NCBI GenBank assembly: GCA_902489595.1 | Contig: CABUAS010000001.1 | Coordinates: forward strand, 2,166-66,165 | From: an uncultured Oscillospiraceae bacterium | Lineage (GTDB): Bacteria > Bacillota > Clostridia > Oscillospirales > Acutalibacteraceae | Length of the DNA stretch: 64,000 nucleotides | Direction: 5' to 3' | Shown here: positions 1-64,000 of the stretch, in pieces | Position numbering within the stretch: the stretch's first letter is position 1 | Layout of the letters: each line of letters opens with the position of its first letter | The notes under the pieces: model-generated | The model's database searches: none | What the model was told of the DNA's origin: nothing | Seen by the model: only the letters and a program-made list of their open reading frames with translations | Program-made: the position numbers and the translations under genes

Positions 1-5
1 AGGCA

Positions 6-188
6 ATGGAACAAAAAACAAATGCAATAACATCAAACAGTCTTTTGCTGATATTCGCACTTGTATGCATTATTATTTTTACGGCAGTATGGGGAATTCA
101 GACAATATACTTTTCCATATCGGCTGCCTGCATACTGTCCTGCACGGTATCGGTTATTAAAAAGGCAAAAAGCAGAAAACAACTGTAA
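6..188 (+). CDS. small hypothetical membrane protein (60 aa)
   Basis: Hydrophobic ORF (LLLIFALVCIIIFTAVWGI...) followed by a hairpin terminator. No recognisable family. Confidence 0.35.
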   Translation: MEQKTNAITSNSLLLIFALVCIIIFTAVWGIQTIYFSISAACILSCTVSVIKKAKSRKQL

Positions 189-196
189 AAACAACA

Positions 197-230
197 AAAC
201 GATGCGCATATTTTACGCATCGTTTTTATA
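197..230. terminator. bidirectional rho-independent terminator between convergent genes
   Basis: Hairpin AACGATGCGCA-TATTTT-ACGCATCGTT flanked by A-run and T-run. Confidence 0.6.
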
Positions 231-239
231 ATTATAGTT

Positions 240-1940
240 TTATTGAACCGGCACGGTTTCCGACGGCGGTTCGGTGGTGGTTTCCGGTGTGCCGTAAACC
301 TGAATCGAAATTTCTTCGCCCTTTGCAACGGTTGAGCCTGCCGACGGTGCCATACCGTAATTTGATTTGACTTTGCCCTCTGTGTAAGTGCCGTCATTAT
401 AAACGGTCACGGTTTTTACTTTAAAGCCCTCTGCCTCAAGCTTGCTGACAGCTTCGTCCTTCATAAGACCGCCGACATCGGGAACGTTTGCCGTTTCAAC
501 ACCACGGCTGACTGTAAGCACAACGGCAGTACCCTCGGTAACAGTTTCACCCTGCGCAACACTCTGCTTAAACACAATTCCCTCTTCAACATCTGCCGTA
601 TAAGCATACTCAAATGTAATTTTAAACTGCTCGTTCCACGGGCCGTTATTCTTAATATCACTTTCTGTATATCCAAATGAACTGAAATCAGGCACTGTAA
701 CATTTGCAAGCGTTGTGGGTGCGGTGGTAGTTTCTTTTTCAAACAAACCGAGAGAATTTGCCGCATAAAATCCGCCTGCGGCAACTGCCGCAACAATCAG
801 AACGGCAATTATTATTTTTGTAATCTTCTTTTTCTTTTCTTTTTCTTTTCTCTTAGCCTCACGCTGAGCCTCTCTTGCACGGTGAAGCTCCTGCTGTTTT
901 GCCTCCTGCTCGGCAGAATCAACAGTCCTTTCAGCATCATCGCCGACCTGCGATACAGTTGCCGCTTTTGCTACTACCGACGGAGCAGCGTTCAAAAGTT
1001 CCCTGTAATCATAAATTGTCTGAATACGTTTTTCAGGGTAAATCTGAAGTCCGCCGCCGAGTGCCTTAATAACATGAGCAGGGATTTTTTCAGCAATCCT
1101 GTTCGGTATCATAAGTTTATCGTTTGACTCTCTTGAAACAGCGTCAGGCGGATTTGTACCCACAAGTGCTCTGTAAATACAGGCAGAAAAAGCATAAATA
1201 TCCGTAGCAGGGCAGACCTTATGATTATTGTCGTACTGCTCAAGGGCAGTATAGCCTGCGTGTTCATTAAATTCAAGTTTGCTTGACGCATAATTGCACT
1301 CGTTAATGCAAAATCCTGCAAGCCTTACCTTACCGTCTCTGCAAAGAACAAGATTATCGGGGTTGATTCCGCCGTGAATAATTCCGTTTGAATGAAGATT
1401 TTCAAGTGTAGTAAGAACAGGCATAAACATAAGCCTTGCCTTGTCCCACAAAATATTGTTTTCATCTGTCTTAAGAAGAAAATCATGCAGAGTTACATAA
1501 TCTGTTTTCTCGCATACTGCATATGCCGTCTGATTTGCCTCAAAAACATCAAGCACCGGGATAACGGCTGAAAGCGTGTTCATACTGCGCAGAGTCTGCC
1601 ACAATTTTATGAATTCAACCTTATACGAGGCATAATTTTTTCTGAAGCGCTCACGGATATGAACATCATTATTACCCTCAAGCCTGTTTGAAATACCTTT
1701 CGGCAGAAATTCACGGATTGTAACAACAGCATCCTTTTGCATATCGTAGCCGATATAAGTAACGGCGTCACTTTCCTCATTAATAACATTGCCGACTGCG
1801 TATCTTGAAGCAAGCACGGTTTTGCGCTGAAGATAAAGCATAGGAGTAACACTGTCATTATCAAAGCCGCACTGAGTACACACACTGCCCGAAGTTAATT
1901 TTTCAAAACAATTCATACAAATATTATCTGCAAAATCCAT
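240..1940 (-). CDS. Zn-ribbon / degenerate Ser-Thr kinase-like domain / TM / two PASTA repeats (PrkC-like pseudokinase)
   Basis: Start moved to MDFADNICMNCF (ATG 1940, RBS AAGGTGAT). CxxC...CxxC ribbon and kinase-fold motifs with substituted catalytic residues (IIHGGINPDN, RLAGFCI, VVTIRE). TM helix IIIAVLIVAAVAAGGFY. Two PASTA-like repeats at the C-terminus. Confidence 0.8.
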   Translation of the reverse strand: MDFADNICMNCFEKLTSGSVCTQCGFDNDSVTPMLYLQRKTVLASRYAVGNVINEESDAVTYIGYDMQKDAVVTIREFLPKGISNRLEGNNDVHIRERFRKNYASYKVEFIKLWQTLRSMNTLSAVIPVLDVFEANQTAYAVCEKTDYVTLHDFLLKTDENNILWDKARLMFMPVLTTLENLHSNGIIHGGINPDNLVLCRDGKVRLAGFCINECNYASSKLEFNEHAGYTALEQYDNNHKVCPATDIYAFSACIYRALVGTNPPDAVSRESNDKLMIPNRIAEKIPAHVIKALGGGLQIYPEKRIQTIYDYRELLNAAPSVVAKAATVSQVGDDAERTVDSAEQEAKQQELHRAREAQREAKRKEKEKKKKITKIIIAVLIVAAVAAGGFYAANSLGLFEKETTTAPTTLANVTVPDFSSFGYTESDIKNNGPWNEQFKITFEYAYTADVEEGIVFKQSVAQGETVTEGTAVVLTVSRGVETANVPDVGGLMKDEAVSKLEAEGFKVKTVTVYNDGTYTEGKVKSNYGMAPSAGSTVAKGEEISIQVYGTPETTTEPPSETVPVQ

Positions 1941-2101
1941 CGTTATCACCTTATATCCTTGTAGATATATTAATACATTACATAGTTTAACAACTGCCGC
2001 CCTTTTTGTCAAGCAAGGGTGCTTGATAAAAAATGCATTATGTTATATAATCAGTATAACTTAAAATTATTAACAGAGATTAATCACAAGAGGTATAAAC
2101 T

Positions 2102-3067
2102 ATGAATTTTACAAAATTACAAAACGGAATGTGCGACGGTTTTGTTCTTCTTAAAAAATGTGAAGAAAAGAAAGCAAAAAACGGCTCGGCATATCTTGAT
2201 TTAATTATAGGAGATAAAGACGGCGAACTGCCTGCAAAACTGTGGGATTACAACGGCGGAAATATGTTTGAGACTGAAATGGTTGTTAAAATCAGAGGAA
2301 CTGTTGAGCAGTACAACGGCAAAGAACAGTTCAGAATTGCACAAATCCGCCCTGCATCTGCATCCGACAATTACAACATTGCCGACCTTGTGCCTGCGTC
2401 GGAAGTGGGCGGTGCGCAGATTTTCGATATGCTTATGAGGCGTGTTAACGCTTTTAAAGACAGTGACCTGAAAGCCGTTGTTTCTTCAATTATGCAGGAT
2501 AAAAAAGATATTCTTGTCACCTGCCCTGCCGCATTCAGACTGCACCACGCAATGATCGGCGGCCTTATGCTGCACACAATCTCCATAGTCAGAATGGCAG
2601 AGGAAATTTGTAAGATTTACCCAAATATTGACAAAGATTTGCTTTTATCGGGCGCAATTCTGCACGATGTTGCTAAAACGTGGGAGTTTGAACTTTCCAA
2701 ATCGGGTCTTGTAAAAAGCTATTCAACAGAGGGCGAACTGATAGGCCATCTTGTTAAAGGCGCAATATATGTTGAAGAAAAGGCAAAAGAACTCCACATA
2801 AAAAGCGAAAAAATTGCCCTGCTTGAACATATGATTTTAAGCCATCACGGCGTGCCCGAATTCGGCTCGCCCGTAAGACCGATGTTTTTAGAGGCAGAAA
2901 TTCTGTCATCACTTGACACGCTCGACGCCGCTATTTTTGAAATCAACAGTGCAACAAGCAAGGTTGAAAAGGGAGCATTTACCGACAGGCAGTGGGCGCT
3001 TGACAACAGAAAACTCTATAACCACGGGCTTTCATCAACAGAGCACAAAGTTAACTTAGGAGAGTAA
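2102..3067 (+). CDS. yhaM: 3'-5' exoribonuclease YhaM-like (OB-fold + HD domain)
   Basis: N-terminal OB-fold (GDKDGELPAKLWDY...QFRI) and HD domain (LHDVAKT, SHHG). Confidence 0.8.
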   Translation: MNFTKLQNGMCDGFVLLKKCEEKKAKNGSAYLDLIIGDKDGELPAKLWDYNGGNMFETEMVVKIRGTVEQYNGKEQFRIAQIRPASASDNYNIADLVPASEVGGAQIFDMLMRRVNAFKDSDLKAVVSSIMQDKKDILVTCPAAFRLHHAMIGGLMLHTISIVRMAEEICKIYPNIDKDLLLSGAILHDVAKTWEFELSKSGLVKSYSTEGELIGHLVKGAIYVEEKAKELHIKSEKIALLEHMILSHHGVPEFGSPVRPMFLEAEILSSLDTLDAAIFEINSATSKVEKGAFTDRQWALDNRKLYNHGLSSTEHKVNLGE

Positions 3068-3069
3068 CG

Positions 3070-4008
3070 ATGGAAAATACAACCGAAAACTGGACTGAAA
3101 TTGCCATAACAGTTTCAACCGCCGACATTGACAGGGCAGGAAACATAGCCAATATGGTTGTACCTTACGGTATTTACATAGAAGACTATTCAGCACTTGA
3201 AGAAGAAACGCTTGAGATTGCCCACATTGATTTAATTGAGCAGTCACTGCTTGAAAAAGACAGAACAAAGGGCATTATTCACGTTTATGTAAATCCGCAC
3301 GAAAATCCGCTTGAGGCAGTTTCTTTCATCAGGGAACGCCTTCAAAGCGAAGAAATTCCTTTTGAAATTAAAATTGCCGACTGCAAAACAGAAGACTGGG
3401 TTAACAACTGGAAGCAATATTTTCACCCGATGCCGATAGGCAGAAAACTTCTTATAAGACCGGCTTGGGAGGACGAATACGACCCGCAGGGCAGAACTGT
3501 TCTGCACATCGAACCGGGGCTTGCATTCGGCACAGGCAGCCACCCGACAACAAAACTCTGCCTTGAAACGCTTGAAAACTACATAAACGAAAATTCAACA
3601 GTGCTTGACATCGGCTGCGGCAGCGGAATTCTGTCTATAGCAAGCCTGCTGCTCGGCGCAAAATCTGCTTTCGGCGTTGATATTGACAAACTTGCAGTCA
3701 AAACCGCGCTCCAAAATGCCAAAGAAAACGGCTTTGAACCGCCTGTTTTTAACGCTGTAAACGGAAATCTTTCCGACAAAGTTACAGGAAAATACAACGT
3801 AATTGCTGCCAACATTGTTGCTGATATTATTATGGATTTCAACAAAGAAGTCGGTAATTTTCTTGACAAAGACGGCGTATATATTACGGGCGGAATTATA
3901 GACAGCCGTAAAGATGAGGTTATTTATTCCTTTGAGCAGAACGGCTTTAAGATTATTGAAAATTTTGAAGAAAAGGGCTGGAATGTTTTTGTCTGCAAAG
4001 CAAAATAA
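3070..4008 (+). CDS. prmA: ribosomal protein L11 methyltransferase
   Basis: PrmA architecture and SAM motif VLDIGCGSGILSIA. GFGTGSHPTT motif. Confidence 0.9.
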   Translation: MENTTENWTEIAITVSTADIDRAGNIANMVVPYGIYIEDYSALEEETLEIAHIDLIEQSLLEKDRTKGIIHVYVNPHENPLEAVSFIRERLQSEEIPFEIKIADCKTEDWVNNWKQYFHPMPIGRKLLIRPAWEDEYDPQGRTVLHIEPGLAFGTGSHPTTKLCLETLENYINENSTVLDIGCGSGILSIASLLLGAKSAFGVDIDKLAVKTALQNAKENGFEPPVFNAVNGNLSDKVTGKYNVIAANIVADIIMDFNKEVGNFLDKDGVYITGGIIDSRKDEVIYSFEQNGFKIIENFEEKGWNVFVCKAK

Positions 4009-4029
4009 AAAAACTGAGAGGTAAAATTT

Positions 4030-4986
4030 ATGAAAACGGCATTAATTATACTGATTGTATTAATCGTAATTGCTGTCATTTTTGTGCTGTTATGCGGTTT
4101 CATCTTCAACGAGGCAGTATGGCGCAAGCAGCTGCCGATACCTGAATTTTTTGTAAATATGCTTGCAGGCAATGAAGATAACGGCAATAATCAGTTTGAC
4201 AGTGACCATGAAAAGGCGCTTGAAACTTTTGTCAGTTTACCGTTTGAAACTGTTGAAATGACTGCCGAAAACGGCGAAAAAATGCACTGCAAAATACTTG
4301 TACCGCCAATCTCAAACGGCAAGCTCATTATAGCGTGCCACGGAGCAAGGAGCAGCGGAGTCGGCGAATTCTGCTTTATGAAAGACTATTTCTGCCGAAA
4401 CGGATTTACGCTGATTATGCCCGACCACCGAGGTTGCGGAGAGAGTGAAGGCAAGTTTTTAGGCTATGGCACACATGAGTCAGAAGACACGCTGAAATGG
4501 CTTGATTATGCGAAAAATCGCTTCCCCGAACTTGATATTTTTCTGCTTGGTGTATCTATGGGCGCAGCTACAGTGCTTATGATGAGCGACAGGGTTTCAC
4601 CCGATGATGTTAATGGAATTATATCCGACTGTGCCTACACATCGGTTAAAGATGAATTTTCGTATCAGGTTAAAACGTCTTTCCACTTTCCCACCCGACC
4701 GCTGCTTGACATATGCAACATTTACTGCAAAGCGCTGTGCAAATACGGTTTTAAAGACGCCGAGCCGATAGAGCATATAAAAAAAGCCAAAGTGCCGATT
4801 TTATTCATTCACGGCAAGGCTGATGACTTTGTGCCGTTTTTTATGGAAAAACAGTTATATGATGCCTGCACATCGGAAAAAACACTTGTTGAAGTAGACG
4901 GTGCAGTTCACGCACGCAGTTATTACACCAACCCGACACAATATGAAACCGCAATGAATGAGTTTATAAAAAAATACAGTCAGTAA
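4030..4986 (+). CDS. membrane-anchored alpha/beta hydrolase
   Basis: N-terminal TM helix. Nucleophile elbow GVSMGAAT. Catalytic-type HG and D/H motifs downstream. Confidence 0.75.
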   Translation: MKTALIILIVLIVIAVIFVLLCGFIFNEAVWRKQLPIPEFFVNMLAGNEDNGNNQFDSDHEKALETFVSLPFETVEMTAENGEKMHCKILVPPISNGKLIIACHGARSSGVGEFCFMKDYFCRNGFTLIMPDHRGCGESEGKFLGYGTHESEDTLKWLDYAKNRFPELDIFLLGVSMGAATVLMMSDRVSPDDVNGIISDCAYTSVKDEFSYQVKTSFHFPTRPLLDICNIYCKALCKYGFKDAEPIEHIKKAKVPILFIHGKADDFVPFFMEKQLYDACTSEKTLVEVDGAVHARSYYTNPTQYETAMNEFIKKYSQ

Positions 4987-5117
4987 TATAAAAACGCCCG
5001 TGATTTTCACGAGCGTTTTTTTGTTTGTTCGGCGGGGTGAAGGCACCCCGCCCTACGAAAACTTTATTGTAATTCCGTAGGGGTCGGCGTCCTCGACGAC
5101 CCGTTGCATATAAAATT

Positions 5118-7025
5118 TTATAATGCCTTTGTTTCGATTTCTTCCATAATATTTTCGATGAACTTATCAAGCGTCATTGCGCCGAGTTCACCGTCTTTTC
5201 TTGAACGTACAGAAATTGTGCCGTTTTCAATATCCTTATCGCCTGCGATAATCATATAAGGCACTTTTTCAAGCTGAGCGGCTCTGATTTTGAAGCCTGT
5301 TTTTTCAGACCTGTCATCAATTTCACAGCGAATACCCTTTGCCTCAAGCGCTTTTTTAACATCATAAAGATAATCAAGATGCCTGTCGGCAATCGGAAGA
5401 AGCTTAACCTGAACGGGAGCAAGCCATGTAGGATAAGCACCTGCAAAATGCTCTGTAAGAATACCGATAAATCTTTCAATACTGCCGAATACAACTCTGT
5501 GAATCATAATCGGTCGGTGCTTTTCACCGTCTGCACCGATGTATTCAAGTTCAAATCTTTCAGGCAACTGGAAATCAAGTTGAATCGTTCCGCACTGCCA
5601 TGTTCTGCCAAGGCAGTCTGTAAGATGGAAGTCAAGTTTCGGGCCGTAGAATGCACCGTCACCCTCGTTTACCTCATAATCATAACCTAGTTCGGTAATA
5701 GCGTCACGGAGTGCATCTGTTGCAATATCCCAGTCTTCCTTTGCGCCCATTGAATCCTCGGGCTGTGTTGAAAGTTCAATATGATATTCAAATCCGAATG
5801 TACTGTAAACCTTATCAATCAGACTTACTACACCCTTGATTTCATCTTTAATCTGCTCACGTGTCATAAATATATGAGCATCATCCTGTGTAAAGCAGCG
5901 AACACGCATAAGACCGTGAAGTGCGCCTGAAAGTTCGTGTCTGTGTACCAAACCGAGTTCGCCCATTCTTAAAGGAAGTTCCTTGTATGAGTGCATTTTT
6001 GTTTTATAAACAAGAATGCCGCCCGGGCAGTTCATAGGCTTAACTGCAAAATCAGTATCATCAATTACTGTAGTATACATATTTTCTTTATAATGATCCC
6101 AGTGACCGCTTCTTTCCCACAAAGCACGGTTGAGCATCATAGGGGACTGAATTTCATCATAGCCTGCGGCACGGTGAATTTCTCTCCAGTAATCAACAAG
6201 TGTATTCTTTAAAATCATACCCTTTGGCAGAAAGAACGGAAATCCCGGACCCTCTTCCATAATAGTAAAAAGTTCAAGTTCTTTACCGATTTTTCTGTGG
6301 TCACGCTTTTTAGCCTCTTCAAGCATTGTTAAATGCTCTTCAAGCATAGATGCCTTCGGGAATGCAGTACCGTAAACACGGCAGAGCATCTTATTTTTAG
6401 CGTCGCCGCGCCAGTATGCGCCTGTGCAGTTTGTAAGTTTGAAAGCCTTAACAACTTTCATATCCATAAGGTGAGGACCTGCGCAGAGTTCCGTAAATTC
6501 ACCCTGCTTATAAAAACTTATCGGCTCGCCTTTTTCAGCGTGTTCATTAATGAGTTCAACCTTGTACGGCTCATTCTTTTCTTCCATTAACTTAATCGCA
6601 TCGATAGGCTCGAGTTCAAATTTTTCAATCTCAAATCCTTCCTTGACAATCGCTTTCATTTCTTTTTCAATTTTCTCCAAATCTTCGGGCGAAAACGGCT
6701 TTTCAGCATCAAAATCATAATAAAATCCATCGTCAATGGCAGGACCGATAGTAAGTTTCACATCGGGGTAAAGCCTTTTAACAGCCTGTGCCATAATGTG
6801 AGAGGCGGTGTGGTTGAAAGTTTTTCTGCCGTCTTTATCATCAAATGTCAGCACCTCAAAATCGCAGTCGCAGTCAACAACCGTTCTTAAATCTTTAACC
6901 TCTCCATTGATCCTACAGGAGCAGGCATTTCTGTAAAGACCCATTGAAATTTCTTTTGTAATGTCAGCCGCCGTAAGCGGTGATGAAAATTCCTTAACAG
7001 AGCCGTCTTTTAATGTAACTTTCAT
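5118..7025 (-). CDS. thrS: threonine--tRNA ligase
   Basis: TGS domain N-terminus, editing-domain HTASHIMAQAV and class II core motifs, over the full 635 aa. Confidence 0.97.
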   Translation of the reverse strand: MKVTLKDGSVKEFSSPLTAADITKEISMGLYRNACSCRINGEVKDLRTVVDCDCDFEVLTFDDKDGRKTFNHTASHIMAQAVKRLYPDVKLTIGPAIDDGFYYDFDAEKPFSPEDLEKIEKEMKAIVKEGFEIEKFELEPIDAIKLMEEKNEPYKVELINEHAEKGEPISFYKQGEFTELCAGPHLMDMKVVKAFKLTNCTGAYWRGDAKNKMLCRVYGTAFPKASMLEEHLTMLEEAKKRDHRKIGKELELFTIMEEGPGFPFFLPKGMILKNTLVDYWREIHRAAGYDEIQSPMMLNRALWERSGHWDHYKENMYTTVIDDTDFAVKPMNCPGGILVYKTKMHSYKELPLRMGELGLVHRHELSGALHGLMRVRCFTQDDAHIFMTREQIKDEIKGVVSLIDKVYSTFGFEYHIELSTQPEDSMGAKEDWDIATDALRDAITELGYDYEVNEGDGAFYGPKLDFHLTDCLGRTWQCGTIQLDFQLPERFELEYIGADGEKHRPIMIHRVVFGSIERFIGILTEHFAGAYPTWLAPVQVKLLPIADRHLDYLYDVKKALEAKGIRCEIDDRSEKTGFKIRAAQLEKVPYMIIAGDKDIENGTISVRSRKDGELGAMTLDKFIENIMEEIETKAL

Positions 7026-7039
7026 AACTATCTCTCCTT

Positions 7040-7255
7040 AAAATAAAAAATAACACCCTGCGATAAACACAGGGTGAATAAATATCCACGGTTCCACCTG
7101 AATTGCGCACAAAAATGCGCCTCTCTGTGCCTTATAACGCAGGCAAAACGGCCGTTATTAGCGGCTCTCGGGGGTGGTGGCTTACGACCTTTTAATATGC
7201 CGATTTCAGCAGACACGACACTCTCTGAAATAAAAAACTTCGCAGTCTTGTTCCC
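7040..7255 (-). promoter_or_regulatory. T-box leader (Thr specifier) controlling thrS
   Basis: Minus strand shows stem I AGAGAG, ACC codons in GCCACCACCC, and the T-box sequence AATTCAGGTGGAACCGTGG. The terminator is CACCCTGTGTTTATCGCAGGGTG plus a T-run just before the thrS RBS. Confidence 0.85.
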
Positions 7256-7275
7256 GTCAACGATTTATCATATTC

Positions 7276-7303
7276 ATTATAACACCGATTCAACCTTTGT
7301 CAA
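7276..7303 (-). promoter_or_regulatory. sigma-A type promoter of the thrS leader
   Basis: Minus strand TTGACA, 16-nt spacer, TGTTATAAT (extended -10). Confidence 0.6.
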
Positions 7304-7529
7304 CAGGTTATTTTTTACACATTTAAAGCATTATTTTTTTACCGATTTGTAAACTTTAACGATTTTTGAACATTGTAAACTTGACATATACAAGATATAG
7401 GTGTATTATATTTTAGTAATTCTAAATACTGATTTAGATTTCAAACTTTTTTTAGATTGCATTAAACTGTACCTTTTCTGATGAATTTTTACTTTTAAAA
7501 AGAATATTAACAGAAGGAGGTGCTATTGA

Positions 7530-9086
7530 ATGATGAGTATAGGCGTAGCTATTGCCGTTATTGCTGTTGTTGCCGTAGTTTTCGGCGTAATAGGTTTCTT
7601 TGCAGGTTCCGAACACAGAAGAAAAGCGAACGAAAAAGAAATCGGTTCTGCCACAAGCGAAGCAACAAAAATTATGAACAATGCTTTATCAGAGGCTGAG
7701 AAGACTAAAAAAGCAAGCCTTATTGAAGCAAAAGATGAAATACACAAACTGCGTTCGGATGCGGATAAAGAAATCCGTGAAAGACGAAGTGAAGTTCAGC
7801 GCCAGGAAAACAGACTTAATCAGAGAGAAGAATATCTTGATAAAAGGGCTGATTCCATTGAGGCAAAGAACGAAAATCTCAGCATAAAACAAAAAGAAAT
7901 TGAAGAAAAATTACTCGAAATTGATAGCATCAAGAAAAGCCAGTTTGATATGCTGGAAAAAATATCAGGTTTAACACAGGAACAGGCTAAAGAGCAGCTG
8001 CTCAGTTCCCTTTCAGACGAACTTGATACTGAAAAAAGCAAAAGAATTATTGAAAATGAGCAGATGATAAAAGATCAGAGCAATATTATTGCCCGTGAAA
8101 TTATCGGAACTGCCATTCAGCGCTGTGCCGCTGAACACACAGCCGAAACAACCGTTTGCGTTGTTGCACTGCCGAACGATGAAATGAAAGGCAGAATAAT
8201 CGGCAGAGAGGGCAGAAACATTCACTCTCTCGAAACAATAACAGGCGTTGAATTTATTATTGACGATACGCCCGAGGCAATCACGGTAAGTTCATTTGAC
8301 CCGGTAAGAAGGGAAATTGCACGGCTTACACTTGAGCGCCTTATTCAGGACGGCAGAATTCACCCGACAAAGATTGAAGAACTTTACGAAAAATCAAAGC
8401 GTGAAGTTGAATACACCATTAAACAAGAGGGTGAAAAGGCTGTTCTTTCCGCTAACTGCGGTTCAATTCACCCCGAACTTGTTAAACTGCTCGGCAAACT
8501 CAAATACCGTACTTCCTACGGTCAGAGCGTACTGCGCCACAGTCTTGAAGTAAGTTATATTGCAGGTCTTATGGCGGCTGAACTCGGTGCAGATGAAAAG
8601 ACGGCACGCCGTGCAGGTCTTCTGCACGATATAGGCAAGGCTCTTGACCATGAATTCGAAGGCTCACACGTTGCACTCGGCGTTGAATACGCACGCAAGT
8701 ACAAGGAAAACGAAACTGTTCTAAACGCCATTCAGGCTCACCACGGCGAAGTAGAATGCAAAACCGTTGTTGCCTGCCTTGTTCAGGCTGCCGACGCTGT
8801 TTCTGCATCACGCCCGGGTGCAAGAAGAGAAAATATTGAAAATTACATCAAACGCTTACAGCAGCTTGAAGAGATTTCAACAAGCTTCAACGGCGTTGAA
8901 AAAGCATTTGCACTTCAGGCAGGCCGTGAAGTAAGAGTTATGGTTAAACCCGAAAAGATTAAGGATGACAGAATGCCTTACATCGCAAGAGAAATTGCGA
9001 AAAAAATTGAGGCAGAGATGGAGTATCCGGGTCAGATTAAAGTCAATATTATCCGTGAATCACGCGCATTTGATGTTGCAAAATAA
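7530..9086 (+). CDS. rny: ribonuclease Y
   Basis: N-terminal TM, coiled-coil, KH (GRIIGREGRNI) and HD (LLHDIGKA) domains. RBS GAAGGAGG. Confidence 0.95.
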   Translation: MMSIGVAIAVIAVVAVVFGVIGFFAGSEHRRKANEKEIGSATSEATKIMNNALSEAEKTKKASLIEAKDEIHKLRSDADKEIRERRSEVQRQENRLNQREEYLDKRADSIEAKNENLSIKQKEIEEKLLEIDSIKKSQFDMLEKISGLTQEQAKEQLLSSLSDELDTEKSKRIIENEQMIKDQSNIIAREIIGTAIQRCAAEHTAETTVCVVALPNDEMKGRIIGREGRNIHSLETITGVEFIIDDTPEAITVSSFDPVRREIARLTLERLIQDGRIHPTKIEELYEKSKREVEYTIKQEGEKAVLSANCGSIHPELVKLLGKLKYRTSYGQSVLRHSLEVSYIAGLMAAELGADEKTARRAGLLHDIGKALDHEFEGSHVALGVEYARKYKENETVLNAIQAHHGEVECKTVVACLVQAADAVSASRPGARRENIENYIKRLQQLEEISTSFNGVEKAFALQAGREVRVMVKPEKIKDDRMPYIAREIAKKIEAEMEYPGQIKVNIIRESRAFDVAK

Positions 9087-9095
9087 AACTTTGAT

Positions 9096-9127
9096 AAATG
9101 GCAGGATTTTTAACCCCTGCCATTTTT
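9096..9127 (+). terminator. rho-independent terminator after rny
   Basis: AAATGGCAGG-loop-CCTGCCATTTTT. Confidence 0.7.
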
Positions 9128-9204
9128 AATTCTTTTGGTTCAGAGTAAGGCGGTATGAGTTCACCCCGCCCTGCGAAAATTATAACAAGGAGAAGATAAT
9201 ATTT

Positions 9205-9495
9205 ATGATTAAACACATTGTATGCTTTAAACTGAAAGACAATTCACCTGAAAAGAAAGAAGAAGCAAAAGCAAGACTGCTTTCAATGAAAGGCAAGGTA
9301 GACCTTTTACGGGATATTGAAGTCGGCGCAGATTTTCTTGGCTCACCAAGGTCTTACGATATTATTTTGCAGGTAACTCTTGACAGCAGAGAGGCACTTG
9401 ATTTGTATCAGAAAGACGAATACCACTGCTCCTATGTAAAAACATATATGCACGAAGTTATGGAAAGTTCGGTTGCAGTGGATTATGAAATATAG
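9205..9495 (+). CDS. Dabb family stress-responsive alpha/beta barrel protein
   Basis: MIKHIVCFKLKD... and 96 aa length are typical of the Dabb domain. Confidence 0.8.
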   Translation: MIKHIVCFKLKDNSPEKKEEAKARLLSMKGKVDLLRDIEVGADFLGSPRSYDIILQVTLDSREALDLYQKDEYHCSYVKTYMHEVMESSVAVDYEI

Positions 9496-9694
9496 TTTAA
9501 TGATACAATTCGTTTTCTCTTTAATAAAAGGTGAAACCGCTTACGGTACGTTATGATATTATTATTTCCACCTCATAAGTCACCTGCGGTAACAGCTTCC
9601 CCTTGAGGGGAAGCCTTTTTTATTTTCCGTCAAAATACACAATTTATGAGCATTTTTTTCTATATGTGAAATGTTCTTTTTACTGATAATTCCA

Positions 9695-9723
9695 TTGACG
9701 GAACATCGGTATTATGGTATGAT
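9695..9723 (+). promoter_or_regulatory. candidate sigma-A promoter of the capsule operon
   Basis: TTGACG, 17-nt spacer, TATGAT, about 65 nt upstream of the first cps gene. Confidence 0.5.
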
Positions 9724-9786
9724 ATTATTATATATTTAAGTAAGTATATTATAATTAAGAATTGTAAGAAATTACAGGAGGAATAA

Positions 9787-10569
9787 GTGATGGATAATGA
9801 AAAAGAAATAGACATTGACTTAGGGAAAATATTTTTTATGATGAAAAAAAGGATAATTTACATTATCCTTGCAACAATGATATGTGCGATTGTTTCAGGC
9901 TGTGTTACAGAGTTCTTTATCACGCCTAAATACACAACATCATGCTCTATGCTCGCATCTAACAAAGCAAGCATAAACGGTATAAATACACAAAATCCGA
10001 ATGATATTACTGCATCGCAGCAGCTTGTAAAAACCTACATTTTTGTACTTACAAGTGATTCTGTGCTGGAAGAAGTAATTAAAGCGCTTGACCTTGATAT
10101 AACCACAAATCAGCTGAAAGGTATGATTACCTGCTCACAGCACGAGGAAACGCAGGGTTTCCGTGTTTATGTAACGAGCAACGACCCCGTTCTTTCGGCA
10201 AACATCTGCAACGCCATTGCCGATGTTGCACCCGACCATGTTGTTGACAAAATCAAAACAGGTACAATTTCAATAATCGACTATGCAAAAGTACCGTCTG
10301 CACCGTCGTCACCAAACCTTAAAAAGAATATTGTCATCGGCGCTGCAATCGGATTTCTTGTATCATTCATAGGTTTCTTCGGCTATGAACTGTTTGACAC
10401 AACAATTACAAGTGAAAAAGATATTGAACGCGAATTTGATATTCCGCTGCTCGGCTCAATACCGAAACTTATTCCTGCCATGGAAAAAGAAACAGCGGCA
10501 AATGCCTTGGAAGATAAAACGGCAAAAACCAAAAAGCAAAAAAGATTTTCAAAGAAAGGAGATAAATAA
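9787..10569 (+). CDS. Wzz/CpsC-type chain-length determinant (tyrosine kinase modulator)
   Basis: Two-TM topology with a periplasmic-type loop. First gene of the locus, directly upstream of the BY-kinase. GTG/ATG start with RBS AGGAGG. Confidence 0.85.
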   Translation: MMDNEKEIDIDLGKIFFMMKKRIIYIILATMICAIVSGCVTEFFITPKYTTSCSMLASNKASINGINTQNPNDITASQQLVKTYIFVLTSDSVLEEVIKALDLDITTNQLKGMITCSQHEETQGFRVYVTSNDPVLSANICNAIADVAPDHVVDKIKTGTISIIDYAKVPSAPSSPNLKKNIVIGAAIGFLVSFIGFFGYELFDTTITSEKDIEREFDIPLLGSIPKLIPAMEKETAANALEDKTAKTKKQKRFSKKGDK

Positions 10570-10571
10570 TT

Positions 10572-11357
10572 ATGGCACTCTTCAACAGAAAGAAAAAGTC
10601 GGAACTTAACACAGGCACGGTCTTTTCAAGAGAAGACCCTAAAAAGATGCTCTGCGCAGAATCTCCTTTCGTTGTAAAGGAAGCATATTCCTCTATCAGA
10701 ACAAATCTTATGTTCACCCAGCAGGGCGAAGCGTGCCCCATTTTCGTTGTAACAAGCCCCACGGCAAACAACGGTAAAACAATCAACAGTATCAACCTTG
10801 CAATTTCATTTGCACAGATGGGCAAAAGAACCCTGCTGATTGACGCTGATATGAGAAACCCCACTATTCACAGAATGTTTTCCATTCCGGTTAAAAACGG
10901 CCTTTCCGAAATTCTTGCAGGACTTACCGACAATATTACCGTTTCAAAAACAGAAATCGAAAATCTTTCCATTTTAACATCAGGCAAAATTCCGCCGAAC
11001 CCCACGGAACTTCTTGCCTCTCCGAGAATGGATAAATTACTGAGTTTCGTTAAAGAACATTACGACTGCGTATTTATTGACACTCCGCCCGTAAACCTTG
11101 TTACAGACGCTACGGTTTTTGCACAGAAATCAACAGGCTATGTGCTGATTGTAAAAGCAAATATCAGCGACACTACCGACATTAAAACCGCACTTTCAAA
11201 CATCAAGGGTATTGACGGCAATGTACTCGGCATTATTCTTAACGATATTTCGTCAAGCAGACACAAGTATTATTCATATTACAGAAAATATGATTACAAG
11301 TATAAATACAGTTACGGATACGGCTATGGCTACGGATACGGCCACAGAGCAAAATAA
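10572..11357 (+). CDS. CpsD/YveL-type bacterial tyrosine kinase (BY-kinase)
   Basis: Walker A TSPTANNGKT, Walker A' LLIDADMR, Walker B VFIDTPP. C-terminal tyrosine cluster YYSYYRKYDYKYKYSYGYGYGYGYGH. Confidence 0.9.
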   Translation: MALFNRKKKSELNTGTVFSREDPKKMLCAESPFVVKEAYSSIRTNLMFTQQGEACPIFVVTSPTANNGKTINSINLAISFAQMGKRTLLIDADMRNPTIHRMFSIPVKNGLSEILAGLTDNITVSKTEIENLSILTSGKIPPNPTELLASPRMDKLLSFVKEHYDCVFIDTPPVNLVTDATVFAQKSTGYVLIVKANISDTTDIKTALSNIKGIDGNVLGIILNDISSSRHKYYSYYRKYDYKYKYSYGYGYGYGYGHRAK

Positions 11358-11395
11358 CGGATTAAAATTTTCACTCTCACAGCGCAGGTGATTTT

Positions 11396-12904
11396 ATGAA
11401 CAAACGCAGCAGAATTCAGTTTGTGTTTGAATATATAACAGATATGTGTGCACTTTTTTTTGCAGGCATATCATCATATGAAATAAGCCTTTCAATCGGC
11501 AAAATGCCTGATGTAACGGCAGATGATAAACTCGCATATTTATTTCTTTCGTGGATTTCGTTCACGGTTATATACCTTGGCTTTGCCTCGTCAATGAATC
11601 TTACAAAAAGAGGCAGAGCAATGGAAACACTGTATGTTTTAAGAAATACTCTGCTTACATTTATGTCTATAGCGGTTTTACTGCTGCTTACAAAAAACAC
11701 TTTGATTCAGTCAAGATATTTCTTTATTATATCAACAGTGCTGTACTTCCTGCTTTCATCGGCCGGCAGATATGTTTTAAAACGAATTCTTATCTACAAA
11801 TTTGCAAGTTCAAAAATAGCAACGCTTACGGGCGTTATCACAATCAGCGAACGGGCAGAAGAATTTTTACAGAGTTTTGAAAACAGCTGGGATAAAAAAA
11901 TTGTCGGCATCGCAATTCTTGACGCTGTTGAAGAAAACGGTGTTTTTAAATACTATCGGCCCGAGAAGGAAATCAGCGAAAACGGAAATGTGATTGTAAA
12001 ATATTCTGAAAAACTTGAAACCGTCAGGGAAATTGCAGGCGTGCCCGTTGTTGCAAACAAAGACAATTTTATCAAATGGATAAGAAGTTCATCGCTTGAC
12101 GAAATTTTTATAAACGCCCCTGCTGAAACTTTTTCAAGGTTTGAAGGCTTTATTGAAGAAATCGAAAGTATGGGAATAACGGTTCACATCAACATTCCCG
12201 TTATTGAAAAAATTGTTGACGCAAGTGACTTTGACAATCTGAAATGCGAAATGTTTGCAGGCAAAGCAATGGCAACATTTACGGCAAAAGAAATGAGCTT
12301 TGCAGCAATTATTTTCAAAAGAATTTTTGATGTTATCATTTCATTTTTTGGCTGTCTTATTTCTCTGCCGATTATCCTTATCACGGCAATTCCGCTTCTT
12401 ATTGAATCAAAAGGGCCGCTTATTTTCAAACAGCCCCGTGTTGGTAAAAACGGCAGAATCTTTTACATATACAAACTGCGTTCAATGTATGCAGACGCTG
12501 AAGAACGCAAAAAAGAACTGATAGATAAAAACGAAATGGACGGTCTTATGTTCAAAATGAGCGAAGACCCGAGAATTACAAAAGTAGGCAAATTCATCAG
12601 AAAAACAAGTATTGACGAACTGCCGCAGTTTTTCAATGTGCTTAAAGGCGATATGAGCCTTATAGGCACAAGGCCGCCGACAGTTGACGAATTTGAGCAG
12701 TATCAGAGCCACCACAAACGCCGGCTTTCAATCAAACCCGGAATTACGGGAATGTGGCAGGTAAGCGGCAGATCTGACATTCAGGATTTTGAAGAAATCG
12801 TAAAACTTGACTGCGAATATATTGACAACTGGTCGCCTGTGCTTGATATAAAAATACTTTTCAAAACAGTTAAAGTTGTTTTTAAGGGCAGCGGCGCAAA
12901 ATAA
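11396..12904 (+). CDS. polyprenyl-phosphate glycosyl-1-phosphate transferase (WbaP/EpsB-type priming transferase)
   Basis: N-terminal TM bundle. C-terminal bacterial sugar transferase domain (PQFFNVLKGDMSLIGTRPP, GITGMWQVSGRS). Confidence 0.9.
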   Translation: MNKRSRIQFVFEYITDMCALFFAGISSYEISLSIGKMPDVTADDKLAYLFLSWISFTVIYLGFASSMNLTKRGRAMETLYVLRNTLLTFMSIAVLLLLTKNTLIQSRYFFIISTVLYFLLSSAGRYVLKRILIYKFASSKIATLTGVITISERAEEFLQSFENSWDKKIVGIAILDAVEENGVFKYYRPEKEISENGNVIVKYSEKLETVREIAGVPVVANKDNFIKWIRSSSLDEIFINAPAETFSRFEGFIEEIESMGITVHINIPVIEKIVDASDFDNLKCEMFAGKAMATFTAKEMSFAAIIFKRIFDVIISFFGCLISLPIILITAIPLLIESKGPLIFKQPRVGKNGRIFYIYKLRSMYADAEERKKELIDKNEMDGLMFKMSEDPRITKVGKFIRKTSIDELPQFFNVLKGDMSLIGTRPPTVDEFEQYQSHHKRRLSIKPGITGMWQVSGRSDIQDFEEIVKLDCEYIDNWSPVLDIKILFKTVKVVFKGSGAK

Positions 12905-12943
12905 TTCAAAAATGCAAAAAATTTAAAAATAAGGCAAAAAAAT

Positions 12944-14059
12944 ATGAAAATTGCAATGATTGGGCATAAAAGAATACCGTCACGCGAAGGCGGAATAGAA
13001 ATTGTTGTAACCGAACTTGCATCAAGAATGGCCGCGCTCGGCAACAGCGTTACCGCCTACAACAGGTCGGGTTCTCATGTTTCGGGCAGTCAGTTTTCGA
13101 CGGCAGAAAAATTAAAAGAATATAACGGCGTAAAAATCATTACAGTACCGACGCCGAAAAGCAGCAAATTAAACGCAATCGTTTACAGTGCACTGGCATC
13201 GGTCAGAGCGTCGTTTTCAAGATACGATGTTGTCCATTTTCACGCCGAAGGTCCTGCCGCAATGTGCTTTTTGCCGAAACTGCTTGGCAAAAAAATTGTT
13301 GTTACAATCCACGGGCTTGACTGGCAGCGTTCCAAATGGGGCGGCTTTGCCACGAAATTCCTTTTGTTCGGTGAAAAAACAGCAGTAAAATATGCCGATG
13401 AAATTATTGTGCTTTCAAAATCGGCTCAAAATTATTTTCTTGAAAAATACGGCAGAGAAACAGTATTTATTCCAAACGGAATTACAAAGCCGAAAAAACT
13501 TGACGCAAATATAATTACCGAAAAGTTTTCACTTAAAAAAAATAATTATCTTCTCTATCTCGGCAGAATAGTGCCTGAAAAAGGCATTCACTATCTTATT
13601 GAGGCATACAAAAAAACTGATATAAAAATGCCGCTCGTTATTGCAGGCGGCTCAAGCCATACGGAAGAATATTTTGCTCAGCTTAAAGACTCAGCAAAAG
13701 GCAAAAACATTATCTTCACCGATTTTGCAGACGGCGATTTGCTGACGGAACTTTACTCAAACGCATATATTTACATTCTTCCGAGCGACCTTGAAGGTAT
13801 GCCGCTCAGCCTGCTTGAGGCTATGAGTTTCGGCAACTGCTGTCTTACTTCGGATATTGCAGAATGTACCGAAGTATGCGAAGAAAACGCAGTTTATTTC
13901 AAAAAAAGCGATATTGACGATTTAACCGAAAAATTAAATTATCTTATAAACAATCCAAACGAAGTTCAGAAATACAGGAACATATCGTCGGATTACATAA
14001 CAGCAAAATACAACTGGAACAAAATCACCGAAAAGACCTTGAATTTATATGAAAAATGA
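12944..14059 (+). CDS. glycosyltransferase, GT4 family (DUF1972/WchF-like N-terminus)
   Basis: GT-B fold with EGMPLSLLEAMSFG motif. N-terminus IGHKRIPSREGGIEIVVTEL resembles the rhamnosyltransferase-type DUF1972 (from memory). Confidence 0.8.
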   Translation: MKIAMIGHKRIPSREGGIEIVVTELASRMAALGNSVTAYNRSGSHVSGSQFSTAEKLKEYNGVKIITVPTPKSSKLNAIVYSALASVRASFSRYDVVHFHAEGPAAMCFLPKLLGKKIVVTIHGLDWQRSKWGGFATKFLLFGEKTAVKYADEIIVLSKSAQNYFLEKYGRETVFIPNGITKPKKLDANIITEKFSLKKNNYLLYLGRIVPEKGIHYLIEAYKKTDIKMPLVIAGGSSHTEEYFAQLKDSAKGKNIIFTDFADGDLLTELYSNAYIYILPSDLEGMPLSLLEAMSFGNCCLTSDIAECTEVCEENAVYFKKSDIDDLTEKLNYLINNPNEVQKYRNISSDYITAKYNWNKITEKTLNLYEK

Positions 14060-15101
14060 AACCGTTAAAAACAGAATAGTATGGGTAGACAATGTTAAAA
14101 ATATCGCCTTTATTTTAGTGGCTCTCGGGCATATGTTTCAGGGGCTTATAAAAGCAGGCGTTATGCAGATAAGCGACGGCTTTATATTTTTTAACACATT
14201 TATCTACAATTTTCACATTCTCTTATTTTTTATATGCAGCGGTTATCTTTATCAGAAAACGGCAGTTGTAAACAACTTAAAAAGTTACGGAAATAATGTG
14301 CTGAAAAAAGCGCTGTCACTCGGAATTCCGTATTTTGTTTTTTCAATAATATCCTATTTTCTGAAAGTCATTTTTTCTGACAGTGTAAATTCACAGGCAG
14401 GCGGATTTTTTGAAACACTGTTTGCAAATCCTATGCCGCCGTACTGGTTTTTATACACATTATTTATTATTTTCCTTATCATTCCGACTGCAAAAAGCAA
14501 AAAATCTGCCGCCGTAATGCTTGGAGTCAGTACCGCTGTTTTTATTGCGGTTACTTCAACGATTGATTTTGCACCTCAGTCAGAATTTTATGTGCAGTTT
14601 GTTTATAAAACTGCGCTTTACCTTGTATGGTTTGTGCTCGGAATTCTGCTTGCAGAAGTTAAACTTGAAAAAATCTTTTCTCCTTTCTGGATAATATCGC
14701 TTATTATTGCAGGCATTGCCACTTATTTCAGCATAGGCGCAAAAATGCAGGAGGAATATTTTGTAAAATACCCTATTGGCGTTCTTGCCTGCTTCGGCGT
14801 TATCGGCACAGTCGGCTGGCTGTTCAGAAAAAATATACAGCCACGTTTTCTGGAGTTCCTTTCAAAATACTCCATGTCGGTATTTCTTATGCACACAATT
14901 TTCTCGGCAGGTCTGCGTGCCGTACTTTTAAAATTAAACGTCACAAATTCGGCGCTGCACATAATTGCAGGCGTCATAGCATCATTTGTACTGCCTGTTA
15001 TTGCACAGATTATTATGGAAAAACTGCATCTTGATTTTGTAATTTATCCTTTAAAATACATAAAACTCGGCAAAAAAACACAGAAGAAGGAAAACAAATG
15101 A
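14049..15101 (+). CDS. acyltransferase family 3 (O-acyltransferase), copy 1
   Basis: Ten-TM-type hydrophobic protein with an AT3 N-terminal signature (WVDNVKNIAFILVALGH). Confidence 0.8.
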   Translation: MKNETVKNRIVWVDNVKNIAFILVALGHMFQGLIKAGVMQISDGFIFFNTFIYNFHILLFFICSGYLYQKTAVVNNLKSYGNNVLKKALSLGIPYFVFSIISYFLKVIFSDSVNSQAGGFFETLFANPMPPYWFLYTLFIIFLIIPTAKSKKSAAVMLGVSTAVFIAVTSTIDFAPQSEFYVQFVYKTALYLVWFVLGILLAEVKLEKIFSPFWIISLIIAGIATYFSIGAKMQEEYFVKYPIGVLACFGVIGTVGWLFRKNIQPRFLEFLSKYSMSVFLMHTIFSAGLRAVLLKLNVTNSALHIIAGVIASFVLPVIAQIIMEKLHLDFVIYPLKYIKLGKKTQKKENK

Positions 15102-16285
15102 AAATTCTTATGGTAAACAAGTTTCTGTATCCAAACGGAGGGTCTGAAACATATATATTCCGCCTTGGTGAAGAACTCATAAAAAGAGGCCACGAAGTAC
15201 AGTATTTCGGTATGGAGCACGAAGGCAGATGCGTCGGCAATCACGCCGAACAATACACACAGGATATGGATTTTCACACGGCGTCAACGCTCAAAAAGCT
15301 TTCCTACCCGCTTAAAACGATATATTCTGCCGATGCAAAAAAGAAAATGGCTGTGGTTTTAAACGATTTTCAGCCGGATATTGTTCACCTTAATAATTTC
15401 AACTACCAACTTACGCCGAGCATTATCACGGCTGTTCGTGAATATGAAAAAAAAATCGGCAAAAAGATAAAAATTGTTTATACAGCACACGATTATCAGT
15501 TAATCTGCCCTAATCATATGCTTTATAATAACGGCAAAATCTGTGAAACCTGCCTTGGCGGCAGGTTCATAAACTGCACAAAAGGCAGATGTATTCACTC
15601 ATCACTTGCAAAAAGCATTATCGGCACGGCAGAAGGTTATTTCTGGAAAATGAAAAACGTTTACAAAAACATTGACCTTATCATCTGCCCAAGCGCCTTT
15701 ATGAAGAAAAAACTTGACACCAACCCGATTTTTGCAGATAAAACAGTTGCACTTCACAATTTTATTCAGCCTGAAAAAACGGCCGAAGTGCCGAAAAAAG
15801 ACGGTTATGTGCTTTATTTCGGCAGATTTGACGAGGAAAAAGGTGTAAAATTATTTGAAAAACTGAGCGGTATTAAACTTGTCTGCGCAGGTTCGGGAAA
15901 TCTTGAAGAATACATAAACGCCCTGCCAAACACCGAAAATGTCGGTTTCAAATCAGGCGAAGAACTTAAAAATCTTATAAAAAATGCAGTCTGCTCCGTT
16001 TACCCAAGCGTGTGGTACGAAAACTGCCCGTTTTCAGTTATGGAAAGCATTATGCTCGGCACACCTGTTGTGGGTGCAAACATCGGCGGTATTCCCGAAT
16101 TGATTGACAACGGCAAAACCGGACTGCTGTTTGAGCCGAACAACGCAGAAGATTTTGAAAGCAAAATCAAAACAATTCTCAATAATCCTGCTTTAACAGA
16201 AGAAATGAACAAAAACTGCCTTAATAAACAGTTTGACACTGTTTTTGACTACACGGAAAAACTGCTGAATCTTTACCGAATATAA
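15098..16285 (+). CDS. glycosyltransferase, GT4 family
   Basis: GT-B fold, ENCPFSVMESIMLGTPVV motif (E-x7-E type). Confidence 0.85.
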   Translation: MKILMVNKFLYPNGGSETYIFRLGEELIKRGHEVQYFGMEHEGRCVGNHAEQYTQDMDFHTASTLKKLSYPLKTIYSADAKKKMAVVLNDFQPDIVHLNNFNYQLTPSIITAVREYEKKIGKKIKIVYTAHDYQLICPNHMLYNNGKICETCLGGRFINCTKGRCIHSSLAKSIIGTAEGYFWKMKNVYKNIDLIICPSAFMKKKLDTNPIFADKTVALHNFIQPEKTAEVPKKDGYVLYFGRFDEEKGVKLFEKLSGIKLVCAGSGNLEEYINALPNTENVGFKSGEELKNLIKNAVCSVYPSVWYENCPFSVMESIMLGTPVVGANIGGIPELIDNGKTGLLFEPNNAEDFESKIKTILNNPALTEEMNKNCLNKQFDTVFDYTEKLLNLYRI

Positions 16286-16295
16286 CGGAGAAAAA

Positions 16296-17288
16296 ATGGA
16301 ACATAAAAAAATATACTACCGCGAAATCAATATAGCAAGAGGCTTTGCTTTATTATTCGTAGTTTTTGGGCACTCCTTTCCCGATGCTGCCGCACCGTTC
16401 AATATGGTTTACCACATCTGCTACAGTTTTCATATGGGATTGTTTTTCATCCTTTCGGGCTTTGTTGCCGCAAATAAATTCATCAGCCGTGACTATAAAA
16501 TTTCAACCGAAATAAAGAAGAAATCAATCAGACTGATGATACCCTATTTTGTTTTTTCAGTCATAACGCTTGTTTTGAAAGTTTTTACCGAAAAATTTGC
16601 AAACAACCCATTTTCACTTAAAGACAGCTGGAAAATTTTTATAGGTGTAAACCCGAACGGCGGTCTGTGGTTTTTATGGGCTCTGTTCGTCATTTCGGTA
16701 ATATTTATTCTCCTCGGCAAACTGAAACACAATCTTGTTTACTTTACCGTTTTCGCAATTACTGTATATGCAATAAAACCGATTATCCCTCCGGATTTTA
16801 CCTCTGTTTTTAAATATACAATTTTCTACACAATCGGCATATTCATATGCAAATATTATGATGCATTTAAAAAATATATTTTAAATCCCTACTGTGCCGG
16901 TGCAATGCTTATTTTATTCTGTGCACTGCATATATTCAAAATCAAAACAGACTATATAATAACATGCCTTTCGGCAAGCATTTTTATACTGACACTGTCG
17001 CTTTACATAGTAAAATTCAAAGAAAAAGCAAAATTCATTTACAAAATATTTGATGAACTCGGAACTTACAGTTACGATATTTACCTTTTAAGTTATTTCG
17101 TGCAGGTGCCTCTGAGGGTGGTATTCAAATCAATATTCCCTATTCCCGAATTACTTCTGTATTTTCTTATGTTCATACTCGGAACGATTGTTCCTTACAT
17201 CGCAAGCAAATTCATACTACGAAAAGTCCCGATTTTCAATCTGCTTCTTTTCGGAAATAAAAGAAAGGCAGCGAAATCAAATGGCTAA
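16296..17288 (+). CDS. acyltransferase family 3 (O-acyltransferase), copy 2
   Basis: Polytopic membrane protein with an AT3-like start (EINIARGFALLFVVFGHSF). Confidence 0.8.
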   Translation: MEHKKIYYREINIARGFALLFVVFGHSFPDAAAPFNMVYHICYSFHMGLFFILSGFVAANKFISRDYKISTEIKKKSIRLMIPYFVFSVITLVLKVFTEKFANNPFSLKDSWKIFIGVNPNGGLWFLWALFVISVIFILLGKLKHNLVYFTVFAITVYAIKPIIPPDFTSVFKYTIFYTIGIFICKYYDAFKKYILNPYCAGAMLILFCALHIFKIKTDYIITCLSASIFILTLSLYIVKFKEKAKFIYKIFDELGTYSYDIYLLSYFVQVPLRVVFKSIFPIPELLLYFLMFILGTIVPYIASKFILRKVPIFNLLLFGNKRKAAKSNG

Positions 17289-18453
17289 AAAATTAAACGG
17301 AACGGTTATTGTTACATACAGATGCAACGCAAGATGCAATATGTGCAACAGATACAAAAAGCCGTCAAACCCCGATGAGGAAATCAGCCTTGAAACAATC
17401 AGAAAACTGCCCCCGATGTACTTTACAAACATCACGGGAGGCGAGCCGTTTATAAGGCAGGATTTAAAAGATATTGTTCGTGAACTCTATAAAAAGAGCG
17501 ACAGAATTGTTATCTCCACCAACGGCTTTTTTACAGACAGAATCATTGATTTGTGCAAGGAATTTCCAAATGTCGGCATACGCATTTCAATCGAAGGCTT
17601 AGAAGAAACAAACAACAAAATCAGAGGGCTTGAAGACGGCTTTAACAGAGGTCTTACAACTCTTAAAAAACTCACACAAATGAAACACCCCGATGTAGGT
17701 TTCGGTATGACGGTGCAGGACGCCAACGCCAAGGATTTAGTGCCTCTTTACAAGCTTTCAGACGAGATGAATATGGAATTTGCCACTGCATCTCTTCACA
17801 ACTCTTTCTACTTTGTCGAGGCGAAAAACATTATCAAAGACCGACCTATGGTTGCACAGAATTTTGAAGACCTTATCAACGAGCTTCTTAAAAGCAACAG
17901 CCCCAAAAAGTGGTTTCGGGCATACTTCAATCACGGCTTAATCAACTATATTTACGGGCAGAAAAGACTGCTTCCCTGCGATATGGCGTTTGACACTTTC
18001 TTTATTGACCCTTACGGCGATGTTATGCCATGCAACGGCACAAAAGAAAAGCAGGTTATGGGCAATCTTAATGAACAAAGCTGGGATGAACTCTGGAACA
18101 GCGAACAGGCGGAAAAAGTGCGCAAAGTAGTCAGAAACTGCGACAGAAACTGCTGGATGATAGGTTCTGTTTCCCCCGCTATGCACAAATACATAATGAC
18201 TCCTGCTATGTGGGTTATCAAACACAAATTCCTAAGATTTTTCAAAGATAAAAAATACAGTATGTACGAACTGCCGATTGTCAGTGACTATGAAAACGGC
18301 AGAGTTACAAAAGAAGAACTTGACAAACTTTCAACCTGCGATATGAACGCCGTTGTAAACGACGGTCTGTCAGACACATCACGTGAGCAGCTGAAAAACA
18401 AAACCGGTGAAGAAATCGTAGACGCAGATATTTCTGCACAGATCGGCAAATAA
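17281..18453 (+). CDS. radical SAM / SPASM-domain enzyme
   Basis: Start moved to MAKKLNG (ATG 17281, overlapping the upstream stop). CNARCNMC (CxxxCxxC) cluster, GGEPF SAM motif. C-terminal Cys motifs CDMAFDTFFIDPYGDVMPCNG and NCDRNCW. Confidence 0.8.
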   Translation: MAKKLNGTVIVTYRCNARCNMCNRYKKPSNPDEEISLETIRKLPPMYFTNITGGEPFIRQDLKDIVRELYKKSDRIVISTNGFFTDRIIDLCKEFPNVGIRISIEGLEETNNKIRGLEDGFNRGLTTLKKLTQMKHPDVGFGMTVQDANAKDLVPLYKLSDEMNMEFATASLHNSFYFVEAKNIIKDRPMVAQNFEDLINELLKSNSPKKWFRAYFNHGLINYIYGQKRLLPCDMAFDTFFIDPYGDVMPCNGTKEKQVMGNLNEQSWDELWNSEQAEKVRKVVRNCDRNCWMIGSVSPAMHKYIMTPAMWVIKHKFLRFFKDKKYSMYELPIVSDYENGRVTKEELDKLSTCDMNAVVNDGLSDTSREQLKNKTGEEIVDADISAQIGK

Positions 18454-18471
18454 ATTTTTAAGAGTGGTTTA

Positions 18472-20028
18472 ATGAACATTGTAACAATACTGGCAAGCGG
18501 TGCCGGAGTTCGTTTTGGCAGTAATATACCAAAACAGTTTCACAAAATTAACGGCAAAATGGTAATTGAATATGTTGCCGAGGCAATATTGGAAGCAGAA
18601 AAGGTTGACAGAGTTTTAATTGTTACCAATGTTGAGCTCAACAAAAACTATCTGACATCTTTCTCGCATACAGAAAATATTGATATAATTAACGGCGGCA
18701 ACACCCGAAACTACTCTCTTTTTAATGCACTTAAATTTATCAATGATAATTACGGCTGCGAAAAACTTATAGTCTGCGACGCTGTGCGCCCTATGATTAC
18801 AAGCGAACTTATTGACAGCTACCTTTCTCTGCTTGACAGTAATGATGCAGTTGTTACCGCTCAAAAAATAACCGACTCGCTTGGCTGTTATGATATCTCG
18901 CCTATTCATAGAGACAGGTATTACCTTATGCAGTCGCCGGAGGGCTTTAACTTTCCTCTGCTTTACAGCCATTTTGACCCTGAAAGCAAACTTACTGAAG
19001 TTACTCAGCAATTACCGAAAAACAGTAAAATCTATCTTAATTTTAATTTTACAAACAATTTTAAACTAACTTACCCTGCTGATTTAAAATATCTTGAATC
19101 ACTCATAAATGCAGAAAATAATAATGTAAATTATAAAAAAATACTTGATAATGTTACAAGGCTTAACAGATATTTATATGAAAACTACCCAAGCGAAACA
19201 AAAACCTGGTCTGTAAGGCTTGAAGAAAATATCTCAAACTTACTGAAAAAATGGCAGATAACAGAATACAGTTTAATTAAAACATCGCATTTCGGTATTA
19301 TTTTCTTAGCATCAAGCATTAAATACGGAAACTGTGTTTTAAAAATCATACCGCCGTTTATAGGCAGATATGAATCCGAAAAAAGATGTTATCAAAAACT
19401 TTCTTCATCTTTTATGTGTGAACTTTATGACTTTGATGATTTCTGCTCGGCACTGTTAATGAAACAACTTGATGACCGTAAAATTCGGATTAACGGCAAA
19501 CTGCACGCATTTTTTGAAAATGTTATCAGTTCATACAGCGAGATTGATAAATCAGACACTGAGCACAGTAATTATAATGATTATGAAAAAATACTGTTCG
19601 GCAAGGCAAATCAAAATAATTTTACTTATAAAAAAGATAAAATTATGAATTATGTCAGCCGTGCGATTGAACTTTATAAAACAACTTTTTCAGACAAGCC
19701 CGAATATTTAATTCACGGCGATATGCACAGATATAATCTGATGTACTTTGAAAATAAAATTTTTGCCGTTGACCCAATAGGCTATATTGCACCTTATGAA
19801 TTTGACATTGCAAGATTTATTGCAACGGAATTTACTGAAAATGAAGCAGGAATATCAACAAATTTTGACAGTTTGATTGATTTTTTTTCAGATATTGCCG
19901 ATAAAGACAAACTGAAATCAGCTTTGTTTATTGACATTATTTTCAGACTGCACAACAGTATTTTTGAAAATGATTCATTTGACCTTACAGACAAATGGCT
20001 GAGAATACTGGAGAAAATTTATGGGTAG
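18472..20028 (+). CDS. fusion protein: IspD/TarI/LicC-like cytidylyltransferase + APH/choline-kinase-fold phosphotransferase
   Basis: N-terminus ILASGAGVRFGSNIPKQF (IspD-type NTP transferase). C-terminal half has the kinase-fold motif IHGDMHRYNLMY...AVDPIGY. Confidence 0.75.
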   Translation: MNIVTILASGAGVRFGSNIPKQFHKINGKMVIEYVAEAILEAEKVDRVLIVTNVELNKNYLTSFSHTENIDIINGGNTRNYSLFNALKFINDNYGCEKLIVCDAVRPMITSELIDSYLSLLDSNDAVVTAQKITDSLGCYDISPIHRDRYYLMQSPEGFNFPLLYSHFDPESKLTEVTQQLPKNSKIYLNFNFTNNFKLTYPADLKYLESLINAENNNVNYKKILDNVTRLNRYLYENYPSETKTWSVRLEENISNLLKKWQITEYSLIKTSHFGIIFLASSIKYGNCVLKIIPPFIGRYESEKRCYQKLSSSFMCELYDFDDFCSALLMKQLDDRKIRINGKLHAFFENVISSYSEIDKSDTEHSNYNDYEKILFGKANQNNFTYKKDKIMNYVSRAIELYKTTFSDKPEYLIHGDMHRYNLMYFENKIFAVDPIGYIAPYEFDIARFIATEFTENEAGISTNFDSLIDFFSDIADKDKLKSALFIDIIFRLHNSIFENDSFDLTDKWLRILEKIYG

Positions 20029-20851
20029 AAAAATCAGATTAGAAGAAATACAGGGCTTGGAATTAGATATTCTCAGCAAAGTTTTAAAATTTTTTGATGA
20101 AAACAACATCAGTTATTTTACAAGCGGCGGAACTACTCTCGGTGCTGTACGCCACCACGGTTTTATTCCTTGGGATGATGATATTGATTTATATGTTCCG
20201 AGAAAAGATTATGATAAACTGATGGCAATTTCCAAAGGCATTCTTATTGACGGTTACATATCAATAAAATCCCCCGGCGACAAGGACTATATCTATCAGT
20301 ATTGCAAAGCCTGCAACGAAAACACAGTAATATATGAAAAAAATGTTTCAGACAAAAAATATGCAATAGGAATATTTATAGATATTTTTCCGCTTGACAA
20401 GCATTACAACAGTAAAATTAAAAACCGCTTTTTAATACTTAAAACACGATGGTACAGAAGTCTGCTTGAAACTGCGTCAAACCAAATAAATTTAAGCAAA
20501 AAAGGCAGTTTCAGATGGCTGTTCAAGCAGATTGTAAGAGCAATTCAAAAACCGCTGACAAAAAAGTGGACAGTTGAAAAAACAGCCGCTTATATTGACA
20601 ATATCGGCAGAAAAATGGAAAATGAAAACACAGATTATCTGGGCGACCTTGTTATGAAAGGCTCGGGGAATGACGATTACTACCCTGCTGAATACTTTAA
20701 AGACAGTGTTGACGGAGAATTTGAAGGATTAAAAATTAAAAACCCTGTTGGCTATAAAGAGTATTTAACAGAAATGTATGGGGATTATATGACTCTGCCC
20801 CCGAAAGAACAGCAGATTATGCACGGCTTTGATGCGTGGTTTATTGATTAA
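20021..20851 (+). CDS. LicD family phosphotransferase
   Basis: GGTTLGAVRHHGFIPWDDDIDLYVPRKDY is the LicD signature. Confidence 0.85.
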   Translation: MGRKIRLEEIQGLELDILSKVLKFFDENNISYFTSGGTTLGAVRHHGFIPWDDDIDLYVPRKDYDKLMAISKGILIDGYISIKSPGDKDYIYQYCKACNENTVIYEKNVSDKKYAIGIFIDIFPLDKHYNSKIKNRFLILKTRWYRSLLETASNQINLSKKGSFRWLFKQIVRAIQKPLTKKWTVEKTAAYIDNIGRKMENENTDYLGDLVMKGSGNDDYYPAEYFKDSVDGEFEGLKIKNPVGYKEYLTEMYGDYMTLPPKEQQIMHGFDAWFID

Positions 20852-20871
20852 AATTTATTGGTGAAAGGCAT

Positions 20872-21822
20872 ATGAAAAAAATTGCTTTAATTTCAACATA
20901 CTTTGGTTCTTTTCCGTCATATTTTCGGTTATGGCTTCAAAGTGCAGAGAAAAATGAAAACATAGACTTTTTTATTTACTCTGACTGCAAGCACGGAGAT
21001 TTGCCGAAAAATATTAAAATTATACCGACTGAATTTGACAATCTGAAAAATAAAATTCAGAATAAATTTGATTTTAAAATTAAACTTGAAACACCTTATA
21101 AACTATGCGATTATAAACCTGCTTTCGGTTATATTTTTGAAGAAGATATAAAAGGATACGATTACTGGGGTCACTTTGATTTAGACACAATACTTGGCAA
21201 ACTTGACGACTTTTTACCTGATGAAGAATATGAAAAAATATATTGTATGGGGCATCTTTGCATTTATCACAACACGCCCGAAAACAACAGGCGGTTTATG
21301 CTTGACGGCGCAATGAGTTACAAAGACGCATTTACCACAAACAATATTATGGTATTTGACGAACTTGACGGAATTCATAAAAAATATACTCTTTTAGGTA
21401 TTAAGAGTTACACCCCTCCGTGTTATGCCGACATCACAAAGTGGATTCATAAATTCAACCGTTCTTTAGTCGGAATTGCTCCGAAAGGATATGTTTACAA
21501 TTATAAAGAACAAGTTTTCTATTACGAAAACGGCGGTGTTTACAGGGCATATCTGAAAGACGGCGAAATCTGCACTCAGGAATTCAACTATATTCATTTC
21601 AGTTCAAGAAAAATGCCGATTCATTTTGAAAATGCCGAAAACTTTTTCATCACTCCCGACGGATTTTTTGAAAAAACAGCGCCCGTCTGCCGTGAAGATT
21701 TTGATAAATACAATTACACAAACGAAAAACTTGAAAAAAAGGCGCATAATGAATACAAAAAATGGCGCTTAAAGCGCAAAATCATCAAAATAACCACTTC
21801 CGTTAAGGAGAAAATTATATGA
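20872..21822 (+). CDS. capsule-locus protein of unknown function (possible glycosyltransferase-like; DUF6625-like from memory)
   Basis: N-terminus KIALISTYFGSFPSYFRLWLQSAEKNENIDFFIYSD recurs in polysaccharide loci. No motif I can assign with certainty. Confidence 0.5.
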   Translation: MKKIALISTYFGSFPSYFRLWLQSAEKNENIDFFIYSDCKHGDLPKNIKIIPTEFDNLKNKIQNKFDFKIKLETPYKLCDYKPAFGYIFEEDIKGYDYWGHFDLDTILGKLDDFLPDEEYEKIYCMGHLCIYHNTPENNRRFMLDGAMSYKDAFTTNNIMVFDELDGIHKKYTLLGIKSYTPPCYADITKWIHKFNRSLVGIAPKGYVYNYKEQVFYYENGGVYRAYLKDGEICTQEFNYIHFSSRKMPIHFENAENFFITPDGFFEKTAPVCREDFDKYNYTNEKLEKKAHNEYKKWRLKRKIIKITTSVKEKII

Positions 21823-22907
21823 ACATAGTTCATCTTCAGTTATCGGGCGGAATCGGAGGAATCTCTGTTTTAACAAGGGATTTAGCCGGAATTTCCGACA
21901 ATAATAATATATTTTACTTCCTTTTTGAGGGAGGCGTTATTGCCGACGATATGGCAAAAAACGGTTCTCTTGTTCACGTTGAAGACGGAAAACATTTTGC
22001 ATTTTTAAGCGAGGCAAAAAAGTTCACCGCTTTCTGCAAAAAAAATAATGCCGATGTGATTATTGCCCACTCAGGTTCGCCGATATGCCGTTTTCTTGCC
22101 ACCTATGCAAAAAAACATATAAAAAGTGCAAAATTACTCATTTATTTTCATTCAAACGCTTATCTCGGCAGCTACAAAAACAAAATCAAAAAAATTCTTG
22201 ACGATAAAATAGAAAAATCGGCTTTCAAAAACTGCGAAAATGCAGTTGCGATTTCAGATTCGGTTAAAGAAAGTTTTGTGAAAAAATACAGTTTTGACCA
22301 TGATAAAATCAAAGTTGTCTACAACGGCGTTGATACTGAAAAATTTCTTCCCGATTTTAATAAACCAACAGCCTGTTTTACAATTTCATATGTCGGCAGA
22401 GTGCTGAAATTCAAAGGAATTCACACACTTATTGAGGCTGCCGCATTACTGCCGTACAACGATATAAAAATTCAGATTATCGGCAGAGCATATGACGGTT
22501 ATGACAAAGAACTGACTGCACTTGCAAAAGAAAAAAATATTGCCGACCGTATAAATCTCTGCGGCGCTCAGACCGATATTGAAAAATGGCTTGCAAAATC
22601 CTGCCTGTTTGTTCACCCGACAATGGCAGAAGAGGGTTTCGGTCTTACGCTTGTTGAGGCGCTTGCGTGCGGTGTGCCGTGCGCTGCATTTGACGAGGGT
22701 GCAATGCGTGAAATAATTACCGACGGCAAAAACGGTTTTATATCTAAGAAAATGACTGCCGAAGGGCTTGCAAAGGCAATAGAAAAAGTATATCTGCTTT
22801 GGAAAAACGATTATGGCAGTTACATAGAAATGTGTAAATATTCAAACATCAGCGCAAAACGCTTTGAACTCAGAAATACACTTAAAAATTTAGAAAGCCT
22901 GTATTAA
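21819..22907 (+). CDS. glycosyltransferase, GT4 family
   Basis: GT-B fold, EEGFGLTLVEALACGVPC motif. Confidence 0.85.
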   Translation: MNIVHLQLSGGIGGISVLTRDLAGISDNNNIFYFLFEGGVIADDMAKNGSLVHVEDGKHFAFLSEAKKFTAFCKKNNADVIIAHSGSPICRFLATYAKKHIKSAKLLIYFHSNAYLGSYKNKIKKILDDKIEKSAFKNCENAVAISDSVKESFVKKYSFDHDKIKVVYNGVDTEKFLPDFNKPTACFTISYVGRVLKFKGIHTLIEAAALLPYNDIKIQIIGRAYDGYDKELTALAKEKNIADRINLCGAQTDIEKWLAKSCLFVHPTMAEEGFGLTLVEALACGVPCAAFDEGAMREIITDGKNGFISKKMTAEGLAKAIEKVYLLWKNDYGSYIEMCKYSNISAKRFELRNTLKNLESLY

Positions 22908-22910
22908 TTT

Positions 22911-23822
22911 ATGTTAGGAATTGCAATTATAAACTACAACCAGCCGCAGAAAACGATTAACTGCATTAACTCAATTTTCAAAACGGTTAAGGCTGATTAC
23001 AAAATTTATCTGCTTGACAATAACTCGGCAGACAATTCTGCCGAAATTCTTGAAAATGAATATAAAAACGAAAAGCGTGTTGAATTTTTTAAATCAGATA
23101 CTAACACAGGCTATGCAAACGGCAACAATTTTTGTATTGAAAAAGCAAAGGCAGGCGGATGTGAATATATCCTTATTTCAAATAACGACATTATTTTTGA
23201 TAAAAACACGGTGGACACGCTTTTAAACGAAATAAAAGCATCCGATTATCTTGCCATTGCCCCTGCCTTAAAAACGCCAAAAGGCGCAGGTCAGCAGAAT
23301 ATAAAAAAAAGTTGCCCTGATTTTAAAAGATATATAATGAGCGAAACTTATCTTCGCAATTTTGATAAAAAAAGAAAGTACCAAAACACTTATTTCCCGA
23401 AAAAATCAGAAGAAGTCTACTGGATTTCAGGCGCAGTATTTATTGCCGATATGAAAAAATTTGAAGATATAGGATTTTTTGACAAAAATACATTTCTCTA
23501 TTTTGAAGAATACATAATTTCGGAAAAAGCAGTAAAAAAAGGATACAAACTCGCAATAGAGCCTGCTGTGTGCGCTTATCACTACCACGGCGCATCAACA
23601 GGCGGCAACGCAAATCTTTTTACACGGCTTGAAAATCTTAAATCAGAACTCTATTTTCTAAGCAATTATAAAAATTATTCAAACAGCAAATTAAGAAAAA
23701 TCAGATTTATCCGCTGTCTTGAAGTGCTTTTTACATTTACAAAAGAGCACAAACTGAAAGACGCGTTAAAATATATTAAAGAAAGTAAAAAAGTATTAAA
23801 GGTCAACAAGAATGAAAATTAA
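22911..23822 (+). CDS. glycosyltransferase, GT2 family
   Basis: IAIINYNQPQKTINCINSI, LLDNNSADNS and SNNDI (DxD-like) motifs. Confidence 0.85.
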   Translation: MLGIAIINYNQPQKTINCINSIFKTVKADYKIYLLDNNSADNSAEILENEYKNEKRVEFFKSDTNTGYANGNNFCIEKAKAGGCEYILISNNDIIFDKNTVDTLLNEIKASDYLAIAPALKTPKGAGQQNIKKSCPDFKRYIMSETYLRNFDKKRKYQNTYFPKKSEEVYWISGAVFIADMKKFEDIGFFDKNTFLYFEEYIISEKAVKKGYKLAIEPAVCAYHYHGASTGGNANLFTRLENLKSELYFLSNYKNYSNSKLRKIRFIRCLEVLFTFTKEHKLKDALKYIKESKKVLKVNKNEN

Positions 23823-25143
23823 GTACAACAAAAGCCCCATTTACAACATCATACTTTTTGTGTTTGTCACCGTTGCGGGATTATTTGAAATTGTTTCTTT
23901 CCCGATATTAAGTGATGAAAATATGCAATACAGTATTGTTTTCATTTTCTCGGTAGGGCTATTTTTTAACACAATGATTAATACACGAATAAGAAATATT
24001 ACAAAAACATATTCGATGTATTTTTATGCATTCCTGATATATCTTGCCTTTTTTATAATCGTGCACTGCTTTTACGGAGCAATTCATTATGACGAAGGCT
24101 TAAAATCACTTTACGCACCGGCAAAATTCTTTGGTTTCTTCTTTTTATTTGTTCCGCTTATTTATACGATTCATATCAACAACGGATATGAACAGCTGCT
24201 TAAAAATATTGCCGTAGCAACACTCATAATTATGGCATTTAAAACGCTTAAAGCATTCGCCTTTAACTTTGCGGGAATAAATATTTTAAATGCTATGAGC
24301 AGCGATACACGATACGACAGAATGCGTCTGGGATTTCCTGTTTTCGGTCCTCTTGTATTTATGTATTTTATAGACAAACTCCTTAATACAAAAATAAACA
24401 AAAGAAAATATTATCTTTACCTTGTAATTATTGCTTACTTTTTGTTCTTCCTTATTTATATCAATATGACAAGAATGAATATCATCGGCTACATTCTTAC
24501 GCTTACAATTATGATTTTATTCAGAAAAAGGCCTAAAAACAAGCAGATTGTTATAACAGTAGCCGTAGCATTTGCGGCAGCAATTCTTCTTTCATCAAAT
24601 ATGTTTGACAATTTCGTATCTACATTCTCCGAAACAGATGCAGAACTTGGTGTATCAACAATCGCCAGAAACAATTCAAACGAATACTTCAAGCAATTCC
24701 CGCAGCAAAATCAACTTTTAGGAATGGGATTTCTTGCAACCGACACGCCTATAAGAGAAGTTTTATTCTCGGGTGCTGACGGTTCATTCCACCTTGACGA
24801 CCTCGGAATCAAAAATATGTACTACCACTATGGTATTACCGGCATCATTCTCGCCGTTCTTGTGCTTGGCAGAATGCTGTATCTTGCAATTTATATTGTT
24901 TTCTTCAGCGAAAGCAAAAACAAACTTCTGGTTATTGGCATAACCGTTTTCATAACATTTACCCAACCGTCGCTTTGTATTTTTGACGGTCAGCGAATGA
25001 CATCGCTTGTACTGTACTGGGCAATTTTTGAATATGAATATGCCCATAATAAAAAAGTTAAACAAAAATTTGATATAAAAAACATTTTGTCAAGAAGAAG
25101 GAATATAAGTGAGCAACAGCAGCCGAAAGCAGAACTCAATTAA
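23812..25143 (+). CDS. Wzy-type polysaccharide polymerase / O-antigen ligase-like membrane protein
   Basis: Polytopic membrane protein with a large loop, lying between the GTs and the flippase. Confidence 0.7.
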   Translation: MKIKYNKSPIYNIILFVFVTVAGLFEIVSFPILSDENMQYSIVFIFSVGLFFNTMINTRIRNITKTYSMYFYAFLIYLAFFIIVHCFYGAIHYDEGLKSLYAPAKFFGFFFLFVPLIYTIHINNGYEQLLKNIAVATLIIMAFKTLKAFAFNFAGINILNAMSSDTRYDRMRLGFPVFGPLVFMYFIDKLLNTKINKRKYYLYLVIIAYFLFFLIYINMTRMNIIGYILTLTIMILFRKRPKNKQIVITVAVAFAAAILLSSNMFDNFVSTFSETDAELGVSTIARNNSNEYFKQFPQQNQLLGMGFLATDTPIREVLFSGADGSFHLDDLGIKNMYYHYGITGIILAVLVLGRMLYLAIYIVFFSESKNKLLVIGITVFITFTQPSLCIFDGQRMTSLVLYWAIFEYEYAHNKKVKQKFDIKNILSRRRNISEQQQPKAELN

Positions 25144-26650
25144 CTTAATAACAAACCTGCTTGCCTTTGTCATAAATGCAGGAATAAACTTTTTTCTGAC
25201 GCCGTATCTGCTGGAACAGCTCGGCACGGAATCATACGGCTTTATAGGGCTTGCAAACGATTTCGTAGGTTATGCAAACATTTTTGCAATGGCGCTCAAT
25301 ACAATGAGCGGGCGTTTTATTGCAGTAGCATATCACAGAGGCGAAAAAGAAAAAGCAAACCGCTATATGAATTCGGTGTTTATGGCAAACGTTATTTTAG
25401 GCGCAGTCGTTGCATTTGCAGGAATATTTATTGTATGGAAACTTGAATACATAATAAATATTCCGACCTACTTAATGAGCGATGTTAAAATAACATTTGC
25501 CCTTGTGTTTGCAAACTATCTTCTTTCAATAATCATCAGCGTACTCAACTGTGCACCGTTCATAAAAAATAAAATGAATCTTGTTTATATAAGAAATATT
25601 ATTTCCTATTTAATCAAACTCATTTTCACAATCGGTCTTTTGATGCTGTTTGATATCAAAATTTATATCATCAGCCTTGTAACGCTTATCTGCACCGTTT
25701 ATTTAATGGTTGCAAACGGTGTGATTTTCAAAAAATTACTGCCCGAATTTAAACTATCGTCAAAAGGCTTCAACCTTCAGATGATTAAAGAAATCCTGTC
25801 AAGCGGTATATGGATGTCACTTCTGTCGCTTTCAAACCTGCTGCTGTCAGGTCTTAACTCACTTCTTACAAACAAATTCATTTCACCTGTTGCAATGGGC
25901 TATCTTAATGTTTCAAAAACAATTCCGAACTACATAAGCCAGCTCGGTCAGCAGCTCGGCACGGTTTTTGCACCTGAATTTACAAAGCATTACGCCGAGG
26001 GCGAAATAGAGACATTAATTTCCGAGGCAAAAAAGGCAATCAAAATAATGAGCTTTATAATGATAGTTCCCGTTGCGGGCTTTATCGTTTTCGGAAATGA
26101 ATTTTACACACTGTGGCTTAAGGATTACACGGCAGATGAAATAAACACCGTTCAGGCACTTTCAATCATAATCACCGTACCGTATCTGATAAACGGAATC
26201 ATTTACCCGCTTGTGCAGATTCACAATGCACTCAATAAAATAAAACTGCCCGTTATTGCAACATTTGTAATCGGCATTATAAATATTCTTATCATTCTGC
26301 CTCTCGGCTACTTCAACAAATTAACACTTATTGCGCTTACTGTTTCAAGCTCGGTGCTTCAGTGCCTCAGAAATGCAGTGTTTCAGCCGATTTACGCCGC
26401 TAAAATTCTGAAACAGAAATGGTATATCTTTGTGCTTACCGAATTAAAATATTTTCTTGTTTTCGGCGTAATCGCATTATTATTTTATGTAGGAAAAAGT
26501 TTTATAAGCATATCATCGTGGCTTGCATTTATCATATGGATTGCTGTATTTGCAGTTATTGGCTACGCAGTATTGTCGTTAACAATATTCAGCAAAAGTG
26601 AATTAAAAGAATTAATTAAATCAATAAAATTAAAAATAAAAAGGCAGTGA
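25109..26650 (+). CDS. Wzx-type flippase (MOP superfamily)
   Basis: 513-aa protein of about 12-14 TM helices typical of polysaccharide flippases. GTG start. Confidence 0.8.
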   Translation: MSNSSRKQNSINLITNLLAFVINAGINFFLTPYLLEQLGTESYGFIGLANDFVGYANIFAMALNTMSGRFIAVAYHRGEKEKANRYMNSVFMANVILGAVVAFAGIFIVWKLEYIINIPTYLMSDVKITFALVFANYLLSIIISVLNCAPFIKNKMNLVYIRNIISYLIKLIFTIGLLMLFDIKIYIISLVTLICTVYLMVANGVIFKKLLPEFKLSSKGFNLQMIKEILSSGIWMSLLSLSNLLLSGLNSLLTNKFISPVAMGYLNVSKTIPNYISQLGQQLGTVFAPEFTKHYAEGEIETLISEAKKAIKIMSFIMIVPVAGFIVFGNEFYTLWLKDYTADEINTVQALSIIITVPYLINGIIYPLVQIHNALNKIKLPVIATFVIGIINILIILPLGYFNKLTLIALTVSSSVLQCLRNAVFQPIYAAKILKQKWYIFVLTELKYFLVFGVIALLFYVGKSFISISSWLAFIIWIAVFAVIGYAVLSLTIFSKSELKELIKSIKLKIKRQ

Positions 26651-27684
26651 CGGATATGACAACGCAAAAGCATATGGATTTAATTGATTTGCTGAAAGGG
26701 TTTGCCATTCTGTCGGTAATTTATCTCCACAGCGGATTTTCGGACAAAGTATCAAAAGCAGTGCTTGCACCGTTTCTGTTCAGTCTTGCCGTACCGATTT
26801 TTATGATTGTAAGCGGATTTACATATTCAGTTTCACTGTCAAAAATCAGTGATAATAAATGGGTTTTAAAATCTTATTACAGTTTTTCAAATCTATATAA
26901 AAAACTGATAAGAATTCTGCCCTGTTACCTGATTGTTTTTGCAGCGGAACTTATTCTTGACCCACCGAAAATTGACAGTTTTAAAAGCGTTGCAAAAATA
27001 TTTTACTATATGTTTACGGGCGGATATGTTTTTCCGGGCAGTTACTATATCCCCGTTTTAATTCAGTTAATTCTGATTTTTTCGCTTTTAAAAATTCTGT
27101 ATGACAAGTTAAAAGCAGCGTCATTTATCCCTGTTGCCGTATTTCAGTTGATTTATGAAATCTTAATTTATTACACAAGCTTTCCTAAACAGCTCTCAAG
27201 ACTGCTTATTGTAAGATATTTAGTACTGATTCTCGGCGGAATATTCATTTTTGATAAATATAAAAATGAAAAGCAGATTAAAAACAAATGGATTTACATT
27301 CTTTCGGCAATACTCGGAGCAGGATATATAATTGCAATAGGCTACTTTGATTTCACGCCTAAAGTTTTATTTACGGACTGGGCGTCAACTGCAATGCCGA
27401 CTGCACTTTATTTAGTGCCTGCTATAATGCTTGTTTTGTTTAAATTCGGTGAAAAAGAAGTAAAACCGATTTTCACCATACTCGGCAAAGCATCGTACCA
27501 CATTTATCTTATTCAGATGATATATTTCGGCATTGCCGTAAAAAGCATCGGCTTATCAAAGCCGCTGATAAATTTTGTTATCGGCACTGCATTTTCGGTT
27601 TCGCTTGGACTGATTATGTATTTTACCGAAAATAAAATAAGAAAATCAATAAAAAACAAACGCTCAAAAAGCGTGTTAAAATAA
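26647..27684 (+). CDS. acyltransferase family 3 (O-acyltransferase), copy 3
   Basis: DLIDLLKGFAILSVIYLHS AT3-type start, polytopic membrane protein. Confidence 0.8.
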   Translation: MTDMTTQKHMDLIDLLKGFAILSVIYLHSGFSDKVSKAVLAPFLFSLAVPIFMIVSGFTYSVSLSKISDNKWVLKSYYSFSNLYKKLIRILPCYLIVFAAELILDPPKIDSFKSVAKIFYYMFTGGYVFPGSYYIPVLIQLILIFSLLKILYDKLKAASFIPVAVFQLIYEILIYYTSFPKQLSRLLIVRYLVLILGGIFIFDKYKNEKQIKNKWIYILSAILGAGYIIAIGYFDFTPKVLFTDWASTAMPTALYLVPAIMLVLFKFGEKEVKPIFTILGKASYHIYLIQMIYFGIAVKSIGLSKPLINFVIGTAFSVSLGLIMYFTENKIRKSIKNKRSKSVLK

Positions 27685-27699
27685 AAAGGAGTAATAATT

Positions 27700-28569
27700 A
27701 TGTATGAAAACAAGCCATATGTTATAGCCGAGGCAGGCTGTAATCACAAAGGTGAAATGGAAATTGCAAAAGAACTTATCAGAGTTGCCGCTCAGATTTG
27801 CGGTGCTGACGCAATTAAGTTTCAAAAACGCTGCAACAGAGAACTTTTAACCGAGGAGCAGTATAATGCCCCCCACCCGAATCCAATAAACTCTTATGGT
27901 AAAACTTACGGCGAACACAGAGAATTCCTTGAATTTACCGTAGAGCAGCACGCCCAATTAAAAAAATGGTGTGAAGAATACGGTATAACATATTCAACCT
28001 CTGTCTGGGATTTGACATCGGCAAAGGAGATTGCAAGCCTTAAACCCGAATTTATTAAAATTCCGTCAGCCTGCAACAATCATTTTGAAATGCTTGAATG
28101 GCTCTGCGATAATTATGAGGGCGAAATTCAGTTATCTTTCGGTATGACAACACACGAAGAGGAAGAAGAAATCGTTCAGCTTTTTGAAAGAAAAGGCAGA
28201 AACAAAGACCTTGTTCTGTTTAACTGCACAAGCGGCTACCCCGTTCCGTTTGAGGACATCTGCCTGCTTGAAATCACAAGAATGAGAGAGCAGTATGCAG
28301 ACCGTGTTAAGAAAATCGGTTTCTCGGGTCATCATCTCGGCATTGCCGCAGACGTTGCCGCAATGGCACTCGGCGCAGAAGTTTTTGAACGCCACTATAC
28401 ACTTGACAGAACCTGGAAGGGCACAGACCATGCCGCTTCCCTTGAGCCTGACGGCGTAAGAAAGCTTGTTCGTGATTTAAACAACGTTCACAAAGCATTA
28501 ACCTTTAAATCACAGGAAATTCTGCCGATTGAGCAGGTACAGAGAGATAAATTAAAATTCAGAAAGTGA
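27700..28569 (+). CDS. NeuB-family nonulosonic acid (sialic acid/KDN-type) synthase, short form without SAF domain
   Basis: PYVIAEAGCNHKGEMEIAKELI...GADAIKFQK and SGHH motifs. At 289 aa it ends before the usual C-terminal SAF/antifreeze-like domain. Confidence 0.85.
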   Translation: MYENKPYVIAEAGCNHKGEMEIAKELIRVAAQICGADAIKFQKRCNRELLTEEQYNAPHPNPINSYGKTYGEHREFLEFTVEQHAQLKKWCEEYGITYSTSVWDLTSAKEIASLKPEFIKIPSACNNHFEMLEWLCDNYEGEIQLSFGMTTHEEEEEIVQLFERKGRNKDLVLFNCTSGYPVPFEDICLLEITRMREQYADRVKKIGFSGHHLGIAADVAAMALGAEVFERHYTLDRTWKGTDHAASLEPDGVRKLVRDLNNVHKALTFKSQEILPIEQVQRDKLKFRK

Positions 28570-28575
28570 TACCCG

Positions 28576-29718
28576 ATGAATGCTGCATTTATTCCCGTGA
28601 GGGGCGGAAGCAAATCAATCCCCCTCAAAAACATAAAAAAAATATGCGGTATGCCGCTTGTTTACTGGACCGTAAAGGCTGCCGCAGACTGTGAGCATAT
28701 CGACATTGTTTATGTTGCCACAGACAGTGAAATCATAGAAAAAACAGTTAAAGGCTTTAATCTGCCAAAGGTTATGGTAATCGGCAGGAGCGCCGAATCC
28801 GCAAGCGACACGGCTTCAACAGAGTTCGCAATGCTTGAATTTGCAGAAAACTATGATTTTGATAATATTACACTCATTCAGGCTACATCTCCCCTGCTGA
28901 CGGCAGAAGATTTGAACAAAGGCTTTGAACTTTTTGATGAACCCGATACAGACAGTGTTATTTCGGCGGTTCGTCAAAAGCGTTTTAACTGGCAGGTTGA
29001 TGAAAACGGCTTTGCAAGCCCGACAAATTATGACGTGTTCAACAGACCGAGACGGCAGGAATTTGACGGCTATCTTGTTGAAAACGGCGCTTTCTACATA
29101 ACATCAAAAGCAGATTTGCTGAAAAGCAAAAACCGTGTTTCAGGCAATATCAGAGCCGTTGAAATGAGTGAGGACACTTTTTTTGAGATTGACGAACCGT
29201 CTGACTGGATTATCATTGAAAGCCTGATGAAACGAAAAGGACTTCACAAAAACGAAATTCCCGAAATCAAAATGTTTTTGACAGACTGTGACGGCTGTCT
29301 GACCGACGCAGGAATGTACTACAGTGAATTCGGCGATGAACTTAAAAAATTCAACACTAAAGACGGAATGGCTTTCGGACTTATGAGAAAAAAAGGCATT
29401 CTGACAGGCATAGTTACAAGCGAAAGCGTTGAACTGAACAAGCGCAGAGCCGAAAAACTTAAACTTGATATTCTTCAGTCAGGCACAAAAAATAAAGTGC
29501 AGGCAATAAGCGCACTTTCTCAGAATTATAATATACCGCTTGAAAATATCTGCTATATCGGCGATGATGTAAACGACACTGATGTATTTGATATTGTGGG
29601 CTTTTCTGCCTGCCCTGCCGATGCTGTGTCACTTGCCAAATCAAAAGCATCATATATCACGTCTGCAAAAGGCGGCGAAGGCGTTATAAGAGAAGTTTAT
29701 GAGTTGATATTTGAATAA
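28576..29718 (+). CDS. fusion: CMP-nonulosonate cytidylyltransferase (NeuA-like) + HAD phosphatase (KdsC/NANP-like)
   Basis: N-terminus AFIPVRGGSKSIPLKNI (CTP_transf_3). C-terminal HAD motifs FLTDCDGCLTD and GDDVNDTD. Confidence 0.85.
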   Translation: MNAAFIPVRGGSKSIPLKNIKKICGMPLVYWTVKAAADCEHIDIVYVATDSEIIEKTVKGFNLPKVMVIGRSAESASDTASTEFAMLEFAENYDFDNITLIQATSPLLTAEDLNKGFELFDEPDTDSVISAVRQKRFNWQVDENGFASPTNYDVFNRPRRQEFDGYLVENGAFYITSKADLLKSKNRVSGNIRAVEMSEDTFFEIDEPSDWIIIESLMKRKGLHKNEIPEIKMFLTDCDGCLTDAGMYYSEFGDELKKFNTKDGMAFGLMRKKGILTGIVTSESVELNKRRAEKLKLDILQSGTKNKVQAISALSQNYNIPLENICYIGDDVNDTDVFDIVGFSACPADAVSLAKSKASYITSAKGGEGVIREVYELIFE

Positions 29719-29761
29719 AAAATAACGGCGGGCTGAAAGCAGCCCGCCTTACGGTTAAGTG

Positions 29762-29792
29762 GAGGACCCTGTTCCTCCCTTTGTTTTTTTGT
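29762..29792 (+). terminator. terminator closing the capsule operon
   Basis: GGAGGA-CCCTGT-TCCTCC followed by CTTTGTTTTTTT. Confidence 0.55.
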
Positions 29793-30860
29793 TTAAATAA
29801 ACACAGTAGCTACATATACGATATAGCCTGCAACCATTATAATGCCCTGCCATCTCTGAAATTTTTTGGTTATGATTGTGGGGAAAATTGCAACTGCGAT
29901 TGCCGCAAGGCAAACAACCATATCCACTGTTACGGATGACGCCGAAACTGCAAGTGCGCCCGTGCCCTTGCCGATTGAGGCGAAAGAACAGATAGGAAGA
30001 ATAAGCGTTAAATCAATAATATTTGCACCGAGAATATTGCCGACGGAGAGAGCGCCCTGCTTTTTCCTGAGTGCCGTAATCATTGTAACAAGTTCGGGCA
30101 ATGAAGTGCCGATTGCAATAGCGATAACACTGATAACTCTTTGAGGAATATTCAGGCTGATTGCAATTTCGGTACCGTAATCAACAAGCAAATCTGCACC
30201 TACAACAATACCGACTGCACCGAGAACAAAGAAAATCAGATTCTTTGCCCAGTCTTTTTTTGTGGCTGTTTCTTTTGTGGGAACAATATTGTCCTCTTCC
30301 TGAAGTCCTATATTTTCAGGACTCGGCTCAAGCTGTACCGAACTGTTTTTCATTGACATAAAGTTTTCTACAAAGAATGCAATAAAGATTACAATAAGAA
30401 CAATTAAGCCAATCGTTGAAAGATTATAGAAAAAGCCTGTTTCACCTGTAAAAGTAAGTTCTTTTTTCTCTGTAAAAATACAGCCGAGCACAAGAGCCGC
30501 AGATGCTGCAAACATCATAACCGCTTTCGGCGCAAACTGCTTACGCTTAATCGGTCTTGACGCTGCGTCAGTAAATATAATAAATATACCCATTATAAGT
30601 GCCGTGTTTGCCGTAACCGAGCCGACTGCGTTGCCTGCCGCCATTTCAACATTGCCTTTAAGTGTTGCCTGAATACTTACAAGCATTTCGGGCAGGGTGG
30701 TTGCTATTGATACAATCGTAGCGCCGATAACAAATTTCGGCACACCAAGTACCTCGGCAATCCAACTTGCACTGTCTACAAACCAGTCGCCGCCTTTTAT
30801 AATGAGTATAAGGCCGACGATGAATAATACGTACATTAAAACTGTTTCCATAATGGTCAC
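29793..30860 (-). CDS. Ca2+/Na+ antiporter family (CaCA, YrbG-like) membrane protein
   Basis: Two alpha-repeat motifs (GATIVSIATTLPE, AIGTSLPELV) separated by a hydrophilic loop. Confidence 0.85.
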   Translation of the reverse strand: MTIMETVLMYVLFIVGLILIIKGGDWFVDSASWIAEVLGVPKFVIGATIVSIATTLPEMLVSIQATLKGNVEMAAGNAVGSVTANTALIMGIFIIFTDAASRPIKRKQFAPKAVMMFAASAALVLGCIFTEKKELTFTGETGFFYNLSTIGLIVLIVIFIAFFVENFMSMKNSSVQLEPSPENIGLQEEDNIVPTKETATKKDWAKNLIFFVLGAVGIVVGADLLVDYGTEIAISLNIPQRVISVIAIAIGTSLPELVTMITALRKKQGALSVGNILGANIIDLTLILPICSFASIGKGTGALAVSASSVTVDMVVCLAAIAVAIFPTIITKKFQRWQGIIMVAGYIVYVATVFI

Positions 30861-31056
30861 CTCAAAAAATCCGATTGCTTAATATAGTACAACATTGCGA
30901 ATTCATTGTCAATAATTTACATTCAAAAAAAGCGTGTTGTGAAATCAAATATTTTATGATACAATATAAATATACTGTTGTATAAATATACTCACAATAT
31001 TGTTATCTGTAGGGGCGGATAATATCCGCCCGTTAAAACAGAATGGAGTTGTCTTT

Positions 31057-32259
31057 ATGGATGATAAGAAAAAAAACCTACTCGGAATGTTAATTCCCGT
31101 TATAACTGCCGTTCTTGTTGTTGTTGTTTTTGCAATAAGCGGTCACATCACAAAAAATATGGACGCCGTTGAGCCTACTGCGCCTGCACCTACCGAGGAG
31201 CAGACAACCGAGCCTGTAACGCAGGCATCATCAAAGGTTACGCTTGTTGCCGTCGGTGACAATCTTATTCACAACACACTGATTGACGCAGGCAAAACAT
31301 CAGACGGAACGCTTGACTACAATTCATTTTATGCAAACATAAAGAAAGATATTTCTGCAGCCGACATTGCTGTTATCAATCAGGAAACTATGCTGGGCGG
31401 CTCTGAATTTGAATATGCGGGCTATCCGCAGTTCAATACCCCTTGGGAGGTAGGCGAGGCCGCCATTGCCGCAGGCTTTGACATTTTCACATGTGCCACA
31501 AACCACTCTATGGACGTAGGCTTTAAGGGCATTGAACAGGAATGTAAATTCTTTGATGCACACCCCGAGGTTACGCATATCGGCACAAACGACACCGAAG
31601 AAGATTACAACACCATAGTTTATTATGAGAAAAACGGTATAAAATTTGCTGTACTGAATTATACATACGGCACAAACGGTATTCCCCGCCCCGAGGGCAA
31701 AAGTTGGTGCGTCAATATGATGGACAAGGAAAGAATTACTTCAGACGTAAACACGGCAAAACAAAATGCCGATGCCGTTATCGTATTTCCGCACTGGGGC
31801 ACGGAAAACAGTTCCTCAGTTTCCGATTATCAGAAAGAATATGTACAGTTATTCTCAGAACTCGGTGTTGACATTGTTATCGGTGCTCATCCGCACGTGC
31901 TGCAGCCTGTTGAATGGGTAACAAATGAGCAGACAGGCAAAAAAATGCTTGTTTACTATTCACTCGGCAATTTTATTTCACATCAGACAAGTGTTAACCA
32001 GTTATGCGGCGGTATGGCAAGAATTACCATTGAGAAAAACAATGATGAAATCACGGTTACTTCTGCAAAACTTGTGCCGGTAGTTTGCTGGTATTCATCA
32101 AACGAAAGCAAGCAGTTTACATTTTCGGTTTACAAGCTCGGCGATTACACCGACAGCCTTGCCGAAACACATTCACAAAGAAGTAAAGGCGTTACGACTG
32201 ATTATTTCACAAGCCACTGCAAAGAAATTATACCCGAAGAATTTTTGGAAATGAGTTAA
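31057..32259 (+). CDS. CapA-family (PGA_cap metallophosphatase-like) membrane-anchored protein
   Basis: Start moved to MDDKKKN (RBS GGAG). The upstream extension translates a REP-like hairpin. VGDNLIH, NHSMD and PHWG motifs. Confidence 0.8.
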   Translation: MDDKKKNLLGMLIPVITAVLVVVVFAISGHITKNMDAVEPTAPAPTEEQTTEPVTQASSKVTLVAVGDNLIHNTLIDAGKTSDGTLDYNSFYANIKKDISAADIAVINQETMLGGSEFEYAGYPQFNTPWEVGEAAIAAGFDIFTCATNHSMDVGFKGIEQECKFFDAHPEVTHIGTNDTEEDYNTIVYYEKNGIKFAVLNYTYGTNGIPRPEGKSWCVNMMDKERITSDVNTAKQNADAVIVFPHWGTENSSSVSDYQKEYVQLFSELGVDIVIGAHPHVLQPVEWVTNEQTGKKMLVYYSLGNFISHQTSVNQLCGGMARITIEKNNDEITVTSAKLVPVVCWYSSNESKQFTFSVYKLGDYTDSLAETHSQRSKGVTTDYFTSHCKEIIPEEFLEMS

Positions 32260-32355
32260 TGCAGTTTACACTTTAATGTTTTTGTATAAATTGCAACAAA
32301 ACAGGCTTTTAAACCGCAGTAAAAATTCAAAATCTCACAAAATATAAAAAAAGTG

Positions 32356-32384
32356 TTGACTTTGAAAGAAATTATTCATATAAT
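32356..32384 (+). promoter_or_regulatory. sigma-A promoter upstream of glnA
   Basis: TTGACT, exactly 17 nt, TATAAT. Confidence 0.65.
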
Positions 32385-32404
32385 GAGAGTGTACTAAGAA
32401 CAAA

Positions 32405-32442
32405 GGCGTTCCGAATTATATCGGAGCGCCCTTTTTGTTTTT
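32405..32442 (+). terminator. intrinsic terminator-like hairpin inside the glnA 5' leader
   Basis: GGCGTTCCGA-ATTATA-TCGGAGCGCC then CTTTTTGTTTTT, between the promoter and the glnA RBS. Confidence 0.6.
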
Positions 32443-32474
32443 AAATTTCAATAATACTATCGGAGGGTATTTTT

Positions 32475-33815
32475 ATGAGTAAACTTACAAAAGAGGACAT
32501 ACTCAGAGACGCAGAAGAAAAAAATGTTGAGTTCGTAAGACTTCAGTTTACAGACGTATTCGGTCTTATGAAAAACGTATCTCTCACTGTGTCACAACTT
32601 GAGAAAGCACTTGATAACGAGTGTATGTTTGACGGTTCTTCAATCGACGGCTATGTTCGTATTGATGAATCAGATATGTATCTCCACCCTGACCTTGATT
32701 CATGGGCACTTTTCCCTTGGAGAACATTCGGCGGAAAAACAACGGCACGCCTTATATGCTCTGTTTATATGGCAGACAACAAAACACCGTTTATGGGTGA
32801 CCCGAAAAACGTGCTTGCAAAAGTTATGAAAGAGGCAGAAAAAATGGGTTACGGCTTTAATGTAGGCCCTGAACTTGAATTCTTCCTTTTCAAAAGAGAT
32901 GAAAACGGCAACCCCACAACAGAGATGACAGACCTTGGCGGTTATTTTGACCTTAACCCGATTGACGCAGGCGAAAACTGCCGCCGTGATATCTGCCTTG
33001 CTCTTGAAGATATGGGCTATGAAATTGAGGCATCACACCACGAAGTTGCAGAATCCCAGCACGAAATTGACTTTAAATTCGGCGATGTTATGATTACTGC
33101 AGACAGATGTATGACCTTCAAGCACGTAGTTAAAACTTATGCAACAAAGCACGGTCTGCACGCAACATTTATGCCGAAGCCTGTTTTTGGTATAAACGGT
33201 TCGGGTATGCACACAAATATGAGCCTTTACAGACTTTCAGACGGCTCAAACGCATTTGATGATCCAAGCGACAAACTCGGTCTTTCAAAAGAAGCATATG
33301 CTTTCATTGCAGGCGTTATTGCTCACGTAAAAGGAATTGCGGCATTCTCAAACCCTCTTGTAAATTCATATAAAAGACTTGTTCCGGGTTACGAGGCTCC
33401 CTGCTACATTGCATGGTCTGCATCAAACCGTTCAAGCCTTGTTCGTATTCCGGCAGCAAGAGGCAAAGGCACAAGAGTTGAACTTCGTTGCCCCGACCCA
33501 ACCTGCAACCCTTATCTTGAAATGGCACTCTGCCTTGCAGCAGGTCTTGACGGTATCAAGAAGAATATGACGCCTCCTGCTCCTGTTGATTACAATGTAT
33601 TTGATTTAACTGCAGAAGAACTTGTAGAAAACGGTATCGACTGCCTGCCCGGCAGCCTGATTGACGCAGTTTATGCGGCAGAGGCTGACCCGTTTGTAAA
33701 AGAAACTGTAGGCGAACACATCTTCAACGCTTATATAGGCGGTAAAAAGCGTGAGTGGGATGAATACCGCACACAGATTTCGCAGTGGGAAATTGACAGA
33801 TACTTAAAGAAATAA
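32475..33815 (+). CDS. glnA: glutamine synthetase, type I
   Basis: Full-length GS-I with the FDGSSI, GSGMHTN and NPY motifs. Confidence 0.95.
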
Positions 33816-33920
33816 ATCTGATATTTTTCAAATTCAGATGAAATACTTGACTAATTGAAAAAAATATAGTAAATTATATGGGCAGTGAATTCTGCCCGTA
33901 TTTTTATATACCGAATATAT

Positions 33921-34013
33921 GCAGATGTGTCCGAGCTGGCCGAAGGAGCACGATTGGAAATCGTGTAAACGGCGAACACCGTTTCTGGGGTTCAAATCCC
34001 CACATCTGCGCCA
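33921..34013 (+). tRNA. tRNA-Ser (anticodon GGA), CCA encoded
   Basis: Acceptor GCAGATG/CATCTGC, anticodon stem CACGA/TCGTG with loop TTGGAAA. Long variable arm, T-arm GGGGTTCAAATCCCC, 3' GCCA. Confidence 0.9.
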
Positions 34014-34329
34014 TTAAAAAAGCAAGCACTTTTTGTGCTTGTTTTTTTAATCGTATAAATAGGGATTTGAAACGAACTCCAAATTTTGAGGTACAAGCTG
34101 AAAAATTTGGGAGAAAGGTACAGTGTACCTTTCGATAGCTGAGAAGAAAATCCCCACATCTGCGCCATTAAAAAAGCAAGCACTTTTTGTGCTTGTTTTT
34201 TTAATCGTATAAATAGGGATTTGAAACGAACTCCAAATTTTGAGGTACAAGCTGAAAAATTTGGGAGAAAGGTACAGTGTACCTTTCGATAGCTGAGAAG
34301 AAAATCCCCACATCTGCACCATTAAAAAG
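33994..34329 (+). repeat. 154-bp direct tandem repeat (2 full copies + partial third), each starting with the last ~20 nt of tRNA-Ser
   Basis: AAATCCCCACATCTGCGCCATTAAAAAAGCAAGCACTTTTTGTGCTTG... starts at 33994 and 34148. It starts again at 34302, where the third copy has GCACCA instead of GCGCCA. Confidence 0.9.
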
Positions 34330-34375
34330 ACGGCAGGGTGATGACGCCCCGCCGCTGTTTTGTTATATTCTGAAA

Positions 34376-35749
34376 TTAATCTACTTTAGGCAATTTTGAT
34401 GCATATTCTTTCAATTCTTCATCTGTCGGAATATAATCGTTCATTTCGCCGTCGTGGAATTTTTCATAAGCCACCATATCGAAATAGCCTGTGCCTGTAA
34501 GACCGAACACGATAGTCTTTTCTTCGCCTGTTTCTTTGCATTTCAAAGCCTCGTCAATAGCAACACGGATAGCATGCGAACTTTCAGGTGCAGGCAAAAT
34601 ACCTTCAACACGGGCAAAATATTCTGCTGCTTCAAATACATCTGTCTGTTTTACGGAAGTTGCCTCCATCAAGCCGTCATCATAAAGCTGTGAAAGAACT
34701 GAACTCATACCGTGGTAACGAAGTCCGCCTGCATGGTTGGCAGATGGAATGAAATCACAGCCGAGTGTATACATCTTTGCAAGAGGACAAACCATACCCG
34801 TATCGCAGAAATCATAAGCATAAACACCACGGGTAAGACTCGGGCATGATGCAGGCTCAACAGCGATAATACGGTAATCTGCCTCACCTCTGAGTTTTTC
34901 GCCCATAAACGGAGCAATAAGACCGCCAAGGTTTGAGCCGCCGCCTGCACAGCCGATGATAATATCGGGTTTGATGTTATATTTATCAAGAGCGGCCTTT
35001 GTTTCAAGACCTATTACAGATTGATGAAGAAGAACCTGATTCAATACAGAGCCTAAAACATATCTGTAGCCGTCGTTAGTTACAGCCTTTTCAACTGCCT
35101 CGCTGATTGCACAGCCAAGACTGCCTGTTGTGCCGGGATGCTCGGCATTTATTTTTTTACCGATTTCGGTTTCCATAGACGGTGAAGGTGTTACCGATGC
35201 GCCGTAGGTTCTCATAACTTCACGGCGGAACGGCTTTTGCTCATAAGAGCACTTAACCATATAAACCTTGCAGTCAAGGTCAAAATATGAACAAGCCATA
35301 GAGAGAGCCGTACCCCACTGACCTGCTCCCGTTTCGGTAGTTACACCTTTAAGCCCCTGTTTTTTCGCATAATACGCCTGCGCAATAGCGGAATTCAATT
35401 TATGTGAACCGCTTGTATTATTACCCTCAAATTTGTAGTAAATCTTTGCAGGTGTACCGAGTTTTTCTTCAAGGCAGTAAGCACGTACAAGCGGTGACGG
35501 GCGGTACATCTTGTAAAAGTTTTTGATTTCTTCGGGAATATCAAAATAAGGCGTGGTTTCGTCAAGTTCCTGCGCCACCAAATCTTCACAGAAAACACCT
35601 GAAAGTTCTTCTGCTGTCATAGGTTTTAATGTGGCAGGGTTAAGGAGCGGTGCCGGTTTATTTTTCATATCGGCACGCAGATTATACCAAGCCTTCGGCA
35701 TCTCATTTTCATCAAGATAAATTTTGTAAGGGATTTTCTTTTCGGACAT
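34376..35749 (-). CDS. TrpB2-type tryptophan synthase beta-like PLP enzyme
   Basis: Start moved to MSEKKIPYKIY (RBS AAGGAG). Long N-terminal TrpB2 extension, PLP lysine region GSHKLNSA, GGGSN motif. Confidence 0.9.
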   Translation of the reverse strand: MSEKKIPYKIYLDENEMPKAWYNLRADMKNKPAPLLNPATLKPMTAEELSGVFCEDLVAQELDETTPYFDIPEEIKNFYKMYRPSPLVRAYCLEEKLGTPAKIYYKFEGNNTSGSHKLNSAIAQAYYAKKQGLKGVTTETGAGQWGTALSMACSYFDLDCKVYMVKCSYEQKPFRREVMRTYGASVTPSPSMETEIGKKINAEHPGTTGSLGCAISEAVEKAVTNDGYRYVLGSVLNQVLLHQSVIGLETKAALDKYNIKPDIIIGCAGGGSNLGGLIAPFMGEKLRGEADYRIIAVEPASCPSLTRGVYAYDFCDTGMVCPLAKMYTLGCDFIPSANHAGGLRYHGMSSVLSQLYDDGLMEATSVKQTDVFEAAEYFARVEGILPAPESSHAIRVAIDEALKCKETGEEKTIVFGLTGTGYFDMVAYEKFHDGEMNDYIPTDEELKEYASKLPKVD

Positions 35750-35791
35750 TGTAATGTCTCCTTTCATAATATTATTATATTGCTTTGAGAC

Positions 35792-36050
35792 AAAATAAAA
35801 AATCCTGTCCCAAGCCTAAAAATGCTGGGACAGGATATATATTACAATCCTGCGGTGCCACCCGGCTTAACGCATCATTACAATACGCCCACTTTTCGCG
35901 TACCATCATACGCAGACCTTTGATTACGGAGAGCCACACTCCGTCTGACATACTCAAAGTTCCCGAAAACTTTTTTCTGCTCGCCCTCAGAAGTCCATTC
36001 AATTTCATATTTTTCGCTGCAATCACACCATCTGCAACTCTCTGTAGAAA
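35792..36050 (-). promoter_or_regulatory. T-box leader (Trp specifier UGG) controlling trpB2
   Basis: Minus strand shows AGAGAG stem I, specifier GAATGGAC (TGG at 35995-35997) and the T-box sequence CCGGGTGGCACCGCA. The terminator is CCTGTCCCAGC...GCTTGGGACAGG plus a T-run. Confidence 0.85.
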
Positions 36051-36234
36051 AAGGGGTGAAACTTACTTACTCTTCTTCAACGGTTTAATGGATTATAGCA
36101 CGAATGTATTTCGTATGTCAAGAGATTTATAAAAATTTTTTATAATCAGATTTTCCCCTGCTGCCGCACATTGGTTTTTTCATACTGTCAGTATAAAAAG
36201 CCTGCGGCAAACTATGCTTGCGGCAGGCTCGGCA

Positions 36235-37251
36235 TCAGTTCAGTTTTTTAACAGTCAATGACGCCTGATTTACTGTTCCTTCTGTGTTGTTTACAGTTGA
36301 AGTCAGCGAAACATCAATAACATCACCTGCGGCAAGTGTAACGATTACACTGTTTCCGAAAGTTTTATCGTTATTCGCAGTCAGCGTCAAAGTCTGTGCA
36401 GTTTGAGGAATAACACTGCCATTGTTCCTGACAGCAAGAGTTAGATTTCCTGCATTGCTTACTGATGCCACAACATTGTAGGTCAGTTCATAATCTCCTG
36501 CCGTTGTTATTGTGAGCGCATTGGCATTTGCCGCAGTGTTCACATTTAAAGTCGGCATAATTGACGGCATAGTTACCGTTGTAGGTGTTCCTGTTACAGT
36601 TTCAAAATCCTGTGCCGCAGTAGAATAGCGTCCGCTGTACGCTTCCAATCCTGAACCTTCTGCACCCGTAGCACCTGTTGCGCCTGTTGCGCCTGTTGCG
36701 CCTGTTGCACCCGTTGCGCCTGTTGCACCCGTTGCGCCTGTAACACCCGTTGCGCCTGTTGGTCCTGTCGGTCCTGTTGCACCGTTTGTACCCGCTGTGC
36801 CTGTTGCACCCGTTGCGCCAGTTGGTCCCGTAGGTCCTGTTGCACCGTTTGTACCTGCCGTGCCTGTAGCACCTGTAGCGCCCGTTGGTCCCGTAGGTCC
36901 TGTTGCACCGTTTGTACCTGCCGTGCCTGTTGCACCTGTCGGTCCTGTAGGACCCATCTGACCGTTCATACCGTCTGCACCCGTTGGTCCTGTCGGTCCT
37001 GTAGGACCCATCTGACCATTCATACCGTTAAGACCTGCAGGACCTGTCGGTCCCGTAGCACCTGTTGCACCTGTTGCGCCTGTAACTCCCGTCGAACTTC
37101 CCGTCGGTCCTGTAGGACCTGTTGCTCCCGTAGGACCTGTCGGGCCCTGAATACAACAAGGAGTACAACAATGCCTTTCAACATTACAGCTGCAGCCCTT
37201 TGAACATCCCCTGCTCAAAGCGTCGTTATCATAAGGTCTGTAAATTGTCAT
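36235..37251 (-). CDS. collagen-like (GxT repeat) BclA-type spore surface protein with C-terminal jelly-roll-like domain
   Basis: Cys-rich N-terminus ([18 protein letters not shown]), about 180 aa of GPT/GAT triplets, then a non-repetitive 140-aa C-terminal domain. Confidence 0.85.
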
Positions 37252-37305
37252 ATTTTTACTCCTAATTACTGATTTTGCGGTGATAAATCACCTTTTATAT
37301 CATAT

Positions 37306-38430
37306 TCATTCATAATGCTTTTTGTTAAAATATTGCTTATTATATAAATAAGACGGAGCATCGGGCTTAAAAGTGCCTGCAAGTTCGTTGTAATATTCAG
37401 CAGTTTTTATATCGCCGAGTTTATCATAACAAACGGCAAGTTCAATCGCAGGAATAAAGCCGTAGCAATCCTCACTGACAAATGCGCCGTTTGTGCTTTT
37501 TGGGCAGTCAAGAGCCGTTTTAAACCAGAAAGCGGCTGTGCTGTACATTTCTTTTTTTATAAAAATATATCCAAGTTCACAACAGATTTCCGCCCGAGGT
37601 GAATCATATAAAAACGAATCTGTAAGTGCGCTGACTGCTTTATCTGTTTCGCCGTCGGCAAGATAAGAATAAGCAATGATTTTGCATGCCTCAATCTTAT
37701 TTTCTATCCAACCGTCACCATTTAAAAAATCAGTCAGAATTTCACGGCATTTGTCATATTTTTTGTGATAATAAAGTTCTCTGCCGTAATAAAATTTATC
37801 ACGCTCGGTTAAACTTTCACCGTCGGCAATCTGCTTTTCATAAATCAAAAGATTTCTGTTGCTGTAATTCTGCTTTATTGATTTATGATAAACAGCAATA
37901 TCCGAATAAATAACTTTGCCCCTCGGCACAATCACCTCATGAACTCTTCCGCTGAACAAAAGCCTACCGTCATTTTTAACAATCCGTTCTCTGTAAAAAG
38001 TAAAAGTCGGCGTGCCGTTTTCATCAAACGCAGTGCAGTAAGGCATCATAACCACATCGGTTTGAGCGGGTATATTATTTTTCAAATCAAGCAGTTTAAG
38101 CCTGTTTTCCTCAGTTAAAACATCATCTGCGTCAAGCCACATATTATAATCACCCGATGACTTTGAAAAAGCAAAATTTCTCGCCCTTGAAAAATCATCG
38201 CACCACTTGAAATCAAAAACCTTATCTGTAAACCAACCTGCAATTTCTTTCGTATTATCCGTGCTTCCCGTATCGCATATAATAATTTCGCCAAAAACAT
38301 CGTGAACGCTTTCAAGGCATCTTGCAATAACGCTTTCCTCATTTTTAACAATCATACATAAACTGAAAAAAGGCACAGCAATCCCCCCTGTTACAGGATA
38401 TGCCGTGCCGAAAAAACCGTTAAACTCCAT
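37306..38430 (-). CDS. GT2 glycosyltransferase fused to TPR repeats
   Basis: FSLCMIVKNEE...ICDTGSTDNT GT2 motifs and DADD. The C-terminal half has TPR-like repeats. Start uncertain (38430 or 38472). Confidence 0.8.
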   Translation of the reverse strand: MEFNGFFGTAYPVTGGIAVPFFSLCMIVKNEESVIARCLESVHDVFGEIIICDTGSTDNTKEIAGWFTDKVFDFKWCDDFSRARNFAFSKSSGDYNMWLDADDVLTEENRLKLLDLKNNIPAQTDVVMMPYCTAFDENGTPTFTFYRERIVKNDGRLLFSGRVHEVIVPRGKVIYSDIAVYHKSIKQNYSNRNLLIYEKQIADGESLTERDKFYYGRELYYHKKYDKCREILTDFLNGDGWIENKIEACKIIAYSYLADGETDKAVSALTDSFLYDSPRAEICCELGYIFIKKEMYSTAAFWFKTALDCPKSTNGAFVSEDCYGFIPAIELAVCYDKLGDIKTAEYYNELAGTFKPDAPSYLYNKQYFNKKHYE

Positions 38431-38726
38431 AAAATGAAAAACGCCACTAAATAACTTAGCGGTGTTTCTCAAAAGGGGTAAAAATTTATGTAAAAGCCAA
38501 AAGCTTTTAAGTAAGAAACGGTTTAATTTCTTACTACGCTCATCATTATAATTATTATTTAAAAAAAATCAAGACCTTTATTTGGATTTCTATTTTTTTG
38601 ACATATCGTCTAAAAAGTAAAGGCAATTTTTATGCAATTTTCACAAATGATTATTTACAGATTTTTAATGATGTACAAAAAAAGAATCAGCGGCGTGCAC
38701 ATAAATCACACCGCCGAGGCTCAAAA

Positions 38727-39170
38727 TTACTCCATCTGTTTTCCCAAAAATGCCGCTGCAACCTGCACGAGTTTAATGTCGGTTTCATCGGGCAAAGTAT
38801 TAGGCTCTGTTTCCATAAGAGCCACTGCACCCGAAACATCACCGCCGTAGATAATCGGATACACAACGTTTGCCTTGCGGTCAAACCCCTCAATCGCATT
38901 CATTGACGGAACATCGCGTGTAGCGATGTGAATCTGCCTGTTTTCCATCAAATCTTCAAGATTTTTTGTAATTCTGCGCTCAAGAATTTCACGCTTACTG
39001 ATACCTGATGCGGCAATAACATGATCGTTATCCATAATTGCAATCGGCAGTCCGCCGCTTTTATGAAGCACCTCGGCATACTGATTGGCAAAATTTGAAA
39101 GTTCACCGATAGGTGAATATTTTTTAAAAATAACTTCGCCCTCTGAATCCGTAAAAATTTCCAGCGGGTC
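38727..39170 (-). pseudogene. spoVT: spoVT 3' segment (codons ~32-end, GAF-like C-terminal domain), detached from its 5' end
   Basis: DPLEIFTDSEGEVIFKKYSPIGELSNFANQYAE...VQVAAAFLGKQME is collinear with SpoVT after the GDPLEIF motif. It is read as the tail of the recombinase ORF. Confidence 0.9.
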
Positions 39171-40937
39171 GCCGCCACATATAACATTGACACCGAAAGC
39201 CTTGTCCCTTTGGTTTTTAACCGTTTGGACTATTGTGGCTGATAAGTTACCTTCGATGTCCCAATTAAAATTTACGACTTTACCTCTGTAACCTGCTTCT
39301 TCGAGTTGTTCATCGGTAAGCGTACCTGCTTCAAGCAACATAGCAATATCCGCTTTTAACTCTATGTCTATGTGCGGCTCTTCGCCGTCAAAGACCACTA
39401 TTCTATCAACAATAAGCGGTAGATCGCCCTTGTCGAGTTTATCCTTGTCGAGAATATCACGGAAAATTTGCAAAGCCGTTTTTGCGATACGGTTGACCTC
39501 TATGGTTGTGTTTCTGCGTTCAACCGTCATTTCAAGTTGCTTTTCAAGACCGTCAATTTTTTGCAAAAGCTCGGTTTCCATTTCCTCATAGGTTTCCTCT
39601 ATGATTTCACGGTTTACACCTTCCGCTTTCATTAACTCACGAATTTTCTGCTTTTGAGTAGCCTTGTAACTCTCCCTTGCCTTTGCTAAATCCACCTCTA
39701 AATTTGCGATAGTGGAAGCAGAGGTTTTCATCATTTGTGGCTCACTCTTAATGGCTTTTTCCAATTCAGCAATCATTTTTTCGGAGTTCATCATCACACG
39801 CTCAATATACTTTTTGAGCATCGTATCGAGCAAATCAATACGGGTATGGTGTGATGTGCAACCTTTAAGACCTCTCTTGTGGTACGTTCCACAAGTGTAG
39901 GCGGGTGCTAAATCGGGACGGCTCATAGAGAACATAGGACTACCGCAATCACCACAAAAAAGGAAACCCGAATAGGTAGTATCGTATTTCTTGACACCCC
40001 GATAATTCGATTTTGTCCGTGCTTTTAGGTGCTGTTGAGCCTTCATAAACTCTTTGACATCGACTATGGCAGGGTGATGATTTTCAAACACCTTGTGTTC
40101 GTCCTCGTCCAATTTTTTATCCGCACCATTGATATTTTTACGGGTATATTTGTGCTGACGGAGAGTGCCGATATAAAAATCATTCTGCAAAATACCGCTG
40201 ATTGACGGTATTGCCCATATAGGACTTGCTTTGATTTTTACCTCAACCTTGCCCTTGCTCTTTGCGGCTTCGGCTTCTTTGCGTTCCTTTTCCACCATAC
40301 GAGGTGTCGGGATATTTTTCTCGGTAAGGTAGTTTGCAATTTTCTTATAACCCCACCCCTCGTTGTATAGACGGAAAATCTCACGGACAACCACCGCCGC
40401 CTTTTCGTCAACCTCAAAAATCATATTTTTGGTATCAACAAAGTAATATCCGTAAGGCACGGCACAAATCCAATTCCCGTCATTTTGACGGCTCTCAACG
40501 ACCCTTTTTACCTTTTTGGAAGCATCGGTAACGGGCATTTCGTTGAGCAAAAAGCGTACTTGGATATTATTCCAATCATCATAGGTCGGATAGTCGATAC
40601 CGTCACCGATGGAAATAATACGCACCCCTGCATCTCGCAAATCTTCGAGTTCTACAAGACCTCTACTGTTACGGCGGGAAAAACGGGAAAAGTCTTTAAT
40701 GATAAGAATATCGTAATGCCCGTTCATCAAAAGTGGACGCATACGCTGATAATCTTCTCTCTGCTCAAAGGTGTAACCGCTTTTATCACGATCCTCGTAA
40801 TAGTCCACCTCTGCATCGGGAAATGTCTGCTTAATGTAAGTTTTTATAATTCTTCTTTGGTTTTCGATAGATGTATTATCTCTGTCTTTTTCAGTATCAA
40901 CAGAGATACGCATATATGCGGCAATCTTTTTCGCCAT
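38727..40937 (-). CDS. large serine recombinase (TnpX/SpoIVCA class); ORF continues in frame into the spoVT 3' segment (589 + 147 aa)
   Basis: Resolvase domain (AAYMRISVDT...RFSRR), recombinase domain, Zn-ribbon (CGDCGSPM...CGTY...C) and coiled coil. No stop codon before the junction at 39170. Confidence 0.9.
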   Translation of the reverse strand: MAKKIAAYMRISVDTEKDRDNTSIENQRRIIKTYIKQTFPDAEVDYYEDRDKSGYTFEQREDYQRMRPLLMNGHYDILIIKDFSRFSRRNSRGLVELEDLRDAGVRIISIGDGIDYPTYDDWNNIQVRFLLNEMPVTDASKKVKRVVESRQNDGNWICAVPYGYYFVDTKNMIFEVDEKAAVVVREIFRLYNEGWGYKKIANYLTEKNIPTPRMVEKERKEAEAAKSKGKVEVKIKASPIWAIPSISGILQNDFYIGTLRQHKYTRKNINGADKKLDEDEHKVFENHHPAIVDVKEFMKAQQHLKARTKSNYRGVKKYDTTYSGFLFCGDCGSPMFSMSRPDLAPAYTCGTYHKRGLKGCTSHHTRIDLLDTMLKKYIERVMMNSEKMIAELEKAIKSEPQMMKTSASTIANLEVDLAKARESYKATQKQKIRELMKAEGVNREIIEETYEEMETELLQKIDGLEKQLEMTVERRNTTIEVNRIAKTALQIFRDILDKDKLDKGDLPLIVDRIVVFDGEEPHIDIELKADIAMLLEAGTLTDEQLEEAGYRGKVVNFNWDIEGNLSATIVQTVKNQRDKAFGVNVICGGDPLEIFTDSEGEVIFKKYSPIGELSNFANQYAEVLHKSGGLPIAIMDNDHVIAASGISKREILERRITKNLEDLMENRQIHIATRDVPSMNAIEGFDRKANVVYPIIYGGDVSGAVALMETEPNTLPDETDIKLVQVAAAFLGKQME

Positions 40938-40986
40938 ATATTCACCACCAATGTTGTATTTTTATATACTCCTATTTACGAACAAC

Positions 40987-41015
40987 ATTGTAACATACCT
41001 TTCTACAAATTGCAA
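40987..41015 (-). promoter_or_regulatory. candidate sigma-A promoter of the recombinase gene (internal to the element)
   Basis: Minus strand TTGCAA, 17 nt, TACAAT, about 45 nt upstream of the recombinase ATG. Confidence 0.55.
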
Positions 41016-41095
41016 CACTTTTCGAGGAATTAGTTGATTTTGGAAGTCTTTTAATGTAATTATGGCAGAATAAACCTCTGCCATAGCAGAGATAA

Positions 41096-41344
41096 TTAAC
41101 TATCTCCGATTAGTCCTTGCTGAACGTTCTTGGCTGCAAGAACCTCTTTGTTGTGGAGCAACAACTCCTTTGTGAGTTCCACAATATCGCCTTTGCCGGA
41201 AAGGAATACGCACACCTTATACCCTTTGGCTTTCCAATTTCTATAATCGGGTTTTAAGGACTCTCGCAACGCTTTGTCCTCTCTTTCTTCCCGTGATAAC
41301 CAATAATATGCTATTTTGTTCTTGTCGCAGACTTCCAAAATCAT
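41096..41344 (-). CDS. hypothetical protein (82 aa)
   Basis: ORF with RBS GGAGGTG. No family recognised. Confidence 0.5.
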   Translation of the reverse strand: MILEVCDKNKIAYYWLSREEREDKALRESLKPDYRNWKAKGYKVCVFLSGKGDIVELTKELLLHNKEVLAAKNVQQGLIGDS

Positions 41345-41595
41345 TCGCTGACACCTCCGTTCATTCCATATTTTTCCTCGATTTTGTTGCGTCTATTCAG
41401 ATTGCTTTTTTACCCTCCGAAAAAGAAAATGGGTGTGCCTGACCTCAAGCGGCGGCTTCCAAACACCGCTTTGGTCTATATACTCTCTGTCTAAAGTAGT
41501 CCATAGAATTATTCTTTTTTCGGGTAGTAAGTTATTATCTTTAGTATTGTTTCCTGCTAAAAAGCCGCAGTCTTTAATGCGGAAAAACCGCACTC

Positions 41596-41949
41596 TTACT
41601 GTGTTTGGAACTTGTGGACGTAGAGCCGAGTCGGTCTGCCTTTGCCTTGCCGTTGTCGGCTGATGAGTCCGTACATTTCCAATTCTTTCAGCATTTTGGT
41701 GGCTTTATCGTGTCCGCAGGAAAGTGTTTCGCATATATCCTTTAGGGTGCAATACACGAACACATCGCCGTAGCGGTCAGTAAATCTATCCTTGTTTTTG
41801 GTGGAAAGGCTCATACGGTCAAGCAGTATTCCGTAGAGCAGGGCGGCATTTGCGGATAGCCCCGTATATGACGGGTGCGTTAGGATTGCTTTCGGAACTC
41901 TCACAAAAGCAAACGCTTCAGCTTCCCACCACTTGAATTTTTCGCCCAA
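41596..41949 (-). CDS. RepA_N-like winged-helix protein (replication initiator A N-terminal domain type)
   Basis: FVRVPKAILTHPSYTGLSANAALLYGILLDRMSLS...TLKDICETLSCGHDKATKMLKELE resembles the Firmicute RepA_N domain (from memory). Confidence 0.65.
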   Translation of the reverse strand: MGEKFKWWEAEAFAFVRVPKAILTHPSYTGLSANAALLYGILLDRMSLSTKNKDRFTDRYGDVFVYCTLKDICETLSCGHDKATKMLKELEMYGLISRQRQGKGRPTRLYVHKFQTQ

Positions 41950-42029
41950 GCGTTCTCACTCCTTTCGTGCGATTTTTTGTATTAAAAGGGGGCGGTTTTT
42001 GCCGTTTTCGTCCTCTGTAAGCGGCTTTT

Positions 42030-42278
42030 CTAAGGTGGGTGGTATGTTTCCCTTAACTTCCCGATATTCTGTTTTTTGCAACGATTTGGTGCTTTTTTAC
42101 GGGCATAATGCACCGCCCTTTTGCTTTCATATCGGCGGCACTCTATGATTTTCGCCCGAAAACTCTGTTTGCAATCACGGGTACAACTGCGGCATATTTC
42201 GTTGTAGGTGCGGCGGTGCGTTATCGGATGAATGAAGAACGCCCACTCTTGTTTTGCTTTCTTTGATAATCTCGGCAT
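42030..42278 (-). CDS. cysteine-rich VLP-type small protein
   Basis: Start moved to MPRLSKKAKQEW. The CRSCTRDCKQS...ECRRY motif is common in Firmicute mobile elements (from memory). Confidence 0.6.
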   Translation of the reverse strand: MPRLSKKAKQEWAFFIHPITHRRTYNEICRSCTRDCKQSFRAKIIECRRYESKRAVHYARKKAPNRCKKQNIGKLRETYHPP

Positions 42279-42419
42279 CGTAAAACTCCTTTCACTTATT
42301 TGGACAAAGGGGTGCATTTTGGACACCCATTTTGAATTTCTTTTATTTACCCCTTCACTTGTTCCTACGGACATTATCAGGGTGTCATAGAACTGTCATA
42401 ATCGTTTTGTTTTCCCTCA

Positions 42420-42800
42420 ATGAGTAGCCACCGAGAAGGGCAAAAATATAACCGTTTTCAAAAAATCTTTCTAATAAGTAGGCACCGAAAGCGGCAAAAA
42501 TTCAAAAGGATTTGAAAAAATATCTCTCTATTTGTTTGAAACGGGAGAGGAAAATATAAGGGTGTTTTTTGAAAAATCTCTCACATATTTGGAATTGCTA
42601 CCGCCGAATGATGCCCTGTTTGCATTAAATTTTTCTGCGGCTCTCACTTACCTGCCGCACGGTTTTGAAGAAAAAACGAAACAGTTTCTAATATGTAATT
42701 GGCGAATTTATTTAGCGTTTGGCAAAAATTTTTTGATCTTCCTACTTTTAATTGCTGAATTTTTTTAGCGTTTAGACACTCCGTTTAATAATTTATTGGG
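42420..42800. repeat. iteron-like direct repeats in an A/T-rich noncoding stretch (candidate origin/operator region)
   Basis: GTAGCCACCGAGAAGGGCAAAAAT (42423) matches GTAGGCACCGAAAGCGGCAAAAAT (42477). TTGAAAAAATATCTCTC matches TTGAAAAATCTCTCAC. GAATTTATTTAGCGTTTGG (42704-42722) matches GAATTTTTTTAGCGTTTAG (42756-42774). Confidence 0.4.
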
Positions 42801-42850
42801 AAATTTTTTGCTGAAAATAAAAAAGATTTCCGAAAAAATTTCTCGGAAGT

Positions 42851-43020
42851 CGAATGGAGAATGAGATGCACTATACCAGCAAGCATCGCCTTTTGTCACC
42901 CAAAGGTAGACCTGCCCGCCGACAAAGTATTGTCTTAGCGAGCAGACCGTTTTTACTCCTATCGGCTAAAAATGGTACTCGTTAGGGAAATTCCCTAAAA
43001 CCCTTTGCCGCCGCAGAGCA
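42851..43020 (-). ncRNA. candidate structured ncRNA, copy A (homologous to 53496-53722, opposite strand)
   Basis: Lies between two minus-strand terminators (43022-43062 and 42812-42850). It shares three blocks with copy B: TTAGGGAATTTCCCTAACGAG, GGTCTGCTCGCTAAGA and TTTGGGTGACAAAAGGCGATGCTTGCT. Confidence 0.35.
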
Positions 43021-43072
43021 TAAAAAAGACACCTATCAAAATTGATAAGTGTCTGTGTGCGGCGGTGCCGCC

Positions 43073-43783
43073 TTATTCAGTTTTGGTTTTGAGCCGACAC
43101 ACTCCGTCAGCTTCGTCCCGCCGCTTTAATTCGGCGGCAAGGGTATCCATCATCTTACGCTCAATGTGTTCCACGCTACCACGATTGAGGTCGTGCTGAT
43201 CGGCATACTTGCGTACCGATACCCCGTTTATGTAACGCTCGGTAAAATATTCTGCAAAAACTTTCATTACCGATTTTAAGCAGCCGTTTATAAAGCGGTA
43301 GTCCTCCATCATAACGGCATACTCATCTTTGCTAATGCCAATGTAACGGTTGTGTGCTTTGCAGAGTAAGTGCCTATCCCTATCTTCCGTATAGTGTTTG
43401 CAAAGATCCTTCGCATAATCATAATAGGTGGTGGTTGTTCGGAAACGGCGGCTGTAATAACTCTCTTTGTGTTCTTTTGGCTTGTTCGTGCGGCGAACAC
43501 CCTCGAAGCCATCTTCCTCTATATCGAGCCATAGCCAATTCGGTGCGTTCATTTGCGTTTGACGGGTAAAGCACCGCACCGTCTTTCCGTTATGCTTGAC
43601 CTTTGCATTAAAATCTTTCAAGGGCATTGTAACATACTGATTCTTGTCCTTGTAATCAACTGTATAAAAAATAACGGTGTCCTCTTGGCTTTCATAATCC
43701 TTTGCCGTTGTTACAACAAAGATGTGTTTGCCGTCATAACGCTTGTAATAACCGGCAAAGACACGCCTTTCTTTTTCAGCCAT
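43073..43783 (-). CDS. DNA-binding protein with sigma-70 region-4-like C-terminal HTH (N-terminus DUF1653-like)
   Basis: C-terminus ERYINGVSVRKYADQHDLNRGSVEHIERKMMDTLAAEL resembles a sigma region 4 HTH. The N-terminal assignment is from memory only. Confidence 0.55.
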   Translation of the reverse strand: MAEKERRVFAGYYKRYDGKHIFVVTTAKDYESQEDTVIFYTVDYKDKNQYVTMPLKDFNAKVKHNGKTVRCFTRQTQMNAPNWLWLDIEEDGFEGVRRTNKPKEHKESYYSRRFRTTTTYYDYAKDLCKHYTEDRDRHLLCKAHNRYIGISKDEYAVMMEDYRFINGCLKSVMKVFAEYFTERYINGVSVRKYADQHDLNRGSVEHIERKMMDTLAAELKRRDEADGVCRLKTKTE

Positions 43784-44034
43784 AGAACCGCCACCTTTCC
43801 GTTGAATTTATTTTATTATACACCTTTTTAAGCCGAAAAGAAAGGTCATAATTTTGAACAATTATAGCACAGTATAAAACAAATTGAGAATTAACGATTA
43901 GAATTAATGCCATCGTTAATTCTATCATCTTCACAATTAATTCTGAACTTTTTTTGAAACTTGCTTCCCAATATTGAAAATTCATTGATTTCGGGAAACA
44001 AATGTGGTATAATAACTTTGCGAGGTGATTTTCT

Positions 44035-45228
44035 ATGAAACTAATCGAAAGAAAACAATACTTAGATAAAATGATAGGCGTTATCGGAACTCCCGATATT
44101 AAAGTTTTAACAGGCGTGAGACGTTCGGGTAAATCAAAGTTACTCGAAGCCTTCAAAGCCTATGTGAAAAAGAATATTGTTGACGCTAATATTATTCATA
44201 TCAACTTTAACCTGTCTAAGTATGACAACCTTAAAGAATACAAAGCACTTAATGAATATATCGAAAACAACTATGTAGAAGGTAAGGAAAATTTCGTTTT
44301 AATTGACGAGATTCAAATGTGCGATAATTTTGAGCTGTGTATAAACAATCTCCACGCAACCGAGATGTACGATATTTATATCACGGGTTCTAACGCTTTT
44401 CTGCTCAGCTCGGATTTGGCAACATTGTTTACCGGCAGAACATTCGAAATCAAGGTGTATCCATTCTCCTTTGCCGAATATGTGCATTACTTCGGTCTAA
44501 CAGATAATTATACTGCTTTTGATAACTATATGCTTGAAGGCGGTATGTCCGGTTCTTATCTGTATAAAGAGCAAGAGGATAAATACGATTATATCGAAAC
44601 CGTCTTTGATACGTTGATCTTAAGAGATATACGACAAAAGTATAACATCAAAAATCCTGCTCTGATGGATCGTATTTCTCAATTCTTGATGGATAATGTG
44701 TCCAATTTGACCTCGGCAAGAAGCATTACGGACACGCTCACCTCGAACAAGGATAAAATTAATCATAAGACAGTTGGCAATTATCTGAGTTACCTTTGCA
44801 ACGCATTTGCCTTCTATAAGTTCCGCAGATACGATATTAAAGGCAAAAAATATCTTGCTTCCAACGATAAGTACTATTTAAGTGACCATACCTTCCGCTA
44901 TGCCAAGCTCGGTACAAAAAACTTAGATAACGGCAGAGTGATTGAAAATATCGTTGCAATGGAATTGCTTAGACGTGGCTATGAGGTTTATGTCGGTGTC
45001 TTATATAAAAAAGAGATTGATTTCGTAGCACTTAAGAGAAACGAGAAAATTTATATTCAGGTTTCGGACAATATTACCCATCCCGATACCTTTAGGCGAG
45101 AAGTTGATCCCCTGCTCAAAATCAAGGATGCCTATCCCAAGATGGTTATTGCACGAACAAGAAACCCCGAATATCAATACGAGGGCGTTAGAGTTGTTGA
45201 TGTGGCAGACTGGCTGCTAAACAAATAA
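44035..45228 (+). CDS. AAA+ ATPase (AAA_14 + DUF4143 type, COG1373-like) with PD-(D/E)xK-like C-terminus
   Basis: Walker A GVRRSGKS, Walker B VLIDEIQ. C-terminal EIDFVALKRNEKIYIQVS nuclease-like motif. Confidence 0.8.
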   Translation: MKLIERKQYLDKMIGVIGTPDIKVLTGVRRSGKSKLLEAFKAYVKKNIVDANIIHINFNLSKYDNLKEYKALNEYIENNYVEGKENFVLIDEIQMCDNFELCINNLHATEMYDIYITGSNAFLLSSDLATLFTGRTFEIKVYPFSFAEYVHYFGLTDNYTAFDNYMLEGGMSGSYLYKEQEDKYDYIETVFDTLILRDIRQKYNIKNPALMDRISQFLMDNVSNLTSARSITDTLTSNKDKINHKTVGNYLSYLCNAFAFYKFRRYDIKGKKYLASNDKYYLSDHTFRYAKLGTKNLDNGRVIENIVAMELLRRGYEVYVGVLYKKEIDFVALKRNEKIYIQVSDNITHPDTFRREVDPLLKIKDAYPKMVIARTRNPEYQYEGVRVVDVADWLLNK

Positions 45229-45370
45229 CAACTTCCCAAAAACGAAAAAAATATAAATTTGGATAACGTAATTATTATCCCGCATATATCTTTTTATCAA
45301 GCCGATATTCGTTGGCGCTATTGATATGAAAGTTGTAGATGCTTGTGGGGTAACAGCAAAAGGAGAAAAA

Positions 45371-45871
45371 ATGAAGTTAGCTGAAATATTAAATCTCATA
45401 GCAATTATTATAATTCCAATTATCGCCGTTATAGTTGGGCAGTGGTTACAAACTCGCTCTGAAAAACGAAAAGACAAAATGCACATATTTAAAACATTAA
45501 TGACTTCCCGTGTTTATGGGTGGACGCAAGAAAGTGTATATTGCTTAAATATAATCGACATAGTGTTTGCAGATGATAAGAAAGTACGCAATGCGTGGAA
45601 AGACTTGTACGATAAGTATTGTGTTCAAAATCCCGATGAATCGCAACTTAAAAAAATCGAGACTGCACAATACAAATTATTAGAGACTATGGCTGTTTCT
45701 TTAGGATATAAGGATAAGGTTACGTGGGAAACCATTCAAAATCCCTATATTCCCAAAGGAATGTTACGGCAGATCGAAGCTCAAAACCAATCTCAACAAG
45801 CGTATAACAATCTATTGCTAAATATGCAACAGATGATGCCGCAGAGTAAAAATCCGGAGGAAAAGAAATGA
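45371..45871 (+). CDS. small N-terminally membrane-anchored protein, translationally coupled to mod
   Basis: Start at [25 protein letters not shown] (RBS AAAGGAG). Its stop overlaps the mod ATG (ATGA). Confidence 0.6.
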
Positions 45872-47592
45872 GTACCAATATTTCAAAACAAAAGCGTGAG
45901 GATCTACTTACGAAAATAAAAGAAATTCGGACTTTTATTTCTGCTGCACCGCAGGACGAGAACACGGGCAATCTGCTCTCCTACCTTTCGGAGCTTGAAA
46001 AAGATGTGTGCGGTAAAAAATACGGTCTTGTGTTCGAGGAACACCGTGAGGAGATTGACGAGGTACTTGCCACCCACACGCCCGTCCTGACTGAGCAAAG
46101 CGACCTTTATATTGCCAACGGCGGCGAAATGAACTTTCTTATCGAGGGGGACAACCTCGCTTCGCTCAAATTGCTTGAAAAGACACACAAGGGTAAAATT
46201 GACCTCATTTACATAGATCCGCCATATAACACACAAAACGCTGATTTTATGTACGATGATACTTTTGTTGCGGCGGATGACTTATATAGACACAGTAAAT
46301 GGCTGTCTTTTATGAAAAAAAGATTACTGTTTTGTCGAAAATTATTAGCTGACAGAGGTTTTATTTTTATAAGCATTGATGACAACGAAGCACCGTACTT
46401 AAAGGCTCTCTGTGATGAAATTTTTGGTGAGGATAATTACGAAAAAACTGATTATATTCAAGTGCGTTATCCCGATAAAACATTGAAATCCGATATGCGT
46501 TACCACAAGGAAATTGAGCAAGTTTTAGTGTATCGAAAGTCATTTGCGGCAAAACCATATCTTAAACCACAAGAATATGATTACGATAAATTTATATATT
46601 CTATCAATGAATTATCCGCAGGCAAAGAGATCGAATTGGGCGGAAAAAAGGTGGTTGTCTTTGAGCAAGACGAATACGAAATCATACAACACGATACGGG
46701 CTTCAAAGATGGTCTAAAAGAAATATGGGCAACGGGTACAATTCTCAATGGTAATTCATCGGGTAGATTTTTCCGTGATTATCTTGATGGCAGAAAAGAT
46801 ATTGATGGATTAGGCATTCTTTATAAAGTTTATGGTATAGGCGATGACCAATACCCCTACCGATATTTTACCGGTCCTAAAAAGGCAAATGCAACAAAAG
46901 GAAAGTATTATCAAGGAGTTCCTTTCGAAAAGATGGCAGAGGGTGCGACAAAGGTAACTCCTATTCCTAATTTTTATGATATGGCAGGAGATTTTGGCAA
47001 CATTCGGCACGAGGGCGGTGTTCCTTTTAATAGCGGCAAAAAACCTGTTAAACTGATAAATATGTACCTTGATTATTTTGCAGAGAAAGATATTACGGTT
47101 CTTGACTTTTTCGCAGGTTCAGGCAGTACGGGACACGCTGTGTTACAACGCAATACCCTTGACGACGGAAATCGAAAATTCATTCTTTGCACAAATAACG
47201 AAAGCGGTATTTGTCGGGACATTACATATACCCGCATTAAAAACGTTTTGCAGAAAAATAGCGGCAGTCTAAAATATTACAAGGTGGACTATATCCCCGT
47301 GAGCGAGCGTATGTACTACGAATATGCGGACGAGCTGCTTTTGCATATCCGTGAACTCGTTGAGCTTGAAAACGGTGTAAATTTTACGGGCAATGCTGAA
47401 ATCGGTATTGTGCTGACGGAAGAAGAACTTGACGAATTTATAGCCAATGCAGACTCTTTTGCAAAATGCCGCAAACTGTATATGGGACACGACCTCTTAC
47501 CGAGCGAAGAACAAGAGCGTGTACTGAAGAAATACGGCATTGAAATCAGTATCATTCCCGACTACTACTATCGGGATTTGCAGGAGGGTTGA
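45868..47592 (+). CDS. mod: type III restriction-modification methyltransferase (Mod)
   Basis: DPPYN motif ([10 protein letters not shown]) and [13 protein letters not shown] motif in beta-class order, with a central variable region. Confidence 0.85.
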
Positions 47593-49781
47593 TTATGGTA
47601 TTAAAAGAATTTCAGTTAAATGCGGTAAAATCGTTGTTTGAAGCAATGGCAACCCCTGCTCGTGATATTATTCTCAAAAGCCCTACGGGTAGCGGTAAAA
47701 CCATTATTTTGACCTATTTTATGCACCAATACATACAGTCTTTCCCGAAAACCGTCTTTGTATGGCTTACGCCCGGCAAGGCAAACCTTGAAGAACAGAG
47801 CAAGGCGAAAATGGATAAGTATATCCACGCTTCGCAAACAAAACTGCTCTCCGATGTGATGACGGCGGGTTTTGAGGAAAATGACAGTTGCTTTATAAAT
47901 TGGGAGAAGCTGACGAAGAAAGGCAATAATGCCCTGAAAGACAGTGAACGCACCAACTTTTTAGAGCATATTCAACACGCCCTCAATGACGGTATTCGCT
48001 TTGTGATTATCGTGGACGAGAGCCACCAAAACAACACCATAAAAGCCGATGAAATTATACAGTATTTTCACACGGACAAGATTATCCGTTGCTCTGCTAC
48101 TCCGAAAGGCATAGCGAAAGCGGAAATCATTGATATTCCCGAAGAAGAGGTTATTGCGGCGGGACTTATCAAAAAAATGCTTGTTATTAACCAAGACTTT
48201 CCGCAGACCATTGAAACAGAAGATCAAACGGCTTTTCTGCTTGAAAAGGCACTCAAAAAGCAAAGGGAACTCCGTGCAGCATTTTTACAAAACGATACCG
48301 ATATTAACCCTTTAATCGTAATTCAGATCCCGAACAAATCTGAATCCTTGCAGGACGGTGTGGAACGTTACCTTGAAACGCAGGGGTTGACCTACGAGAA
48401 CGGACAACTTGCGGTATGGCTCTCCGACCAACACGAAAATTTGGAGGGTATTGACGAGCCTAACGCCACCACCTCTGCGGTCATTATAAAACAAGCGGTT
48501 GCTACGGGTTGGGATTGTCCGAGAGCACATATCCTTGTGAAACTTCGTGATAATATGGACGAAACCTTTGAGATACAAACGATAGGTCGTATTCGCCGTA
48601 TGCCCGAAGCAAAGCACTACCAAAGTGATCTGCTCGACAGTTGCTATCTTTACACCCTCGATGAAAAATTCACCGCAGGCGTAAAAATGGCTCTCGACAA
48701 GGGTGCATTAAACGCTTGTACTCTTTTTCTTAAAAACGAATATAAAGACATAACGCTCACAAGCGAACAGCGAACAATGGTTACAAGTACCCGTAATCCA
48801 CAAAAGGCATTACAAGCCATTGTTGCCTACGCTCAAAAGGAACTTGGCATTGGTACGGACAAGACGGAAAATCGGACACGTTTGCAGACCGCAGGCTATG
48901 AGTTGAGCGAAAACATTGTAAAGCATACCCTTTCGGGTGAAACTGCTACCCTTGATTTTGCGGCGGCAGATATGAACGCTATTGCGGTTACTGAAAAACT
49001 GAATACCCATACACACGGACGAGATTACCATCAAAAAGTCGGTAAAATCGGCTTGGAAATCGGTATGGAATATTCGTATATGAACACCATTATTCGCAAA
49101 CTGTTTGATAAAAACTTTAAGTACAGCCGTAAAATCCTTGCTTTAGAGCCGAGAGAGGTTTACGCCTTCGTAATAAACAACGCTGACAGACTTCGCCATT
49201 TAGTGCGTGAAGCTATGGCTTATGAATTGGCTCAAATGCAGTTTGAAATTCAGCAAAAATCTTATTACGAGTTCCGCATTCCGCAGTCTTGTTTATTCAC
49301 CTACAACGGCGAAGCGAAAACGCAGCTCGTAATGAAAAAGAACGTATATCAGAATTATCTCTCATCTGCCGCACCACGCTCTATGCCGGAGGTTAAATTT
49401 GAGAAATTCTGCGAGCGTTCCGACAGCATTGAATGGTGGTATAAAAACGGGGACAAGGGTAATGAGTATTTTTCTATCGTCTATACGGATAATTCCAATA
49501 GACAAAAGCTGTTCTACCCCGACTATATTATTTCCGTAAACGGCGAGTTGTGGATTATCGAAACAAAGGGCGGCTTTGACCGTAGCGGCAATAGCCAAGA
49601 TATAGACCTTTATACACCGAAGAAATTTGGTGTGTTAAAAGCCTATCTTGACGAACACGGATTAAAAGGCGGTATCGTCCGCAACGATGCAACAACCGAT
49701 GAACTGTGTATCTGTATGGATCACTATTCCGATGACATCGGTAGTGATGATTGGCAAGTGCTTGAAAGCGTATTGCCTTAA
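47589..49781 (+). CDS. res: type III restriction enzyme Res subunit (SF2 helicase + PD-(D/E)xK nuclease)
   Basis: [13 protein letters not shown] and QTIGRIRR helicase motifs. C-terminal [18 protein letters not shown] nuclease motif. Start overlaps the mod stop. Confidence 0.85.
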
Positions 49782-49822
49782 ATAGACGAAAACGGCAGGT
49801 GTCTATACTGCACCTGCCGTTA

Positions 49823-50080
49823 CTACTCTATTTCTTGGTCGAGGTTATCGAACTCTGCTGAGTCGAAAAAGTCTTTAAGGGACATATTAACCCCGTCACA
49901 AATGATTTTTATGGTTGCGATTTTAGGATTTTTGCTTTTGCCGTAAAGGATATTCTTTATCGAGGACGGCGGCAAGCCTGCGGCGGTTGCCAACGCATTT
50001 ATGGTTAAATCCTTTTCATCGCATATCTGCAATATTCTATTTTTAACCGCTTTGCATAGCGGTGAGCGTTGATCGGTCAT
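49823..50080 (-). CDS. XRE-family HTH transcriptional regulator
   Basis: Start at MTDQRSPL. HTH ICDEKDLTINALATAAGLPPSSIKNILYG. Confidence 0.8.
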   Translation of the reverse strand: MTDQRSPLCKAVKNRILQICDEKDLTINALATAAGLPPSSIKNILYGKSKNPKIATIKIICDGVNMSLKDFFDSAEFDNLDQEIE

Positions 50081-50194
50081 ACTGACTACCCCTATATACA
50101 CATTTTGCTATATATAGTGTAGTCAATTTTTTTGACGATTATAGGCTACGCATACTACTTTTAGGCTATACATAGCCTATTGGAGATGAACACA

Positions 50195-50626
50195 ATGGAG
50201 AAAACAGCGACTTTTATCGGACACGGCGAGTGTTGGGGTGTGGATAAAGAGAAAGTCCGTGCCGCCGCCGAAGAATTGATACAAAAAGGTGTCGAAACCT
50301 TCCTTTCGGGCGGTATGGGCGGCTTTGATTGGCTCGGTGCAAGGGTTGTATATGAGTTAAAGGAAAAGTACCCTCATATCAAAAATATCCTTGTAATTCC
50401 GTACCTTACCTTTAACGTGCGGAACAAAGACCTCTTTGACGAAATACTCTACCCCGATGGCTTTGAGAAATATCATTTTAAGGCGGCGATCCCGAAGCGT
50501 AACCGCTTTCTCGTAGATAACTCAAAATATGCAATCTGCTATGTTACACACGGCTGGGGCGGAGCTGCACAAACCTATGAATACGCAAAAAAGCACGGCT
50601 TGAACATTGTGGATATACGATGTTGA
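50195..50626 (+). CDS. SLOG-fold protein of the YpsA/DUF1273 type
   Basis: TFIGHG...FLSGGMGGFDWLGARVV...KRNRFLVDNS pattern resembles DUF1273 (from memory). Start chosen at MEKTATF with RBS GGAG. Confidence 0.6.
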   Translation: MEKTATFIGHGECWGVDKEKVRAAAEELIQKGVETFLSGGMGGFDWLGARVVYELKEKYPHIKNILVIPYLTFNVRNKDLFDEILYPDGFEKYHFKAAIPKRNRFLVDNSKYAICYVTHGWGGAAQTYEYAKKHGLNIVDIRC

Positions 50627-50809
50627 AAACAAGGTGATGTGTTTTGATTTAAGCACAGCCGAAATTTCTACCTATCGTCAAGCCAAAGACGAATAATTTT
50701 TAGCACTACCAAAGCGGCAGGGGGAGAAATCTCCCTGCCGTGATTTTCCTTATTTTGTGTTAAATTTTCAAAATCGAAACAAAATATAGTGTTTATTATG
50801 AAAAAAGAC

Positions 50810-50838
50810 TTGACTTTTTCGGTAAGATGGGTTATACT
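50810..50838 (+). promoter_or_regulatory. sigma-A promoter of the immR/immA-like operon
   Basis: TTGACT, 17 nt, TATACT, 50 nt upstream of the XRE gene. Confidence 0.6.
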
Positions 50839-50886
50839 TTTGGTAAGTCGGAGTAGAAGTTACTCCGCATATAAGGAGGAAATACT

Positions 50887-51198
50887 ATGAGTAAAGCATT
50901 TGGACAGAGGTTATTAAACCTATTACAAAAACAAGGTATAACACAAAAGGAGCTTGCTGATAGAATTAATACTACTGAAGCAACACTCTCTCGTTATGTT
51001 TCCGGCGACAGAGAGCCTAAAGCGGATATGCTCGCAAATATCGCTACTGCCCTTCACACTACATCGGATTATCTGCTCGGAATTGAGCCTGATGATTTTG
51101 ATTTCCCAAAGGTTGAGCGTCTATTAGCAAGAAACGCCGCAACAATGTCGGAAAAACAAAAACGAGCACTTATTTCTGCTTTGTTCGGGGAGGACTAA
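50887..51198 (+). CDS. XRE-family repressor (ImmR-like)
   Basis: HTH QKELADRINTTEATLSRYVSGDREP. Directly followed by the ImmA-type protease gene. Confidence 0.85.
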   Translation: MSKAFGQRLLNLLQKQGITQKELADRINTTEATLSRYVSGDREPKADMLANIATALHTTSDYLLGIEPDDFDFPKVERLLARNAATMSEKQKRALISALFGED

Positions 51199-51200
51199 TA

Positions 51201-51749
51201 TTGGCATTTAGATTATCAGACAAACGATGTGAAGAAATCAAAGAGATTGTAGTCAACACTTTCGAGGAACTTAATATCCGATGTATTCCTATAAGTGCCT
51301 TTGAAATGGCTACAAAACTCGGTGCGGTGGTTGTCCCTTATTCCTCAAAAACCGAAGAAACACGGCAACTTATGATGGAAAGAAGTGAGGACGGATTTAC
51401 CATCAAGAAAGATGGCGTGTGGTACATTTTTTATAATGATGCAAAGGGCTACGGACGTGTCAACAACACCCTCACCCACGAGTGTGGGCATATAGTGTTG
51501 GATCACACGGAAGAAAGCGAATTGGCAGAAGCCGAAGCGAAGTTTTTTGCAAAGTATGCTCTCGCACCGCCCGTCCTCATTCACAAATTAGAGTTAAAGG
51601 ATGCCTACGAGGTTTACGAGCATTTTGACATCAGCCTTGAAGCAGCAGGCTACGCCTTCTCTTACTATCGTAAATGGTTGACTTACGGCAATAAGGATTA
51701 TACCAATTACGAAATACGATTACTCCAGCTTTTTAAAGAAGCTGTGTAA
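51201..51749 (+). CDS. ImmA/IrrE-family metalloprotease (anti-repressor type)
   Basis: HExxH motif THECGHIVLDH. TTG start with RBS GGGGAGGA. Confidence 0.85.
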   Translation: MAFRLSDKRCEEIKEIVVNTFEELNIRCIPISAFEMATKLGAVVVPYSSKTEETRQLMMERSEDGFTIKKDGVWYIFYNDAKGYGRVNNTLTHECGHIVLDHTEESELAEAEAKFFAKYALAPPVLIHKLELKDAYEVYEHFDISLEAAGYAFSYYRKWLTYGNKDYTNYEIRLLQLFKEAV

Positions 51750-51781
51750 TAGTAAATTAAGAGAAAGGACGGTGATGTTAT

Positions 51782-51982
51782 ATGATTGTAAAGGTCGTAC
51801 AAATAGAAAAAGCACTCAGTAAATTGCGGCAACAATTTACAAAGTGCGTTCTCTTTGGATGCGAGCATCCGATATTCTGTTACAAGTATTATGCCACATC
51901 TGAAGAAAAATTGCAAGAACTATTGATGTTTTTACGAAAAAAATTTGCGATTTTCTGCAAAGAACAGATGAGGAGGGCATAA
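51782..51982 (+). CDS. hypothetical small protein (66 aa)
   Basis: ORF in operon context only. Confidence 0.35.
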   Translation: MIVKVVQIEKALSKLRQQFTKCVLFGCEHPIFCYKYYATSEEKLQELLMFLRKKFAIFCKEQMRRA

Positions 51983-51987
51983 TATAT

Positions 51988-52653
51988 ATGTCAAGAAAAA
52001 ATGGCACTCGAAGTGGGTGCAAAGATGTTTTTCACGCATTTTTAGTAAAAAATGCGAACTACGATAGTCCACTTGAAATCCCGTGCTTAAAAACAGAAAT
52101 GCGAAAGCCCAACAAGCTCATTGCGTTTTCAAAGGCGGTACACAGTACCGAATATGATGCTTGGGTGCATTTTTACGAGGACGATACCGCTTTTGAAAGA
52201 TTATGGAATAGACCTAACACCTATCTCCCTATCCTAAAGAAATTCAAAGGGGTTATATCTCCCGATTTTAGTGTCTATCGAGATATGCCGTTGGTAATGC
52301 AACAATGGAATATTTATCGTAGCCGTGCAATCGGTCATTGGTTGCAAGAAAACGGAATACCCGTCATCCCCAATATACGCTTTGGCGATGATCGTACATT
52401 TGAATTATCCTGTGCGGGTATAAAAAAGCACGGGGTAATCGCAGTAGGCTCTCACGGCTGCATAAGGCTACTGAGCGAACGCAAGTATTTTATAAACGGC
52501 TTAAAATATGTGGTTGACACATTAGAGCCAAAAACCATTGTGGTATATGGTGCTACACCGGACGAGGTTTTCGCACAGTATAAAGAAATGGGAATTGAAA
52601 TACTGCAATTCGACAGCGACTTTATGCAAAGTCGAAAGGCGGTGAGCGCTTAA
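51988..52653 (+). CDS. DUF4417-like protein
   Basis: The pattern VISPDFSVYRDMPLVMQQWNIYRSRAIGHWLQENGIPVIPN matches my recollection of DUF4417. RBS GAGGAGG. Confidence 0.55.
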   Translation: MSRKNGTRSGCKDVFHAFLVKNANYDSPLEIPCLKTEMRKPNKLIAFSKAVHSTEYDAWVHFYEDDTAFERLWNRPNTYLPILKKFKGVISPDFSVYRDMPLVMQQWNIYRSRAIGHWLQENGIPVIPNIRFGDDRTFELSCAGIKKHGVIAVGSHGCIRLLSERKYFINGLKYVVDTLEPKTIVVYGATPDEVFAQYKEMGIEILQFDSDFMQSRKAVSA

Positions 52654-53093
52654 TGGGTGCAGGCTTTCACGGTGGTTTTGGCGGCACTCACGGTGCAGGC
52701 GAAAACCACAAAGATTACATTGAAAATACTCTGCCCAAGAGTTCACCTATTAAAATTCCGTACTCTGCCACAGTAAAAGAAGAACAGAAAAACGGATACG
52801 ACCAAGTTAAATATACTTGGAAAAAGGGTGATTATTCTTATACAAGCCGTTGGCACACCCGCACACCTAATGCACCAAAAGAGCAAGGAAATTCGTGGGT
52901 TGTTGAGCGTAAAAAATCAGGTGTTGGTTACGGCAAAAATGCACGCCCAAAGCAAGAAGAAGTTTTGGTAGGAAAAAACAAGTGGATATCAAAGCAAGAT
53001 TGGAAAAATGCAATAATGGCACGTAAAAAAGGCACATTAACACAACAACAAAAGGAGTGGTTGGATAATGGACACTGGAAAGACAATAGATAA
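52653..53093 (+). CDS. basic, Gly-rich-N-terminus protein (toxin-like, unassigned)
   Basis: GAGFHGGFGGTHGAG then a K/R/W-rich domain (YTSRWHTRTPNAP). TAATG overlap with the upstream gene. Confidence 0.45.
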   Translation: MGAGFHGGFGGTHGAGENHKDYIENTLPKSSPIKIPYSATVKEEQKNGYDQVKYTWKKGDYSYTSRWHTRTPNAPKEQGNSWVVERKKSGVGYGKNARPKQEEVLVGKNKWISKQDWKNAIMARKKGTLTQQQKEWLDNGHWKDNR

Positions 53094-53451
53094 TTTCAAA
53101 TTCTATGAGGGATTTGAAGGTGAACCCGAAATTGTAATCAAAGCCGAAAACTCGGATATGCAAATCTTACATATATGGGATGGATACTTTGATGATATAT
53201 TGAGAGAACCCAAGCTTGACGGAAACGGGTGGCAAGGGTTTACAAGAGATTATCATCAATGCGAGGGTGCGTTCGGGGATGATTCCGAAGCAATCATAAC
53301 AGATATAAACGAATACCTCTCTGACCTAAAATCATACCAAAATCGTCATTTTGATTATGACGATACAAAAGAAGTGTATGATTTACTGTGTTCTTGGTTA
53401 GATAATGCAATAAAAAATGGGTTTGAAAGAATATCTATAAAAGTAGTCTAA
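53068..53451 (+). CDS. acidic small protein (immunity/antitoxin-like, unassigned)
   Basis: D/E-rich 127-aa ORF with RBS AAGGAG, overlapping the preceding gene by 26 nt. Confidence 0.45.
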   Translation: MDTGKTIDNFKFYEGFEGEPEIVIKAENSDMQILHIWDGYFDDILREPKLDGNGWQGFTRDYHQCEGAFGDDSEAIITDINEYLSDLKSYQNRHFDYDDTKEVYDLLCSWLDNAIKNGFERISIKVV

Positions 53452-53495
53452 TCTATTTCACGGCAGAGACTTGTTCTCTGCCGTGTTTTCATTTT

Positions 53496-53722
53496 GGCGG
53501 GTATTAGGGTGTTCCCTAACGAGTGGTATTTGGTAGTGTGACTACCCAAATACACTGCTCGCTAAGACGGGACGGCTTACGAGCAAAGCACCGTTTGTGG
53601 AAAACCTATCCACAAATGGTCTGCTCGCTAAGATAGTGCAGATTATTACCGCACGTGGCTTTTGGGAACAAAAGACGATGCTTGCTATGCTCATACCGCC
53701 AATGGCGGCAAAGCAAAAAAGA
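53496..53722 (+). ncRNA. candidate structured ncRNA, copy B
   Basis: Flanked by terminator hairpins (53460-53495 and 53723-53768). Internal hairpins TTAGGG-TGTT-CCCTAA, GGTAG-TGTGA-CTACC and CCGTTTGTGG...CCACAAATGG. The CTCGCTAAGA motif occurs twice. Confidence 0.35.
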
Positions 53723-53771
53723 AGGCACAACCAACGGATTTTCGTCCGAAGGCTGTGCCTTTTTCATTGTT

Positions 53772-53945
53772 CTATACGTATTTTACACGCACATTTTTGA
53801 GTTTTGACCGCATAATTTTTAGCAAAACTTCGTCAACGCCGTCCGTGTATTTACCCGCCGATATAAGCGCGTTTTTCTTTGCGATAAGGCTCTCAATTAT
53901 CAAATTTCTTTCTTCGGGGGTGATGTAAATGTAAAACTTTTTCAA
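53772..53945 (-). CDS. small ORF (57 aa, TTG start overlapping the tnpV stop)
   Basis: (M)KKFYIYITPEERNLIIESLIAKKNALISAGKYTDGVDEVLLKIM... found by hand translation. It is below the ORF-track cutoff and is followed by a hairpin terminator. Confidence 0.4.
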   Translation of the reverse strand: MKKFYIYITPEERNLIIESLIAKKNALISAGKYTDGVDEVLLKIMRSKLKNVRVKYV

Positions 53946-54310
53946 GCGTAAACCACCTCTGCGTTGACAATTTCGGTGGCTCGGTTACGGATATTGTTCA
54001 TCTTCTGCACCCACTCCATCGGTGCGGCGGCTTTCAATTTTTCCGTAACACCCTCGTTTTCAGCAAGGGATTTTACAATGTCCTCAAACATTCTCTCGGC
54101 TCGTTTGTCGAGATTGGAAAGGTGGCTTGTCAATTTGCAACTTGTCAGCAGATTGATGTAAAACACCTTCCTGTGCTGCTTAATGTAGCGTAGATGCCGC
54201 TGTCCCCATACCCCTATTTCCGTTTCTTCTTCGGTGGGCAAAACGAGGTTGGGTAGGTAGTAATCGCCCTGCTTTGTGTAAGTGCCGCCCATTTTTTCGT
54301 ACTGTGTCAT
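53942..54310 (-). CDS. tnpV: TnpV-like protein (Tn4451/Tn4453 family accessory protein)
   Basis: MTQYEKMGGTYTKQGDYYLPNLVLPTEEETEIGVWGQRHLRYIK...WVQKMNNIRNRATEIV matches the TnpV pattern. RBS GGAGG. Confidence 0.8.
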   Translation of the reverse strand: MTQYEKMGGTYTKQGDYYLPNLVLPTEEETEIGVWGQRHLRYIKQHRKVFYINLLTSCKLTSHLSNLDKRAERMFEDIVKSLAENEGVTEKLKAAAPMEWVQKMNNIRNRATEIVNAEVVYA

Positions 54311-54331
54311 TTTTTCTGACCTCCGTATAAT

Positions 54332-54508
54332 TTATTTTCCGATGCAACGTTCAGCGAACTGAAGCATTGCATAACAGAACTTTTCATACGGTGTCAATGA
54401 TGTATGTAACGGGTCACCCTCTTTAATTCTGAATGAACGCCTGATTTCCTTTGGAATAACAATTCTTCCGAGATCATCAATACGTCTTACAATTCCTGTT
54501 GCCTTCAT
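54332..54508 (-). pseudogene. spoVT: spoVT 5' segment (AbrB-type N-terminus, 33 codons) running into 24 element-encoded codons
   Basis: MKATGIVRRIDDLGRIVIPKEIRRSFRIKEGDP then LHTSLTPYEKFCYAMLQFAERCIGK-stop. RBS GGGAGA. Confidence 0.9.
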
Positions 54509-54674
54509 TGTAATTTCTCCCTTAAAATGTATTTTGCTCTGTAATATTTTGCACATTATTTACTGTAAAATACAAATTAAGTTGAGGAATTTTTAACCAA
54601 AATCAGCAAAAAACTTTATTTTAAATTACTCTTATGATAGAATATAAAAAATAAATGCACAAAGGATAATTTTA

Positions 54675-55334
54675 ATGAGTTATAAATATGAACTTCACTG
54701 CCACACAGGCTGTGTTTCACGGTGCGGCAGAGTGGAACCTGAAAGAATTGTTGAACTTTATAAACAGCACGGCTACAGCGGAATTGTTGTTACCGACCAT
54801 TACAGCCCGATGACCTTTACGCCGAACTGGTCGCCCGAAAAGCAGATTGATTTTTATCTTGAAGGCTACAGGCGTATGAAAAAGGCCGCAGGAAGTGATT
54901 TCACGGTACTTCTCGGTATGGAACTGCGTCATTATGCTTCTGCCGACGATTATCTGATTTACGGCGTTACGGAGGATTTTTTATATAATGCAGGCAATCT
55001 TATGATGTGCGGTGTGCCCAAAATGAAAAAATTCTGCGAAGAAAACGGATTTCTGCTTATGAATGCTCACCCGTTTCGCCCGTTTCGCACAAGATGCAAC
55101 CCGAAATACCTTGACGGTATAGAGGTATATAACGGAAAAACGCCTAAAAAAGAGAACGATAAAGCATTTGAATGGGCAAAGAAAAACAATAAAATTATGG
55201 TGTCGGGCTCTGATTTTCACACCGAAAAGCACACGGCAAGAGGCGGCATAATCACCAAAGAACCCATAAAAAGCAACAGCGATTTATTAACAATACTTAA
55301 AAAAGGCGATTTTACACTTGTAAAAACAGAATAA
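54675..55334 (+). CDS. PHP-domain metal-dependent phosphoesterase
   Basis: YELHCHT...VVTDH...NAHPF...GSDFH motifs. Confidence 0.8.
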   Translation: MSYKYELHCHTGCVSRCGRVEPERIVELYKQHGYSGIVVTDHYSPMTFTPNWSPEKQIDFYLEGYRRMKKAAGSDFTVLLGMELRHYASADDYLIYGVTEDFLYNAGNLMMCGVPKMKKFCEENGFLLMNAHPFRPFRTRCNPKYLDGIEVYNGKTPKKENDKAFEWAKKNNKIMVSGSDFHTEKHTARGGIITKEPIKSNSDLLTILKKGDFTLVKTE

Positions 55335-55412
55335 ATAATATATAATTTTAAATTCAAAATAATAAAATTTCCACTTATACAAGGGGCATAACACAAACTA
55401 AATGAGAGGACA

Positions 55413-56252
55413 ATGGCAATGTATAAAATTCTTAAAAAGGAAAAACTCAACGATGCGGTTACCAGAATGGTAGTTGAGGCTCCTTTTGCTGCAAAAAAGG
55501 CAGAGCCGGGTCAGTTCATCATTCTTCGTGTTGATGAAAACGGCGAAAGGATTCCTTTAACCATTTCTGATTTCGACAGGGAAAAAGGCACGGTAACAAT
55601 CATTTTTCAGATTGTAGGTGCAGAAACATCACGCCTTAATATGAAAGAAGAAGGCGATTATATTCACGATTTTGCAGGACCTTTGGGCAACCCCACAAAA
55701 ACAGACGGCTATAAAAAAGTAGCAGTTATAGGCGGCGGCGTAGGCTCTGCGATTGCATTTCCCGTTGTTAAAAAGTTTTATAAAAACGGCACTGAAGTGC
55801 ACACAATCTGCGGTTTCAGAAATAAAGATTTGGTTATTCTTGAAGATGAATTCAAAGAAAATTCAAGTAAATATGTGCTTGTATCCGACGACGGCTCAAC
55901 AGGTACAAAAGGCTTTGTAACAGACGCTCTTAAATCGCTTATCGACAGCGGTGAAAATTACGACCTTGTAATTGCAATCGGACCTTTGCCGATGATGAAA
56001 TTCGTTTCAAAACTCACAAAAGAATACGGCATTAAAACAATCGTTTCAATGAACCCGATTATGATTGACGGCACGGGAATGTGCGGCGGATGCCGTTTAA
56101 CGGTAGGCGGGGAAACAAAATTTGCCTGTGTTGACGGCCCTGAATTTGACGGTCACCTTGTTGATTTTGACGAGGCTATAGAGCGAGGCGCTATGTATAA
56201 AAATTTTGAGCGGGAGTCAAACTGCAATCTTCTGAATAAGGAGGTGCAGTGA
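55413..56252 (+). CDS. ferredoxin-NADP+ reductase-like FAD/[2Fe-2S] subunit (NfnA/sulfide dehydrogenase gamma-type)
   Basis: FAD/NAD-binding fold and C-terminal CGGCRL...CVDGP cluster. Paired with the GltD-like gene. Confidence 0.85.
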   Translation: MAMYKILKKEKLNDAVTRMVVEAPFAAKKAEPGQFIILRVDENGERIPLTISDFDREKGTVTIIFQIVGAETSRLNMKEEGDYIHDFAGPLGNPTKTDGYKKVAVIGGGVGSAIAFPVVKKFYKNGTEVHTICGFRNKDLVILEDEFKENSSKYVLVSDDGSTGTKGFVTDALKSLIDSGENYDLVIAIGPLPMMKFVSKLTKEYGIKTIVSMNPIMIDGTGMCGGCRLTVGGETKFACVDGPEFDGHLVDFDEAIERGAMYKNFERESNCNLLNKEVQ

Positions 56253-56253
56253 T

Positions 56254-57624
56254 ATGGATATAATGAAAAAACATCCGATGCCTGTGCAGGACCCTCTTGT
56301 AAGAAATAAAAACTTTAAGGAAGTTGCACTCGGCTATGATGAAAAAACAGCAGTGGAAGAGGCAAAAAGATGCCTGAACTGCAAACACAGACCCTGTGTG
56401 ACTGGCTGCCCCGTAAATATTGTAATTCCCGAATTTATTAAATACGTTGCCGAAGGTGAATTTGAAAAGGCTTATCAGGTAATCAGCGCATCATCTGCAT
56501 TGCCTGCTGTCTGCGGCAGAGTATGTCCGCAGGAGCGCCAGTGTGAATCAAAATGTGTAAGAGGAATTAAAGGCGAGCCTGTGGCAATCGGCAGACTTGA
56601 AAGATTTGTTGCCGATTATCATAATAGCCACGCAGACGACAAAGTAAATATACCTGAGAAAAACGGCAAAAAAGTTGCTGTAATCGGTTCAGGTCCCAGT
56701 TCGCTTACCTGCGCAGGCGACTGTGCAAAAATGGGTTATGACGTTACTGTGTTTGAAGCACTGCATATTGCAGGCGGTGTGCTTGTTTACGGTATTCCCG
56801 AGTTCAGACTGCCTAAAAGCATTGTAAAAACAGAGGTTGACAACCTTAAAGCGCTGGGCGTTGATTTCAAAACAAATGTTATTATCGGAAAAAGCATTGA
56901 AATTGACGACATTATGAAAGAATATGACGCAGTGTTTATCGGCTCGGGCGCAGGTCTGCCCCGTTTTATGGGCATTGAGGGTGAAAACCTTAAAGGCGTT
57001 TATTCAGCCAATGAATTTTTAACAAGAATTAACCTTATGAAAGCGTATAAAGAGGACAGCAGAACGCCTATTCAGCACGCAAAAGCCGTTGCCGTAGTCG
57101 GCGGCGGCAACGTTGCTATGGACGCAGCAAGATGCGCAATACGCCTCGGCGCTGAAAAAGTTTACATCATCTACCGCCGCTCGCTTGATGAACTGCCTGC
57201 AAGAGCAGAAGAAGTTGAGCACGCTATGGAAGAACAGATTGAGTTTAAAACGCTGACTAATCCAACAAAAATTATCGGTGATGAAAACAATAATGTGTGC
57301 GCAATAGAATGTATTTCAATGGAACTCGGCGAACCAGACGAATCGGGCAGAAGACGCCCCGTTGTTATCAAGGGCAGTGAACATTTGATTGATGTTGACT
57401 GCGTGATTATGGCACTCGGCACATCACCTAATCCGCTTATCAAGAGCACCACAAAGGGACTCGAGGTTGACAAACGAGGCTGTATTGTTGCAGACGAAAT
57501 GGGCAGAACGTCACTTAAAGGCGTATTTGCAGGCGGCGACAGCGTAACAGGCGCTGCAACCATTATTAAGGCAATGGGAGCAGGCAAAAACGCCGCAAAG
57601 GCTATTGATGAATATCTGAAATAA
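56254..57624 (+). CDS. GltD-like NADPH-dependent oxidoreductase (NfnB / glutamate synthase small-chain homolog)
   Basis: N-terminal 2x[4Fe-4S] Cys motifs and two Rossmann GxGxxG motifs (VIGSGPSS, VVGGGNVAMD). Confidence 0.9.
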   Translation: MDIMKKHPMPVQDPLVRNKNFKEVALGYDEKTAVEEAKRCLNCKHRPCVTGCPVNIVIPEFIKYVAEGEFEKAYQVISASSALPAVCGRVCPQERQCESKCVRGIKGEPVAIGRLERFVADYHNSHADDKVNIPEKNGKKVAVIGSGPSSLTCAGDCAKMGYDVTVFEALHIAGGVLVYGIPEFRLPKSIVKTEVDNLKALGVDFKTNVIIGKSIEIDDIMKEYDAVFIGSGAGLPRFMGIEGENLKGVYSANEFLTRINLMKAYKEDSRTPIQHAKAVAVVGGGNVAMDAARCAIRLGAEKVYIIYRRSLDELPARAEEVEHAMEEQIEFKTLTNPTKIIGDENNNVCAIECISMELGEPDESGRRRPVVIKGSEHLIDVDCVIMALGTSPNPLIKSTTKGLEVDKRGCIVADEMGRTSLKGVFAGGDSVTGAATIIKAMGAGKNAAKAIDEYLK

Positions 57625-57640
57625 ATAACAGCATATAATA

Positions 57641-57675
57641 AAAAAGGCAGGATTTTAATATTCCTGCCTTTTTTT
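57641..57675. terminator. bidirectional terminator between nfnB-like and the M23 peptidase gene
   Basis: AAAAAGGCAGGA-TTTTAATA-TTCCTGCCTTTTTTT. Confidence 0.7.
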
Positions 57676-57739
57676 ATGCTGTCAGACGGGTCGATTGGGC
57701 AGGACCCCTACAGAGCTGAACACACGCCACTGCGGATTT

Positions 57740-58438
57740 TCATTCTGTTTTACCCATTACATTAAGCGGATTTACCGACTTGCCCTCAAGCTTTGTTTCA
57801 AAATGAAGGTGAGCCTCCTCCGCCCCTTCACACGGAACTTTGCCGAGCGTGCCGATAACTCCTCCGATTGCAACATTGTCGCCTGCCGAAACGCTTGCGC
57901 TGTCAAGACCGCAGTATTTAGCAACAAGCTGACCGCCGTGGTCAATTTCAACAACAATGCCATATCGTGCATCACTGTAAACATCGAGCACAATGCCGTC
58001 ATTAACGGCAAGAACTTCAGTACCTTCTTCTGCCTTGAAATCGACAGCAGGATGGCTTCTGTAATCCTTCATTGTTTTGTTGAAAACAAGCTCTTCGGAA
58101 TAGCCGAAAAGCACTGCCTCACTAACCGGATACTGATAAAAGCTCTTGTACGGCGTGTTAGTATCAGTCAGCGGCATAGACGTACTTTCAGTCGTTGCCT
58201 CGGTCTGCACCTGAGTAGTCGGTGCCGTTGTTTCTGCCGTTGTATCTTCAACGGTAACACTGCGCTGAACCGCCGTTGTATCAACCACAGTTGTAGGCTC
58301 ATTTACCGTATCATTTTTATTTGAACCCGTTGTAGTAAAATAAACGATTGCACCGAGCGCAATAACAGACACACAGATAACCGAAAATAAAGCCTTTAAA
58401 TTTTTATTATCCTTTTTTGAATTAGAATTTGATGACAT
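57740..58438 (-). CDS. membrane-anchored M23/LytM-family peptidase
   Basis: N-terminal TM. HPAVDF (HxxxD) and HLHFE (HxH) metal-binding motifs. Start placed at MSSNSNSKK (RBS GAGGTG). Confidence 0.8.
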   Translation of the reverse strand: MSSNSNSKKDNKNLKALFSVICVSVIALGAIVYFTTTGSNKNDTVNEPTTVVDTTAVQRSVTVEDTTAETTAPTTQVQTEATTESTSMPLTDTNTPYKSFYQYPVSEAVLFGYSEELVFNKTMKDYRSHPAVDFKAEEGTEVLAVNDGIVLDVYSDARYGIVVEIDHGGQLVAKYCGLDSASVSAGDNVAIGGVIGTLGKVPCEGAEEAHLHFETKLEGKSVNPLNVMGKTE

Positions 58439-58479
58439 AAAAAACACCTCAAAAGCATTATGCCCTGAGGTGTTTTTAC

Positions 58480-61400
58480 TTATTCACCGATTTTGCAGAC
58501 TTTTTCCATAATTGATAAAGAATTGCGTACCGTTTCAAGCGGAGATTCATAGCCGAGTTTAACGGCAATATATGCTTTTTTGCCTGCCGAAAGCAGAACT
58601 CTGCCCTTCATTTCACGGTTAAGCGCCATAACAAGATTAATATCAGGCTCGTTCATATAAAACAGAATTGAGCCGTTTCTCTGCGAAATTTCATAAACAC
58701 CGAGTTTTATTGCAACATTTCTCAAAAGCGAAATTTCAACAAGGCCGCAGATTGCCTCGGGCGGTGTGCCGAAACGGTCACGCAGTTCATCATAAACATC
58801 ATTTGCGTCGGCGTCACTTCTTATGGCTGCTATGCGTTTATACATTGACAGCCTCTGCGGTGTGGAAGAAATATAACTTTCAGGGATATGCGCTTCAATC
58901 GGAAGGTCAATGAGGCACTCTTTTTCTTCTGTTTCTTCTTTCTTTTCGCCTTTTTCCTCGGCAACAGCATCGGCAAGCAGTTTTAAGTACATATCATAGC
59001 CGACTGCCTCCATATGTCCGTGCTGTTTATTGCCAAGCAGAGAGCCTGCACCGCGGATTTCAAGATCACGCATTGCAATTTTAAAGCCCGAGCCGAACTC
59101 GGTATATTCTCTTATAGCCTCAAGGCGCTTTGTGGCAATATCGCTTAGTTCCTTACCCCTCGTAAATGTGAGATAAGCATAGGCACGGCGTGAACTTCTG
59201 CCTACCCTGCCCCTTATCTGATGCAGTTGGGCAAGACCCATTCTGTCTGCATTTTCAATAATGAGCGTGTTTACATTAGGCACATCAATACCCGTTTCAA
59301 TAATCGTTGTGCACACAAGAATATCAATCTCGCCGTTCAAAAGTTTTGCCCACACATCTGAAAGCTGCTCCTCTGTCATTTTACCATGGGCAACGCCGAC
59401 ATTGGCATCGGGAATTGCTTTTTTTATACGCACGGCGGCGTGGTCAATAGTTTCAATATTATTATGAAGATAGTAGCACTGACCGCCCCTTGCAAGCTCT
59501 TTTTCCATAGCCTCTGCAAGCACGCCGAAATCATACTCAACAACGTAGGTCTGCACGGGGTATCTGTCGCCCGGTGCCTCTTCAATCAGGCTCATATCCC
59601 TGATACCGCTCATTGCCATATTAAGCGTTCTCGGAATCGGTGTGGCAGACAGGGTAAGTACATCAACTTTAGGGAATTTTTCTTTGATTTTTTCTTTCTG
59701 CGCAACGCCGAAACGCTGTTCCTCGTCAACAATCAGCAGTCCCAGATCCTTGAATTTTATATCCTTGCTGATAATTCTGTGTGTGCCTACAAGCAAATCA
59801 ACTTTTCCCTCTGCTAAATCTTTAAGCACCTGCTTCTGCTTTGCAGGCGAAACAAAACGTGAAAGCATTTCGATTCTTACGGGGAATGCCTCCATTCTTG
59901 AGCGTGCCGTGTTGAAATGCTGCATGGCAAGAACCGTAGTGGGCACAAGGATTGCACATTGCTTACCCTCTGACAGGCATTTGAATGCGCCTCGCAGTGC
60001 AACCTCTGTTTTGCCGAAGCCTACATCGCCGCAGAGCAGTCTGTCCATAGGTACAGGGCGCTCCATATCGTGCTTGATTTCATCAACACAGCGGAGTTGG
60101 TCGTCTGTTTCATCATACGCAAAGCGAAGTTCAAAATCACGCTGCATATCTGTATCTTCCGAAAAGGCAAAGCCTTTTGTGCTCATACGCTTTGCATAAA
60201 GCGCAATAAGCTCTTTTGCCATATCCTTAACAGATGAACGCACCTTTGCCTTTGCTTTTTTCCATTCACTGCCGCCGAGCCTGTTGATTTTTACACGTGC
60301 CGTGTTTTCGCCCGGACCGATATATTTAGAAACAAGGTCAAGCTGGGTAACAGGCACATAAAGCACATCGCCCTTGGCATATGAAATTTTGATATAATCT
60401 TTTTTTACTTTATTGAGTTCGAGCGCCTGAATACCGTCAAAAATACCGATACCGTGCACATTATGAACAATATAATCACCGACGGTCAGTTCATCAAGCG
60501 AATGAATCACATTTTTTGAATGAACCTTGTTTGCTTTCTTTTTCTTTTGCAGTGTTCTTGTGTGAGTAATAAGCGCAAACTTAATATCTGAAAACTGAAA
60601 TCCTGCCGAAACCGTACCCGAAACAACTGTTACTGCACCTATCTGAAACTGCTGAGGGTAACTTTCACTGAAAACGGTATTGAAACCCGCCTCCTCAAGG
60701 TCATATGCAAGTGCTTTTGCATTTCTTAAAGTACCTGCCATAACACAGATTGTGTAGCCTTTTTCTTTAAGCGGAGCAACATCTTCCTTCAACTGCTCAA
60801 AAGTACCGTTCCACGCATTGAAGCTCTGAATCGTGAAATTTGAAAGATTGGCAACAGGCGTGTCAAACGAGCCTCTCGGCAGGGAATCAAGGTAAACGGC
60901 ACCGTGATTTTCATAAATACGGCAGAGTTCGTCAAAACTAAGTGTAAATTTATCAACTCCTTTGCACAGTGTGCCGTCTTCAAGATACCATTTTACCTGT
61001 TCATTCATCAGTTTAAACTGATTATTTGTTTTCTCTTTTACTCTGGCGCTTTCGCAGATAAAGAGAAGATTATCGCCGAGATAATCAAAAATTCCGCTGC
61101 TTTTGTATGCAAGCGGCAGATACCTGTCACTGCATACAATAGATAATCCGTTTTTCAGATTTTCAGCATCTTCATATAATTTTTCCCGTGCTTTTATTGC
61201 TTTACCCTTTAAAGATTTTGCCAGATTTTCAATTTTTTCGGCAAATTTTTCTTTTGAGTCAAAAAGCACTTCCGTAGCAGGTATAATTTCAATACGCTCG
61301 GCATTTCTTGTACGCCTTTGTGTGGCAATATCAAAATGCGAAATCGTGTCTACCGTGTCGCCCCACAGTTCGATACGGACAGGCTCGTCAAACCCCGGCG

Positions 61401-61947
61401 GGAAAATATCAATAATTCCGCCCCTTACGGCAAATTGTGACGTACCGTCTACCTGGTCATAGCGTGAGTAGCCTGCGTAAACAAGTTTATTTACAATATC
61501 GTCAATATTAACCATTTCGCCGACTGAAATTACGGCGGTTCGTTTCTGAAGTTCCGCAGGCGGCATAGTCATCTGCACGGCGGCATTAACAGAACATACG
61601 ACTGCAGTAAATTCATCATTCAGAATTGCGGAAAGCACGCCGAGACGCAGGTGCTCAAACTCGTGCGACAGACCTGCCACCTGCTGAAAGGTAAATTCAC
61701 GGGCAGGATAGTAAAGAACGCCTGCCGAAACTGCGCCCAAATTTTCGCTCATTTTAATAGCCGACGGCTCGTCAGGCATAATGATGAATGCCTTTTTACC
61801 TTCATCGCTTATAATGCTGTGAATCAGATGCGGCTTGAACCCGTCGGGCACACCTATAGCCCCGACAGGCGTACCCGTGGGGTTTACACTGCCTGCGAGG
61901 CTTTTGAATTCACTGCTTTTTTCAAATATTTTTAAAAAGCAAGACAT
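58480..61947 (-). CDS. mfd: transcription-repair coupling factor
   Basis: 1155 aa with a UvrB-homology N-terminus, CarD/RID domain, SF2 translocase motifs (GDVGFGKTEV, DEEQRFG) and TRCF C-terminus. Confidence 0.97.
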   Translation of the reverse strand: MSCFLKIFEKSSEFKSLAGSVNPTGTPVGAIGVPDGFKPHLIHSIISDEGKKAFIIMPDEPSAIKMSENLGAVSAGVLYYPAREFTFQQVAGLSHEFEHLRLGVLSAILNDEFTAVVCSVNAAVQMTMPPAELQKRTAVISVGEMVNIDDIVNKLVYAGYSRYDQVDGTSQFAVRGGIIDIFPPGFDEPVRIELWGDTVDTISHFDIATQRRTRNAERIEIIPATEVLFDSKEKFAEKIENLAKSLKGKAIKAREKLYEDAENLKNGLSIVCSDRYLPLAYKSSGIFDYLGDNLLFICESARVKEKTNNQFKLMNEQVKWYLEDGTLCKGVDKFTLSFDELCRIYENHGAVYLDSLPRGSFDTPVANLSNFTIQSFNAWNGTFEQLKEDVAPLKEKGYTICVMAGTLRNAKALAYDLEEAGFNTVFSESYPQQFQIGAVTVVSGTVSAGFQFSDIKFALITHTRTLQKKKKANKVHSKNVIHSLDELTVGDYIVHNVHGIGIFDGIQALELNKVKKDYIKISYAKGDVLYVPVTQLDLVSKYIGPGENTARVKINRLGGSEWKKAKAKVRSSVKDMAKELIALYAKRMSTKGFAFSEDTDMQRDFELRFAYDETDDQLRCVDEIKHDMERPVPMDRLLCGDVGFGKTEVALRGAFKCLSEGKQCAILVPTTVLAMQHFNTARSRMEAFPVRIEMLSRFVSPAKQKQVLKDLAEGKVDLLVGTHRIISKDIKFKDLGLLIVDEEQRFGVAQKEKIKEKFPKVDVLTLSATPIPRTLNMAMSGIRDMSLIEEAPGDRYPVQTYVVEYDFGVLAEAMEKELARGGQCYYLHNNIETIDHAAVRIKKAIPDANVGVAHGKMTEEQLSDVWAKLLNGEIDILVCTTIIETGIDVPNVNTLIIENADRMGLAQLHQIRGRVGRSSRRAYAYLTFTRGKELSDIATKRLEAIREYTEFGSGFKIAMRDLEIRGAGSLLGNKQHGHMEAVGYDMYLKLLADAVAEEKGEKKEETEEKECLIDLPIEAHIPESYISSTPQRLSMYKRIAAIRSDADANDVYDELRDRFGTPPEAICGLVEISLLRNVAIKLGVYEISQRNGSILFYMNEPDINLVMALNREMKGRVLLSAGKKAYIAVKLGYESPLETVRNSLSIMEKVCKIGE

Positions 61948-62021
61948 ATTATTTCTTCTTTCGTTGGTATTTCGGGAGGGCGCAGAGACCCTCCCCTACT
62001 GTTTGGAATTCTCAAAGATGT

Positions 62022-62615
62022 TTACGAATTAAACAAATTCATTGCCTTATCAATTTCATCATTTACGATATACGGCAGGGCGTCGACTGCGTTTTCAAGC
62101 GCTGATTTTAAATCTTTTTCAAGTTCTTTCGGAAATCTGCCGAGAACCCAGTTTATAATATCGTAATCGGGATTTGGCTTTTTGCCGACTCCCACTTTGA
62201 TACGCGGAAAATTTTCACTGCCTAAATGAGCAATAATGCTTTTAAGTCCGTTGTGACCGCCTGCAGAACCCTTTCTTTTAATTCTTATCTGCCCTACATC
62301 AAAAGAAAAATCATCTGAAATTACGATAACTTTTTCGGGCGGAATTTTATAAAACCTTGCCGCCTCACCGACAGCCTCACCTGAATTATTCATAAAAGTC
62401 TGCGGCTTCATTACAAGGCATTTTTTGCCGTTTATTGTGCAGTCTGCTGTAAGAGAATGAAATTTTAACTTTTTTATATTAAGATTTTCGTTAATTGCAA
62501 ACAAATCTATTGCAAGAAATCCTGCGTTATGGCGTGTCATTTCATATTTAGCACCGGGATTGCCTAAACCGACAATTAAATATTCATAGCCGCCGTTTGA
62601 TTTTTTAAATATCAT
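62022..62615 (-). CDS. pth: peptidyl-tRNA hydrolase
   Basis: LIVGLGNPG...TRHNAGF...GHNGLKS motifs. Confidence 0.95.
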   Translation of the reverse strand: MIFKKSNGGYEYLIVGLGNPGAKYEMTRHNAGFLAIDLFAINENLNIKKLKFHSLTADCTINGKKCLVMKPQTFMNNSGEAVGEAARFYKIPPEKVIVISDDFSFDVGQIRIKRKGSAGGHNGLKSIIAHLGSENFPRIKVGVGKKPNPDYDIINWVLGRFPKELEKDLKSALENAVDALPYIVNDEIDKAMNLFNS

Positions 62616-62636
62616 TTTTAATTCCTTTTGCGTTTA

Positions 62637-63914
62637 TTATTGATGGTCGTCGGAAGTATCGACCTTTACGGTAATTTTTATTTTATCCGCTCTTTTGCCG
62701 TCTACGCTCAGCACACGGGCGGTAATATTGTCAAATTCGGCAACATCGTCAACTTCGGGAATTTTATCAAGCAGCATCATAATAAAGCCGTTCACGGTTG
62801 TAACATCATCTTCAACATGGTTTATTTTGAAATATTCAAAGAAATCCTCAAGCGATGCCGAACCGTCGGCAATATACTCATTATCGCTGATTTTTTCAAA
62901 ATCGACTTCCACTTCATCGTGTTCGTCCCATATTTCGCCTACAAGTTCCTCAAGTATATCTTCAAGCGTTACAATACCCTCTGTGCCGCCGAATTCATCA
63001 ATAACAACGGCAAGATGTGTCTTATTTTTCTGAAAAATACGCAGAAGTTTTGAGATTTTTGTATCGGGTGAAACACTCGGAACAGGTTTTAAAATCGTTC
63101 TGAGCGATTTCAGATTTCGATCTCTTGCACTTTCAAAATCACGGTGGTGAATCAGACCGACAATATTGTCTATATCATTGATATAAACAGGCAGACGGCT
63201 GCGGTTGCTTGTTTTGAAAACCTTTTCGATTTCATCAAACGAGGCATATTTATCAACAGCGTCAACATCAATTCTTGGGGTAAGAATGTCAATAACATCA
63301 ATATCGTCAAACTCGATTGATGAGCGGATAAGTTTTGATTCGTTTTCATCAATTTCGCCGCCCGTGTGAGCCTCATTAACATATGTTTTAAGTTCTTCTT
63401 CAGTTACGGCGTTTACTTTACCGAGACCGAAAATCCTGTTCATAAGTTTAGACCATCCACGGAAAAACAATGATAGCGGGCTGAACAGAATAATGAAAAA
63501 TTTAACAAGCGGTGAAATCAGAATTGCATAACTTTCGGCACGCTCTTTTGCTATCTGTTTCGGTGTAACTTCGCCGAAAATAAGTACAACAATCGTCATA
63601 ACAATAGTTGAAAGCGTTGTGCCGAGGCTTTCACCGTAAATGCCCGTAAAAACAATGGTTGAAATTGCCGTGCAGGCAATATTTACAAGGTTGTTGCCGA
63701 TTAAAATTGTAGACAAAACAACATCGTATTCTTCGGAAAGGGAAAGTGCCCTTTCTATTCTTTTTGATTTTCTGCCGTTTTTGCCGAGCATTGATTTTAA
63801 TTTAACCTGATTGAGTGAGGAAAATGCCGTTTCGGCAGACGAAAAAAAGGCGCTTAAAACAACAAGCACCGCCATTACAATAATTAATCGGACAGAATCG
63901 CTATCCATTTGCAT
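62637..63914 (-). CDS. CNNM/TlyC-family transporter (DUF21 + CBS pair + CorC_HlyC)
   Basis: N-terminal DUF21 membrane domain, a CBS pair, and the C-terminal transporter-associated domain. Confidence 0.9.
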   Translation of the reverse strand: MQMDSDSVRLIIVMAVLVVLSAFFSSAETAFSSLNQVKLKSMLGKNGRKSKRIERALSLSEEYDVVLSTILIGNNLVNIACTAISTIVFTGIYGESLGTTLSTIVMTIVVLIFGEVTPKQIAKERAESYAILISPLVKFFIILFSPLSLFFRGWSKLMNRIFGLGKVNAVTEEELKTYVNEAHTGGEIDENESKLIRSSIEFDDIDVIDILTPRIDVDAVDKYASFDEIEKVFKTSNRSRLPVYINDIDNIVGLIHHRDFESARDRNLKSLRTILKPVPSVSPDTKISKLLRIFQKNKTHLAVVIDEFGGTEGIVTLEDILEELVGEIWDEHDEVEVDFEKISDNEYIADGSASLEDFFEYFKINHVEDDVTTVNGFIMMLLDKIPEVDDVAEFDNITARVLSVDGKRADKIKITVKVDTSDDHQ

Positions 63915-64000
63915 ACTCCTTTAAATTTATTTTCGGCAGAGCGCAGAGACCCTTTCAATATCGGATTATTTGATTATACGGTGCGTCGGGAACGCCGCAC

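Follow-up and report, generated by a model that had tools for sequence, protein, structure and literature searches.

A widespread integrative element that splits spoVT in uncultured gut Clostridia encodes a recombinase::SpoVT_C fusion and may excise in the forespore

What becomes of a forespore regulator gene that is split by an integrative element? A preliminary description of this locus read spoVT as interrupted in this way and named three outcomes: excision in the germline, excision elsewhere, or a spoVT mutant. The window analysed here is the whole stretch of 64,000 nt from contig CABUAS010000001.1 (GCA_902489595.1) of an uncultured Oscillospiraceae bacterium, with the element on the minus strand (Table 1). 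Concerning the target, forespore control, as assumed earlier, agrees with C. difficile, whose spoVT is under sigma-F and sigma-G control and whose spoVT mutant forms no heat-resistant spores (PMC3789822). The literature searched also agrees that the described intervening elements lie in mother-cell genes and excise only in the terminal mother cell (PMC4191935, PMC6957869); the full-text search found no spoVT-interrupting element, in line with the earlier statement. The preliminary description left out the recombinase::SpoVT_C fusion, its family-wide recurrence and the polymorphism within the host species.

Table 1. Features of the spoVT locus and its element (positions in the window)
Feature	Position	Strand	Description
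Candidate spoVT promoter	54545-54573	-	Forespore-type (sigma-F/sigma-G); GTATT-N15-TGCAAAATA
spoVT 5' fragment	54332-54508	-	Codons 1-33 (54410-54508), element-encoded 25-codon tail, stop
attL	54390-54439	-	spoVT B arm, crossover GA (54415-54414), element P' arm
tnpV	53942-54310	-	Starts 22 nt past the stop of the spoVT 5' fragment, same strand
orf57	53772-53945	-	Small gene overlapping the tnpV stop; conserved left-end module
Variable cargo	41950-53771	.	Pfam, PADLOC, PHROGs; includes two unknown genes besides those named below
DUF4417 gene	51988-52653		Cargo
HTH + M78 peptidase pair	50887-51749		Cargo; resembles ImmR/ImmA
YpsA/SLOG gene	50180-50626		Cargo
HTH gene	49823-50101		Cargo
Type III R-M, Res	47589-49781		Cargo
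Type III R-M, Mod	45868-47592		Cargo
DUF6680	45326-45871		Cargo
PDC-S01-type AAA ATPase	44035-45228		Cargo
DUF1653-like gene	43073-43783		Cargo
RepA_N/DnaD-like small protein	41596-41949	-	Right-end module in closer clades
Predicted orf82 promoter	41369-41398	-	Forespore-type; GAATA-N16-GGAAAAATA
orf82	41096-41344	-	82-aa protein; always adjoins the recombinase gene on its upstream side
Recombinase promoter	40987-41015	-	Sigma-A-type; TTGCAA-17-TACAAT, extended TG (promoter scan)
Large serine recombinase (LSR), coding part	39171-40937	-	Residues 1-589; no stop before spoVT
attR	39145-39194	-	Element P arm, crossover GA (39170-39169), spoVT B' arm
spoVT 3' part	38727-39170	-	Residues 32-178 and stop; in frame with the recombinase

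A precise insertion of 15,245 bp splits spoVT at codons G31-D32-P33. The minus-strand ORF 54508-54332 translates as MKATGIVRRIDDLGRIVIPKEIRRSFRIKEGDP followed by 25 foreign residues, LHTSLTPYEKFCYAMLQFAERCIGK, and its 58-aa product contains an AbrB/MazE-type domain (Pfam MazE_antitoxin/AbrB) at residues 7-34; the exact product is found on 119 contigs of the public collection, in a cluster of 214 members. The 3' half (39170-38727, minus) encodes DPLEIFTDSEGEV...FLGKQME, matches SpoVT_C over positions 1-128 of 128 (Pfam, E = 4.5e-39), has no start of its own and forms the in-frame 3' end of a 736-aa recombinase ORF (40937-38727). GG(T/C)GACCCG is present at both junctions, and the two GACCCG copies (54415-54410 and 39170-39165) are 15,245 bp apart. 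Joining the halves yields a protein of 178 aa that aligns over its full length (1-178) with residues 1-177 of SpoVT from B. subtilis (PDB 2W1T, E = 4.9e-47), which bears out the proposed collinearity. The genes pth and mfd lie upstream, the spoVT-type synteny recognised earlier. All hosts found for the family are metagenome-assembled genomes, and metagenome assembly is the source of the window as well as of every related locus, which would suit an assembly or binning artefact; however, hundreds of contigs, built independently from many samples and with many assemblers, show these two junctions, and a shared core of only 6-9 bp could not mislead assembly at k = 141, so that an artefact is hardly conceivable.

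The same junction, GGN-GA/C-CCN (slash, break), is found in 43 loci. The crossover is placed at GA because the symmetry centre of attP lies there (the 24-bp half-sites of the reconstructed attP match at 19 of 24 positions as an inverted repeat around the central GA) and because secondary-site junctions diverge right after GG-GA, the break falling directly 3' of GA. GA is also the crossover dinucleotide of TnpX. The empty site, the circular joint and the uninterrupted spoVT of relatives, for which the preliminary description had proposed to look, are all present in public data, and the exact attB and attP sequences support the reading of the insert as integrative. Four conspecific Logan contigs contain the predicted attB (86 bp) without a mismatch, with flanks 95.7-100% identical to those of the window (99.2-100% in three of the four), and the public collection also contains the exact reconstituted SpoVT (178 aa), on conspecific metagenome contigs. 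For the attP joint (86 bp), an exact match was found in ENA contig L001 only, where the two window-matching parts overlap by 6 bp; the exact predicted attP-form recombinase (616 aa) is also present in the public collection. JGI metagenomes yielded no attP joint (a 41-nt query of P' arm and tail gave three matches, all attL), and IMG/VR gave zero matches to a 41-nt stretch of P' arm and tail. In the host species, alleles with the element are in the minority, the intact spoVT allele being found on many more contigs, and the element may accordingly never have entered the empty sites.

The recombinase contains the Pfam domains Resolvase, Recombinase and Zn_ribbon_recom and matches the PHROG integrase with E = 1.1e-85. 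Since its ORF runs across attR, the integrated form encodes a recombinase::SpoVT_C fusion; based on the att joints, excision would exchange the SpoVT_C part for a 25-aa tail. The -10 region of its promoter, TGTTACAATGTTGTT, is kept down to the 55% clade. Might the split gene function as it stands, the 58-aa AbrB-like fragment together with the fusion, or a second spoVT copy, making excision unnecessary? The fusion is always in frame and the 78-nt tail is almost invariant, as this would predict, but the tail is conserved at the DNA level, without synonymous changes, and protein selection is therefore not indicated. Moreover, the break falls within the swapped-hairpin DNA-binding domain, the AF2 model of the 58-aa chimera, of low confidence (pLDDT 59), is without an AbrB-like hairpin, and the 64-kb window contains no second spoVT; we consider this explanation very unlikely.

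Looking beyond the window, the same in-frame fusion is found in more than 119 protein clusters. In about 85 of 119 full-length fusion clusters the recombinase part is 99.5-100% identical to that of the window, whereas the SpoVT_C part of the same clusters is merely 37-75% identical; near-identical recombinases in very different hosts thus indicate rapid, recent horizontal spread. An in-frame fusion at the same codon is seen in 43 of 49 evaluable species-representative loci (recombinase identity 52-100%), and the spoVT halves are undamaged in 42 of these 43. LSRs at or below about 48% identity show no SpoVT fusion. Judged by sequence, the insert belongs to a widespread clade of integrative elements of uncultured gut Clostridia, all targeting the same spoVT codon.

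Family searches agree with the gene content named in the preliminary description: a large serine recombinase, TnpV, HTH regulators and an R-M system, here of type III. The tnpV product matches TnpV (PF14198, Pfam, E = 5.8e-47); comparison of its AF2 model (pLDDT 88.6) with the PDB gave no structural neighbour. The tnpV start lies about 198 nt from the spoVT ATG, a spacing repeated in loci L008, L009 and L023, and a terminator scan found no terminator-like site between the spoVT 5' fragment and tnpV. Homologues of orf57 are 67-90% identical in L008, L018 and L032, and Pfam and other family searches gave no match for it. The window cargo is absent from six sister elements (L008, L009, L023, L039, L058 and L074). 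Pfam, PADLOC and PHROGs revealed no phage structural or conjugation genes in the element; the window element has no Mob/relaxase gene, and one sister element has a NikA-like gene. The sole replication-related gene encodes the 117-aa RepA_N/DnaD-like protein (Pfam RepA_N, E = 3.7e-19; PHROG DnaD-like helicase loader), with 72-99% identity in nine closer-clade loci and 43% in L034 (tblastn); the genes found in the element do not make up a complete replication or partition module. The ImmR/ImmA-like pair and TnpV hint at non-developmental routes of induction.

Besides the recombinase gene, orf82 is the one gene retained in all clades. It is found upstream of the recombinase gene in about 45 loci (recombinase identity 52-100%), and Orf82 identity drops from 96% to 32%, broadly parallel to that of the recombinase. 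The Orf82 family comprises merely 68 clusters with nine invariant residues and has no detectable similarity to known recombination directionality factors (RDFs) or to Pfam, NCBIfam and PHROG families; we regard Orf82 as a candidate RDF. Terminator-like hairpins flank the gene (41592-41565 before, 41093-41074 after), and the -10 of the predicted forespore-type promoter ends 25 nt upstream of its ATG. With a PWM built from 44 mapped sigma-F/G promoters of C. difficile, a distant, AT-rich relative, this site scores 17.7 bits and ranks first of 128,000 positions, the best in the window; the candidate spoVT promoter (-10 end to ATG, 37 nt) scores 11.0 bits and ranks 60th of 128,000. Sites resembling the latter also precede spoVT in L008 and L009, and the orf82 site of L074 ranks first of 40,504 positions with the same matrix. 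The orf82 site recurs with the same position and spacer in most clades examined, including distant ones whose upstream DNA is unalignable. Eight of ten sequence-distinct -10 variants have empirical p values of 0.0005-0.034, the two weak ones being L039 (p = 0.09) and L050 (p = 0.16); their Fisher combination is about 5e-10, the variants being only partly independent. No sigma-E- or sigma-K-like motif was found in the orf82 promoter region.

The presence of this predicted promoter in most clades examined, as the best match of the window, bears on whether the element merely knocks out spoVT. Carriers would then be sporulation-defective, excision would be rare or induced by stress or transfer via the ImmR/ImmA-like pair, not developmental, and frequent horizontal transfer would maintain the element. 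The rapid spread, the polymorphism within the host species, the resemblance of the HTH and M78 peptidase pair to ImmR/ImmA of ICEBs1, the existence of secondary-site insertions and the single attP joint are consistent with such an element. However, the association of the LSR clade with spoVT reaches down to 52% identity, which would be hard to sustain were every insertion to abolish spore transmission, and the spoVT halves are intact almost throughout; together with the promoter, this makes the explanation possible but doubtful.

The conserved forespore-type promoter at the recombinase-linked orf82 favours germline (forespore) excision among the three outcomes. On balance, we consider it probable that the insert is an integrative element of the site-specific kind, not a phage and probably mobilizable, which excises when triggered in the forespore and re-integrates after germination. 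The attP (about 50 bp) lies inside the 3' end of the LSR's own gene and the attB within the AbrB-domain coding part of spoVT, strand exchange being placed at GA of GGN-GAC-CCN (G31-D32-P33). Integration truncates the SpoVT DNA-binding domain, replaces the 25-aa recombinase tail by the 145-aa SpoVT C-terminal domain and puts tnpV and orf57 downstream of the spoVT promoter. In the proposed cycle, growing cells would make the recombinase alone, via its sigma-A-type promoter, so that the integrated state would be stable. In the forespore, orf82 would be transcribed by sigma-F/sigma-G RNA polymerase, Orf82 would act as the directionality factor, and precise excision would rebuild spoVT in the compartment needing it. 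The non-dividing spore would keep the circle, and after germination the recombinase alone would re-integrate it. The RDF role of Orf82, the forespore timing and the re-integration are the steps that we infer. Precedents are sprB/sprA, skr/spoIVCA and girX/girC, in each of which a small RDF accompanies the recombinase and the sporulation promoter of the RDF governs the timing (PMC4191935, PMC6957869, PMC5595907). Germline excision carries a risk of element loss.

The same evidence for forespore timing would also fit programmed excision without re-integration, in which spores lose the element for good and only vegetative lineages and renewed invasion maintain it. The 117-aa protein in place of a complete replication or partition module, the extreme horizontal spread and the minority status of the element point in this direction. 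However, the sigma-A-type promoter of the recombinase gene is conserved and the circle restores an intact recombinase ORF, both of which re-integration would need; LSRs integrate efficiently in the absence of an RDF (PMC5595907, PMC5499854), and a single circle is not diluted in the spore because the spore does not divide. We consider the curing of spores improbable.

The recombinase::SpoVT_C fusion, its family-wide recurrence and the forespore-type promoter at orf82 are new. Like skin in sigK (SpoIVCA/Skr), SPbeta in spsM (SprA/SprB), the phi3T-type element in kamA, vfbin in spoVFB and vrin in spoVR, the spoVT element interrupts the coding sequence of a sporulation gene. As in skin-type elements, precise excision would restore the ORF; as in SPbeta, a small gene adjoins the recombinase gene in an rdf-int-attR unit (PMC6957869), and sisters have just the recombination module in common, as in skin elements (bioRxiv 10.1101/2022.02.25.481979). 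Unlike the skin/SPbeta type, the target is a forespore regulator and not a mother-cell gene, the candidate RDF promoter is sigma-F/G-type and not sigma-E/K-type, phage genes are absent, attP lies inside the recombinase ORF, and developmental excision is a proposal. The gin element in gerE of Bacillus cereus (GirC/GirX) is also a non-prophage element with an LSR and a tiny RDF without known motifs, for which an ImmR/ImmA-like pair is discussed, possibly moved by other conjugative systems; however, gerE is a mother-cell gene, gin has three recombinases and no recombinase-target fusion, and it is limited to the B. cereus group, whereas the spoVT element family covers many uncultured Clostridia (PMC5595907).

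The mobilisable transposons Tn4451, Tn4453 and Tn6104 (TnpX and TnpV) are likewise small, with an LSR, a TnpV homologue (PF14198), a 2-bp crossover and accessory cargo (PMC3158075). Their circular form, like that of the spoVT element, has tnpV directly 3' of the recombinase gene. Unlike these transposons, the window element yielded no Mob/relaxase gene and its target choice is strict, theirs being loose; its recombinase gene and tnpV have attP between them, so that integration separates the two. In Myxococcus phage Mx8 (intP/attP) and Sulfolobus SSV1, whose integrases are tyrosine recombinases, the attachment site also lies inside the integrase gene, the coding sequence of which is changed or split on integration. 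The integrated and free forms of the spoVT element similarly encode different recombinase proteins, but its recombinase gains as new C-terminus a complete folded domain of the host, SpoVT_C, in an in-frame fusion.

In active lysogeny, as in Listeria phi10403S in comK and Streptococcus pyogenes SpyCIM1 in mutL, both phage or phage-like and without a link to sporulation, excision in the surviving line restores the gene and is followed by re-integration. Such reversibility in a living line is hypothesised here for the spoVT element. The conserved forespore-type promoter suggests that excision is triggered in the forespore, that is in the germline, unlike in all described relatives; if true, this would be an intervening element excising in the germline compartment, contrary to the terminal mother-cell excision of the described elements.

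The spoVT gene of the window is divided into two parts by an element of 15,245 bp, and these parts are collinear, as the preliminary description had claimed. The 5′ ORF runs into 25 foreign residues and a stop codon, and the 3′ half, which lacks a separate start codon, forms the in-frame terminus of a large serine recombinase (LSR) ORF; public records annotate this fusion as 'stage V sporulation T C-terminal domain-containing protein'. The 3′ half contains the complete Pfam domain SpoVT_C (1–128 of 128, E = 4.5e-39). The motif GG(T/C)GACCCG is found at both junctions (GACCCG copies 15,245 bp apart), and the halves joined give a protein of 178 aa which aligns end to end with B. subtilis SpoVT (PDB 2W1T, residues 1–177, E = 4.9e-47). 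It is the N-terminal DNA-binding domain of AbrB type (55 residues in 2RO5) that contains the break point. Concerning the neighbourhood, the upstream genes are pth, mfd and those for an M23 peptidase and a PHP protein; on the downstream side a glycosyltransferase is found together with a BclA-like collagen protein. This arrangement, of which pth and mfd had been recognised before, agrees with an orthologue of spoVT in a spore-forming host. The glycosyltransferase (family 2) and the collagen-repeat gene (with a BclA C-terminal domain), directly 3′ of spoVT, are probably exosporium genes, and the length of the collagen repeat differs among conspecific contigs. A second spoVT, the presence of which had been proposed as a check, is absent from the 64-kb window, which is the extent of that result. 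The positions of the features are presented in the table.

Positions of the features of the spoVT locus, the element and related contigs (window positions unless a contig is named)
Feature	Position	Strand	Remarks
spoVT 5′ ORF	54508-54332	-	begins MKATGIVRRIDDLGRIVIPKEIRRSFRIKEGDP
78-nt stretch past the crossover	54332-54409		site also listed with 39171-39215
DUF6680 gene	45326-45871		
AAA_14/DUF4143 ATPase	44035-45228		
Stretch with no convincing gene	41950-43072		~1.1 kb
Second-best forespore-type promoter match	42043-42069	-	GAATA-N13-GGAAACATA
orf82	41344-41096	-	
Inverted repeat ACAATGTTGT...ACAACATTG	40940-41000	-	
Recombinase-SpoVT_C ORF	40937-38727	-	736 aa
SpoVT C-terminal domain	39170-38727	-	
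Glycosyltransferase and collagen-repeat genes	36235-38472	-	
Run of co-oriented genes	9787-29718	+	~20 genes
attP contig, first part	L001 1-4873		window 44037-39165
attP contig, second part	L001 4868-5046		window 54415-54237
Frame-shifted spoVT 3′ part	L035:1873-2308		
Truncated spoVT 5′ fragment	L071:900-1020		

Both products of a precise excision are found in public data. The reconstituted 178-aa SpoVT has an exact match in the protein collection searched, and the predicted 86-bp attB (the empty spoVT site) is present exactly in four Logan contigs (L004–L007) with the gene order of the window; their flanks are 95.7–100% identical to those of the window (99.2–100% in three). The uninterrupted locus which the preliminary description had suggested looking for in relatives is therefore present in conspecifics, and the host species is polymorphic for the element, with the intact allele in the majority. 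The recombinase encoded by the excised circle, as predicted from the junctions, has 591 residues and a 25-aa tail (616 aa), and this protein, with a K4N variant, is also matched exactly in the collection. Its contig, L001 (ENA ERZ27236846), carries the exact 86-bp attP, that is, the circular joint, and its two parts overlap by the 6-bp core. Identity over 6–9 bp is too short for a 141-mer assembly to build this joint, so the L001 sample contained the element in excised or tandem form. One contig with an attP joint was found: a 41-nt query of the P′ arm and tail gave three matches in JGI metagenomes, all of them attL, and a query with the P′ arm and tail gave no match in IMG/VR.

The element is widespread across gut Clostridia. 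A search for the fusion protein gave at least 119 clusters of full-length recombinase–SpoVT_C proteins; in ~85 of the 119 the recombinase part is 99.5–100% identical to that of the window and the SpoVT_C part only 37–75%, which indicates that the same element has very recently entered the same spoVT codon in many host species. The exact 58-aa N-terminal chimera (spoVT 5′ part and tail) is found in 119 contigs, and one orf82 variant, P0496, which NCBI annotates as 'Ruminococcus sp.', occurs in 321 blocks of the collection. When one genome per species was scanned, 55 loci were found, all in MAGs from human and ruminant guts, whose hosts are Acutalibacteraceae, other Clostridia and some Lachnospiraceae (L049 and L054, 100% identical duplicate contigs of one MAG, were counted as one locus). 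In 43 of the 49 loci with readable downstream sequence the reading frame of the recombinase runs on into SpoVT_C at GGN-GA|C-CCN, and these recombinases are 52–100% identical to the query. At a clustering level of 50%, three full-length representatives of the fused forms lie outside the query cluster, and no fusion is seen in the next LSR relatives, whose identity is ~48% or lower. An origin of the split as an assembly artefact is excluded by the hundreds of independent assemblies in which it is found. The element has a dedicated attB in spoVT, is inserted precisely, exists in attB and attP forms and has spread widely by horizontal transfer. Two loci deviate: in L035 a frame shift is located near the end of the fused spoVT 3′ part, which is the only decayed copy among the 43 and may be an assembly error, and in the short JGI contig L071 unrelated sequence stands in front of a spoVT 5′ fragment whose first seven codons are missing, perhaps through rearrangement or chimera formation.

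The LSR contains the Resolvase (PF00239), Recombinase (PF07508) and zinc ribbon (PF13408) domains of Pfam and matches the PHROG integrase (E = 1.1e-85). In the NCBIfam equivalog test for XisF, the excisase of the Anabaena fdxN element, it scores 79.5 bits, below the cut-off of 375. The reconstructed attP (~50 bp) consists of 24-bp half-sites with a 19/24 inverted-repeat match around a central GA; imperfect inverted half-sites around a central dinucleotide are the usual design of a serine-integrase attP, and a GA crossover is also found in Tn4451-type transposons (the TnpX dinucleotide). The symmetry of attB is lower (10/24). Where the same recombinase is joined to other sequences (collection proteins P0137–P0147, cluster 2 tails; contigs L018, L028, L030 and L034), divergence sets in right after GG-GA or GG-GAC-CC, fitting strand exchange at GA and occasional secondary sites. 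The secondary target ORF of L030 reads GLNIFT in place of the PLEIFT of spoVT. The recombinase promoter is conserved and of sigma-A type with an extended -10. A conserved inverted repeat covers this -10 region and the 5′ leader and ends beside the RBS; it is present at the equivalent region in L008, L009, L011, L036, L039 and L058, and may serve as an operator or as a hairpin acting on translation.

The C-terminus of the recombinase differs between the two states: it is the SpoVT C-terminal domain (145 aa) when the element is integrated and the 25-aa tail when it is free. For SprA, the extreme C-terminus is reported to influence directionality (Abe et al. 2020, as cited in PMC8270828). The 78 nt past the crossover, which encode the tail, are near-invariant among elements whose tnpV genes are 54–64% identical, and the first 54 have zero changes between elements. 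Hardly any synonymous change is seen, so selection on the tail at the protein level was rejected and the constraint is placed at the DNA level. The invariant stretch is about twice as long as a normal P′ arm. We also rejected the idea that the tail completes an AbrB fold, since AF2 models the 58-aa chimera with low confidence (pLDDT 59) and with a helical tail. This model, the DNA-level constraint and the position of the break in the DNA-binding domain all argue against a function provided by the spoVT fragments or by a paralogue, which is poorly supported.

Besides the recombinase, the sole gene found in every clade is orf82, an 82-aa gene always located directly upstream of it and flanked by terminator-like hairpins. 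Its identity (96% to 32%) broadly tracks that of the recombinase (99.8% to 53%), and its family comprises 68 clusters with no known domain and nine invariant residues. Promoters were scored with a two-block weight matrix derived from 44 mapped C. difficile promoters of sigma-F and of sigma-G (Table S6, PMC3789822). The site GAATA-N16-GGAAAAATA, located 25 nt ahead of the ATG of orf82, ranks top of the 128,000 window positions by this C. difficile matrix (17.7 bits), and the corresponding site in the sister element L074 ranks first of 40,504 positions. A site of equal spacer and position is found in most clades whose upstream DNA is unalignable to the window (empirical p and -10 in each: L041, 0.002, GGAAAAATA; L049, 0.003, TCAATAATT; L030, 0.006, GAAATAATA; L036, 0.007, GGAAGAATA; L058, 0.012, CTAACAATA; L024, 0.027, TAAATAATA; L045, 0.033, GAGAAAATC; L047, 0.034, TCCATACTC; and, weak, L039, 0.09, TTCAAAATA and L050, 0.16, GACACGATA). 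The Fisher combination of the ten sequence-distinct variants is ~5e-10, for sites that are not fully independent and a matrix from a distant species. The site upstream of spoVT has 11.0 bits (rank 60 of 128,000). By the C. difficile-derived matrix the promoters of both spoVT and orf82 match the forespore type and not the sigma-E/K type, and no sigma-E/sigma-K-like motif is found upstream of orf82 or the recombinase gene. The orf82–recombinase unit is conserved and its forespore-type promoter match recurs in most of the clades examined; linkage, co-divergence and promoter make the orf82 product a candidate recombination directionality factor (RDF). That the insertion is a plain knock-out of spoVT, with stochastic or signal-induced excision, seems rather unlikely in view of this conserved promoter and the depth of the association between LSR and spoVT, although the polymorphism of the host species, the single attP contig and an ImmR/ImmA-like pair in the cargo are in its favour. 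The second-best forespore-type match of the window, 94 nt upstream of a RepA_N-like gene, was rejected as a family feature, since its conservation is limited to L031 and, weakly, L074.

The element consists of two end modules and a variable middle of cargo. The left end (~0.8 kb) contains the spoVT 5′ part, the tail, tnpV and the small gene orf57, an arrangement kept in four complete elements. The right end (~3 kb) contains the RepA_N-like gene (closer clades only), orf82 and the recombinase (all clades). The complete sister elements L008 (~9.2 kb), L009 (~8.9 kb) and L023 (~10.7 kb) have only these two modules in common with the window. The window cargo comprises a type III R-M system, a PDC-S01-type ATPase, DUF6680, DUF4417, a SLOG protein and an HTH and M78 peptidase pair; other cargoes are a HaeIII-type methylase–endonuclease fusion (L008), a RelB/PIN pair and small-molecule enzymes (L009), type I R-M, HipAB and a NikA-like gene (L074) and NRPS-like genes (L039). 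The candidate defence family PDC-S01 is matched by the AAA_14/DUF4143 ATPase (E = 3.5e-147). Together with the DUF6680 gene beside it and the type III R-M genes, of which it lies just upstream, this ATPase points to a small defence island carried as cargo. Inside the element, the stretch with no convincing gene, where the gene caller is empty in L001 too, is possibly an oriT or regulatory region. No Rfam structured RNA is matched in 36000–57000.

TnpV (Pfam PF14198, E = 5.8e-47) has been postulated to be a lambda-Xis-like excisionase for Tn4451 (PMC3158075); for its AF2 model (pLDDT 88.6) the PDB contains no neighbour at E < 1, and this proposed role was set aside. A TnpV homologue, 64% identical to that of the window, is found in Ruminococcus bromii-type contigs (L063–L070) in a different island inserted beside guaA, which contains a tyrosine integrase, NikA-like, Mob_Pre relaxase, Kiwa (KwaA/KwaB), type I R-M and AbiEii genes; TnpV is thus not LSR-specific. 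Read-through from the spoVT promoter into tnpV and orf57 was also rejected as the trigger, because the circle puts tnpV directly behind the recombinase gene, a poor fit for an RDF.

Concerning known systems, the element shares with the skin/SPbeta/gin class an insertion within the coding sequence of a sporulation gene, the restoration of the ORF by precise removal and a serine recombinase at the element edge beside the 3′ gene fragment; it differs in its target, which is a forespore-type and not a mother-cell gene. The rdf–int–attR layout of SPbeta (PMC6957869) corresponds to orf82–recombinase–attR here, with orf82 as the candidate RDF. The closest in make-up is the Tn4451/Tn6104 group (PMC3158075), which also has an LSR and TnpV. 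Elements of the Tn4451/Tn4453 type, however, carry a Mob/relaxase (TnpZ) and have a loose target, whereas the window element has no relaxase family match among its ORFs (the sister L074 has a NikA-like gene) and 43 of the 49 evaluable loci are at one spoVT codon. Unlike prophages, the window element has no PHROG or Pfam match to phage structural, packaging or lysis genes; conjugation genes are likewise absent by Pfam and PHROG. From its gene content it is probably a small integrative island moved by helper elements. In agreement with the preliminary description, which knew of no spoVT-interrupting element, none was found described in the full-text literature searched, and the supplements of one LSR survey (PMC10083194) do not mention SpoVT or sporulation.

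In the mechanism that we regard as most likely, the recombinase alone would hold the element integrated during growth. In the forespore, sigma-F/sigma-G would switch on orf82, the product of which may act as directionality factor; the element would be excised and spoVT rebuilt under its own forespore promoter. In C. difficile spoVT is sigma-F/G-dependent and its loss abolishes heat-resistant spores (PMC3789822), and excision in the forespore would explain how the element can live in such a gene. Excision without return, in which the circle is lost, we regard as unlikely. After germination, re-integration of the circle by the sigma-A-driven recombinase is plausible, since the spore is non-dividing and integration by LSRs is efficient when no RDF is present (PMC5595907). 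A programmed germline cycle, in which a sigma-F/G-driven directionality factor brings about exit in every developing spore, the circle persists through dormancy and spoVT is re-entered at germination, with the C-terminus swap helping to set direction, is put forward tentatively, as possible and not as probable. At each step of such a cycle the recombinase would exchange its C-terminus, the 145-aa SpoVT domain giving way to the 25-aa tail and then returning.

To our knowledge, all described sporulation intervening elements excise only in the doomed mother cell and so avoid the germline. If true, an element built for forespore excision would break this mother-cell-only rule and would show how a mobile element can reside in an essential germline developmental gene without being lost or killing the spore; the spoVT element puts the question of germline excision within direct test. 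The compact set of recombinase, small factor and att sites, with a C-terminus that follows the integration state, is of interest for the directionality of serine integrases. Members of the family are frequent in Clostridia of human and ruminant guts, which spread between hosts as spores, and could have consequences for sporulation, for transmission and for the mobility of defence genes (R-M systems, toxin–antitoxin pairs and candidate defence ATPases) in the microbiome.

Follow-up and report, generated by a model that had tools for sequence, protein, structure and literature searches.

The 34-bp stretch at the recombinase-side junction is very probably the attR site of a 15.2-kb large serine recombinase (LSR) element residing in the sporulation gene spoVT, with a 50-bp attP and strand exchange at a GA dinucleotide. 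An earlier interpretation of the window (the whole 64-kb stretch of DNA analysed here), made from its letters without database searches and called below the sequence-only reading, had proposed an LSR attP at the joined element ends, and this proposal is now backed by exact attP and attB sequences in public contigs, by a second lineage and by the LSR domains of the encoded protein. Each of the four sites exists as a real sequence: attL and attR lie in the window, attP in a metagenome contig (L027) and attB in three contigs of the same strain (L111, L109 and L108). The sum of attL and attR equals that of attP and attB, with no base gained or lost, in these contigs and with the attB of Dorea longicatena (L112-L114). 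At the level of sequence, the case is made by four sites with exactly the predicted junctions, by the GA exchange point and by the constraint on one arm as DNA. As recombinase sites go, it is well supported but of a known and fairly ordinary kind.

Read on the minus strand, the sequence of the recombinase-side junction (attR) is GGTGTCAATGTTATATGTGGCGGC-GA-CCCGCTGG and that of the far junction (attL) is AGGGT-GA-CCCGTTACATACATCATTGACACC; both strings are present in the window where the sequence-only reading had placed them, and GACCCG is indeed common to the two. The element-internal 24-nt arms are inverted repeats that match at 19 of 24 positions, with perfect outer 10 nt, and our recomputation returned the same values as those first counted. 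When a 2-nt centre was slid along the reconstructed joint, GA scored 19 and every other position 11 or less. None of 200,000 random pairs of 24-mers drawn from the window reached 19/24 (the highest was 17), and the symmetry of the arms is far beyond chance. The weaker symmetry that had been claimed for the reconstructed attB was also recovered, at 10/24, which is far below the value of attP. The sequence GGTGTCAATG occurs exactly twice in the window, once at each element end. The coordinates of the sites and genes are collected in Table 1.

Table 1 Features of the integrated element and of the interrupted spoVT gene (window coordinates)
Feature	Position	Strand	Remarks
Crossover dinucleotide GA at attR (recombinase-side junction)	39169..39170	-	Narrowed by the four-site sets of two species
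Crossover dinucleotide GA at attL (far junction)	54414..54415	-	
Element arm P (GGTGTCAATGTTATATGTGGCGGC), attP left half	39171..39194	-	Also codes for recombinase residues GVNVICGG
Element arm P' (CCCGTTACATACATCATTGACACC), attP right half	54390..54413	-	
Host arm B' (CCCGCTGGAAATTTTTACGGATTC), attB right half	39145..39168	-	Within spoVT
Host arm B (CGTTCATTCAGAATTAAAGAGGGT), attB left half	54416..54439	-	Within spoVT
Integrated element	39171..54413	.	15,243 bp between the GA copies; 15,245 bp with one GA
LSR ORF running in frame across attR into the spoVT 3' part	38727..40937	-	
spoVT 5' part, codons 1-31	54416..54508	-	Translation; MazE/AbrB-type domain
spoVT 3' part, remainder of codon 32 to stop	38727..39168	-	SpoVT_C, E = 4.5e-39
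Tail ORF, arm P' with downstream codons and stop (LHTSLTPYEKFCYAMLQFAERCIGK, then stop)	54332..54413	-	
tnpV-family gene	53942..54310	-	PF14198 TnpV, E = 5.8e-47
RepA_N-family replication-initiator-like gene	41596..41949	-	PF06970, E = 3.7e-19

The exact 50-bp attP was found in a metagenome contig of ENA sample ERZ27236846 (L027), in which it links both ends of the element; the excision joint had been predicted, and it maps within the predicted core. This contig matches the window at 44037-39165 and at 54415-54237, with GACCCG shared by the two matches, and arm P' follows directly after arm P and GA. The 616-aa recombinase ORF of the contig (P0023) has the predicted C-terminus, and is identical to the predicted excised form save for one N-terminal substitution, K4N. 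L027 was the one contig found with the circle joint: a scan of JGI metagenomes for GGTGTCAATG-N30-CATTGACACC yielded four hairpins, all unrelated, and no second attP, all 26 matches of the half-site pattern in the IMG/VR viral contigs were to unrelated sequences (the element is not in that collection), and the exact excised-form recombinases of the window and of the Dorea contig L100 were not found by exact look-up in the protein collection. The protein P0248 (tail DPLHIDTA), considered as a second attP joint, was rejected, because contigs L097 and L098 reveal insertion at a secondary site. A tandem copy of the element could in principle produce the same joint as that seen in L027.

The empty site is present in the three same-strain contigs, which carry the exact 82-nt predicted attB with its halves B and B' contiguous; the flanks in L111 are 100% and 99.96% identical to those of the window. 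The repaired spoVT foreseen in the sequence-only reading is therefore an existing gene, and the protein obtained by rejoining its two parts equals a SpoVT protein of public assemblies (P0348), residue for residue.

In addition, a related element in Dorea longicatena, with a recombinase gene 78% identical at the nucleotide level, has the same site closure. One contig (L100) carries both attL and attR, the exact predicted attB is present in three empty-site contigs, and the symmetry of the rebuilt attP, counted from the sequences, is also 19/24. Third codon positions of the recombinase genes of the two lineages are 51% identical. The last 37 nt, which contain arm P, are the only identical run of at least 25 nt between them, and the final 12 wobble positions are all identical against this background of 51%; arm P' retains 22 of its 24 positions. 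The arm in the recombinase gene is thus constrained as DNA, beyond coding needs. This L100 comparison is the only unbiased test of arm conservation, because most junctions came from a genome scan with a pattern in which most arm positions were fixed, so that the conservation seen there is partly by construction.

The comparison between sites also narrows the point of exchange. Identity between sites is limited to GACCCG in this strain, to GGCGA in D. longicatena and to GGCGGCGAC at a site outside spoVT (L048/L056), and GA is the sole overlap of these shared cores. Immediately 5' of GA, the sites of this strain have T, the host-specific base, in attL and attB, and C, the element-specific base, in attR and attP. 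In D. longicatena, the base 3' of GA is T (host-specific) in attB and attR and C (element-specific) in attL, which places the exchange 5' of that base. The four-site sets of the two species, taken together, therefore put the crossover at GA, where the sequence-only reading had set it. The alternative that exchange takes place at another dinucleotide of GACCCG (AC, CC or CG), with GA as a coincidental centre of symmetry, is consistent with this window alone, in which the six shared bases are indistinguishable, and with the MAG CAZJVB01, whose attL and attR share both GA and CCG and which we rejected as stand-alone proof of GA for that reason. We nevertheless regard it as very improbable, in view of the GA-T and GA-C trinucleotides of the Dorea sites, the end of identity after the shared core in L048/L056, the single centre of the palindrome, and the D or E codons of the secondary junctions, in which the third base varies.

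GA is the centre in all 13 attR junctions of the spoVT type, in 36 of the 37 attL junctions in spoVT (rearranged and indel copies left out; L037 reads AA) and in eight of the nine secondary junction types, whose next codon is GA-N (D or E). AA also stands at the attR centre of L028, a variant copy in a GH10-like gene; the uninterrupted GH10-like target also has AA, and this pseudo-site copies 6 nt and 8 nt flanking the centre. Judged from these junctions, GA is not invariant as the centre. It can be argued from the GH10-like site, where pseudo-site and junction both read AA, that any shared centre suffices in an LSR attP as described here, with the arms choosing the site and GA merely reflecting the spoVT codon; against the prevalence of GA in all three junction classes, we give this proposal, which amounts to a refined version of the main explanation, hardly any probability. 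For the AA copy of L028, a matching AA variant of attP is indistinguishable from tolerance of a G:T mismatch.

Most homologues with a junction (117 of 129) sit in spoVT, and the nine other junction types are rare. Recombinases that are identical or nearly so over the queried 591 residues occur in spoVT genes differing in sequence and length, in many MAGs, and also at the nine other junction types, which argues for recent, repeated integration. The recombinase occurs widely among Clostridia of the ruminant and human gut. These data bear on the possibility that the palindrome is a by-product of coding or of a hairpin, that misassembly or a tandem duplication produced the joint in L027, and that the element is a fixed, non-excising fossil. 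A single joint contig was found, one arm is coding sequence, and the copies of the L036 group look rearranged and have no GA, all of which would suit such a scenario. Against it, a 6-bp repeat cannot mislead an assembly at k = 141 (a value that we take from the contig name, k141_86419), the wobble positions of the arm are frozen well past coding needs, the same recombinases are found in differing spoVT genes and at other junctions, and exact empty sites exist in the same strain, so that we consider it extremely unlikely.

The limits of the element are given by its flanks, which are contiguous in the empty-site contigs, and by its ends, which are joined in L027. It interrupts spoVT at codon 32 (GAC), split after GA. 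The attP lies inside the recombinase ORF, and through integration the recombinase therefore becomes fused to the C-terminal domain of SpoVT. The product of the ORF across attR is a 736-aa LSR::SpoVT_C fusion with the Pfam domains Resolvase (PF00239), Recombinase (PF07508), Zn_ribbon_recom (PF13408) and SpoVT_C; its recombinase-specific part corresponds to 39171-40937, and about 200 extra recombinase residues lie past the zinc-ribbon domain, its last Pfam match. More than 100 near-identical fusions are present in public assemblies, and the SpoVT C-terminal domain is in frame in all hosts examined. The tail ORF completes the 616-aa recombinase ORF in the circle and, when the element is integrated, ends the truncated spoVT 5' part; its frame, its length and one conserved motif are kept across lineages.

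When the element is integrated, the spoVT promoter has the tnpV-family gene as the nearest element gene downstream; in the circle, this gene immediately follows the recombinase ORF. Its position is identical in L100, L102 and L027. Between tnpV and the spoVT 5' part, the minus strand showed no terminator-like site, and promoter and terminator scans at both junctions gave counts at the level of shuffled controls. A module of the RepA_N gene, an 82-aa ORF and the recombinase is conserved in L027, L028, L097 and L099-L102.

From these sites the following recombination cycle can be proposed. The attP is the 50-bp pseudo-palindrome built from both element ends, with 24-nt arms around GA, and attB the spoVT sequence AAAGAGGGT-GA-CCCGCTGG. 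We infer the protein-DNA contacts, the cleavage chemistry, and the timing and cell type of excision. By analogy with LSR biochemistry, recombinase dimers would sit on the arms and recognise the perfect outer 10 nt through the zinc-ribbon domain, and 2-nt staggered cuts at GA would be followed by rotation and religation. Recombination of attL with attR would then yield intact spoVT and a circle with attP, and the reverse reaction, between attP and attB, would lead to integration.

Several known systems resemble this one. In Tn4451/Tn4453 (TnpX) and Tn5397 (TndX), an LSR inserts and excises a circular element, as here. The GA recombination that the sequence-only reading invoked for Tn4451 is documented, including the 2-bp exchange, and Tn5397 also has a central GA; in these elements, as in ours, exchange takes place between identical GA dinucleotides at joint and target (PMC5704250, PMC4430133). 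As in the Tn4451/Tn4453 family, a TnpV-family gene is present here, some secondary sites are used here too, and Tn5397 likewise favours a site inside a conserved protein-coding domain. However, our recombinase appears only distantly related to TnpX, and the likeness to Tn4451 is functional rather than one of close homology, because the catalytic domain of TnpX (PDB 2mhc), the only domain compared, aligns at only 28 bits (E = 1.5e-05); this match ranks below two other solved recombinase domains. Plasmid records were searched for an annotated Tn4451 and for close relatives of the recombinase, and gave only matches below 31% identity. Whereas Tn4451/Tn4453 have a mobilisation module (MobV relaxase TnpZ and oriT), no relaxase or Mob gene was found among the element ORFs scanned with Pfam or NCBIfam; five of the 20 ORFs scanned against Pfam had no match, which leaves room for a novel relaxase. 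The low target specificity of Tn4451/Tn4453, which use many GA sites, also differs from the strong preference seen here for spoVT codon 32. The TnpV-linked relatives L103 and L104 were considered as having the same layout and rejected: the 3' end of their recombinase gene overlaps tnpV, which leaves no att site between the two genes, whereas here attP lies within the 3' end of the recombinase ORF.

A second group for comparison is that of elements that interrupt sporulation genes, namely skin (SpoIVCA, in sigK), SPbeta (SprA/SprB, in spsM), gin (GirC/GirX, in gerE) and skinCd. As here, an LSR gene at the element edge lies beside the 3' fragment of the split sporulation gene (PMC4191935, PMC5595907). 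Precise excision of skin-like elements restores the ORF, in line with the exact empty site and intact SpoVT protein described above (PMC4191935, PMC5595907, bioRxiv 10.1101/2022.02.25.481979), and their att sites similarly have inverted repeats together with a short direct repeat. Their excision is timed by sporulation and confined to the terminally differentiated mother cell. SpoVT belongs to the forespore line in Bacillus subtilis and Clostridioides difficile, and in this respect the pattern does not fit the published skin-like elements that we found, whose targets are mother-cell genes. Within the library of papers that we could search, none was found to report an interruption of spoVT.

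The architecture of the sites resembles that described for the integrase of the Listeria phage A118 family (LI), with an attP of about 50 bp that is pseudo-palindromic, half-sites of about 25 bp and a central dinucleotide; its zinc-ribbon domain reads the outer half-site, at a motif at bp 16-24, and its attB is less symmetric, with this motif 5 bp nearer the centre (PMC3783163). Our 50-bp attP with its perfect outer 10 nt and our attB resemble this arrangement, in unrelated sequences. A shift of the attP motif by +5 was the best of 15 in both host half-sites, but the signal is modest and the margin small (6.4 versus 5.5 in one half-site and 5.6 versus 4.8 in the other, on a scale of 15). The Int protein of myxophage Mx8 is a tyrosine recombinase. 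In Mx8 intP, attP is also inside the integrase coding sequence, which receives a new 3' end on integration (PMC6070905); our enzyme, in contrast, is a serine recombinase, with a folded host domain, that of the SpoVT C-terminus, encoded at the new 3' end of its gene.

A more speculative reading, which we consider unlikely, is that the element reversibly switches a sporulation gene of the forespore (the germline) and senses its own integration state. The integrated copy would make the recombinase::SpoVT_C fusion and have tnpV behind the forespore-line spoVT promoter, and the circle, which carries the RepA_N gene, would make the 616-aa recombinase, ending in a conserved tail of its own, with tnpV directly behind. 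The two isoforms, or TnpV driven by the spoVT promoter, might then bias the direction of the reaction, so that the forespore could excise the element at the time it requires spoVT; the circle could then be maintained and insert itself again once the spore has germinated. If true, this mode of switching would be new with respect to skin, SPbeta and gin, whose excision is restricted to the mother cell.

All four att sites were obtained from public data, and the crossover was fixed to 2 bp without experiment. A defined pair of a 50-bp attP and an attB of about 40 bp may serve as a reagent for genome engineering, and it may help with the annotation of the numerous fusion proteins that are mis-called "SpoVT C-terminal domain". 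A larger biological question is why the element targets a forespore-line regulator, which C. difficile requires for heat-resistant spores, and a second is whether it serves any function that the recombinase exchanges its C-terminus when the element integrates. The exact sites make both questions directly testable.

The sequence-only reading had described a 50-bp imperfect palindrome centred on GA, formed by joining the two ends of the element, and had predicted it to be the attP of a large serine recombinase (LSR) with crossover at GA. Both junction strings that it gave are present in the window, GACCCG is common to attR (the recombinase-side junction) and attL (the far junction), and the two arms match as inverted repeats at 19 of 24 positions, with the outer 10 nt perfect, which confirms the palindrome. 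With a 2-nt centre placed at each position of the reconstructed joint in turn, GA scored 19 and no other position more than 11; among 200,000 pairs of 24-mers drawn at random from the window, not one reached 19 matches. The reconstructed attB (the empty spoVT site) is far less symmetric than attP, as had also been stated, because its host-derived arms match at 10 of 24 positions. At attR there is also a small GC-rich hairpin (TGGCGG/CCGCTG; 39162-39177, minus strand) followed, three bases further on, by a host T run (GAAATTTTTA), which was flagged as terminator-like by the scan; it lies inside the fusion ORF and may be due to chance.

Features of the element in the window, with the junctions of the Dorea longicatena copy (contig L100)
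Feature	Coordinates	Strand	Remarks
Recombinase fusion ORF	38727-40937	minus	Resolvase, Recombinase, Zn_ribbon_recom, then SpoVT_C domains
attR junction, GGTGTCAATGTTATATGTGGCGGC-GA-CCCGCTGG	GA at 39169-39170	minus	read from window
Element-internal arms	39171-39194 and 54390-54413		inverted repeats
TnpV-family gene	53942-54310	minus	far end of element; PF14198, E = 5.8e-47
Native tail of recombinase, 25 codons	54332-54413	minus	completes recombinase ORF in circle
attL junction, AGGGT-GA-CCCGTTACATACATCATTGACACC	GA at 54414-54415	minus	read from window
spoVT 5' part, codons 1-31	54416-54508	minus	then 25 element codons and stop
L100 attL, ...GAAGGC-GA-CCCACTACATACATCATTGACACC
L100 attR, GGTGTCAATGTTATATGTGGCGGC-GA-TCCGCTGG...

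When the recombinase was used as query, the matches included more than 100 fusions of the LSR to the SpoVT C-terminal domain (LSR::SpoVT_C) with few or no differences from it in the recombinase part, as well as a 616-aa form (P0023) whose C-terminal end, GGDPLHTSLTPYEKFCYAMLQFAERCIGK, is the one predicted for the ORF read over the reconstructed joint. The public contig that encodes P0023 (L027; ENA ERZ27236846, 5,046 bp) holds the exact 50-bp GGTGTCAATGTTATATGTGGCGGCGACCCGTTACATACATCATTGACACC, linking both element ends as predicted for attP. It matches the window at 44037-39165 with 98.7% identity and then at 54415-54237 with 100%, the two matches overlapping by six bases, GACCCG. Judged from these matches, L027 spans the junction at which the excised circle is closed. 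L027 is the only circle-joint contig found, and when JGI metagenomes were scanned for the outer repeats with attP spacing, the only matches were unrelated hairpins, with no further attP.

The predicted attB was also recovered, as the exact 82-nt empty site, in three public contigs (L111, L109 and L108). L111 matches the window flanks at 56168-54410 (100%) and 39170-36901 (99.96%), again with an overlap of GACCCG, and the SpoVT obtained from the joined parts is identical, residue for residue, to P0348 from public assemblies. In another empty-site contig, L107, the 3,099 nt of the left flank are identical to the window save for one base directly 5' of GA (L107 3093, window 54416), which is C, versus T in the window. 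This C, also found in L110, is the base in the element's own arm and in attP, and could be either a synonymous CpG polymorphism (GGC/GGT) or a recombination footprint.

The 5' and 3' parts of spoVT sit at opposite ends of the element, so the gene is divided by 15.2 kb, with the insertion point at codon 32 (GA|C). The LSR frame, with no stop of its own ahead of the junction, continues across attR into the 3' part of spoVT, giving a 736-aa fusion in the integrated state; gene callers and NCBI label such fusions as SpoVT C-terminal domain proteins. In every host examined, integration replaces the native tail of the recombinase with the SpoVT C-terminal domain. The tail keeps its frame, length and LTPxxxFCxAxxxxxxR pattern across diverged lineages, and since this conserved segment completes the ORF in the circle, attP lies inside the recombinase gene. 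Mx8 provides a precedent for an attP within the integrase gene; the Mx8 integrase is a tyrosine recombinase.

Dorea longicatena, which is common in the human gut, carries a diverged lineage of the element, whose recombinase (P0109) has 90% protein and 78% DNA identity to that of the window. The P0109 contig, L100, holds the whole element of 8.2 kb, laid out as in the window (spoVT 5' part, tnpV, cargo, RepA_N, 82-aa ORF, LSR::SpoVT_C). The rebuilt attP again matches at 19/24 positions (manual count from the sequences), the protein predicted after repair is the usual SpoVT of D. longicatena, and the exact predicted 82-nt attB occurs in three Dorea contigs (L112-L114). Intact Dorea SpoVT is indexed in 41,876 collection blocks and the occupied form in 240, which makes the element a rare accessory insertion in this species. 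The host of the window belongs to a Clostridia MAG lineage from the ruminant gut, for which depositors have used the label Acutalibacteraceae or Eubacterium sp.

In the window's strain the identity shared by the junctions is GACCCG, and immediately 5' of GA, attL and attB have the host base T, while attR and attP have the element base C. The shared run in Dorea is GGCGA, and there attB and attR have the host base T immediately 3' of GA, while attL has the element base C. At a non-spoVT site of one MAG (L048/L056) the run is GGCGGCGAC, after which identity stops. All three runs have only one dinucleotide in common, GA, and the palindrome is centred on it as well. C precedes GA in 13 of 13 spoVT-type attR junctions in a genome scan, and a different host wobble base precedes GA in 10 of 36 GA-centred spoVT attL junctions (manual count). 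At the protein level, eight of nine secondary junction types continue with D or E, residues encoded by GA-N, in which the third base varies. These sequence comparisons support the reading of the site as an LSR attP with GA crossover.

Contig L028 carries a variant copy (94.6% nucleotide identity in its longest match) that interrupts a GH10-like xylanase gene at AACGAGGGT-AA-CCCGCTGG; the attR centre of this copy is AA, not GA (L028 6102-6160). The uninterrupted gene reads AACGAGGGT-AA-CCCGCTGGTTAATTTG (L105/L106 around 3290-3330), a site that copies the 6 nt and 8 nt flanking the spoVT-site centre, with AA as central dinucleotide. Either attP carries AA in that lineage or a G:T mismatch was tolerated; the insertion is a natural experiment on the central dinucleotide. 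Five MAGs (L036 4380-4480, also L043, L050, L060 and L069) share an extra ~62 nt between spoVT and the far arm, with a hairpin (GGTGTCC-ACC-GGACACC) and with AC instead of GA at the inner edge of the arm; these copies are probably rearranged or immobilised, or the remnant of a second element. A degenerate sequence resembling the far arm, CCCGTCACACATGGGAACCATACATAGTCACACC, directly follows the recombinase-side arm and GA in L031 (minus strand, from position 500), and may be left over from a tandem or decayed element. There are at least nine insertion junction types outside spoVT (L048/L056, L046, L097/L098; proteins P0241-P0251); several secondary right half-sites resemble, by eye, the spoVT site (T-rich positions 12-16, A17/C18), and the L046 site is at a terminator-like hairpin.

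The recombinase genes of the window and L100 are 78.4% identical overall and 50.8% at third codon positions. Their last 37 nt, arm included, are the only identical run of at least 25 nt in 1,767 nt, and the final 12 wobble positions are all identical (probability ~3e-4 given the background rate); in the far arm, 22/24 positions agree. This unbiased comparison indicates that the recombinase-side arm is constrained as DNA, whereas the 62-locus genome scan is no evidence of arm conservation, because its search pattern fixed most arm positions. The identical block runs 13 nt past the 24-nt arm into the recombinase gene (39195-39207), so the functional attP may be longer than 50 bp on that side. 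In the solved LI integrase-attP complex, attP is pseudo-palindromic with 25-bp half-sites, and the zinc-ribbon domain lies on bp 16-24, the same motif being 5 bp nearer the centre in attB (PMC3783163). In the present element, the position of the LI zinc-ribbon motif is taken by the perfect outer 10 nt, and when the outer attP arm was compared with the host half-sites, +5 was the best of 15 shifts on each side independently, by a small margin.

Tn4451 exchange occurs between identical 2-bp sequences, with the target listed as "numerous sites (GA)", TnpX has no need for an RDF, and TndX of Tn5397 always requires the central GA (PMC5704250, PMC4430133), in agreement with the earlier statement that Tn4451 recombines at GA. 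The TnpV gene strengthens this link. In contrast, the TnpX catalytic domain aligns to this recombinase at only 28 bits, no relaxase was detected in the element, there is a strong preference for a single target rather than numerous GA sites, and the TnpV-linked relatives examined have no att site between recombinase and tnpV, because these two genes overlap. For these reasons, the element works like Tn4451 at the crossover, yet is not a member of that family.

The truncated spoVT 5' ORF and tnpV have the same orientation, with 21 nt between the stop of the former and the start of the latter, and integration puts tnpV directly behind the spoVT promoter. The scan gave no terminator-like site between the spoVT 5' part and tnpV, and integrated tnpV could be transcribed from this forespore-line promoter. 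In the excised circle tnpV comes directly after the recombinase ORF, and TnpV is a possible candidate for a directionality or timing factor. The element also encodes a RepA_N family protein, HTH regulators and an ImmA/IrrE-like peptidase, together with a Type III restriction-modification pair (Mod/Res) and a PDC-S01 candidate defence gene; these last, with DUF6680, occupy the cargo region at 44035-49781. The Dorea copies (L099-L102) carry a PLD-helicase, an Eco57I-type methyltransferase and an SLFN/AlbA-type ATPase, with deletion variants. Across the window and L099-L102 the cargo is defence-like and differs among copies, whereas the ends and the RepA_N/82-aa ORF/recombinase module are conserved.

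SPbeta is excised only from the mother-cell genome (PMC4191935). The published intervening elements that we found target mother-cell genes, whereas the target here is spoVT, a forespore-line gene, and our literature search found no report of an element interrupting spoVT. The site is an LSR attP with GA crossover, of a well-known kind, here documented unusually fully from public sequence, and the target and ORF arrangement of the element merit experimental follow-up.

Follow-up and report, generated by a model that had tools for sequence, protein, structure and literature searches.

The C-terminus of the recombinase described here depends on the integration state of its own element. The recombinase is a large serine recombinase (LSR) encoded by the outward-facing end gene of an integrative element in the host sporulation gene spoVT, and in the integrated state its ORF runs in frame into SpoVT to give a chimera of 736 aa. 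The native unintegrated enzyme has 616 aa, and the attP of this clade is embedded in the 3′ end of that gene. The chimera and the unintegrated forms (616 aa, and 619 aa in a sister lineage) are both found in assemblies, as a first-pass annotation that proposed a state-dependent C-terminus had anticipated. Taken as a whole, the evidence makes it somewhat more probable than an even chance that the attP inside the LSR gene, the swap of a C-terminal helix on integration, a division of labor between the two forms, and a change of activity or directionality through loss of the helix belong to a single arrangement. The features are listed in Table 1.

Table 1. Features of the element and of the divided spoVT gene, numbered by position in the window (the whole stretch of DNA that was analyzed, 64,000 nucleotides).
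Feature	Position	Strand	Description
Integrated-state chimeric ORF	38727..40937	(-)	736 aa; LSR 1-591, then SpoVT 34-178 and the spoVT stop
Host spoVT 3′ part	38727..39168	(-)	Last base of codon 32 to codon 178 and stop
attR	39144..39195	(-)	attP left arm (coding ..FGVNVICGG), GA, attB right half (coding PLEIFT..)
Recombinase gene, element-encoded part	39169..40937	(-)	Ends at the crossover GA (39170-39169)
Whole integrative element	39169..54413	(-)	15,245 bp
Promoter-like site TTGCAA-17-(TG)TACAAT	40987..41015	(-)	About 50 nt 5′ of the recombinase ATG; consensus match only
tnpV	53942..54310	(-)	PF14198, E 5.8e-47; begins 21 nt past the stop codon of the tail
Element-encoded tail LHTSLTPYEKFCYAMLQFAERCIGK and stop	54332..54409	(-)	25 codons; recombinase C-terminus when attP is intact
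attL	54389..54440	(-)	attB left half (spoVT codons ~24-32), GA (54415-54414), attP right arm (PLHTSLTP)
Host spoVT 5′ part	54414..54508	(-)	ATG at 54508 to the first two bases of codon 32

The read-through described in the first-pass annotation is seen alike in the ORF call and in the Pfam domains of the 736-aa product, which are Resolvase at 5-154 (PF00239, E 1.6e-16), Recombinase at 179-307 (PF07508), Zn_ribbon_recom at 322-378 (PF13408), and SpoVT_C at 612-736 (E 4.5e-39). The element-encoded part is composed of the catalytic domain, DBD1, a Zn-ribbon DBD2 with a coiled coil, and a clade-specific C-terminal extension (537-591); more distant LSRs stop short of it, at about query residue 534-536. 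R10 and the catalytic serine S12 do not vary in alignment A3 and hardly vary in A2, and the zinc-ribbon cysteines C328, C331, C349, and C360 are invariant in these alignments. AlphaFold2 (AF2) predicts long helices at 367-497, the inserted coiled coil, and a Foldseek search with the LSR model returns the cryo-EM serine integrase–att complexes 9y66 and 9dxh (E about 1e-21), followed by PhiC31, Bxb1, and 4KIS. The host-encoded part had been taken for a GAF-like domain of 147 aa. The GAF-like C-domain is indeed present, but the host contribution amounts to 145 residues after GDP (SpoVT 34-178) and also takes in β3-β4, half of the swapped-hairpin domain at the N-terminus (its second half).

Crossover takes place at the GA of spoVT codon Asp32. 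Six bases, GACCCG, are common to both junctions and are read in the frames GGC GAC CCG and GGT GAC CCG, exactly as first described. Both attP arms are coding sequence, and integration cuts the recombinase gene two bases into the 590th codon. The attP is symmetric about GA at 19 of 24 positions, and GA is the best symmetry center in three other lineages as well. At secondary insertion sites every break falls after ..GGCGA, with GA the last common base pair, and across 10 different host contexts the host DNA is divergent up to ..GG(Y)GA and the element DNA identical beyond it. Element ends that are identical in at least 10 host contexts, together with contigs carrying a joined attP, point indirectly to attP x attB recombination by the LSR. 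When the two spoVT halves are joined in silico to give attB, they encode a 178-aa protein that aligns end-to-end with B. subtilis SpoVT (2W1T, E 4.9e-47). In the integrated state the 5′ end of spoVT lies 15 kb from the chimera and runs into the element as MKATGIVRRIDDLGRIVIPKEIRRSFRIKEGDP joined to LHTSLTPYEKFCYAMLQFAERCIGK, with the stop at 54332-54334; the tail is then the C-terminus of a 58-aa SpoVT-N::tail ORF.

Dozens of gut Clostridia species have the recombinase::SpoVT arrangement. Each of the 119 top-ranking clusters (81-95% identity, 732-742 aa) has the same four domains, the fusion occurs in at least 119 protein clusters, and at 43 of 55 species-representative genome loci the recombinase reads in frame into LEI[FY]T.... 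A sequencing or assembly artifact is ruled out by the same read-through in more than 100 independent assemblies, and the sequencing error or frameshifted consensus in relatives that had been named as a possible undoing of the chimera is excluded by the 119 clusters and the 43 loci. The homologous recombinases, which the earlier reading had suggested surveying, carry attP inside the 3′ end of their ORFs throughout the clade, down to about 31-44% identity. All spoVT-targeting lineages, to as little as 51% identity, keep the fusion in frame, which argues for a long co-evolution with the spoVT target. Distant lineages with diverged tails of their own (P0312, P0315) insert at the same spoVT GDP site.

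An exact protein look-up finds the predicted unintegrated isoform verbatim in public assemblies. The first-pass annotation was right that such an isoform would end in an element-encoded tail; its length is 616 aa, with a tail of 25 aa, rather than about 614 aa. The 616- and 619-aa forms lie on joined-attP contigs in the order RepA_N, LSR, attP, TnpV, and cargo. Combining two contigs that are permuted differently yields a closed circle of about 12.6 kb and supports a circular topology, an arrangement that tandem copies could also produce; terminal overlaps proving circular contigs were absent from the joined-attP contigs. Short-query protein searches with the tail yielded 12-20 candidates, recovering attL ORFs and secondary sites and missing full-length free forms and full-length chimeras. 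In JGI metagenome contigs the element is scarcely represented, so the 0 matches to the attP pattern are uninformative; the right-arm pattern found only 3 attL copies there.

Encoded beyond the crossover, the 25-aa tail is an amphipathic helix that is conserved as protein. Its alignment is gapless over six lineages whose LSR cores are 31-58% identical, one of them a phage integrase, and conservation is concentrated at T3, L5, A14, hydrophobic positions 15 and 18, and R21. Residues 9-25, beyond the attP arm, reach a mean pairwise BLOSUM62 score of 8.0; shuffled sequences score -15.5 +/- 2.3, and none of 3000 is as high. The invariant arginine is encoded by CGT, AGA, or CGG, and synonymous codons are used at other conserved residues. 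Too few substitutions separate close lineages for dN/dS on the tail, and distant lineages were used for the comparison. Selection could act instead on the 58-aa SpoVT-N::tail product, in which the frame of the tail is identical.

Structure prediction places the tail in a helix at 598-614 of the free form (pLDDT 72-86). The extension has pLDDT 67-78 in the free form and below 50 in the chimera, a contrast that may be an artifact of alignment composition because different alignments were used. SpoVT_C folds independently in the chimera model at pLDDT 84-93. The structure prediction proposed at the outset thus gives a confident C-domain and a low-confidence linker and extension. Neither the extension nor the tail matches a Pfam domain, even at E 10. 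The idea that the extension mimics the SpoVT N-domain, forming an AbrB-like fold in the chimera, was rejected, as the chimera has no Pfam AbrB/MazE match and this region of its model is of low confidence.

The favored reading of these observations begins with the geometry of the site. Integration swaps the tail helix for target-encoded sequence, and at spoVT, the preferred target, where the frames coincide, it produces LSR(1-591)::SpoVT(34-178). The circle can make only the helix-bearing form, which would therefore be the form that integrates; the integrated copy can make only the helix-less chimera, which would therefore be the form that excises. By analogy with IntP/IntR of phage Mx8, the swap would change the activity or directionality of the recombinase, and would do so by depriving DBD2 of its conserved C-terminal helix. 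Any such regulatory effect is inferred. For serine integrases, it has been suggested that C-terminal β-strand extensions of DBD2 take up the site of the recombination directionality factor (RDF) or solve directionality otherwise (PMC12286644). The helix lost on integration looks more meaningful than the SpoVT domain gained because it is the 25-aa tail that is conserved as protein, and the SpoVT moiety is most probably a passenger that the enzyme tolerates.

A more specific form of the favored reading, in which the helix form integrates and the helix-less form excises with no conventional RDF and with excision timed to forespore expression of spoVT, is distinctly unlikely. The tail helix would confer integrase activity from its position at the DBD2/coiled-coil region, the site of action of directionality factors, and loss of the helix, perhaps helped by the dimerizing GAF-like domain of SpoVT, would leave an excision-competent enzyme, so that the clade would do without a conventional separate RDF. 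Integration would also capture tnpV behind the forespore-specific spoVT promoter, and excision at the time of spoVT expression would rebuild the gene in the forespore.

Three other accounts compete with the favored reading. The first-pass annotation had allowed that the state-dependent C-terminus might be a mere consequence of attP position. The position of attP inside the gene is as supposed, but the account is too simple for a tail that is conserved as protein. As a pure by-product, attP would happen to fall in the last codons, any C-terminus would be tolerated, the isoforms would be alike, and conservation of the tail would reflect constraints from attP, from the tnpV leader, or at the DNA level. 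The recombinase ORF does end in arbitrary host sequence at secondary sites (2 to about 275 residues), and such insertions persist in genomes, so the C-terminus is at least dispensable for maintenance. The attP right arm makes up the first 8 codons of the tail, and the stop codon of the tail stands a fixed 21 nt ahead of tnpV. Between the two closest lineages the tail DNA is 100% identical, the recombinases being about 80-88% identical (a difference put at about 15-20%), which points to an added DNA-level constraint or a recent exchange in that pair. TnpX of the related Tn4451 family is also reported, in work cited by PMC3158075, to need no accessory factor in either direction, so a directionality switch may be unnecessary. 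Against this stand tail residues 9-25, which lie past a typical 25-bp attP arm and are conserved as protein with no indels and with synonymous codon changes, the confidently predicted helix, and the retention of the tail in a phage integrase that lacks tnpV downstream. A pure by-product is on balance rather unlikely, and it retains more weight than the two accounts that follow.

Integrated elements commonly hold recombinase expression low, and the chimera might not be made in meaningful amounts, either because the recombinase is silent when integrated or because the transcript stops at the junction. A terminator-like hairpin with a T-run sits exactly at attR, at 39177-39162(-), but it is weak, with 6 pairs, and a consensus match only. 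The promoter-like site ahead of the recombinase gene is near consensus with an extended -10; it lies entirely within the element and is preceded by a terminator-like hairpin at 41093-41074, likewise a consensus match only. Joined-attP contigs, moreover, show excision, for which a single integrated copy can supply the read-through protein, whole or truncated, and nothing else. That the chimera is not made in meaningful amounts is very unlikely.

The least probable account is that the fused SpoVT C-domain is itself exploited, as a GAF-like ligand sensor or a dimerization module that alters oligomerization, stability, or directionality. It can draw on the in-frame fusion in all spoVT-targeting lineages, on the confident fold of the domain in the chimera model, and on the C-terminal integrase–RDF fusion of phiC31 integrase, reported to control directionality (PMC5737554). 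The SpoVT part, however, follows the host and not the element, near-identical recombinases being joined to very different SpoVT_C sequences (P0001 vs. P0094). The element is also found at other sites with unrelated tails, the linker and extension of the chimera model are of low confidence, and nothing in the recombinase sequence looks adapted to the domain. The built-in sensor suggested at first is therefore not supported, as nothing indicates C-domain action in the chimera and the tails at secondary sites are arbitrary.

The closest known parallel is the integrase of phage Mx8, whose attP lies within int and whose integration creates a new 3′ end, the prophage form being reported to stay active with changed properties (review PMC6070905). 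The crossover inside the integrase coding sequence and the new 3′ end on integration are shared; Mx8 Int, however, is a tyrosine recombinase from a phage of a proteobacterium, which makes it an analogue and not a member. The new C-terminus of Mx8 Int is reportedly short and not an in-frame fusion to a folded host regulator, which contributes 145 residues here. SSV1-type archaeal integrases, the analogy drawn in the first-pass annotation, likewise have the att site within int, so that integration alters the gene (PMC5861418). That gene is interrupted rather than re-tailed and belongs to the tyrosine family of archaeal viruses, and Mx8, with its new 3′ end and altered activity, is the nearer case. 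In integration-dependent immunity of mycobacteriophages, attP lies in the repressor gene and the state-dependent C-terminus has a functional effect (PMC6109161). There, too, an attP near a 3′ end makes a protein C-terminus integration-dependent, but the protein affected is a repressor that loses an ssrA-like tag, whereas here it is the recombinase; the tail ends in CIGK without such a tag, and a role as a degradation tag was rejected. Engineered systems include the phiC31 fusions and a synthetic latch in which DNA state decides which recombination machinery is expressed (PMC6511857). These are man-made, whereas the state-dependent C-terminus here is natural and arises from attP position.

Within the Clostridia, Tn4451/Tn4453 and Tn6104/Tn6106 combine a large serine recombinase with a TnpV homologue, a 2-bp crossover, and a circular intermediate (PMC3158075). 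The present element resembles them in its LSR, TnpV, and GA crossover dinucleotide, and its recombinase-then-tnpV order in the circle is that of the neighboring recombinase and tnpV ORFs (1744, 1745) of Tn6104. Unlike in Tn4451, the circle joint here falls between recombinase and tnpV, within the 3′ end of the former gene. The Tn4451 joint is said, after Lyras and Rood in 2000, to lie upstream of tnpX and to assemble the tnpX promoter. A further difference from Tn4451/Tn4453 is that the element targets one conserved spoVT site and that a Pfam scan of its ORFs of at least 100 aa found no relaxase/Mob domain, a scan that smaller or novel Mob proteins would escape.

Sporulation genes are split in a similar manner by skin/SpoIVCA, SPβ/SprA-SprB, gin in gerE, and yin in yabG, each an LSR element whose precise excision would restore the ORF. 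The interrupted sigK, gerE, and spsM are mother-cell genes, whereas spoVT, the target here, is a forespore (σG) gene in B. subtilis. In the literature found on such intervening elements, a recombinase ORF running across the junction is not described, and the search found no paper on a spoVT-interrupting element. A recombinase gene with an internal attP is known for a few tyrosine integrases; for natural serine recombinases, no report of such a gene was found. Both searches covered subscription journals thinly and are weak evidence of absence.

Control of LSR directionality is the central open question and limits LSRs as genome-engineering tools. In this natural clade, integration rewrites the enzyme's own C-terminus, adjoining the domain bound by directionality factors, and the clade offers a testable factor-free route to directionality. 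With spoVT split in dozens of gut Clostridia species, the element may affect spore formation and transmission of commensals. Public annotation pipelines name the chimeras ‘stage V sporulation T C-terminal domain-containing protein’, which masks both the split sporulation gene and the mobile element.

From the recombinase end, the element carries in order the LSR, an 82-aa ORF, a RepA_N protein, the PDC-S01 candidate defense gene, DUF6680, type III R-M Mod and Res, SLOG/YpsA, HTH plus ImmA-like peptidase, DUF4417, and tnpV. In the circle tnpV follows the recombinase gene; once integrated, it follows the host spoVT promoter instead. Its place directly behind that promoter and the 58-aa ORF is no more than suggestive of developmentally regulated excision during sporulation.

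The first-pass annotation had proposed a recombinase ORF that reads in frame into the C-terminal part of SpoVT to give 736 aa, and this is confirmed by the ORF, its Pfam domains and the frame of the junction. The 5′ part of spoVT starts with an ATG at 54508, on the same strand and 15 kb away; its sequence, MKATGIVRRIDDLGRIVIPKEIRRSFRIKEGDP, runs into 25 element-encoded codons, LHTSLTPYEKFCYAMLQFAERCIGK (the “tail”), followed by a stop. GACCCG is common to both junctions in an identical reading frame. Rejoining the host halves in silico restores a protein of 178 aa, which matches B. subtilis SpoVT over the full length (2W1T, E 4.9e-47). The split point is Gly31-Asp32-Pro33, within the N-terminal swapped-hairpin domain, and the chimera therefore holds SpoVT residues 34-178, comprising half of the DNA-binding domain and the GAF-like domain. 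No second copy of spoVT was found in the 64-kb window.

The free form, encoded when attP is intact on the circle, was computed as 616 aa, replacing the earlier figure of about 614 aa for the excised isoform. The reconstructed attP is CGGTGTCAATGTTATATGTGGCGGC-GA-CCCGTTACATACATCATTGACACCG, with a symmetry of 19/24 around GA, and GA is likewise the best symmetry centre in three further lineages. At ten loci with identical tnpV, host DNA is wholly different up to ..GG(Y)GA and element DNA is identical thereafter, with differing neighbouring host genes at all ten. The common sequence likewise stops at ..GGCGA at five secondary insertion sites. These breaks therefore define an element of 15,245 bp and place the crossover at the GA of the Asp codon. 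Each attP arm is coding sequence: ..FGVNVICGG is read from the left arm and PLHTSLTP from the right.

Features of the window and junctions of related free forms (a slash marks the crossover)
Feature	Position	Strand	Remarks
Chimeric ORF	38727..40937	-	736 aa; three LSR (large serine recombinase) domains, then SpoVT_C
Resolvase domain	residues 5-154 of chimera
Recombinase domain	residues 179-307 of chimera
Zn_ribbon_recom domain	residues 322-378 of chimera
SpoVT_C	residues 612-736 of chimera		E 4.5e-39
Element	39169-54413
Terminator-like hairpin at attR	39162-39177	-
Cargo: PDC-S01 candidate defence gene	44035-45228		PADLOC
Cargo: type III restriction-modification, Mod	45868-47592
Cargo: type III restriction-modification, Res	47589-49781
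Further cargo			DUF6680; SLOG/YpsA protein; HTH + ImmA-like peptidase pair; DUF4417; RepA_N protein
tnpV	far end of element
Tail ORF-tnpV arrangement	53942-54508	-
BclA-like collagen-repeat protein	36235-37251	-	downstream of spoVT; Collagen + BclA_C
TPR-containing family 2 glycosyltransferase	37306-38472	-	downstream of spoVT
P0160 (in phage genome)			58% to query; ..EG/FVTTLSLIERYCYAIVLLSSR..
P0177			48% to query; SLTTLTLEYQFYQAIRDIAERLG..
P0179			49% to query; LLTTLTKKEKGIFALSSLADRVG..
P0170			44% to query; SQTTLEAMDGFVFSLHSMVKRCAIS
P0209			31% to query; SHTIFTQEVERIMNLDEFAVRLL..

The cargo is defence-like and variable among copies (43073-53451 in the window; loci L014-L021 and L025), with SLFN_AlbA_2/HATPase_c_4, EndoU, GmrSD/HNH, FRG or an EcoRI-type methylase in others. 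Between the window joint and L014 (-47 to +132 around the crossover), the attP arms and whole tail are 95-100% identical as DNA; these two closest lineages share ~80-88% identity in the recombinase and ~53% in the 5′ half of tnpV. Such mosaic identity suggests module exchange or an additional DNA-level constraint.

The state-dependent fusion is genuine and recurs as an inherited trait of a clade. The best 119 clusters matched by the chimera (81-95% identity, 732-742 aa) all have the same four Pfam domains, and some bear the NCBI label “stage V sporulation T C-terminal domain-containing protein”. The SpoVT part tracks the host even between recombinases that are ~99% identical, as the collection proteins P0001 and P0094 show. 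Among 55 loci of GTDB species-representative genomes (L033-L087), in-frame read-through into LEI[FY]T... occurs at 43, all in MAGs of gut Clostridia, with other insertion sites at five and seven uninformative. The host MAGs come from human and ruminant guts and belong to Acutalibacteraceae, Ruminococcus, Oscillospiraceae, Lachnospiraceae and other Clostridia. Predicted free forms are present letter for letter in the protein collection as P0133 (616 aa) and P0145 (619 aa), the latter of a sister lineage found in 36 blocks of the assembly index. Their contigs have the gene order RepA_N, LSR, attP, TnpV, cargo, and two contigs of different permutation jointly close a ~12.6-kb circle, an arrangement that tandem copies would also fit. 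Element copies on short contigs binned as Bacteroidales or Prevotella MAGs (L045, L050, L058, L084) most likely represent a mis-binned mobile element, not genuine host range.

The C-terminus of the recombinase is whatever the target encodes. Within the same 90% clusters, endings after VIC[GE]G-(D/E) vary (DPPRGF.., DPSRIHT.., DPFQICTV, EALKIF.., ESAQIL.., ETLRTT..), and include ~275 residues of a membrane protein (P0144) and another AbrB-type paralogue (P0146). Either D or E stands at the junction because the third base of the codon comes from the target. In reciprocal fusions, the tail is joined to N-terminal fragments of MsrB, RlmH and a VTC-domain protein. The secondary sites (P0121, P0126, P0311, P0144, P0146; L043, L053, L055, L059, L073) lie in genes for MsrB, RlmH, a VTC-domain protein, a membrane protein and an AbrB-like paralogue. 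Their junctions all break after ..GGCGA, and the right halves of the targets loosely resemble the spoVT site (C..T....A.AT.T..AC).

When the cluster representatives were searched exhaustively, more distant chimeras (P0161, P0162, P0164; 51-57% identity, 723-741 aa) emerged with the junction ..VNVxxxxDP/LEI[FY]T.., and the tails of the free forms compared align gap-free from the crossover. Tail residues T3 and R21 are invariant in 6/6 lineages, and most of the six also keep L5, A14, a hydrophobic residue at positions 15 and 18, and A19. Residues 1-8 are forced because they are the attP arm. For residues 9-25, outside the arm, the mean pairwise BLOSUM62 score is 8.0 versus -15.5 +/- 2.3 in shuffles, a score reached by 0/3000 of them, and conserved residues have differing codons (R21 is CGT, AGA or CGG). 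The alignments thereby mark the tail as a conserved segment of the protein. The lineages of P0177 and P0179 insert at the same spoVT site (P0315, P0312).

LSRs below ~48% identity mostly stop at query residue ~534-536, and residues 537-591 plus the tail therefore form a clade-specific C-terminal extension of DBD2, the zinc-ribbon DNA-binding domain. The AF2 model of the free form has two strands (565-571, 579-586) and a helix (598-614) there, at pLDDT 67-86 versus 88 overall. In the chimera the extension falls to pLDDT <50 and SpoVT_C folds independently at 84-93, a contrast that is weak evidence because the two alignments differ. The best structural matches to the model are the serine integrase-att cryo-EM complexes 9y66, 9dxh and 9dxd (E ~1e-21), followed by PhiC31 integrase and Bxb1. 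A phage genome (L028-L030, 10001-11848) with NrdD, dUTPase, lysins and reverse transcriptase encodes an integrase 58% identical to the query, likewise with attP inside its ORF and with a tail homologous to this one; the clade thus spans phages and small non-phage elements.

The start of tnpV is 21 nt past the stop codon of the tail, behind a GGAGG ribosome-binding site, and the same arrangement occurs in L001-L010 (9803-10369) and L014 (4590-6838). On the circle, tnpV is the next gene after the recombinase; after integration it is preceded by the spoVT promoter of the host and by a 58-aa SpoVT-N::tail ORF. Integration therefore splits the recombinase-tnpV operon and gives tnpV a sporulation promoter. 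TnpV was postulated to be Xis-like, yet TnpX alone is reported as sufficient in Tn4451 (PMC3158075). A separate promoter-like site, near consensus, serves as the recombinase gene's own candidate promoter. A weak terminator-like hairpin (6 pairs) with a T-run sits exactly at attR, built from element and host sequence, and if functional it would terminate the recombinase mRNA ahead of any stop codon.

These data demonstrate an attP inside the recombinase gene, a native enzyme with a conserved predicted helix at its end, and the exchange of that helix for target-encoded sequence upon integration. From geometry, the helix-bearing form is the sole product available from a circle and is therefore the one that integrates; the helix-less read-through form is all that one integrated copy can supply and is therefore the one that excises. 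The joined attP sequences show that excision takes place. The first-pass annotation had named a mere consequence of attP position as one possible reading of the altered C-terminus. Loss of a conserved predicted helix appears to outweigh such a positional accident, and we infer that the exchange would alter recombinase activity or directionality. This effect is plausible because, in SCCmec recombinases, beta-strands that extend DBD2 at its C-terminus are proposed to fill the binding site of the recombination directionality factor (RDF) or, alternatively, to provide “an alternate solution to directionality” (PMC12286644), and because a C-terminal integrase-RDF fusion of phiC31 integrase is reported to control directionality (PMC5737554). 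A real regulatory effect of the swap is possible, if somewhat doubtful. Exploitation of the SpoVT domain itself is very improbable, given that the domain varies with the host and that unrelated tails are acquired at other sites; the suggestion that this domain is a built-in “sensor” finds no support.

The state-dependent C-terminus is a variation on a principle already known. The closest case in principle is phage Mx8, whose int gene contains attP and acquires a new 3′ end, with altered properties, upon integration (PMC6070905); its integrase is a tyrosine recombinase, whereas the enzyme here is a serine recombinase. SSV1-type integrase genes are interrupted upon integration (PMC5861418), and integration-dependent immunity applies the same trick to a repressor (PMC6109161). 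By descent, the nearest relatives are the clostridial TnpX/TnpV elements, in which the joint, unlike the one here, lies upstream of the recombinase gene. This clade also differs in targeting one conserved site, and no Mob gene was found by Pfam among element ORFs of at least 100 aa. The adjacent recombinase and tnpV genes of Tn6104 match the order of the circle (PMC3158075). In the literature searched, of incomplete coverage, neither an element interrupting spoVT nor a natural serine recombinase with an ORF spanning attP was found. The element resembles the sporulation-gene intervening elements skin, SPbeta, gin and yin. Known targets of such elements include the mother-cell genes sigK, gerE and spsM; in B. 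subtilis, spoVT acts as a forespore (sigma-G) regulator.

The BclA-like collagen protein and the glycosyltransferase beside spoVT suggest an exosporium-bearing, spore-forming host. At another locus, L022 (10001-12511; also L023 and L024), a relic 58-aa SpoVT-N::tail ORF has two tail substitutions and no tnpV behind it. An LRR gene follows, with an intact 185-aa spoVT 1.8 kb downstream, and the promoter motif GTGCAAAATATTACAGTA is duplicated ahead of both the relic ORF and the intact gene. This arrangement looks like the scar of a former insertion.

Follow-up and report, generated by a model that had tools for sequence, protein, structure and literature searches.

The DNA that we analysed (the window, 64,000 nucleotides in length) carries on its minus strand a gene for a mobile-element protein, tnpV, directly behind the promoter and the 5' end of the spore-development gene spoVT, and we asked how these two genes came to be joined. 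The preliminary description of the locus had suggested, as a hypothesis, a promoter capture for an excision factor, in which TnpV and/or a 57-aa protein encoded after it would act as a recombination directionality factor (RDF) timed by spoVT induction, as in SPbeta. Our analysis leads to another explanation, which we consider probable: the wiring follows from an attachment site (attP) that lies inside an operon of the element, forespore read-through into tnpV is a by-product, and TnpV is independent of the recombinase.

The stub ORF (54332-54556, minus strand, as are all features below) ends with a TAA at 54334-54332, and its true start is the MKATG at 54508, like that of the 58-aa stubs called in other hosts. 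A 21-nt spacer follows (54311-54331), conserved in all copies, with a ribosome binding site read from the sequence (GGAGG, 54324-54320), and tnpV (122 aa, 53942-54310) starts at 54310. The product is a TnpV family member, with a full-length match to Pfam PF14198 (E 5.8e-47; 158.7 bits, the gathering score being 27; residues 10-120 aligned to all 111 profile positions) and the invariant residues common to 32 homologues; it also matches phrog_24764, a family without assigned function. The 57-aa ORF (53772-53945) has a TTG start overlapping the tnpV stop (TTGA) and is therefore probably translationally coupled to tnpV; in the L021 homologue the same overlap holds an ATG (ATGA). Homologues of this ORF, 67-98% identical, are found in L001, L011, L013, L015, L016, L021 and L025, and a 213-aa lipoprotein-like ORF stands in its place in L009, L019 and L020. 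Searches of Pfam, NCBIfam and PHROGs gave no family match for the 57-aa ORF and no informative match for the other small ORFs of the element backbone. The unit is closed by an intrinsic terminator (about 53717-53766), made of a hairpin (about 53761-53722; -32.5 kcal/mol, z -6.2) and a U run, the hairpin being followed by UUCUUUUUU; a simple terminator scan missed it owing to its loop rule, and it was found by folding. Between the spoVT start and tnpV, the scan of the minus strand revealed no sigma-70-like promoter and no terminator-like site. The preliminary description is thus correct as to the order of stub, spacer, tnpV, overlapping ORF and terminator, their coordinates, and the uninterrupted passage from stub to tnpV.

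It was also right about the promoters. In front of the stub lies a forespore (sigma-F/G) type promoter (54545-54573), with a -35 GTATT (54573-54569), a 17-nt spacer and a -10 CAAAATA (54551-54545). The motif G[TCA]AT[ATG]-N17/18-nAnnATA was present at -90 to -45 in 15 of the 18 distinct spoVT upstream regions, where shuffled sequences gave 0.2 on average and 3 at most; spoVT is known to be sigma-F/G dependent (PMC3789822). The recombinase gene at the other end of the element has a vegetative type promoter, TTGCAA-17-TACAAT with an extended TG (40987-41015). As no terminator separates the stub from tnpV, it is reasonable to infer that sigma-F/G transcription of spoVT should read into tnpV and the 57-aa ORF. 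Both genes are probably silent in vegetative cells carrying the integrated form, considering their separation from the recombinase promoter.

spoVT is split here by an integrative mobile element of 15.2 kb with a large serine recombinase, and the region under study forms its left junction (attL). The whole element spans 39169-54413 (15,245 bp counting one GA), and the empty site in contigs L050-L052 has the same flanks. The host-derived 5' part of spoVT (54414-54508), running from MKATG to KEGD through the GA crossover, has a ribosome binding site (AAGGGAG) upstream and matches the AbrB/MazE domain. The 3' part (38727-39168) encodes the SpoVT_C/GAF-like domain (PF15714, E 4.5e-39), fused in frame to the recombinase; it matches positions 27-180 of the spore_V_T profile TIGR02851, by which the interrupted gene is a spoVT equivalog. 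Compared with the empty-site contig L050, the 5' part is 99.97% identical up to window position 54410 and the 3' part 99.9% identical. Joining the two halves gives an exact 178-aa SpoVT, present in the empty-site strains, and this reconstituted protein is on record (P0289). The gene is thus precisely interrupted and its ORF is restored on excision, as in a sporulation-gene intervening element. No second spoVT copy was found within the 64-kb window, which cannot speak for the genome, and our search of the earlier literature found no paper on an element in spoVT.

The stub itself had been described as truncated spoVT. Its ORF and stop stand, but its last 24 codons (HTSLTPYEKFCYAMLQFAERCIGK, 54407-54335) are the C-terminus of the recombinase, displaced by integration. 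Of the shared GDPL, the element-derived tail (54332-54413) supplies the third base of the Asp codon and the codons for Pro and Leu; after these it encodes the native recombinase C-terminus with its stop, and it holds the right half of attP (54413-54389). An origin of these codons from spoVT or from junk sequence is ruled out by the joined-form proteins P0262 and P0274, which end in exactly this tail. In addition, the same tail was found fused to the N-termini of MsrB, VTC, RlmH and other proteins at secondary sites, and in a variant subfamily it shows Ala-to-Ser and synonymous changes, so that it must be translated.

The recombinase body (aa 1-590, 39169-40937) ends at the GA crossover and has the features of a large serine recombinase, namely the Resolvase, Recombinase and Zn_ribbon_recom domains (PF00239, PF07508 and PF13408) and a YMRISVD near the N-terminus. 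Positions 39195-39171 are the left half of attP. The reconstructed 52-bp attP, CGGTGTCAATGTTATATGTGGCGGC-GA-CCCGTTACATACATCATTGACACCG, sits within the 25 codons that end the recombinase gene and is symmetric about the central GA. It has GGNGACCCG in common with attB, the target in spoVT being the codons for E-G-D-P-L. The crossover at GA is visible in one recombinase core that carries many C-termini, all switching right after GA (GGD or GGE).

The recombinase has 616 aa in the native, free state and 736 aa when fused to the 146-aa SpoVT C-terminal domain. Exact matches to the predicted native protein are P0262 and P0274; for the latter, the collection lists 36 blocks, and we read the 24 that contain the longest contigs. 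In contigs L039-L044 (10-12.5 kb, element only), the recombinase (619 aa) is followed after 20 nt by TnpV and the next ORF, with the predicted attP present. These joined forms were found by exact-protein look-up, while a homology search with the recombinase C-terminus plus tail gave only 23 candidates and no native recombinase, surfacing instead the tail fusions at secondary sites. A scan of JGI metagenome contigs for attP returned 0 matches, and had no power as that collection contains only 3 left ends. The joined-form contigs show no terminal repeats that would indicate closed circles and break in variable cargo; tandem copies or a plasmid-like state are conceivable sources.

These data show how tnpV reached its position. 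In the free form, the recombinase promoter, the 616-aa recombinase, 20-21 nt, tnpV, the small ORF and the terminator make up one transcription unit. Recombination at the central GA with the matching spoVT sequence splits this unit, and tnpV and the 57-aa ORF land, along with the 24 codons that close the recombinase gene, behind the spoVT promoter and the first 32 codons of spoVT. The recombinase body retains its own promoter, complete at 41015-40987 and 1.8 kb from the joint, which lies in the 3' end of the recombinase gene, and joins the SpoVT C-terminal domain in frame. tnpV stands behind the spoVT promoter because attP lies between the recombinase body and tnpV in one operon, and spoVT would be the target because the DNA for this stretch of its AbrB-like domain is strongly conserved and similar to attP. 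Of the promoter capture proposed earlier, the physical placement of tnpV and the 57-aa ORF behind the spoVT promoter stands, but an evolved design does not, as the joined-form contigs place attP within one operon. In our judgement, forespore read-through into these two genes would be an architectural by-product and not an evolved excision timer. TnpV would have its role in the free element (maintenance, transfer or regulation, for instance), and integration would switch it off. Against this explanation, it can be said that both the read-through and the vegetative silence are predictions from sequence.

The stub, 21-nt spacer and tnpV layout was found in every spoVT-integrated copy examined (L001, L002, L009, L011 and L012). 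Among the insertions in species-representative MAGs, 13 of 14 had entered spoVT or an AbrB-like gene, and in 11 cases the MKATG stub was clean. Of the 12 species-representative genomes with enough downstream sequence, 11 have tnpV as first gene, at about +99; ten of these copies are in spoVT and one (L016) is elsewhere. As the layout recurs in this way, it does not reflect chance. Moreover, identical or 99%-identical recombinase cores are fused to divergent SpoVT_C domains (P0001, P0106, P0119 and P0279-P0285), recombinase-SpoVT fusions make up more than 118 clusters, and the element also inserts in non-sporulation genes. Therefore, the family is widespread and mobile between species, mainly in spoVT and also at secondary sites. 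Its backbone runs from tnpV and the 57-aa ORF to ORFs of 126, 236 and 114 aa, RepA_N (117 aa), an ORF of 66 aa, one of 82 aa at 41096-41344, and the recombinase; related complete copies are L009 and L039-L044. The cargo here comprises a type III R-M system, PDC-S01, an HTH plus M78 peptidase, YpsA and DUF4417. The elements ferry variable defence cargo between species. Family searches found no Mob/Pre relaxase among the element ORFs of the window, L001, L009 and L039.

A further point against our explanation is that canonical large serine recombinases need a directionality factor for excision. Considering that this element does excise, some factor or an intrinsic bidirectionality must exist, and TnpV is among the few small proteins that the element backbone conserves. 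Moreover, without spoVT, C. difficile forms no heat-resistant spores (PMC3789822) and sporulation of B. cereus is blocked (PMC5061766), so that an excision mechanism compatible with the host should be strongly favoured. If TnpV and/or the 57-aa protein were this factor, induced in the forespore by the spoVT promoter, the constitutive recombinase would excise the element (attL x attR) and spoVT would be rebuilt when needed. Such a role would be in agreement with the real, conserved and terminator-free wiring of stub and tnpV, the forespore type of the spoVT promoter, the separate vegetative type promoter of the recombinase, the excised forms common in metagenomes, and the two spoVT halves intact in every full-length fusion protein listed; timed repair of a gene essential for mature clostridial spores (PMC3789822) would also be an advantage. 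We nonetheless hold it to be decidedly unlikely, as several results disfavour it.

First, TnpV homologues 64-70% identical follow Mob_Pre relaxases in tyrosine-integrase elements. A TnpV gene also lies beside tet(O) with no recombinase gene adjacent, tnpV overlaps the end of a large serine recombinase gene on a C. coli plasmid, and copies of a different element family, inserted at three unrelated intergenic sites in either orientation, have tnpV as their first gene about 108 nt in from the end. The distribution of TnpV is thus not tied to a cognate recombinase, as that of an RDF would be. Second, the free form would co-transcribe tnpV with the recombinase, precisely where an RDF would block integration, as known RDFs such as GirX do (PMC5595907). 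Third, elements without the 57-aa ORF still give joined forms, which disfavours this protein as well. Fourth, according to Lyras 2004, as far as cited in PMC3158075, TnpX alone is sufficient in Tn4451 and TnpV dispensable. Finally, excision in the forespore would strip the element from the germline unless it re-integrated, and the same element enters genes that have no part in sporulation.

The older suggestion that TnpV is a lambda Xis-like excisionase finds no counterpart in the predicted structure, which lacks a small winged-helix DNA-binding fold. The AF2 model (pLDDT 89.6) consists of a beta-hairpin and five helices and appears unlike any solved structure searched, with no fold match of E below 0.4 in PDB or BFVD; the best PDB sequence match is an engineered repeat protein (E 0.006). 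Most likely, TnpV is a recombinase-independent backbone protein of integrative mobilizable elements.

A recombinase that is intrinsically bidirectional, like TnpX, would need no RDF. Integration and excision would then proceed steadily at a low rate without any part for TnpV, and sporulation would be phase-variable, a fraction of cells having an intact spoVT. The joined form is about as frequent as any single integrated form (P0274 in 36 blocks of the index, P0106 in 41), and the core is an exact break point of contigs: the truncated product P0278 appears in 164 blocks, and all 5 contig ends that we inspected terminate at GACCCG or two bases further on, although such breaks may reflect the same element in several hosts of one sample. 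Most characterised large serine recombinases, however, are strictly directional, and the enzyme is only 27% identical (over 490 aa) to a TnpX-like recombinase, the reference being the one that precedes tnpV on the C. coli plasmid and not authentic TnpX. Even with the Tn4451-like GA crossover, relaxed targets with many secondary sites, and tnpV beside the recombinase (PMC3158075), we regard bidirectionality as unlikely.

The exchange of C-termini raises the question of whether directionality could be set by the recombinase itself. Integration replaces the native 24-aa tail by the 146-aa SpoVT domain, and the 736-aa and 616-aa enzymes might differ in activity, as in some mycobacteriophage switches. 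The position of attP inside the recombinase gene, the conservation of the tail at the protein level, and the reciprocal in-frame fusions conserved in more than 118 protein clusters would be consistent with this. At secondary sites, however, arbitrary short tails are gained, so no specific fused domain is required, and the frame match may just follow from the GGNGACCCG common to attP and attB. We consider such a switch highly improbable.

The locus also invites comparison with elements that interrupt sporulation genes: skin (sigK), SPbeta (spsM), gin (gerE), phi3T (kamA) and the yabG element. As in these, the ORF is precisely split, the recombinase gene lies at the edge beside the 3' gene fragment, small genes are under a sporulation-type promoter, and empty-site and excised forms exist. 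All described cases, however, interrupt mother-cell genes, and their excision is confined to the terminal cell (PMC6957869), while spoVT is a forespore, that is germline, gene; at this key point the parallel with SPbeta fails. Moreover, the present element is highly mobile between species, occurs in a minority of strains and uses other sites too; what the static assemblies display is the existence of attP and attB forms. One could imagine a germline intervening element, in which sigma-F/G read-through into tnpV and the 57-aa ORF causes excision in the forespore, spoVT is rebuilt for spore maturation, the non-dividing spore keeps the circle (with its RepA_N-like gene), and the recombinase re-integrates it after germination. 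Such an element would act as a reversible developmental switch in an inherited cell line, unlike every known mother-cell case, and we judge it very unlikely. In mother-cell insertions, excision costs the element nothing, which makes a spreading family that splits spoVT an awkward case: either carriers lose sporulation, or the element excises and returns in the germline. Either outcome bears on the transmission of gut anaerobes.

The closest relatives in organization are Tn4451 and Tn4453, with a large serine recombinase, tnpV (PF14198) directly downstream of it in the circular form (here L039-L044), a 2-bp crossover (here GA), a target resembling the joint, and use of secondary sites. The crossover of Tn4451 is reportedly GA as well. 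In Tn4451, attP is upstream of the recombinase gene; here the 3' end of that gene contains it, so no recombinase promoter is formed at the joint and reciprocal protein fusions arise. Further differences are the strong preference for one site, spoVT, defence cargo instead of catP, and the search for a Mob relaxase (TnpZ in Tn4451), which found none. In C. difficile, Tn6104 and Tn6106 have similar layouts, Tn6106 with tnpV as first ORF and the recombinase last (PMC3158075).

Integration and excision also rewire the pairing of promoters and genes in other systems. Expression of the Tn916 transfer genes and of tnpX from the Tn4451 joint promoter depends on circularisation, and mycobacteriophages of the BPs/Brujita type have an integration-dependent switch in which attP lies inside a gene whose product has its C-terminus changed by integration. 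Those systems involve tyrosine recombinases or other genes; here, a recombinase-tnpV unit is split and a developmental promoter captured. With attP in a gene, reciprocal in-frame fusions and a divided transcription unit, the locus is a clean natural example of integration rewiring transcription. It also offers a concrete system for finding the function of TnpV, which is very common in gut Firmicutes.

Finally, about 95 nt from the crossover to tnpV (54413-54311) are almost invariant, synonymous sites included. Elements with only 50-79% identity in their tnpV and recombinase genes still share 98-100% identity across this block. Within it, 54379-54338 can form a hairpin, GCAATGCTTCAG-TTCG-CTGAACGTTGC (-20.2 kcal/mol over 71 nt, z -3.3), which we rejected as a canonical terminator for want of a U tract and because of its position within the translated region; its pairing is broken in the variant copies L014, L017 and L018. 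The extra constraint on the block as a whole could be regulatory.

Reading the minus strand bore out the preliminary description of the arrangement at tnpV in all its coordinates. The spoVT stub starts at 54508 with an AbrB-type N-terminus (MKATGIVRRIDDLGRIVIPKEIRRSFRIKEGDPL) and continues as HTSLTPYEKFCYAMLQFAERCIGK to a stop codon at 54334-54332; tnpV starts 21 nt later, at 54310, behind a GGAGG at 54324-54320, and its product is a full-length PF14198 protein (E 5.8e-47). The following 57-aa ORF shares a TTGA overlap with the tnpV stop and has a strong hairpin and U run on its 3' side (-32.5 kcal/mol, z -6.2). In one sub-family of elements (contigs L009, L019, L020 and L039-L044), its place is taken by a 213-aa ORF whose N-terminus resembles that of a lipoprotein (MKKFSVFIISVCLTLCIVGC...) and which likewise overlaps the tnpV stop. 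Scanning the minus strand from the spoVT start to tnpV revealed neither a sigma-70-like promoter nor a terminator-like site, so that the stub and tnpV are indeed not separated by a terminator, and the vegetative-looking promoter proposed for the recombinase was present (TTGCAA-17-TACAAT, 41015-40987).

Upstream of spoVT, the motif G[TCA]AT[ATG]-N17/18-nAnnATA was found at -90 to -45 in 15 of 18 distinct regions (shuffled sequences: mean 0.2, maximum 3). In the window, it reads GTATT (-35, 54573-54569) and CAAAATA (-10, 54551-54545). As judged from sequence, this motif matches the forespore sigma-F/G type, whose consensus in B. subtilis is GHATR-N17/18-CATnnTA, and a promoter of this type makes forespore read-through into tnpV and the 57-aa ORF a structurally sound prediction. 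In C. difficile, the spoVT promoter resembles both the sigma-F and the sigma-G consensus and a spoVT mutant gives no heat-resistant spores (PMC3789822), and SpoVT is essential in B. cereus (PMC5061766).

At the other end of the element, a 736-aa large serine recombinase ORF (38727-40937, minus strand; Resolvase, Recombinase and Zn_ribbon_recom domains) carries as its C-terminal 125 residues the SpoVT C-terminal domain (PF15714, E 4.5e-39; TIGR02851 positions 27-180), with the junction ...VICGGDPL|EIFTDSEGE. Joining in silico the stub through GDPL with the remaining SpoVT part gave a 178-aa SpoVT, and the recombinase through GDPL with the stub tail gave a 616-aa recombinase. The reconstructed attP is CGGTGTCAATGTTATATGTGGCGGC-GA-CCCGTTACATACATCATTGACACCG, in which the outer 11-bp inverted repeats around the central GA are perfect. 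The crossover is fixed at this GA, because one recombinase core was found with many other C-termini and the switch, reading GGD or GGE, falls directly after it.

We then looked up the exact sequences of the predicted proteins in a public collection. The predicted native recombinases are present there as P0262, 616 aa long, and P0274, 619 aa long and listed in 36 blocks. The P0274 contigs (L039-L044, 10-12.5 kb) consist of element DNA only, with attP exactly as predicted and the order recombinase, 20 nt, TnpV, next ORF; in the free form, therefore, tnpV comes next after the recombinase gene. The SpoVT of the window's host, exactly as reconstituted, is likewise on record (P0289), on contigs L050-L052, between the same PHP and glycosyltransferase genes as in the window and with flanks 99.9-100% identical. 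As L050 1-3099 corresponds to window 57508-54410 and L050 3091-5165 to window 39173-37099, the element occupies 39169-54413. The sole mismatch with L050 in 3.1 kb of left flank, at window 54416 (L050 position 3093), directly adjoins the GA crossover on its 5' side: T in the window, L051 and L052, and C, the attP base, in L050. It could represent a synonymous polymorphism or else the footprint of a past integration/excision cycle. Other contigs end exactly at GACCCG behind P0278, a truncated product in 164 blocks; the five inspected (L045-L049) have their ends precisely in the att core (GACCCG, GACCCGCT or GACCCGTT). These stops indicate branching at the core, the recombinase 3' end having at least two continuations per sample, which could reflect mixed attR and attP or several hosts in one sample.

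The wiring of tnpV to the spoVT promoter, and the forespore character of that promoter, are thus real, but the role built on them, that TnpV or the 57-aa protein is a directionality factor timed by spoVT, was not borne out; for TnpV we consider an excision-factor role improbable. TnpV homologues 64-70% identical sit after a Mob_Pre relaxase in tyrosine-integrase elements, and such conservation makes specific docking on unrelated recombinases unlikely. A second family of elements, found at three different intergenic sites and in both orientations with respect to the host gene, likewise begins with TnpV (65% identical), about 108 nt in from the left end; the position of tnpV beside the element end is an ancestral trait without connection to spoVT. 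This family (L036-L038, about 5890-6372, boundary near AATGATGAGGTGCC) lies after three different host genes and has its relaxase further inside. Moreover, tnpV would be co-transcribed with the recombinase in the free form, when integration must occur; as known directionality factors such as GirX block integration (PMC5595907), this counts against TnpV. The 57-aa ORF is not needed for excision, since the elements yielding joined-form contigs carry the 213-aa ORF instead. The confident TnpV structure model (pLDDT 89.6), a beta-hairpin with helices, is not Xis-like, and searches of PDB and BFVD gave nothing significant for it. In Tn4451, according to the part of PMC3158075 citing Lyras 2004, TnpX alone suffices, although our recombinase shares just 27% identity with a TnpX-like enzyme. 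Known sporulation intervening elements all lie in mother-cell genes, so that the germline retains them (PMC6957869), whereas spoVT is a forespore gene, where excision would require re-integration. The wiring is best explained by integration splitting a recombinase-tnpV operon and so placing tnpV behind spoVT.

As the element excises, it must have a directionality factor unless its enzyme works in both directions; among small conserved proteins the candidates are TnpV and the product of an 82-aa ORF that precedes the recombinase. This ORF, the alternative candidate (82-84 aa; 41096-41344, minus strand), belongs to no known family and is conserved in all copies, where it immediately precedes the recombinase promoter; a weak terminator-like hairpin follows it (41093-41074).

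The ~95 nt that separate the crossover from the start of tnpV (54311-54413) show 98-100% identity in comparisons of elements that share 50-79% identity in their tnpV and recombinase genes. The block is nearly invariant even at synonymous sites, well beyond the 25-bp att half-site. It contains a hairpin and is predicted to form a long-range pairing that partly covers the tnpV RBS, suggesting translational coupling or a regulatory site.

Recombinase::SpoVT_C fusions form more than 118 clusters, 81-95% identical. In P0001, P0106 and P0119 the recombinase cores are identical or 99% identical and the SpoVT_C parts divergent; therefore, the element moves between species and hits one site repeatedly. 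An invariant left-end probe matched 14 species-representative MAGs (Acutalibacteraceae, Ruminococcaceae, Oscillospiraceae and others), with the insertion in spoVT or an AbrB-like gene in 13 (clean MKATG stub in 11, frameshifted in 1, doubtful AbrB-like gene in 1) and elsewhere in 1; of the 12 with enough sequence, 11 have tnpV first, at about +99. Fusions of the stub tail to MsrB, VTC, RlmH and other proteins mark secondary sites sharing ...(G/A)DPL. The element also lies in AbrB-family genes other than spoVT (P0275, L022; one fusion runs on as GDPLEIYTEGNSVILRKHESSCVFCGS), so the target is conserved AbrB-like-domain DNA and not spoVT function. In the L009 host the insertion is a minority polymorphism, with intact SpoVT on at least 1000 contigs versus the fusion on 32 (41 blocks). 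The family is mobile, defence-carrying and spoVT-targeting, with reciprocal in-frame fusions and abundant free forms. No description of it was found in the literature that could be searched; it represents a variant of two known kinds, intervening elements and Tn4451-like elements.

Small ORFs, a RepA_N-like protein, the recombinase and TnpV form a constant backbone, and cargo differs by copy: type III R-M and PDC-S01 here, GmrSD/EcoRI-methylase and SLFN-AlbA in others. The defence-like cargo (44035-49781 and 50887-51749) comprises a PDC-S01 candidate (AAA_14/DUF4143), DUF6680, a type III methyltransferase and restriction helicase, and an HTH and M78 (ImmA/IrrE-like) pair; in sister elements at this site, GmrSD/HNH, EcoRI methylase, SLFN-AlbA ATPase and EndoU take their place. 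The short RepA_N-domain protein adjoining the recombinase (117 aa; 41596-41949, minus strand) might allow plasmid-like replication or maintenance of the excised form, which would also account for the abundant joined-form contigs. Just downstream of spoVT lie, on the minus strand, a collagen-like protein with GPT/GAT triplet repeats, which we take to be a BclA-like exosporium protein, and a family-2 glycosyltransferase with TPR repeats (36235-37251 and 37306-38472); this pair suggests that the host is a spore former.
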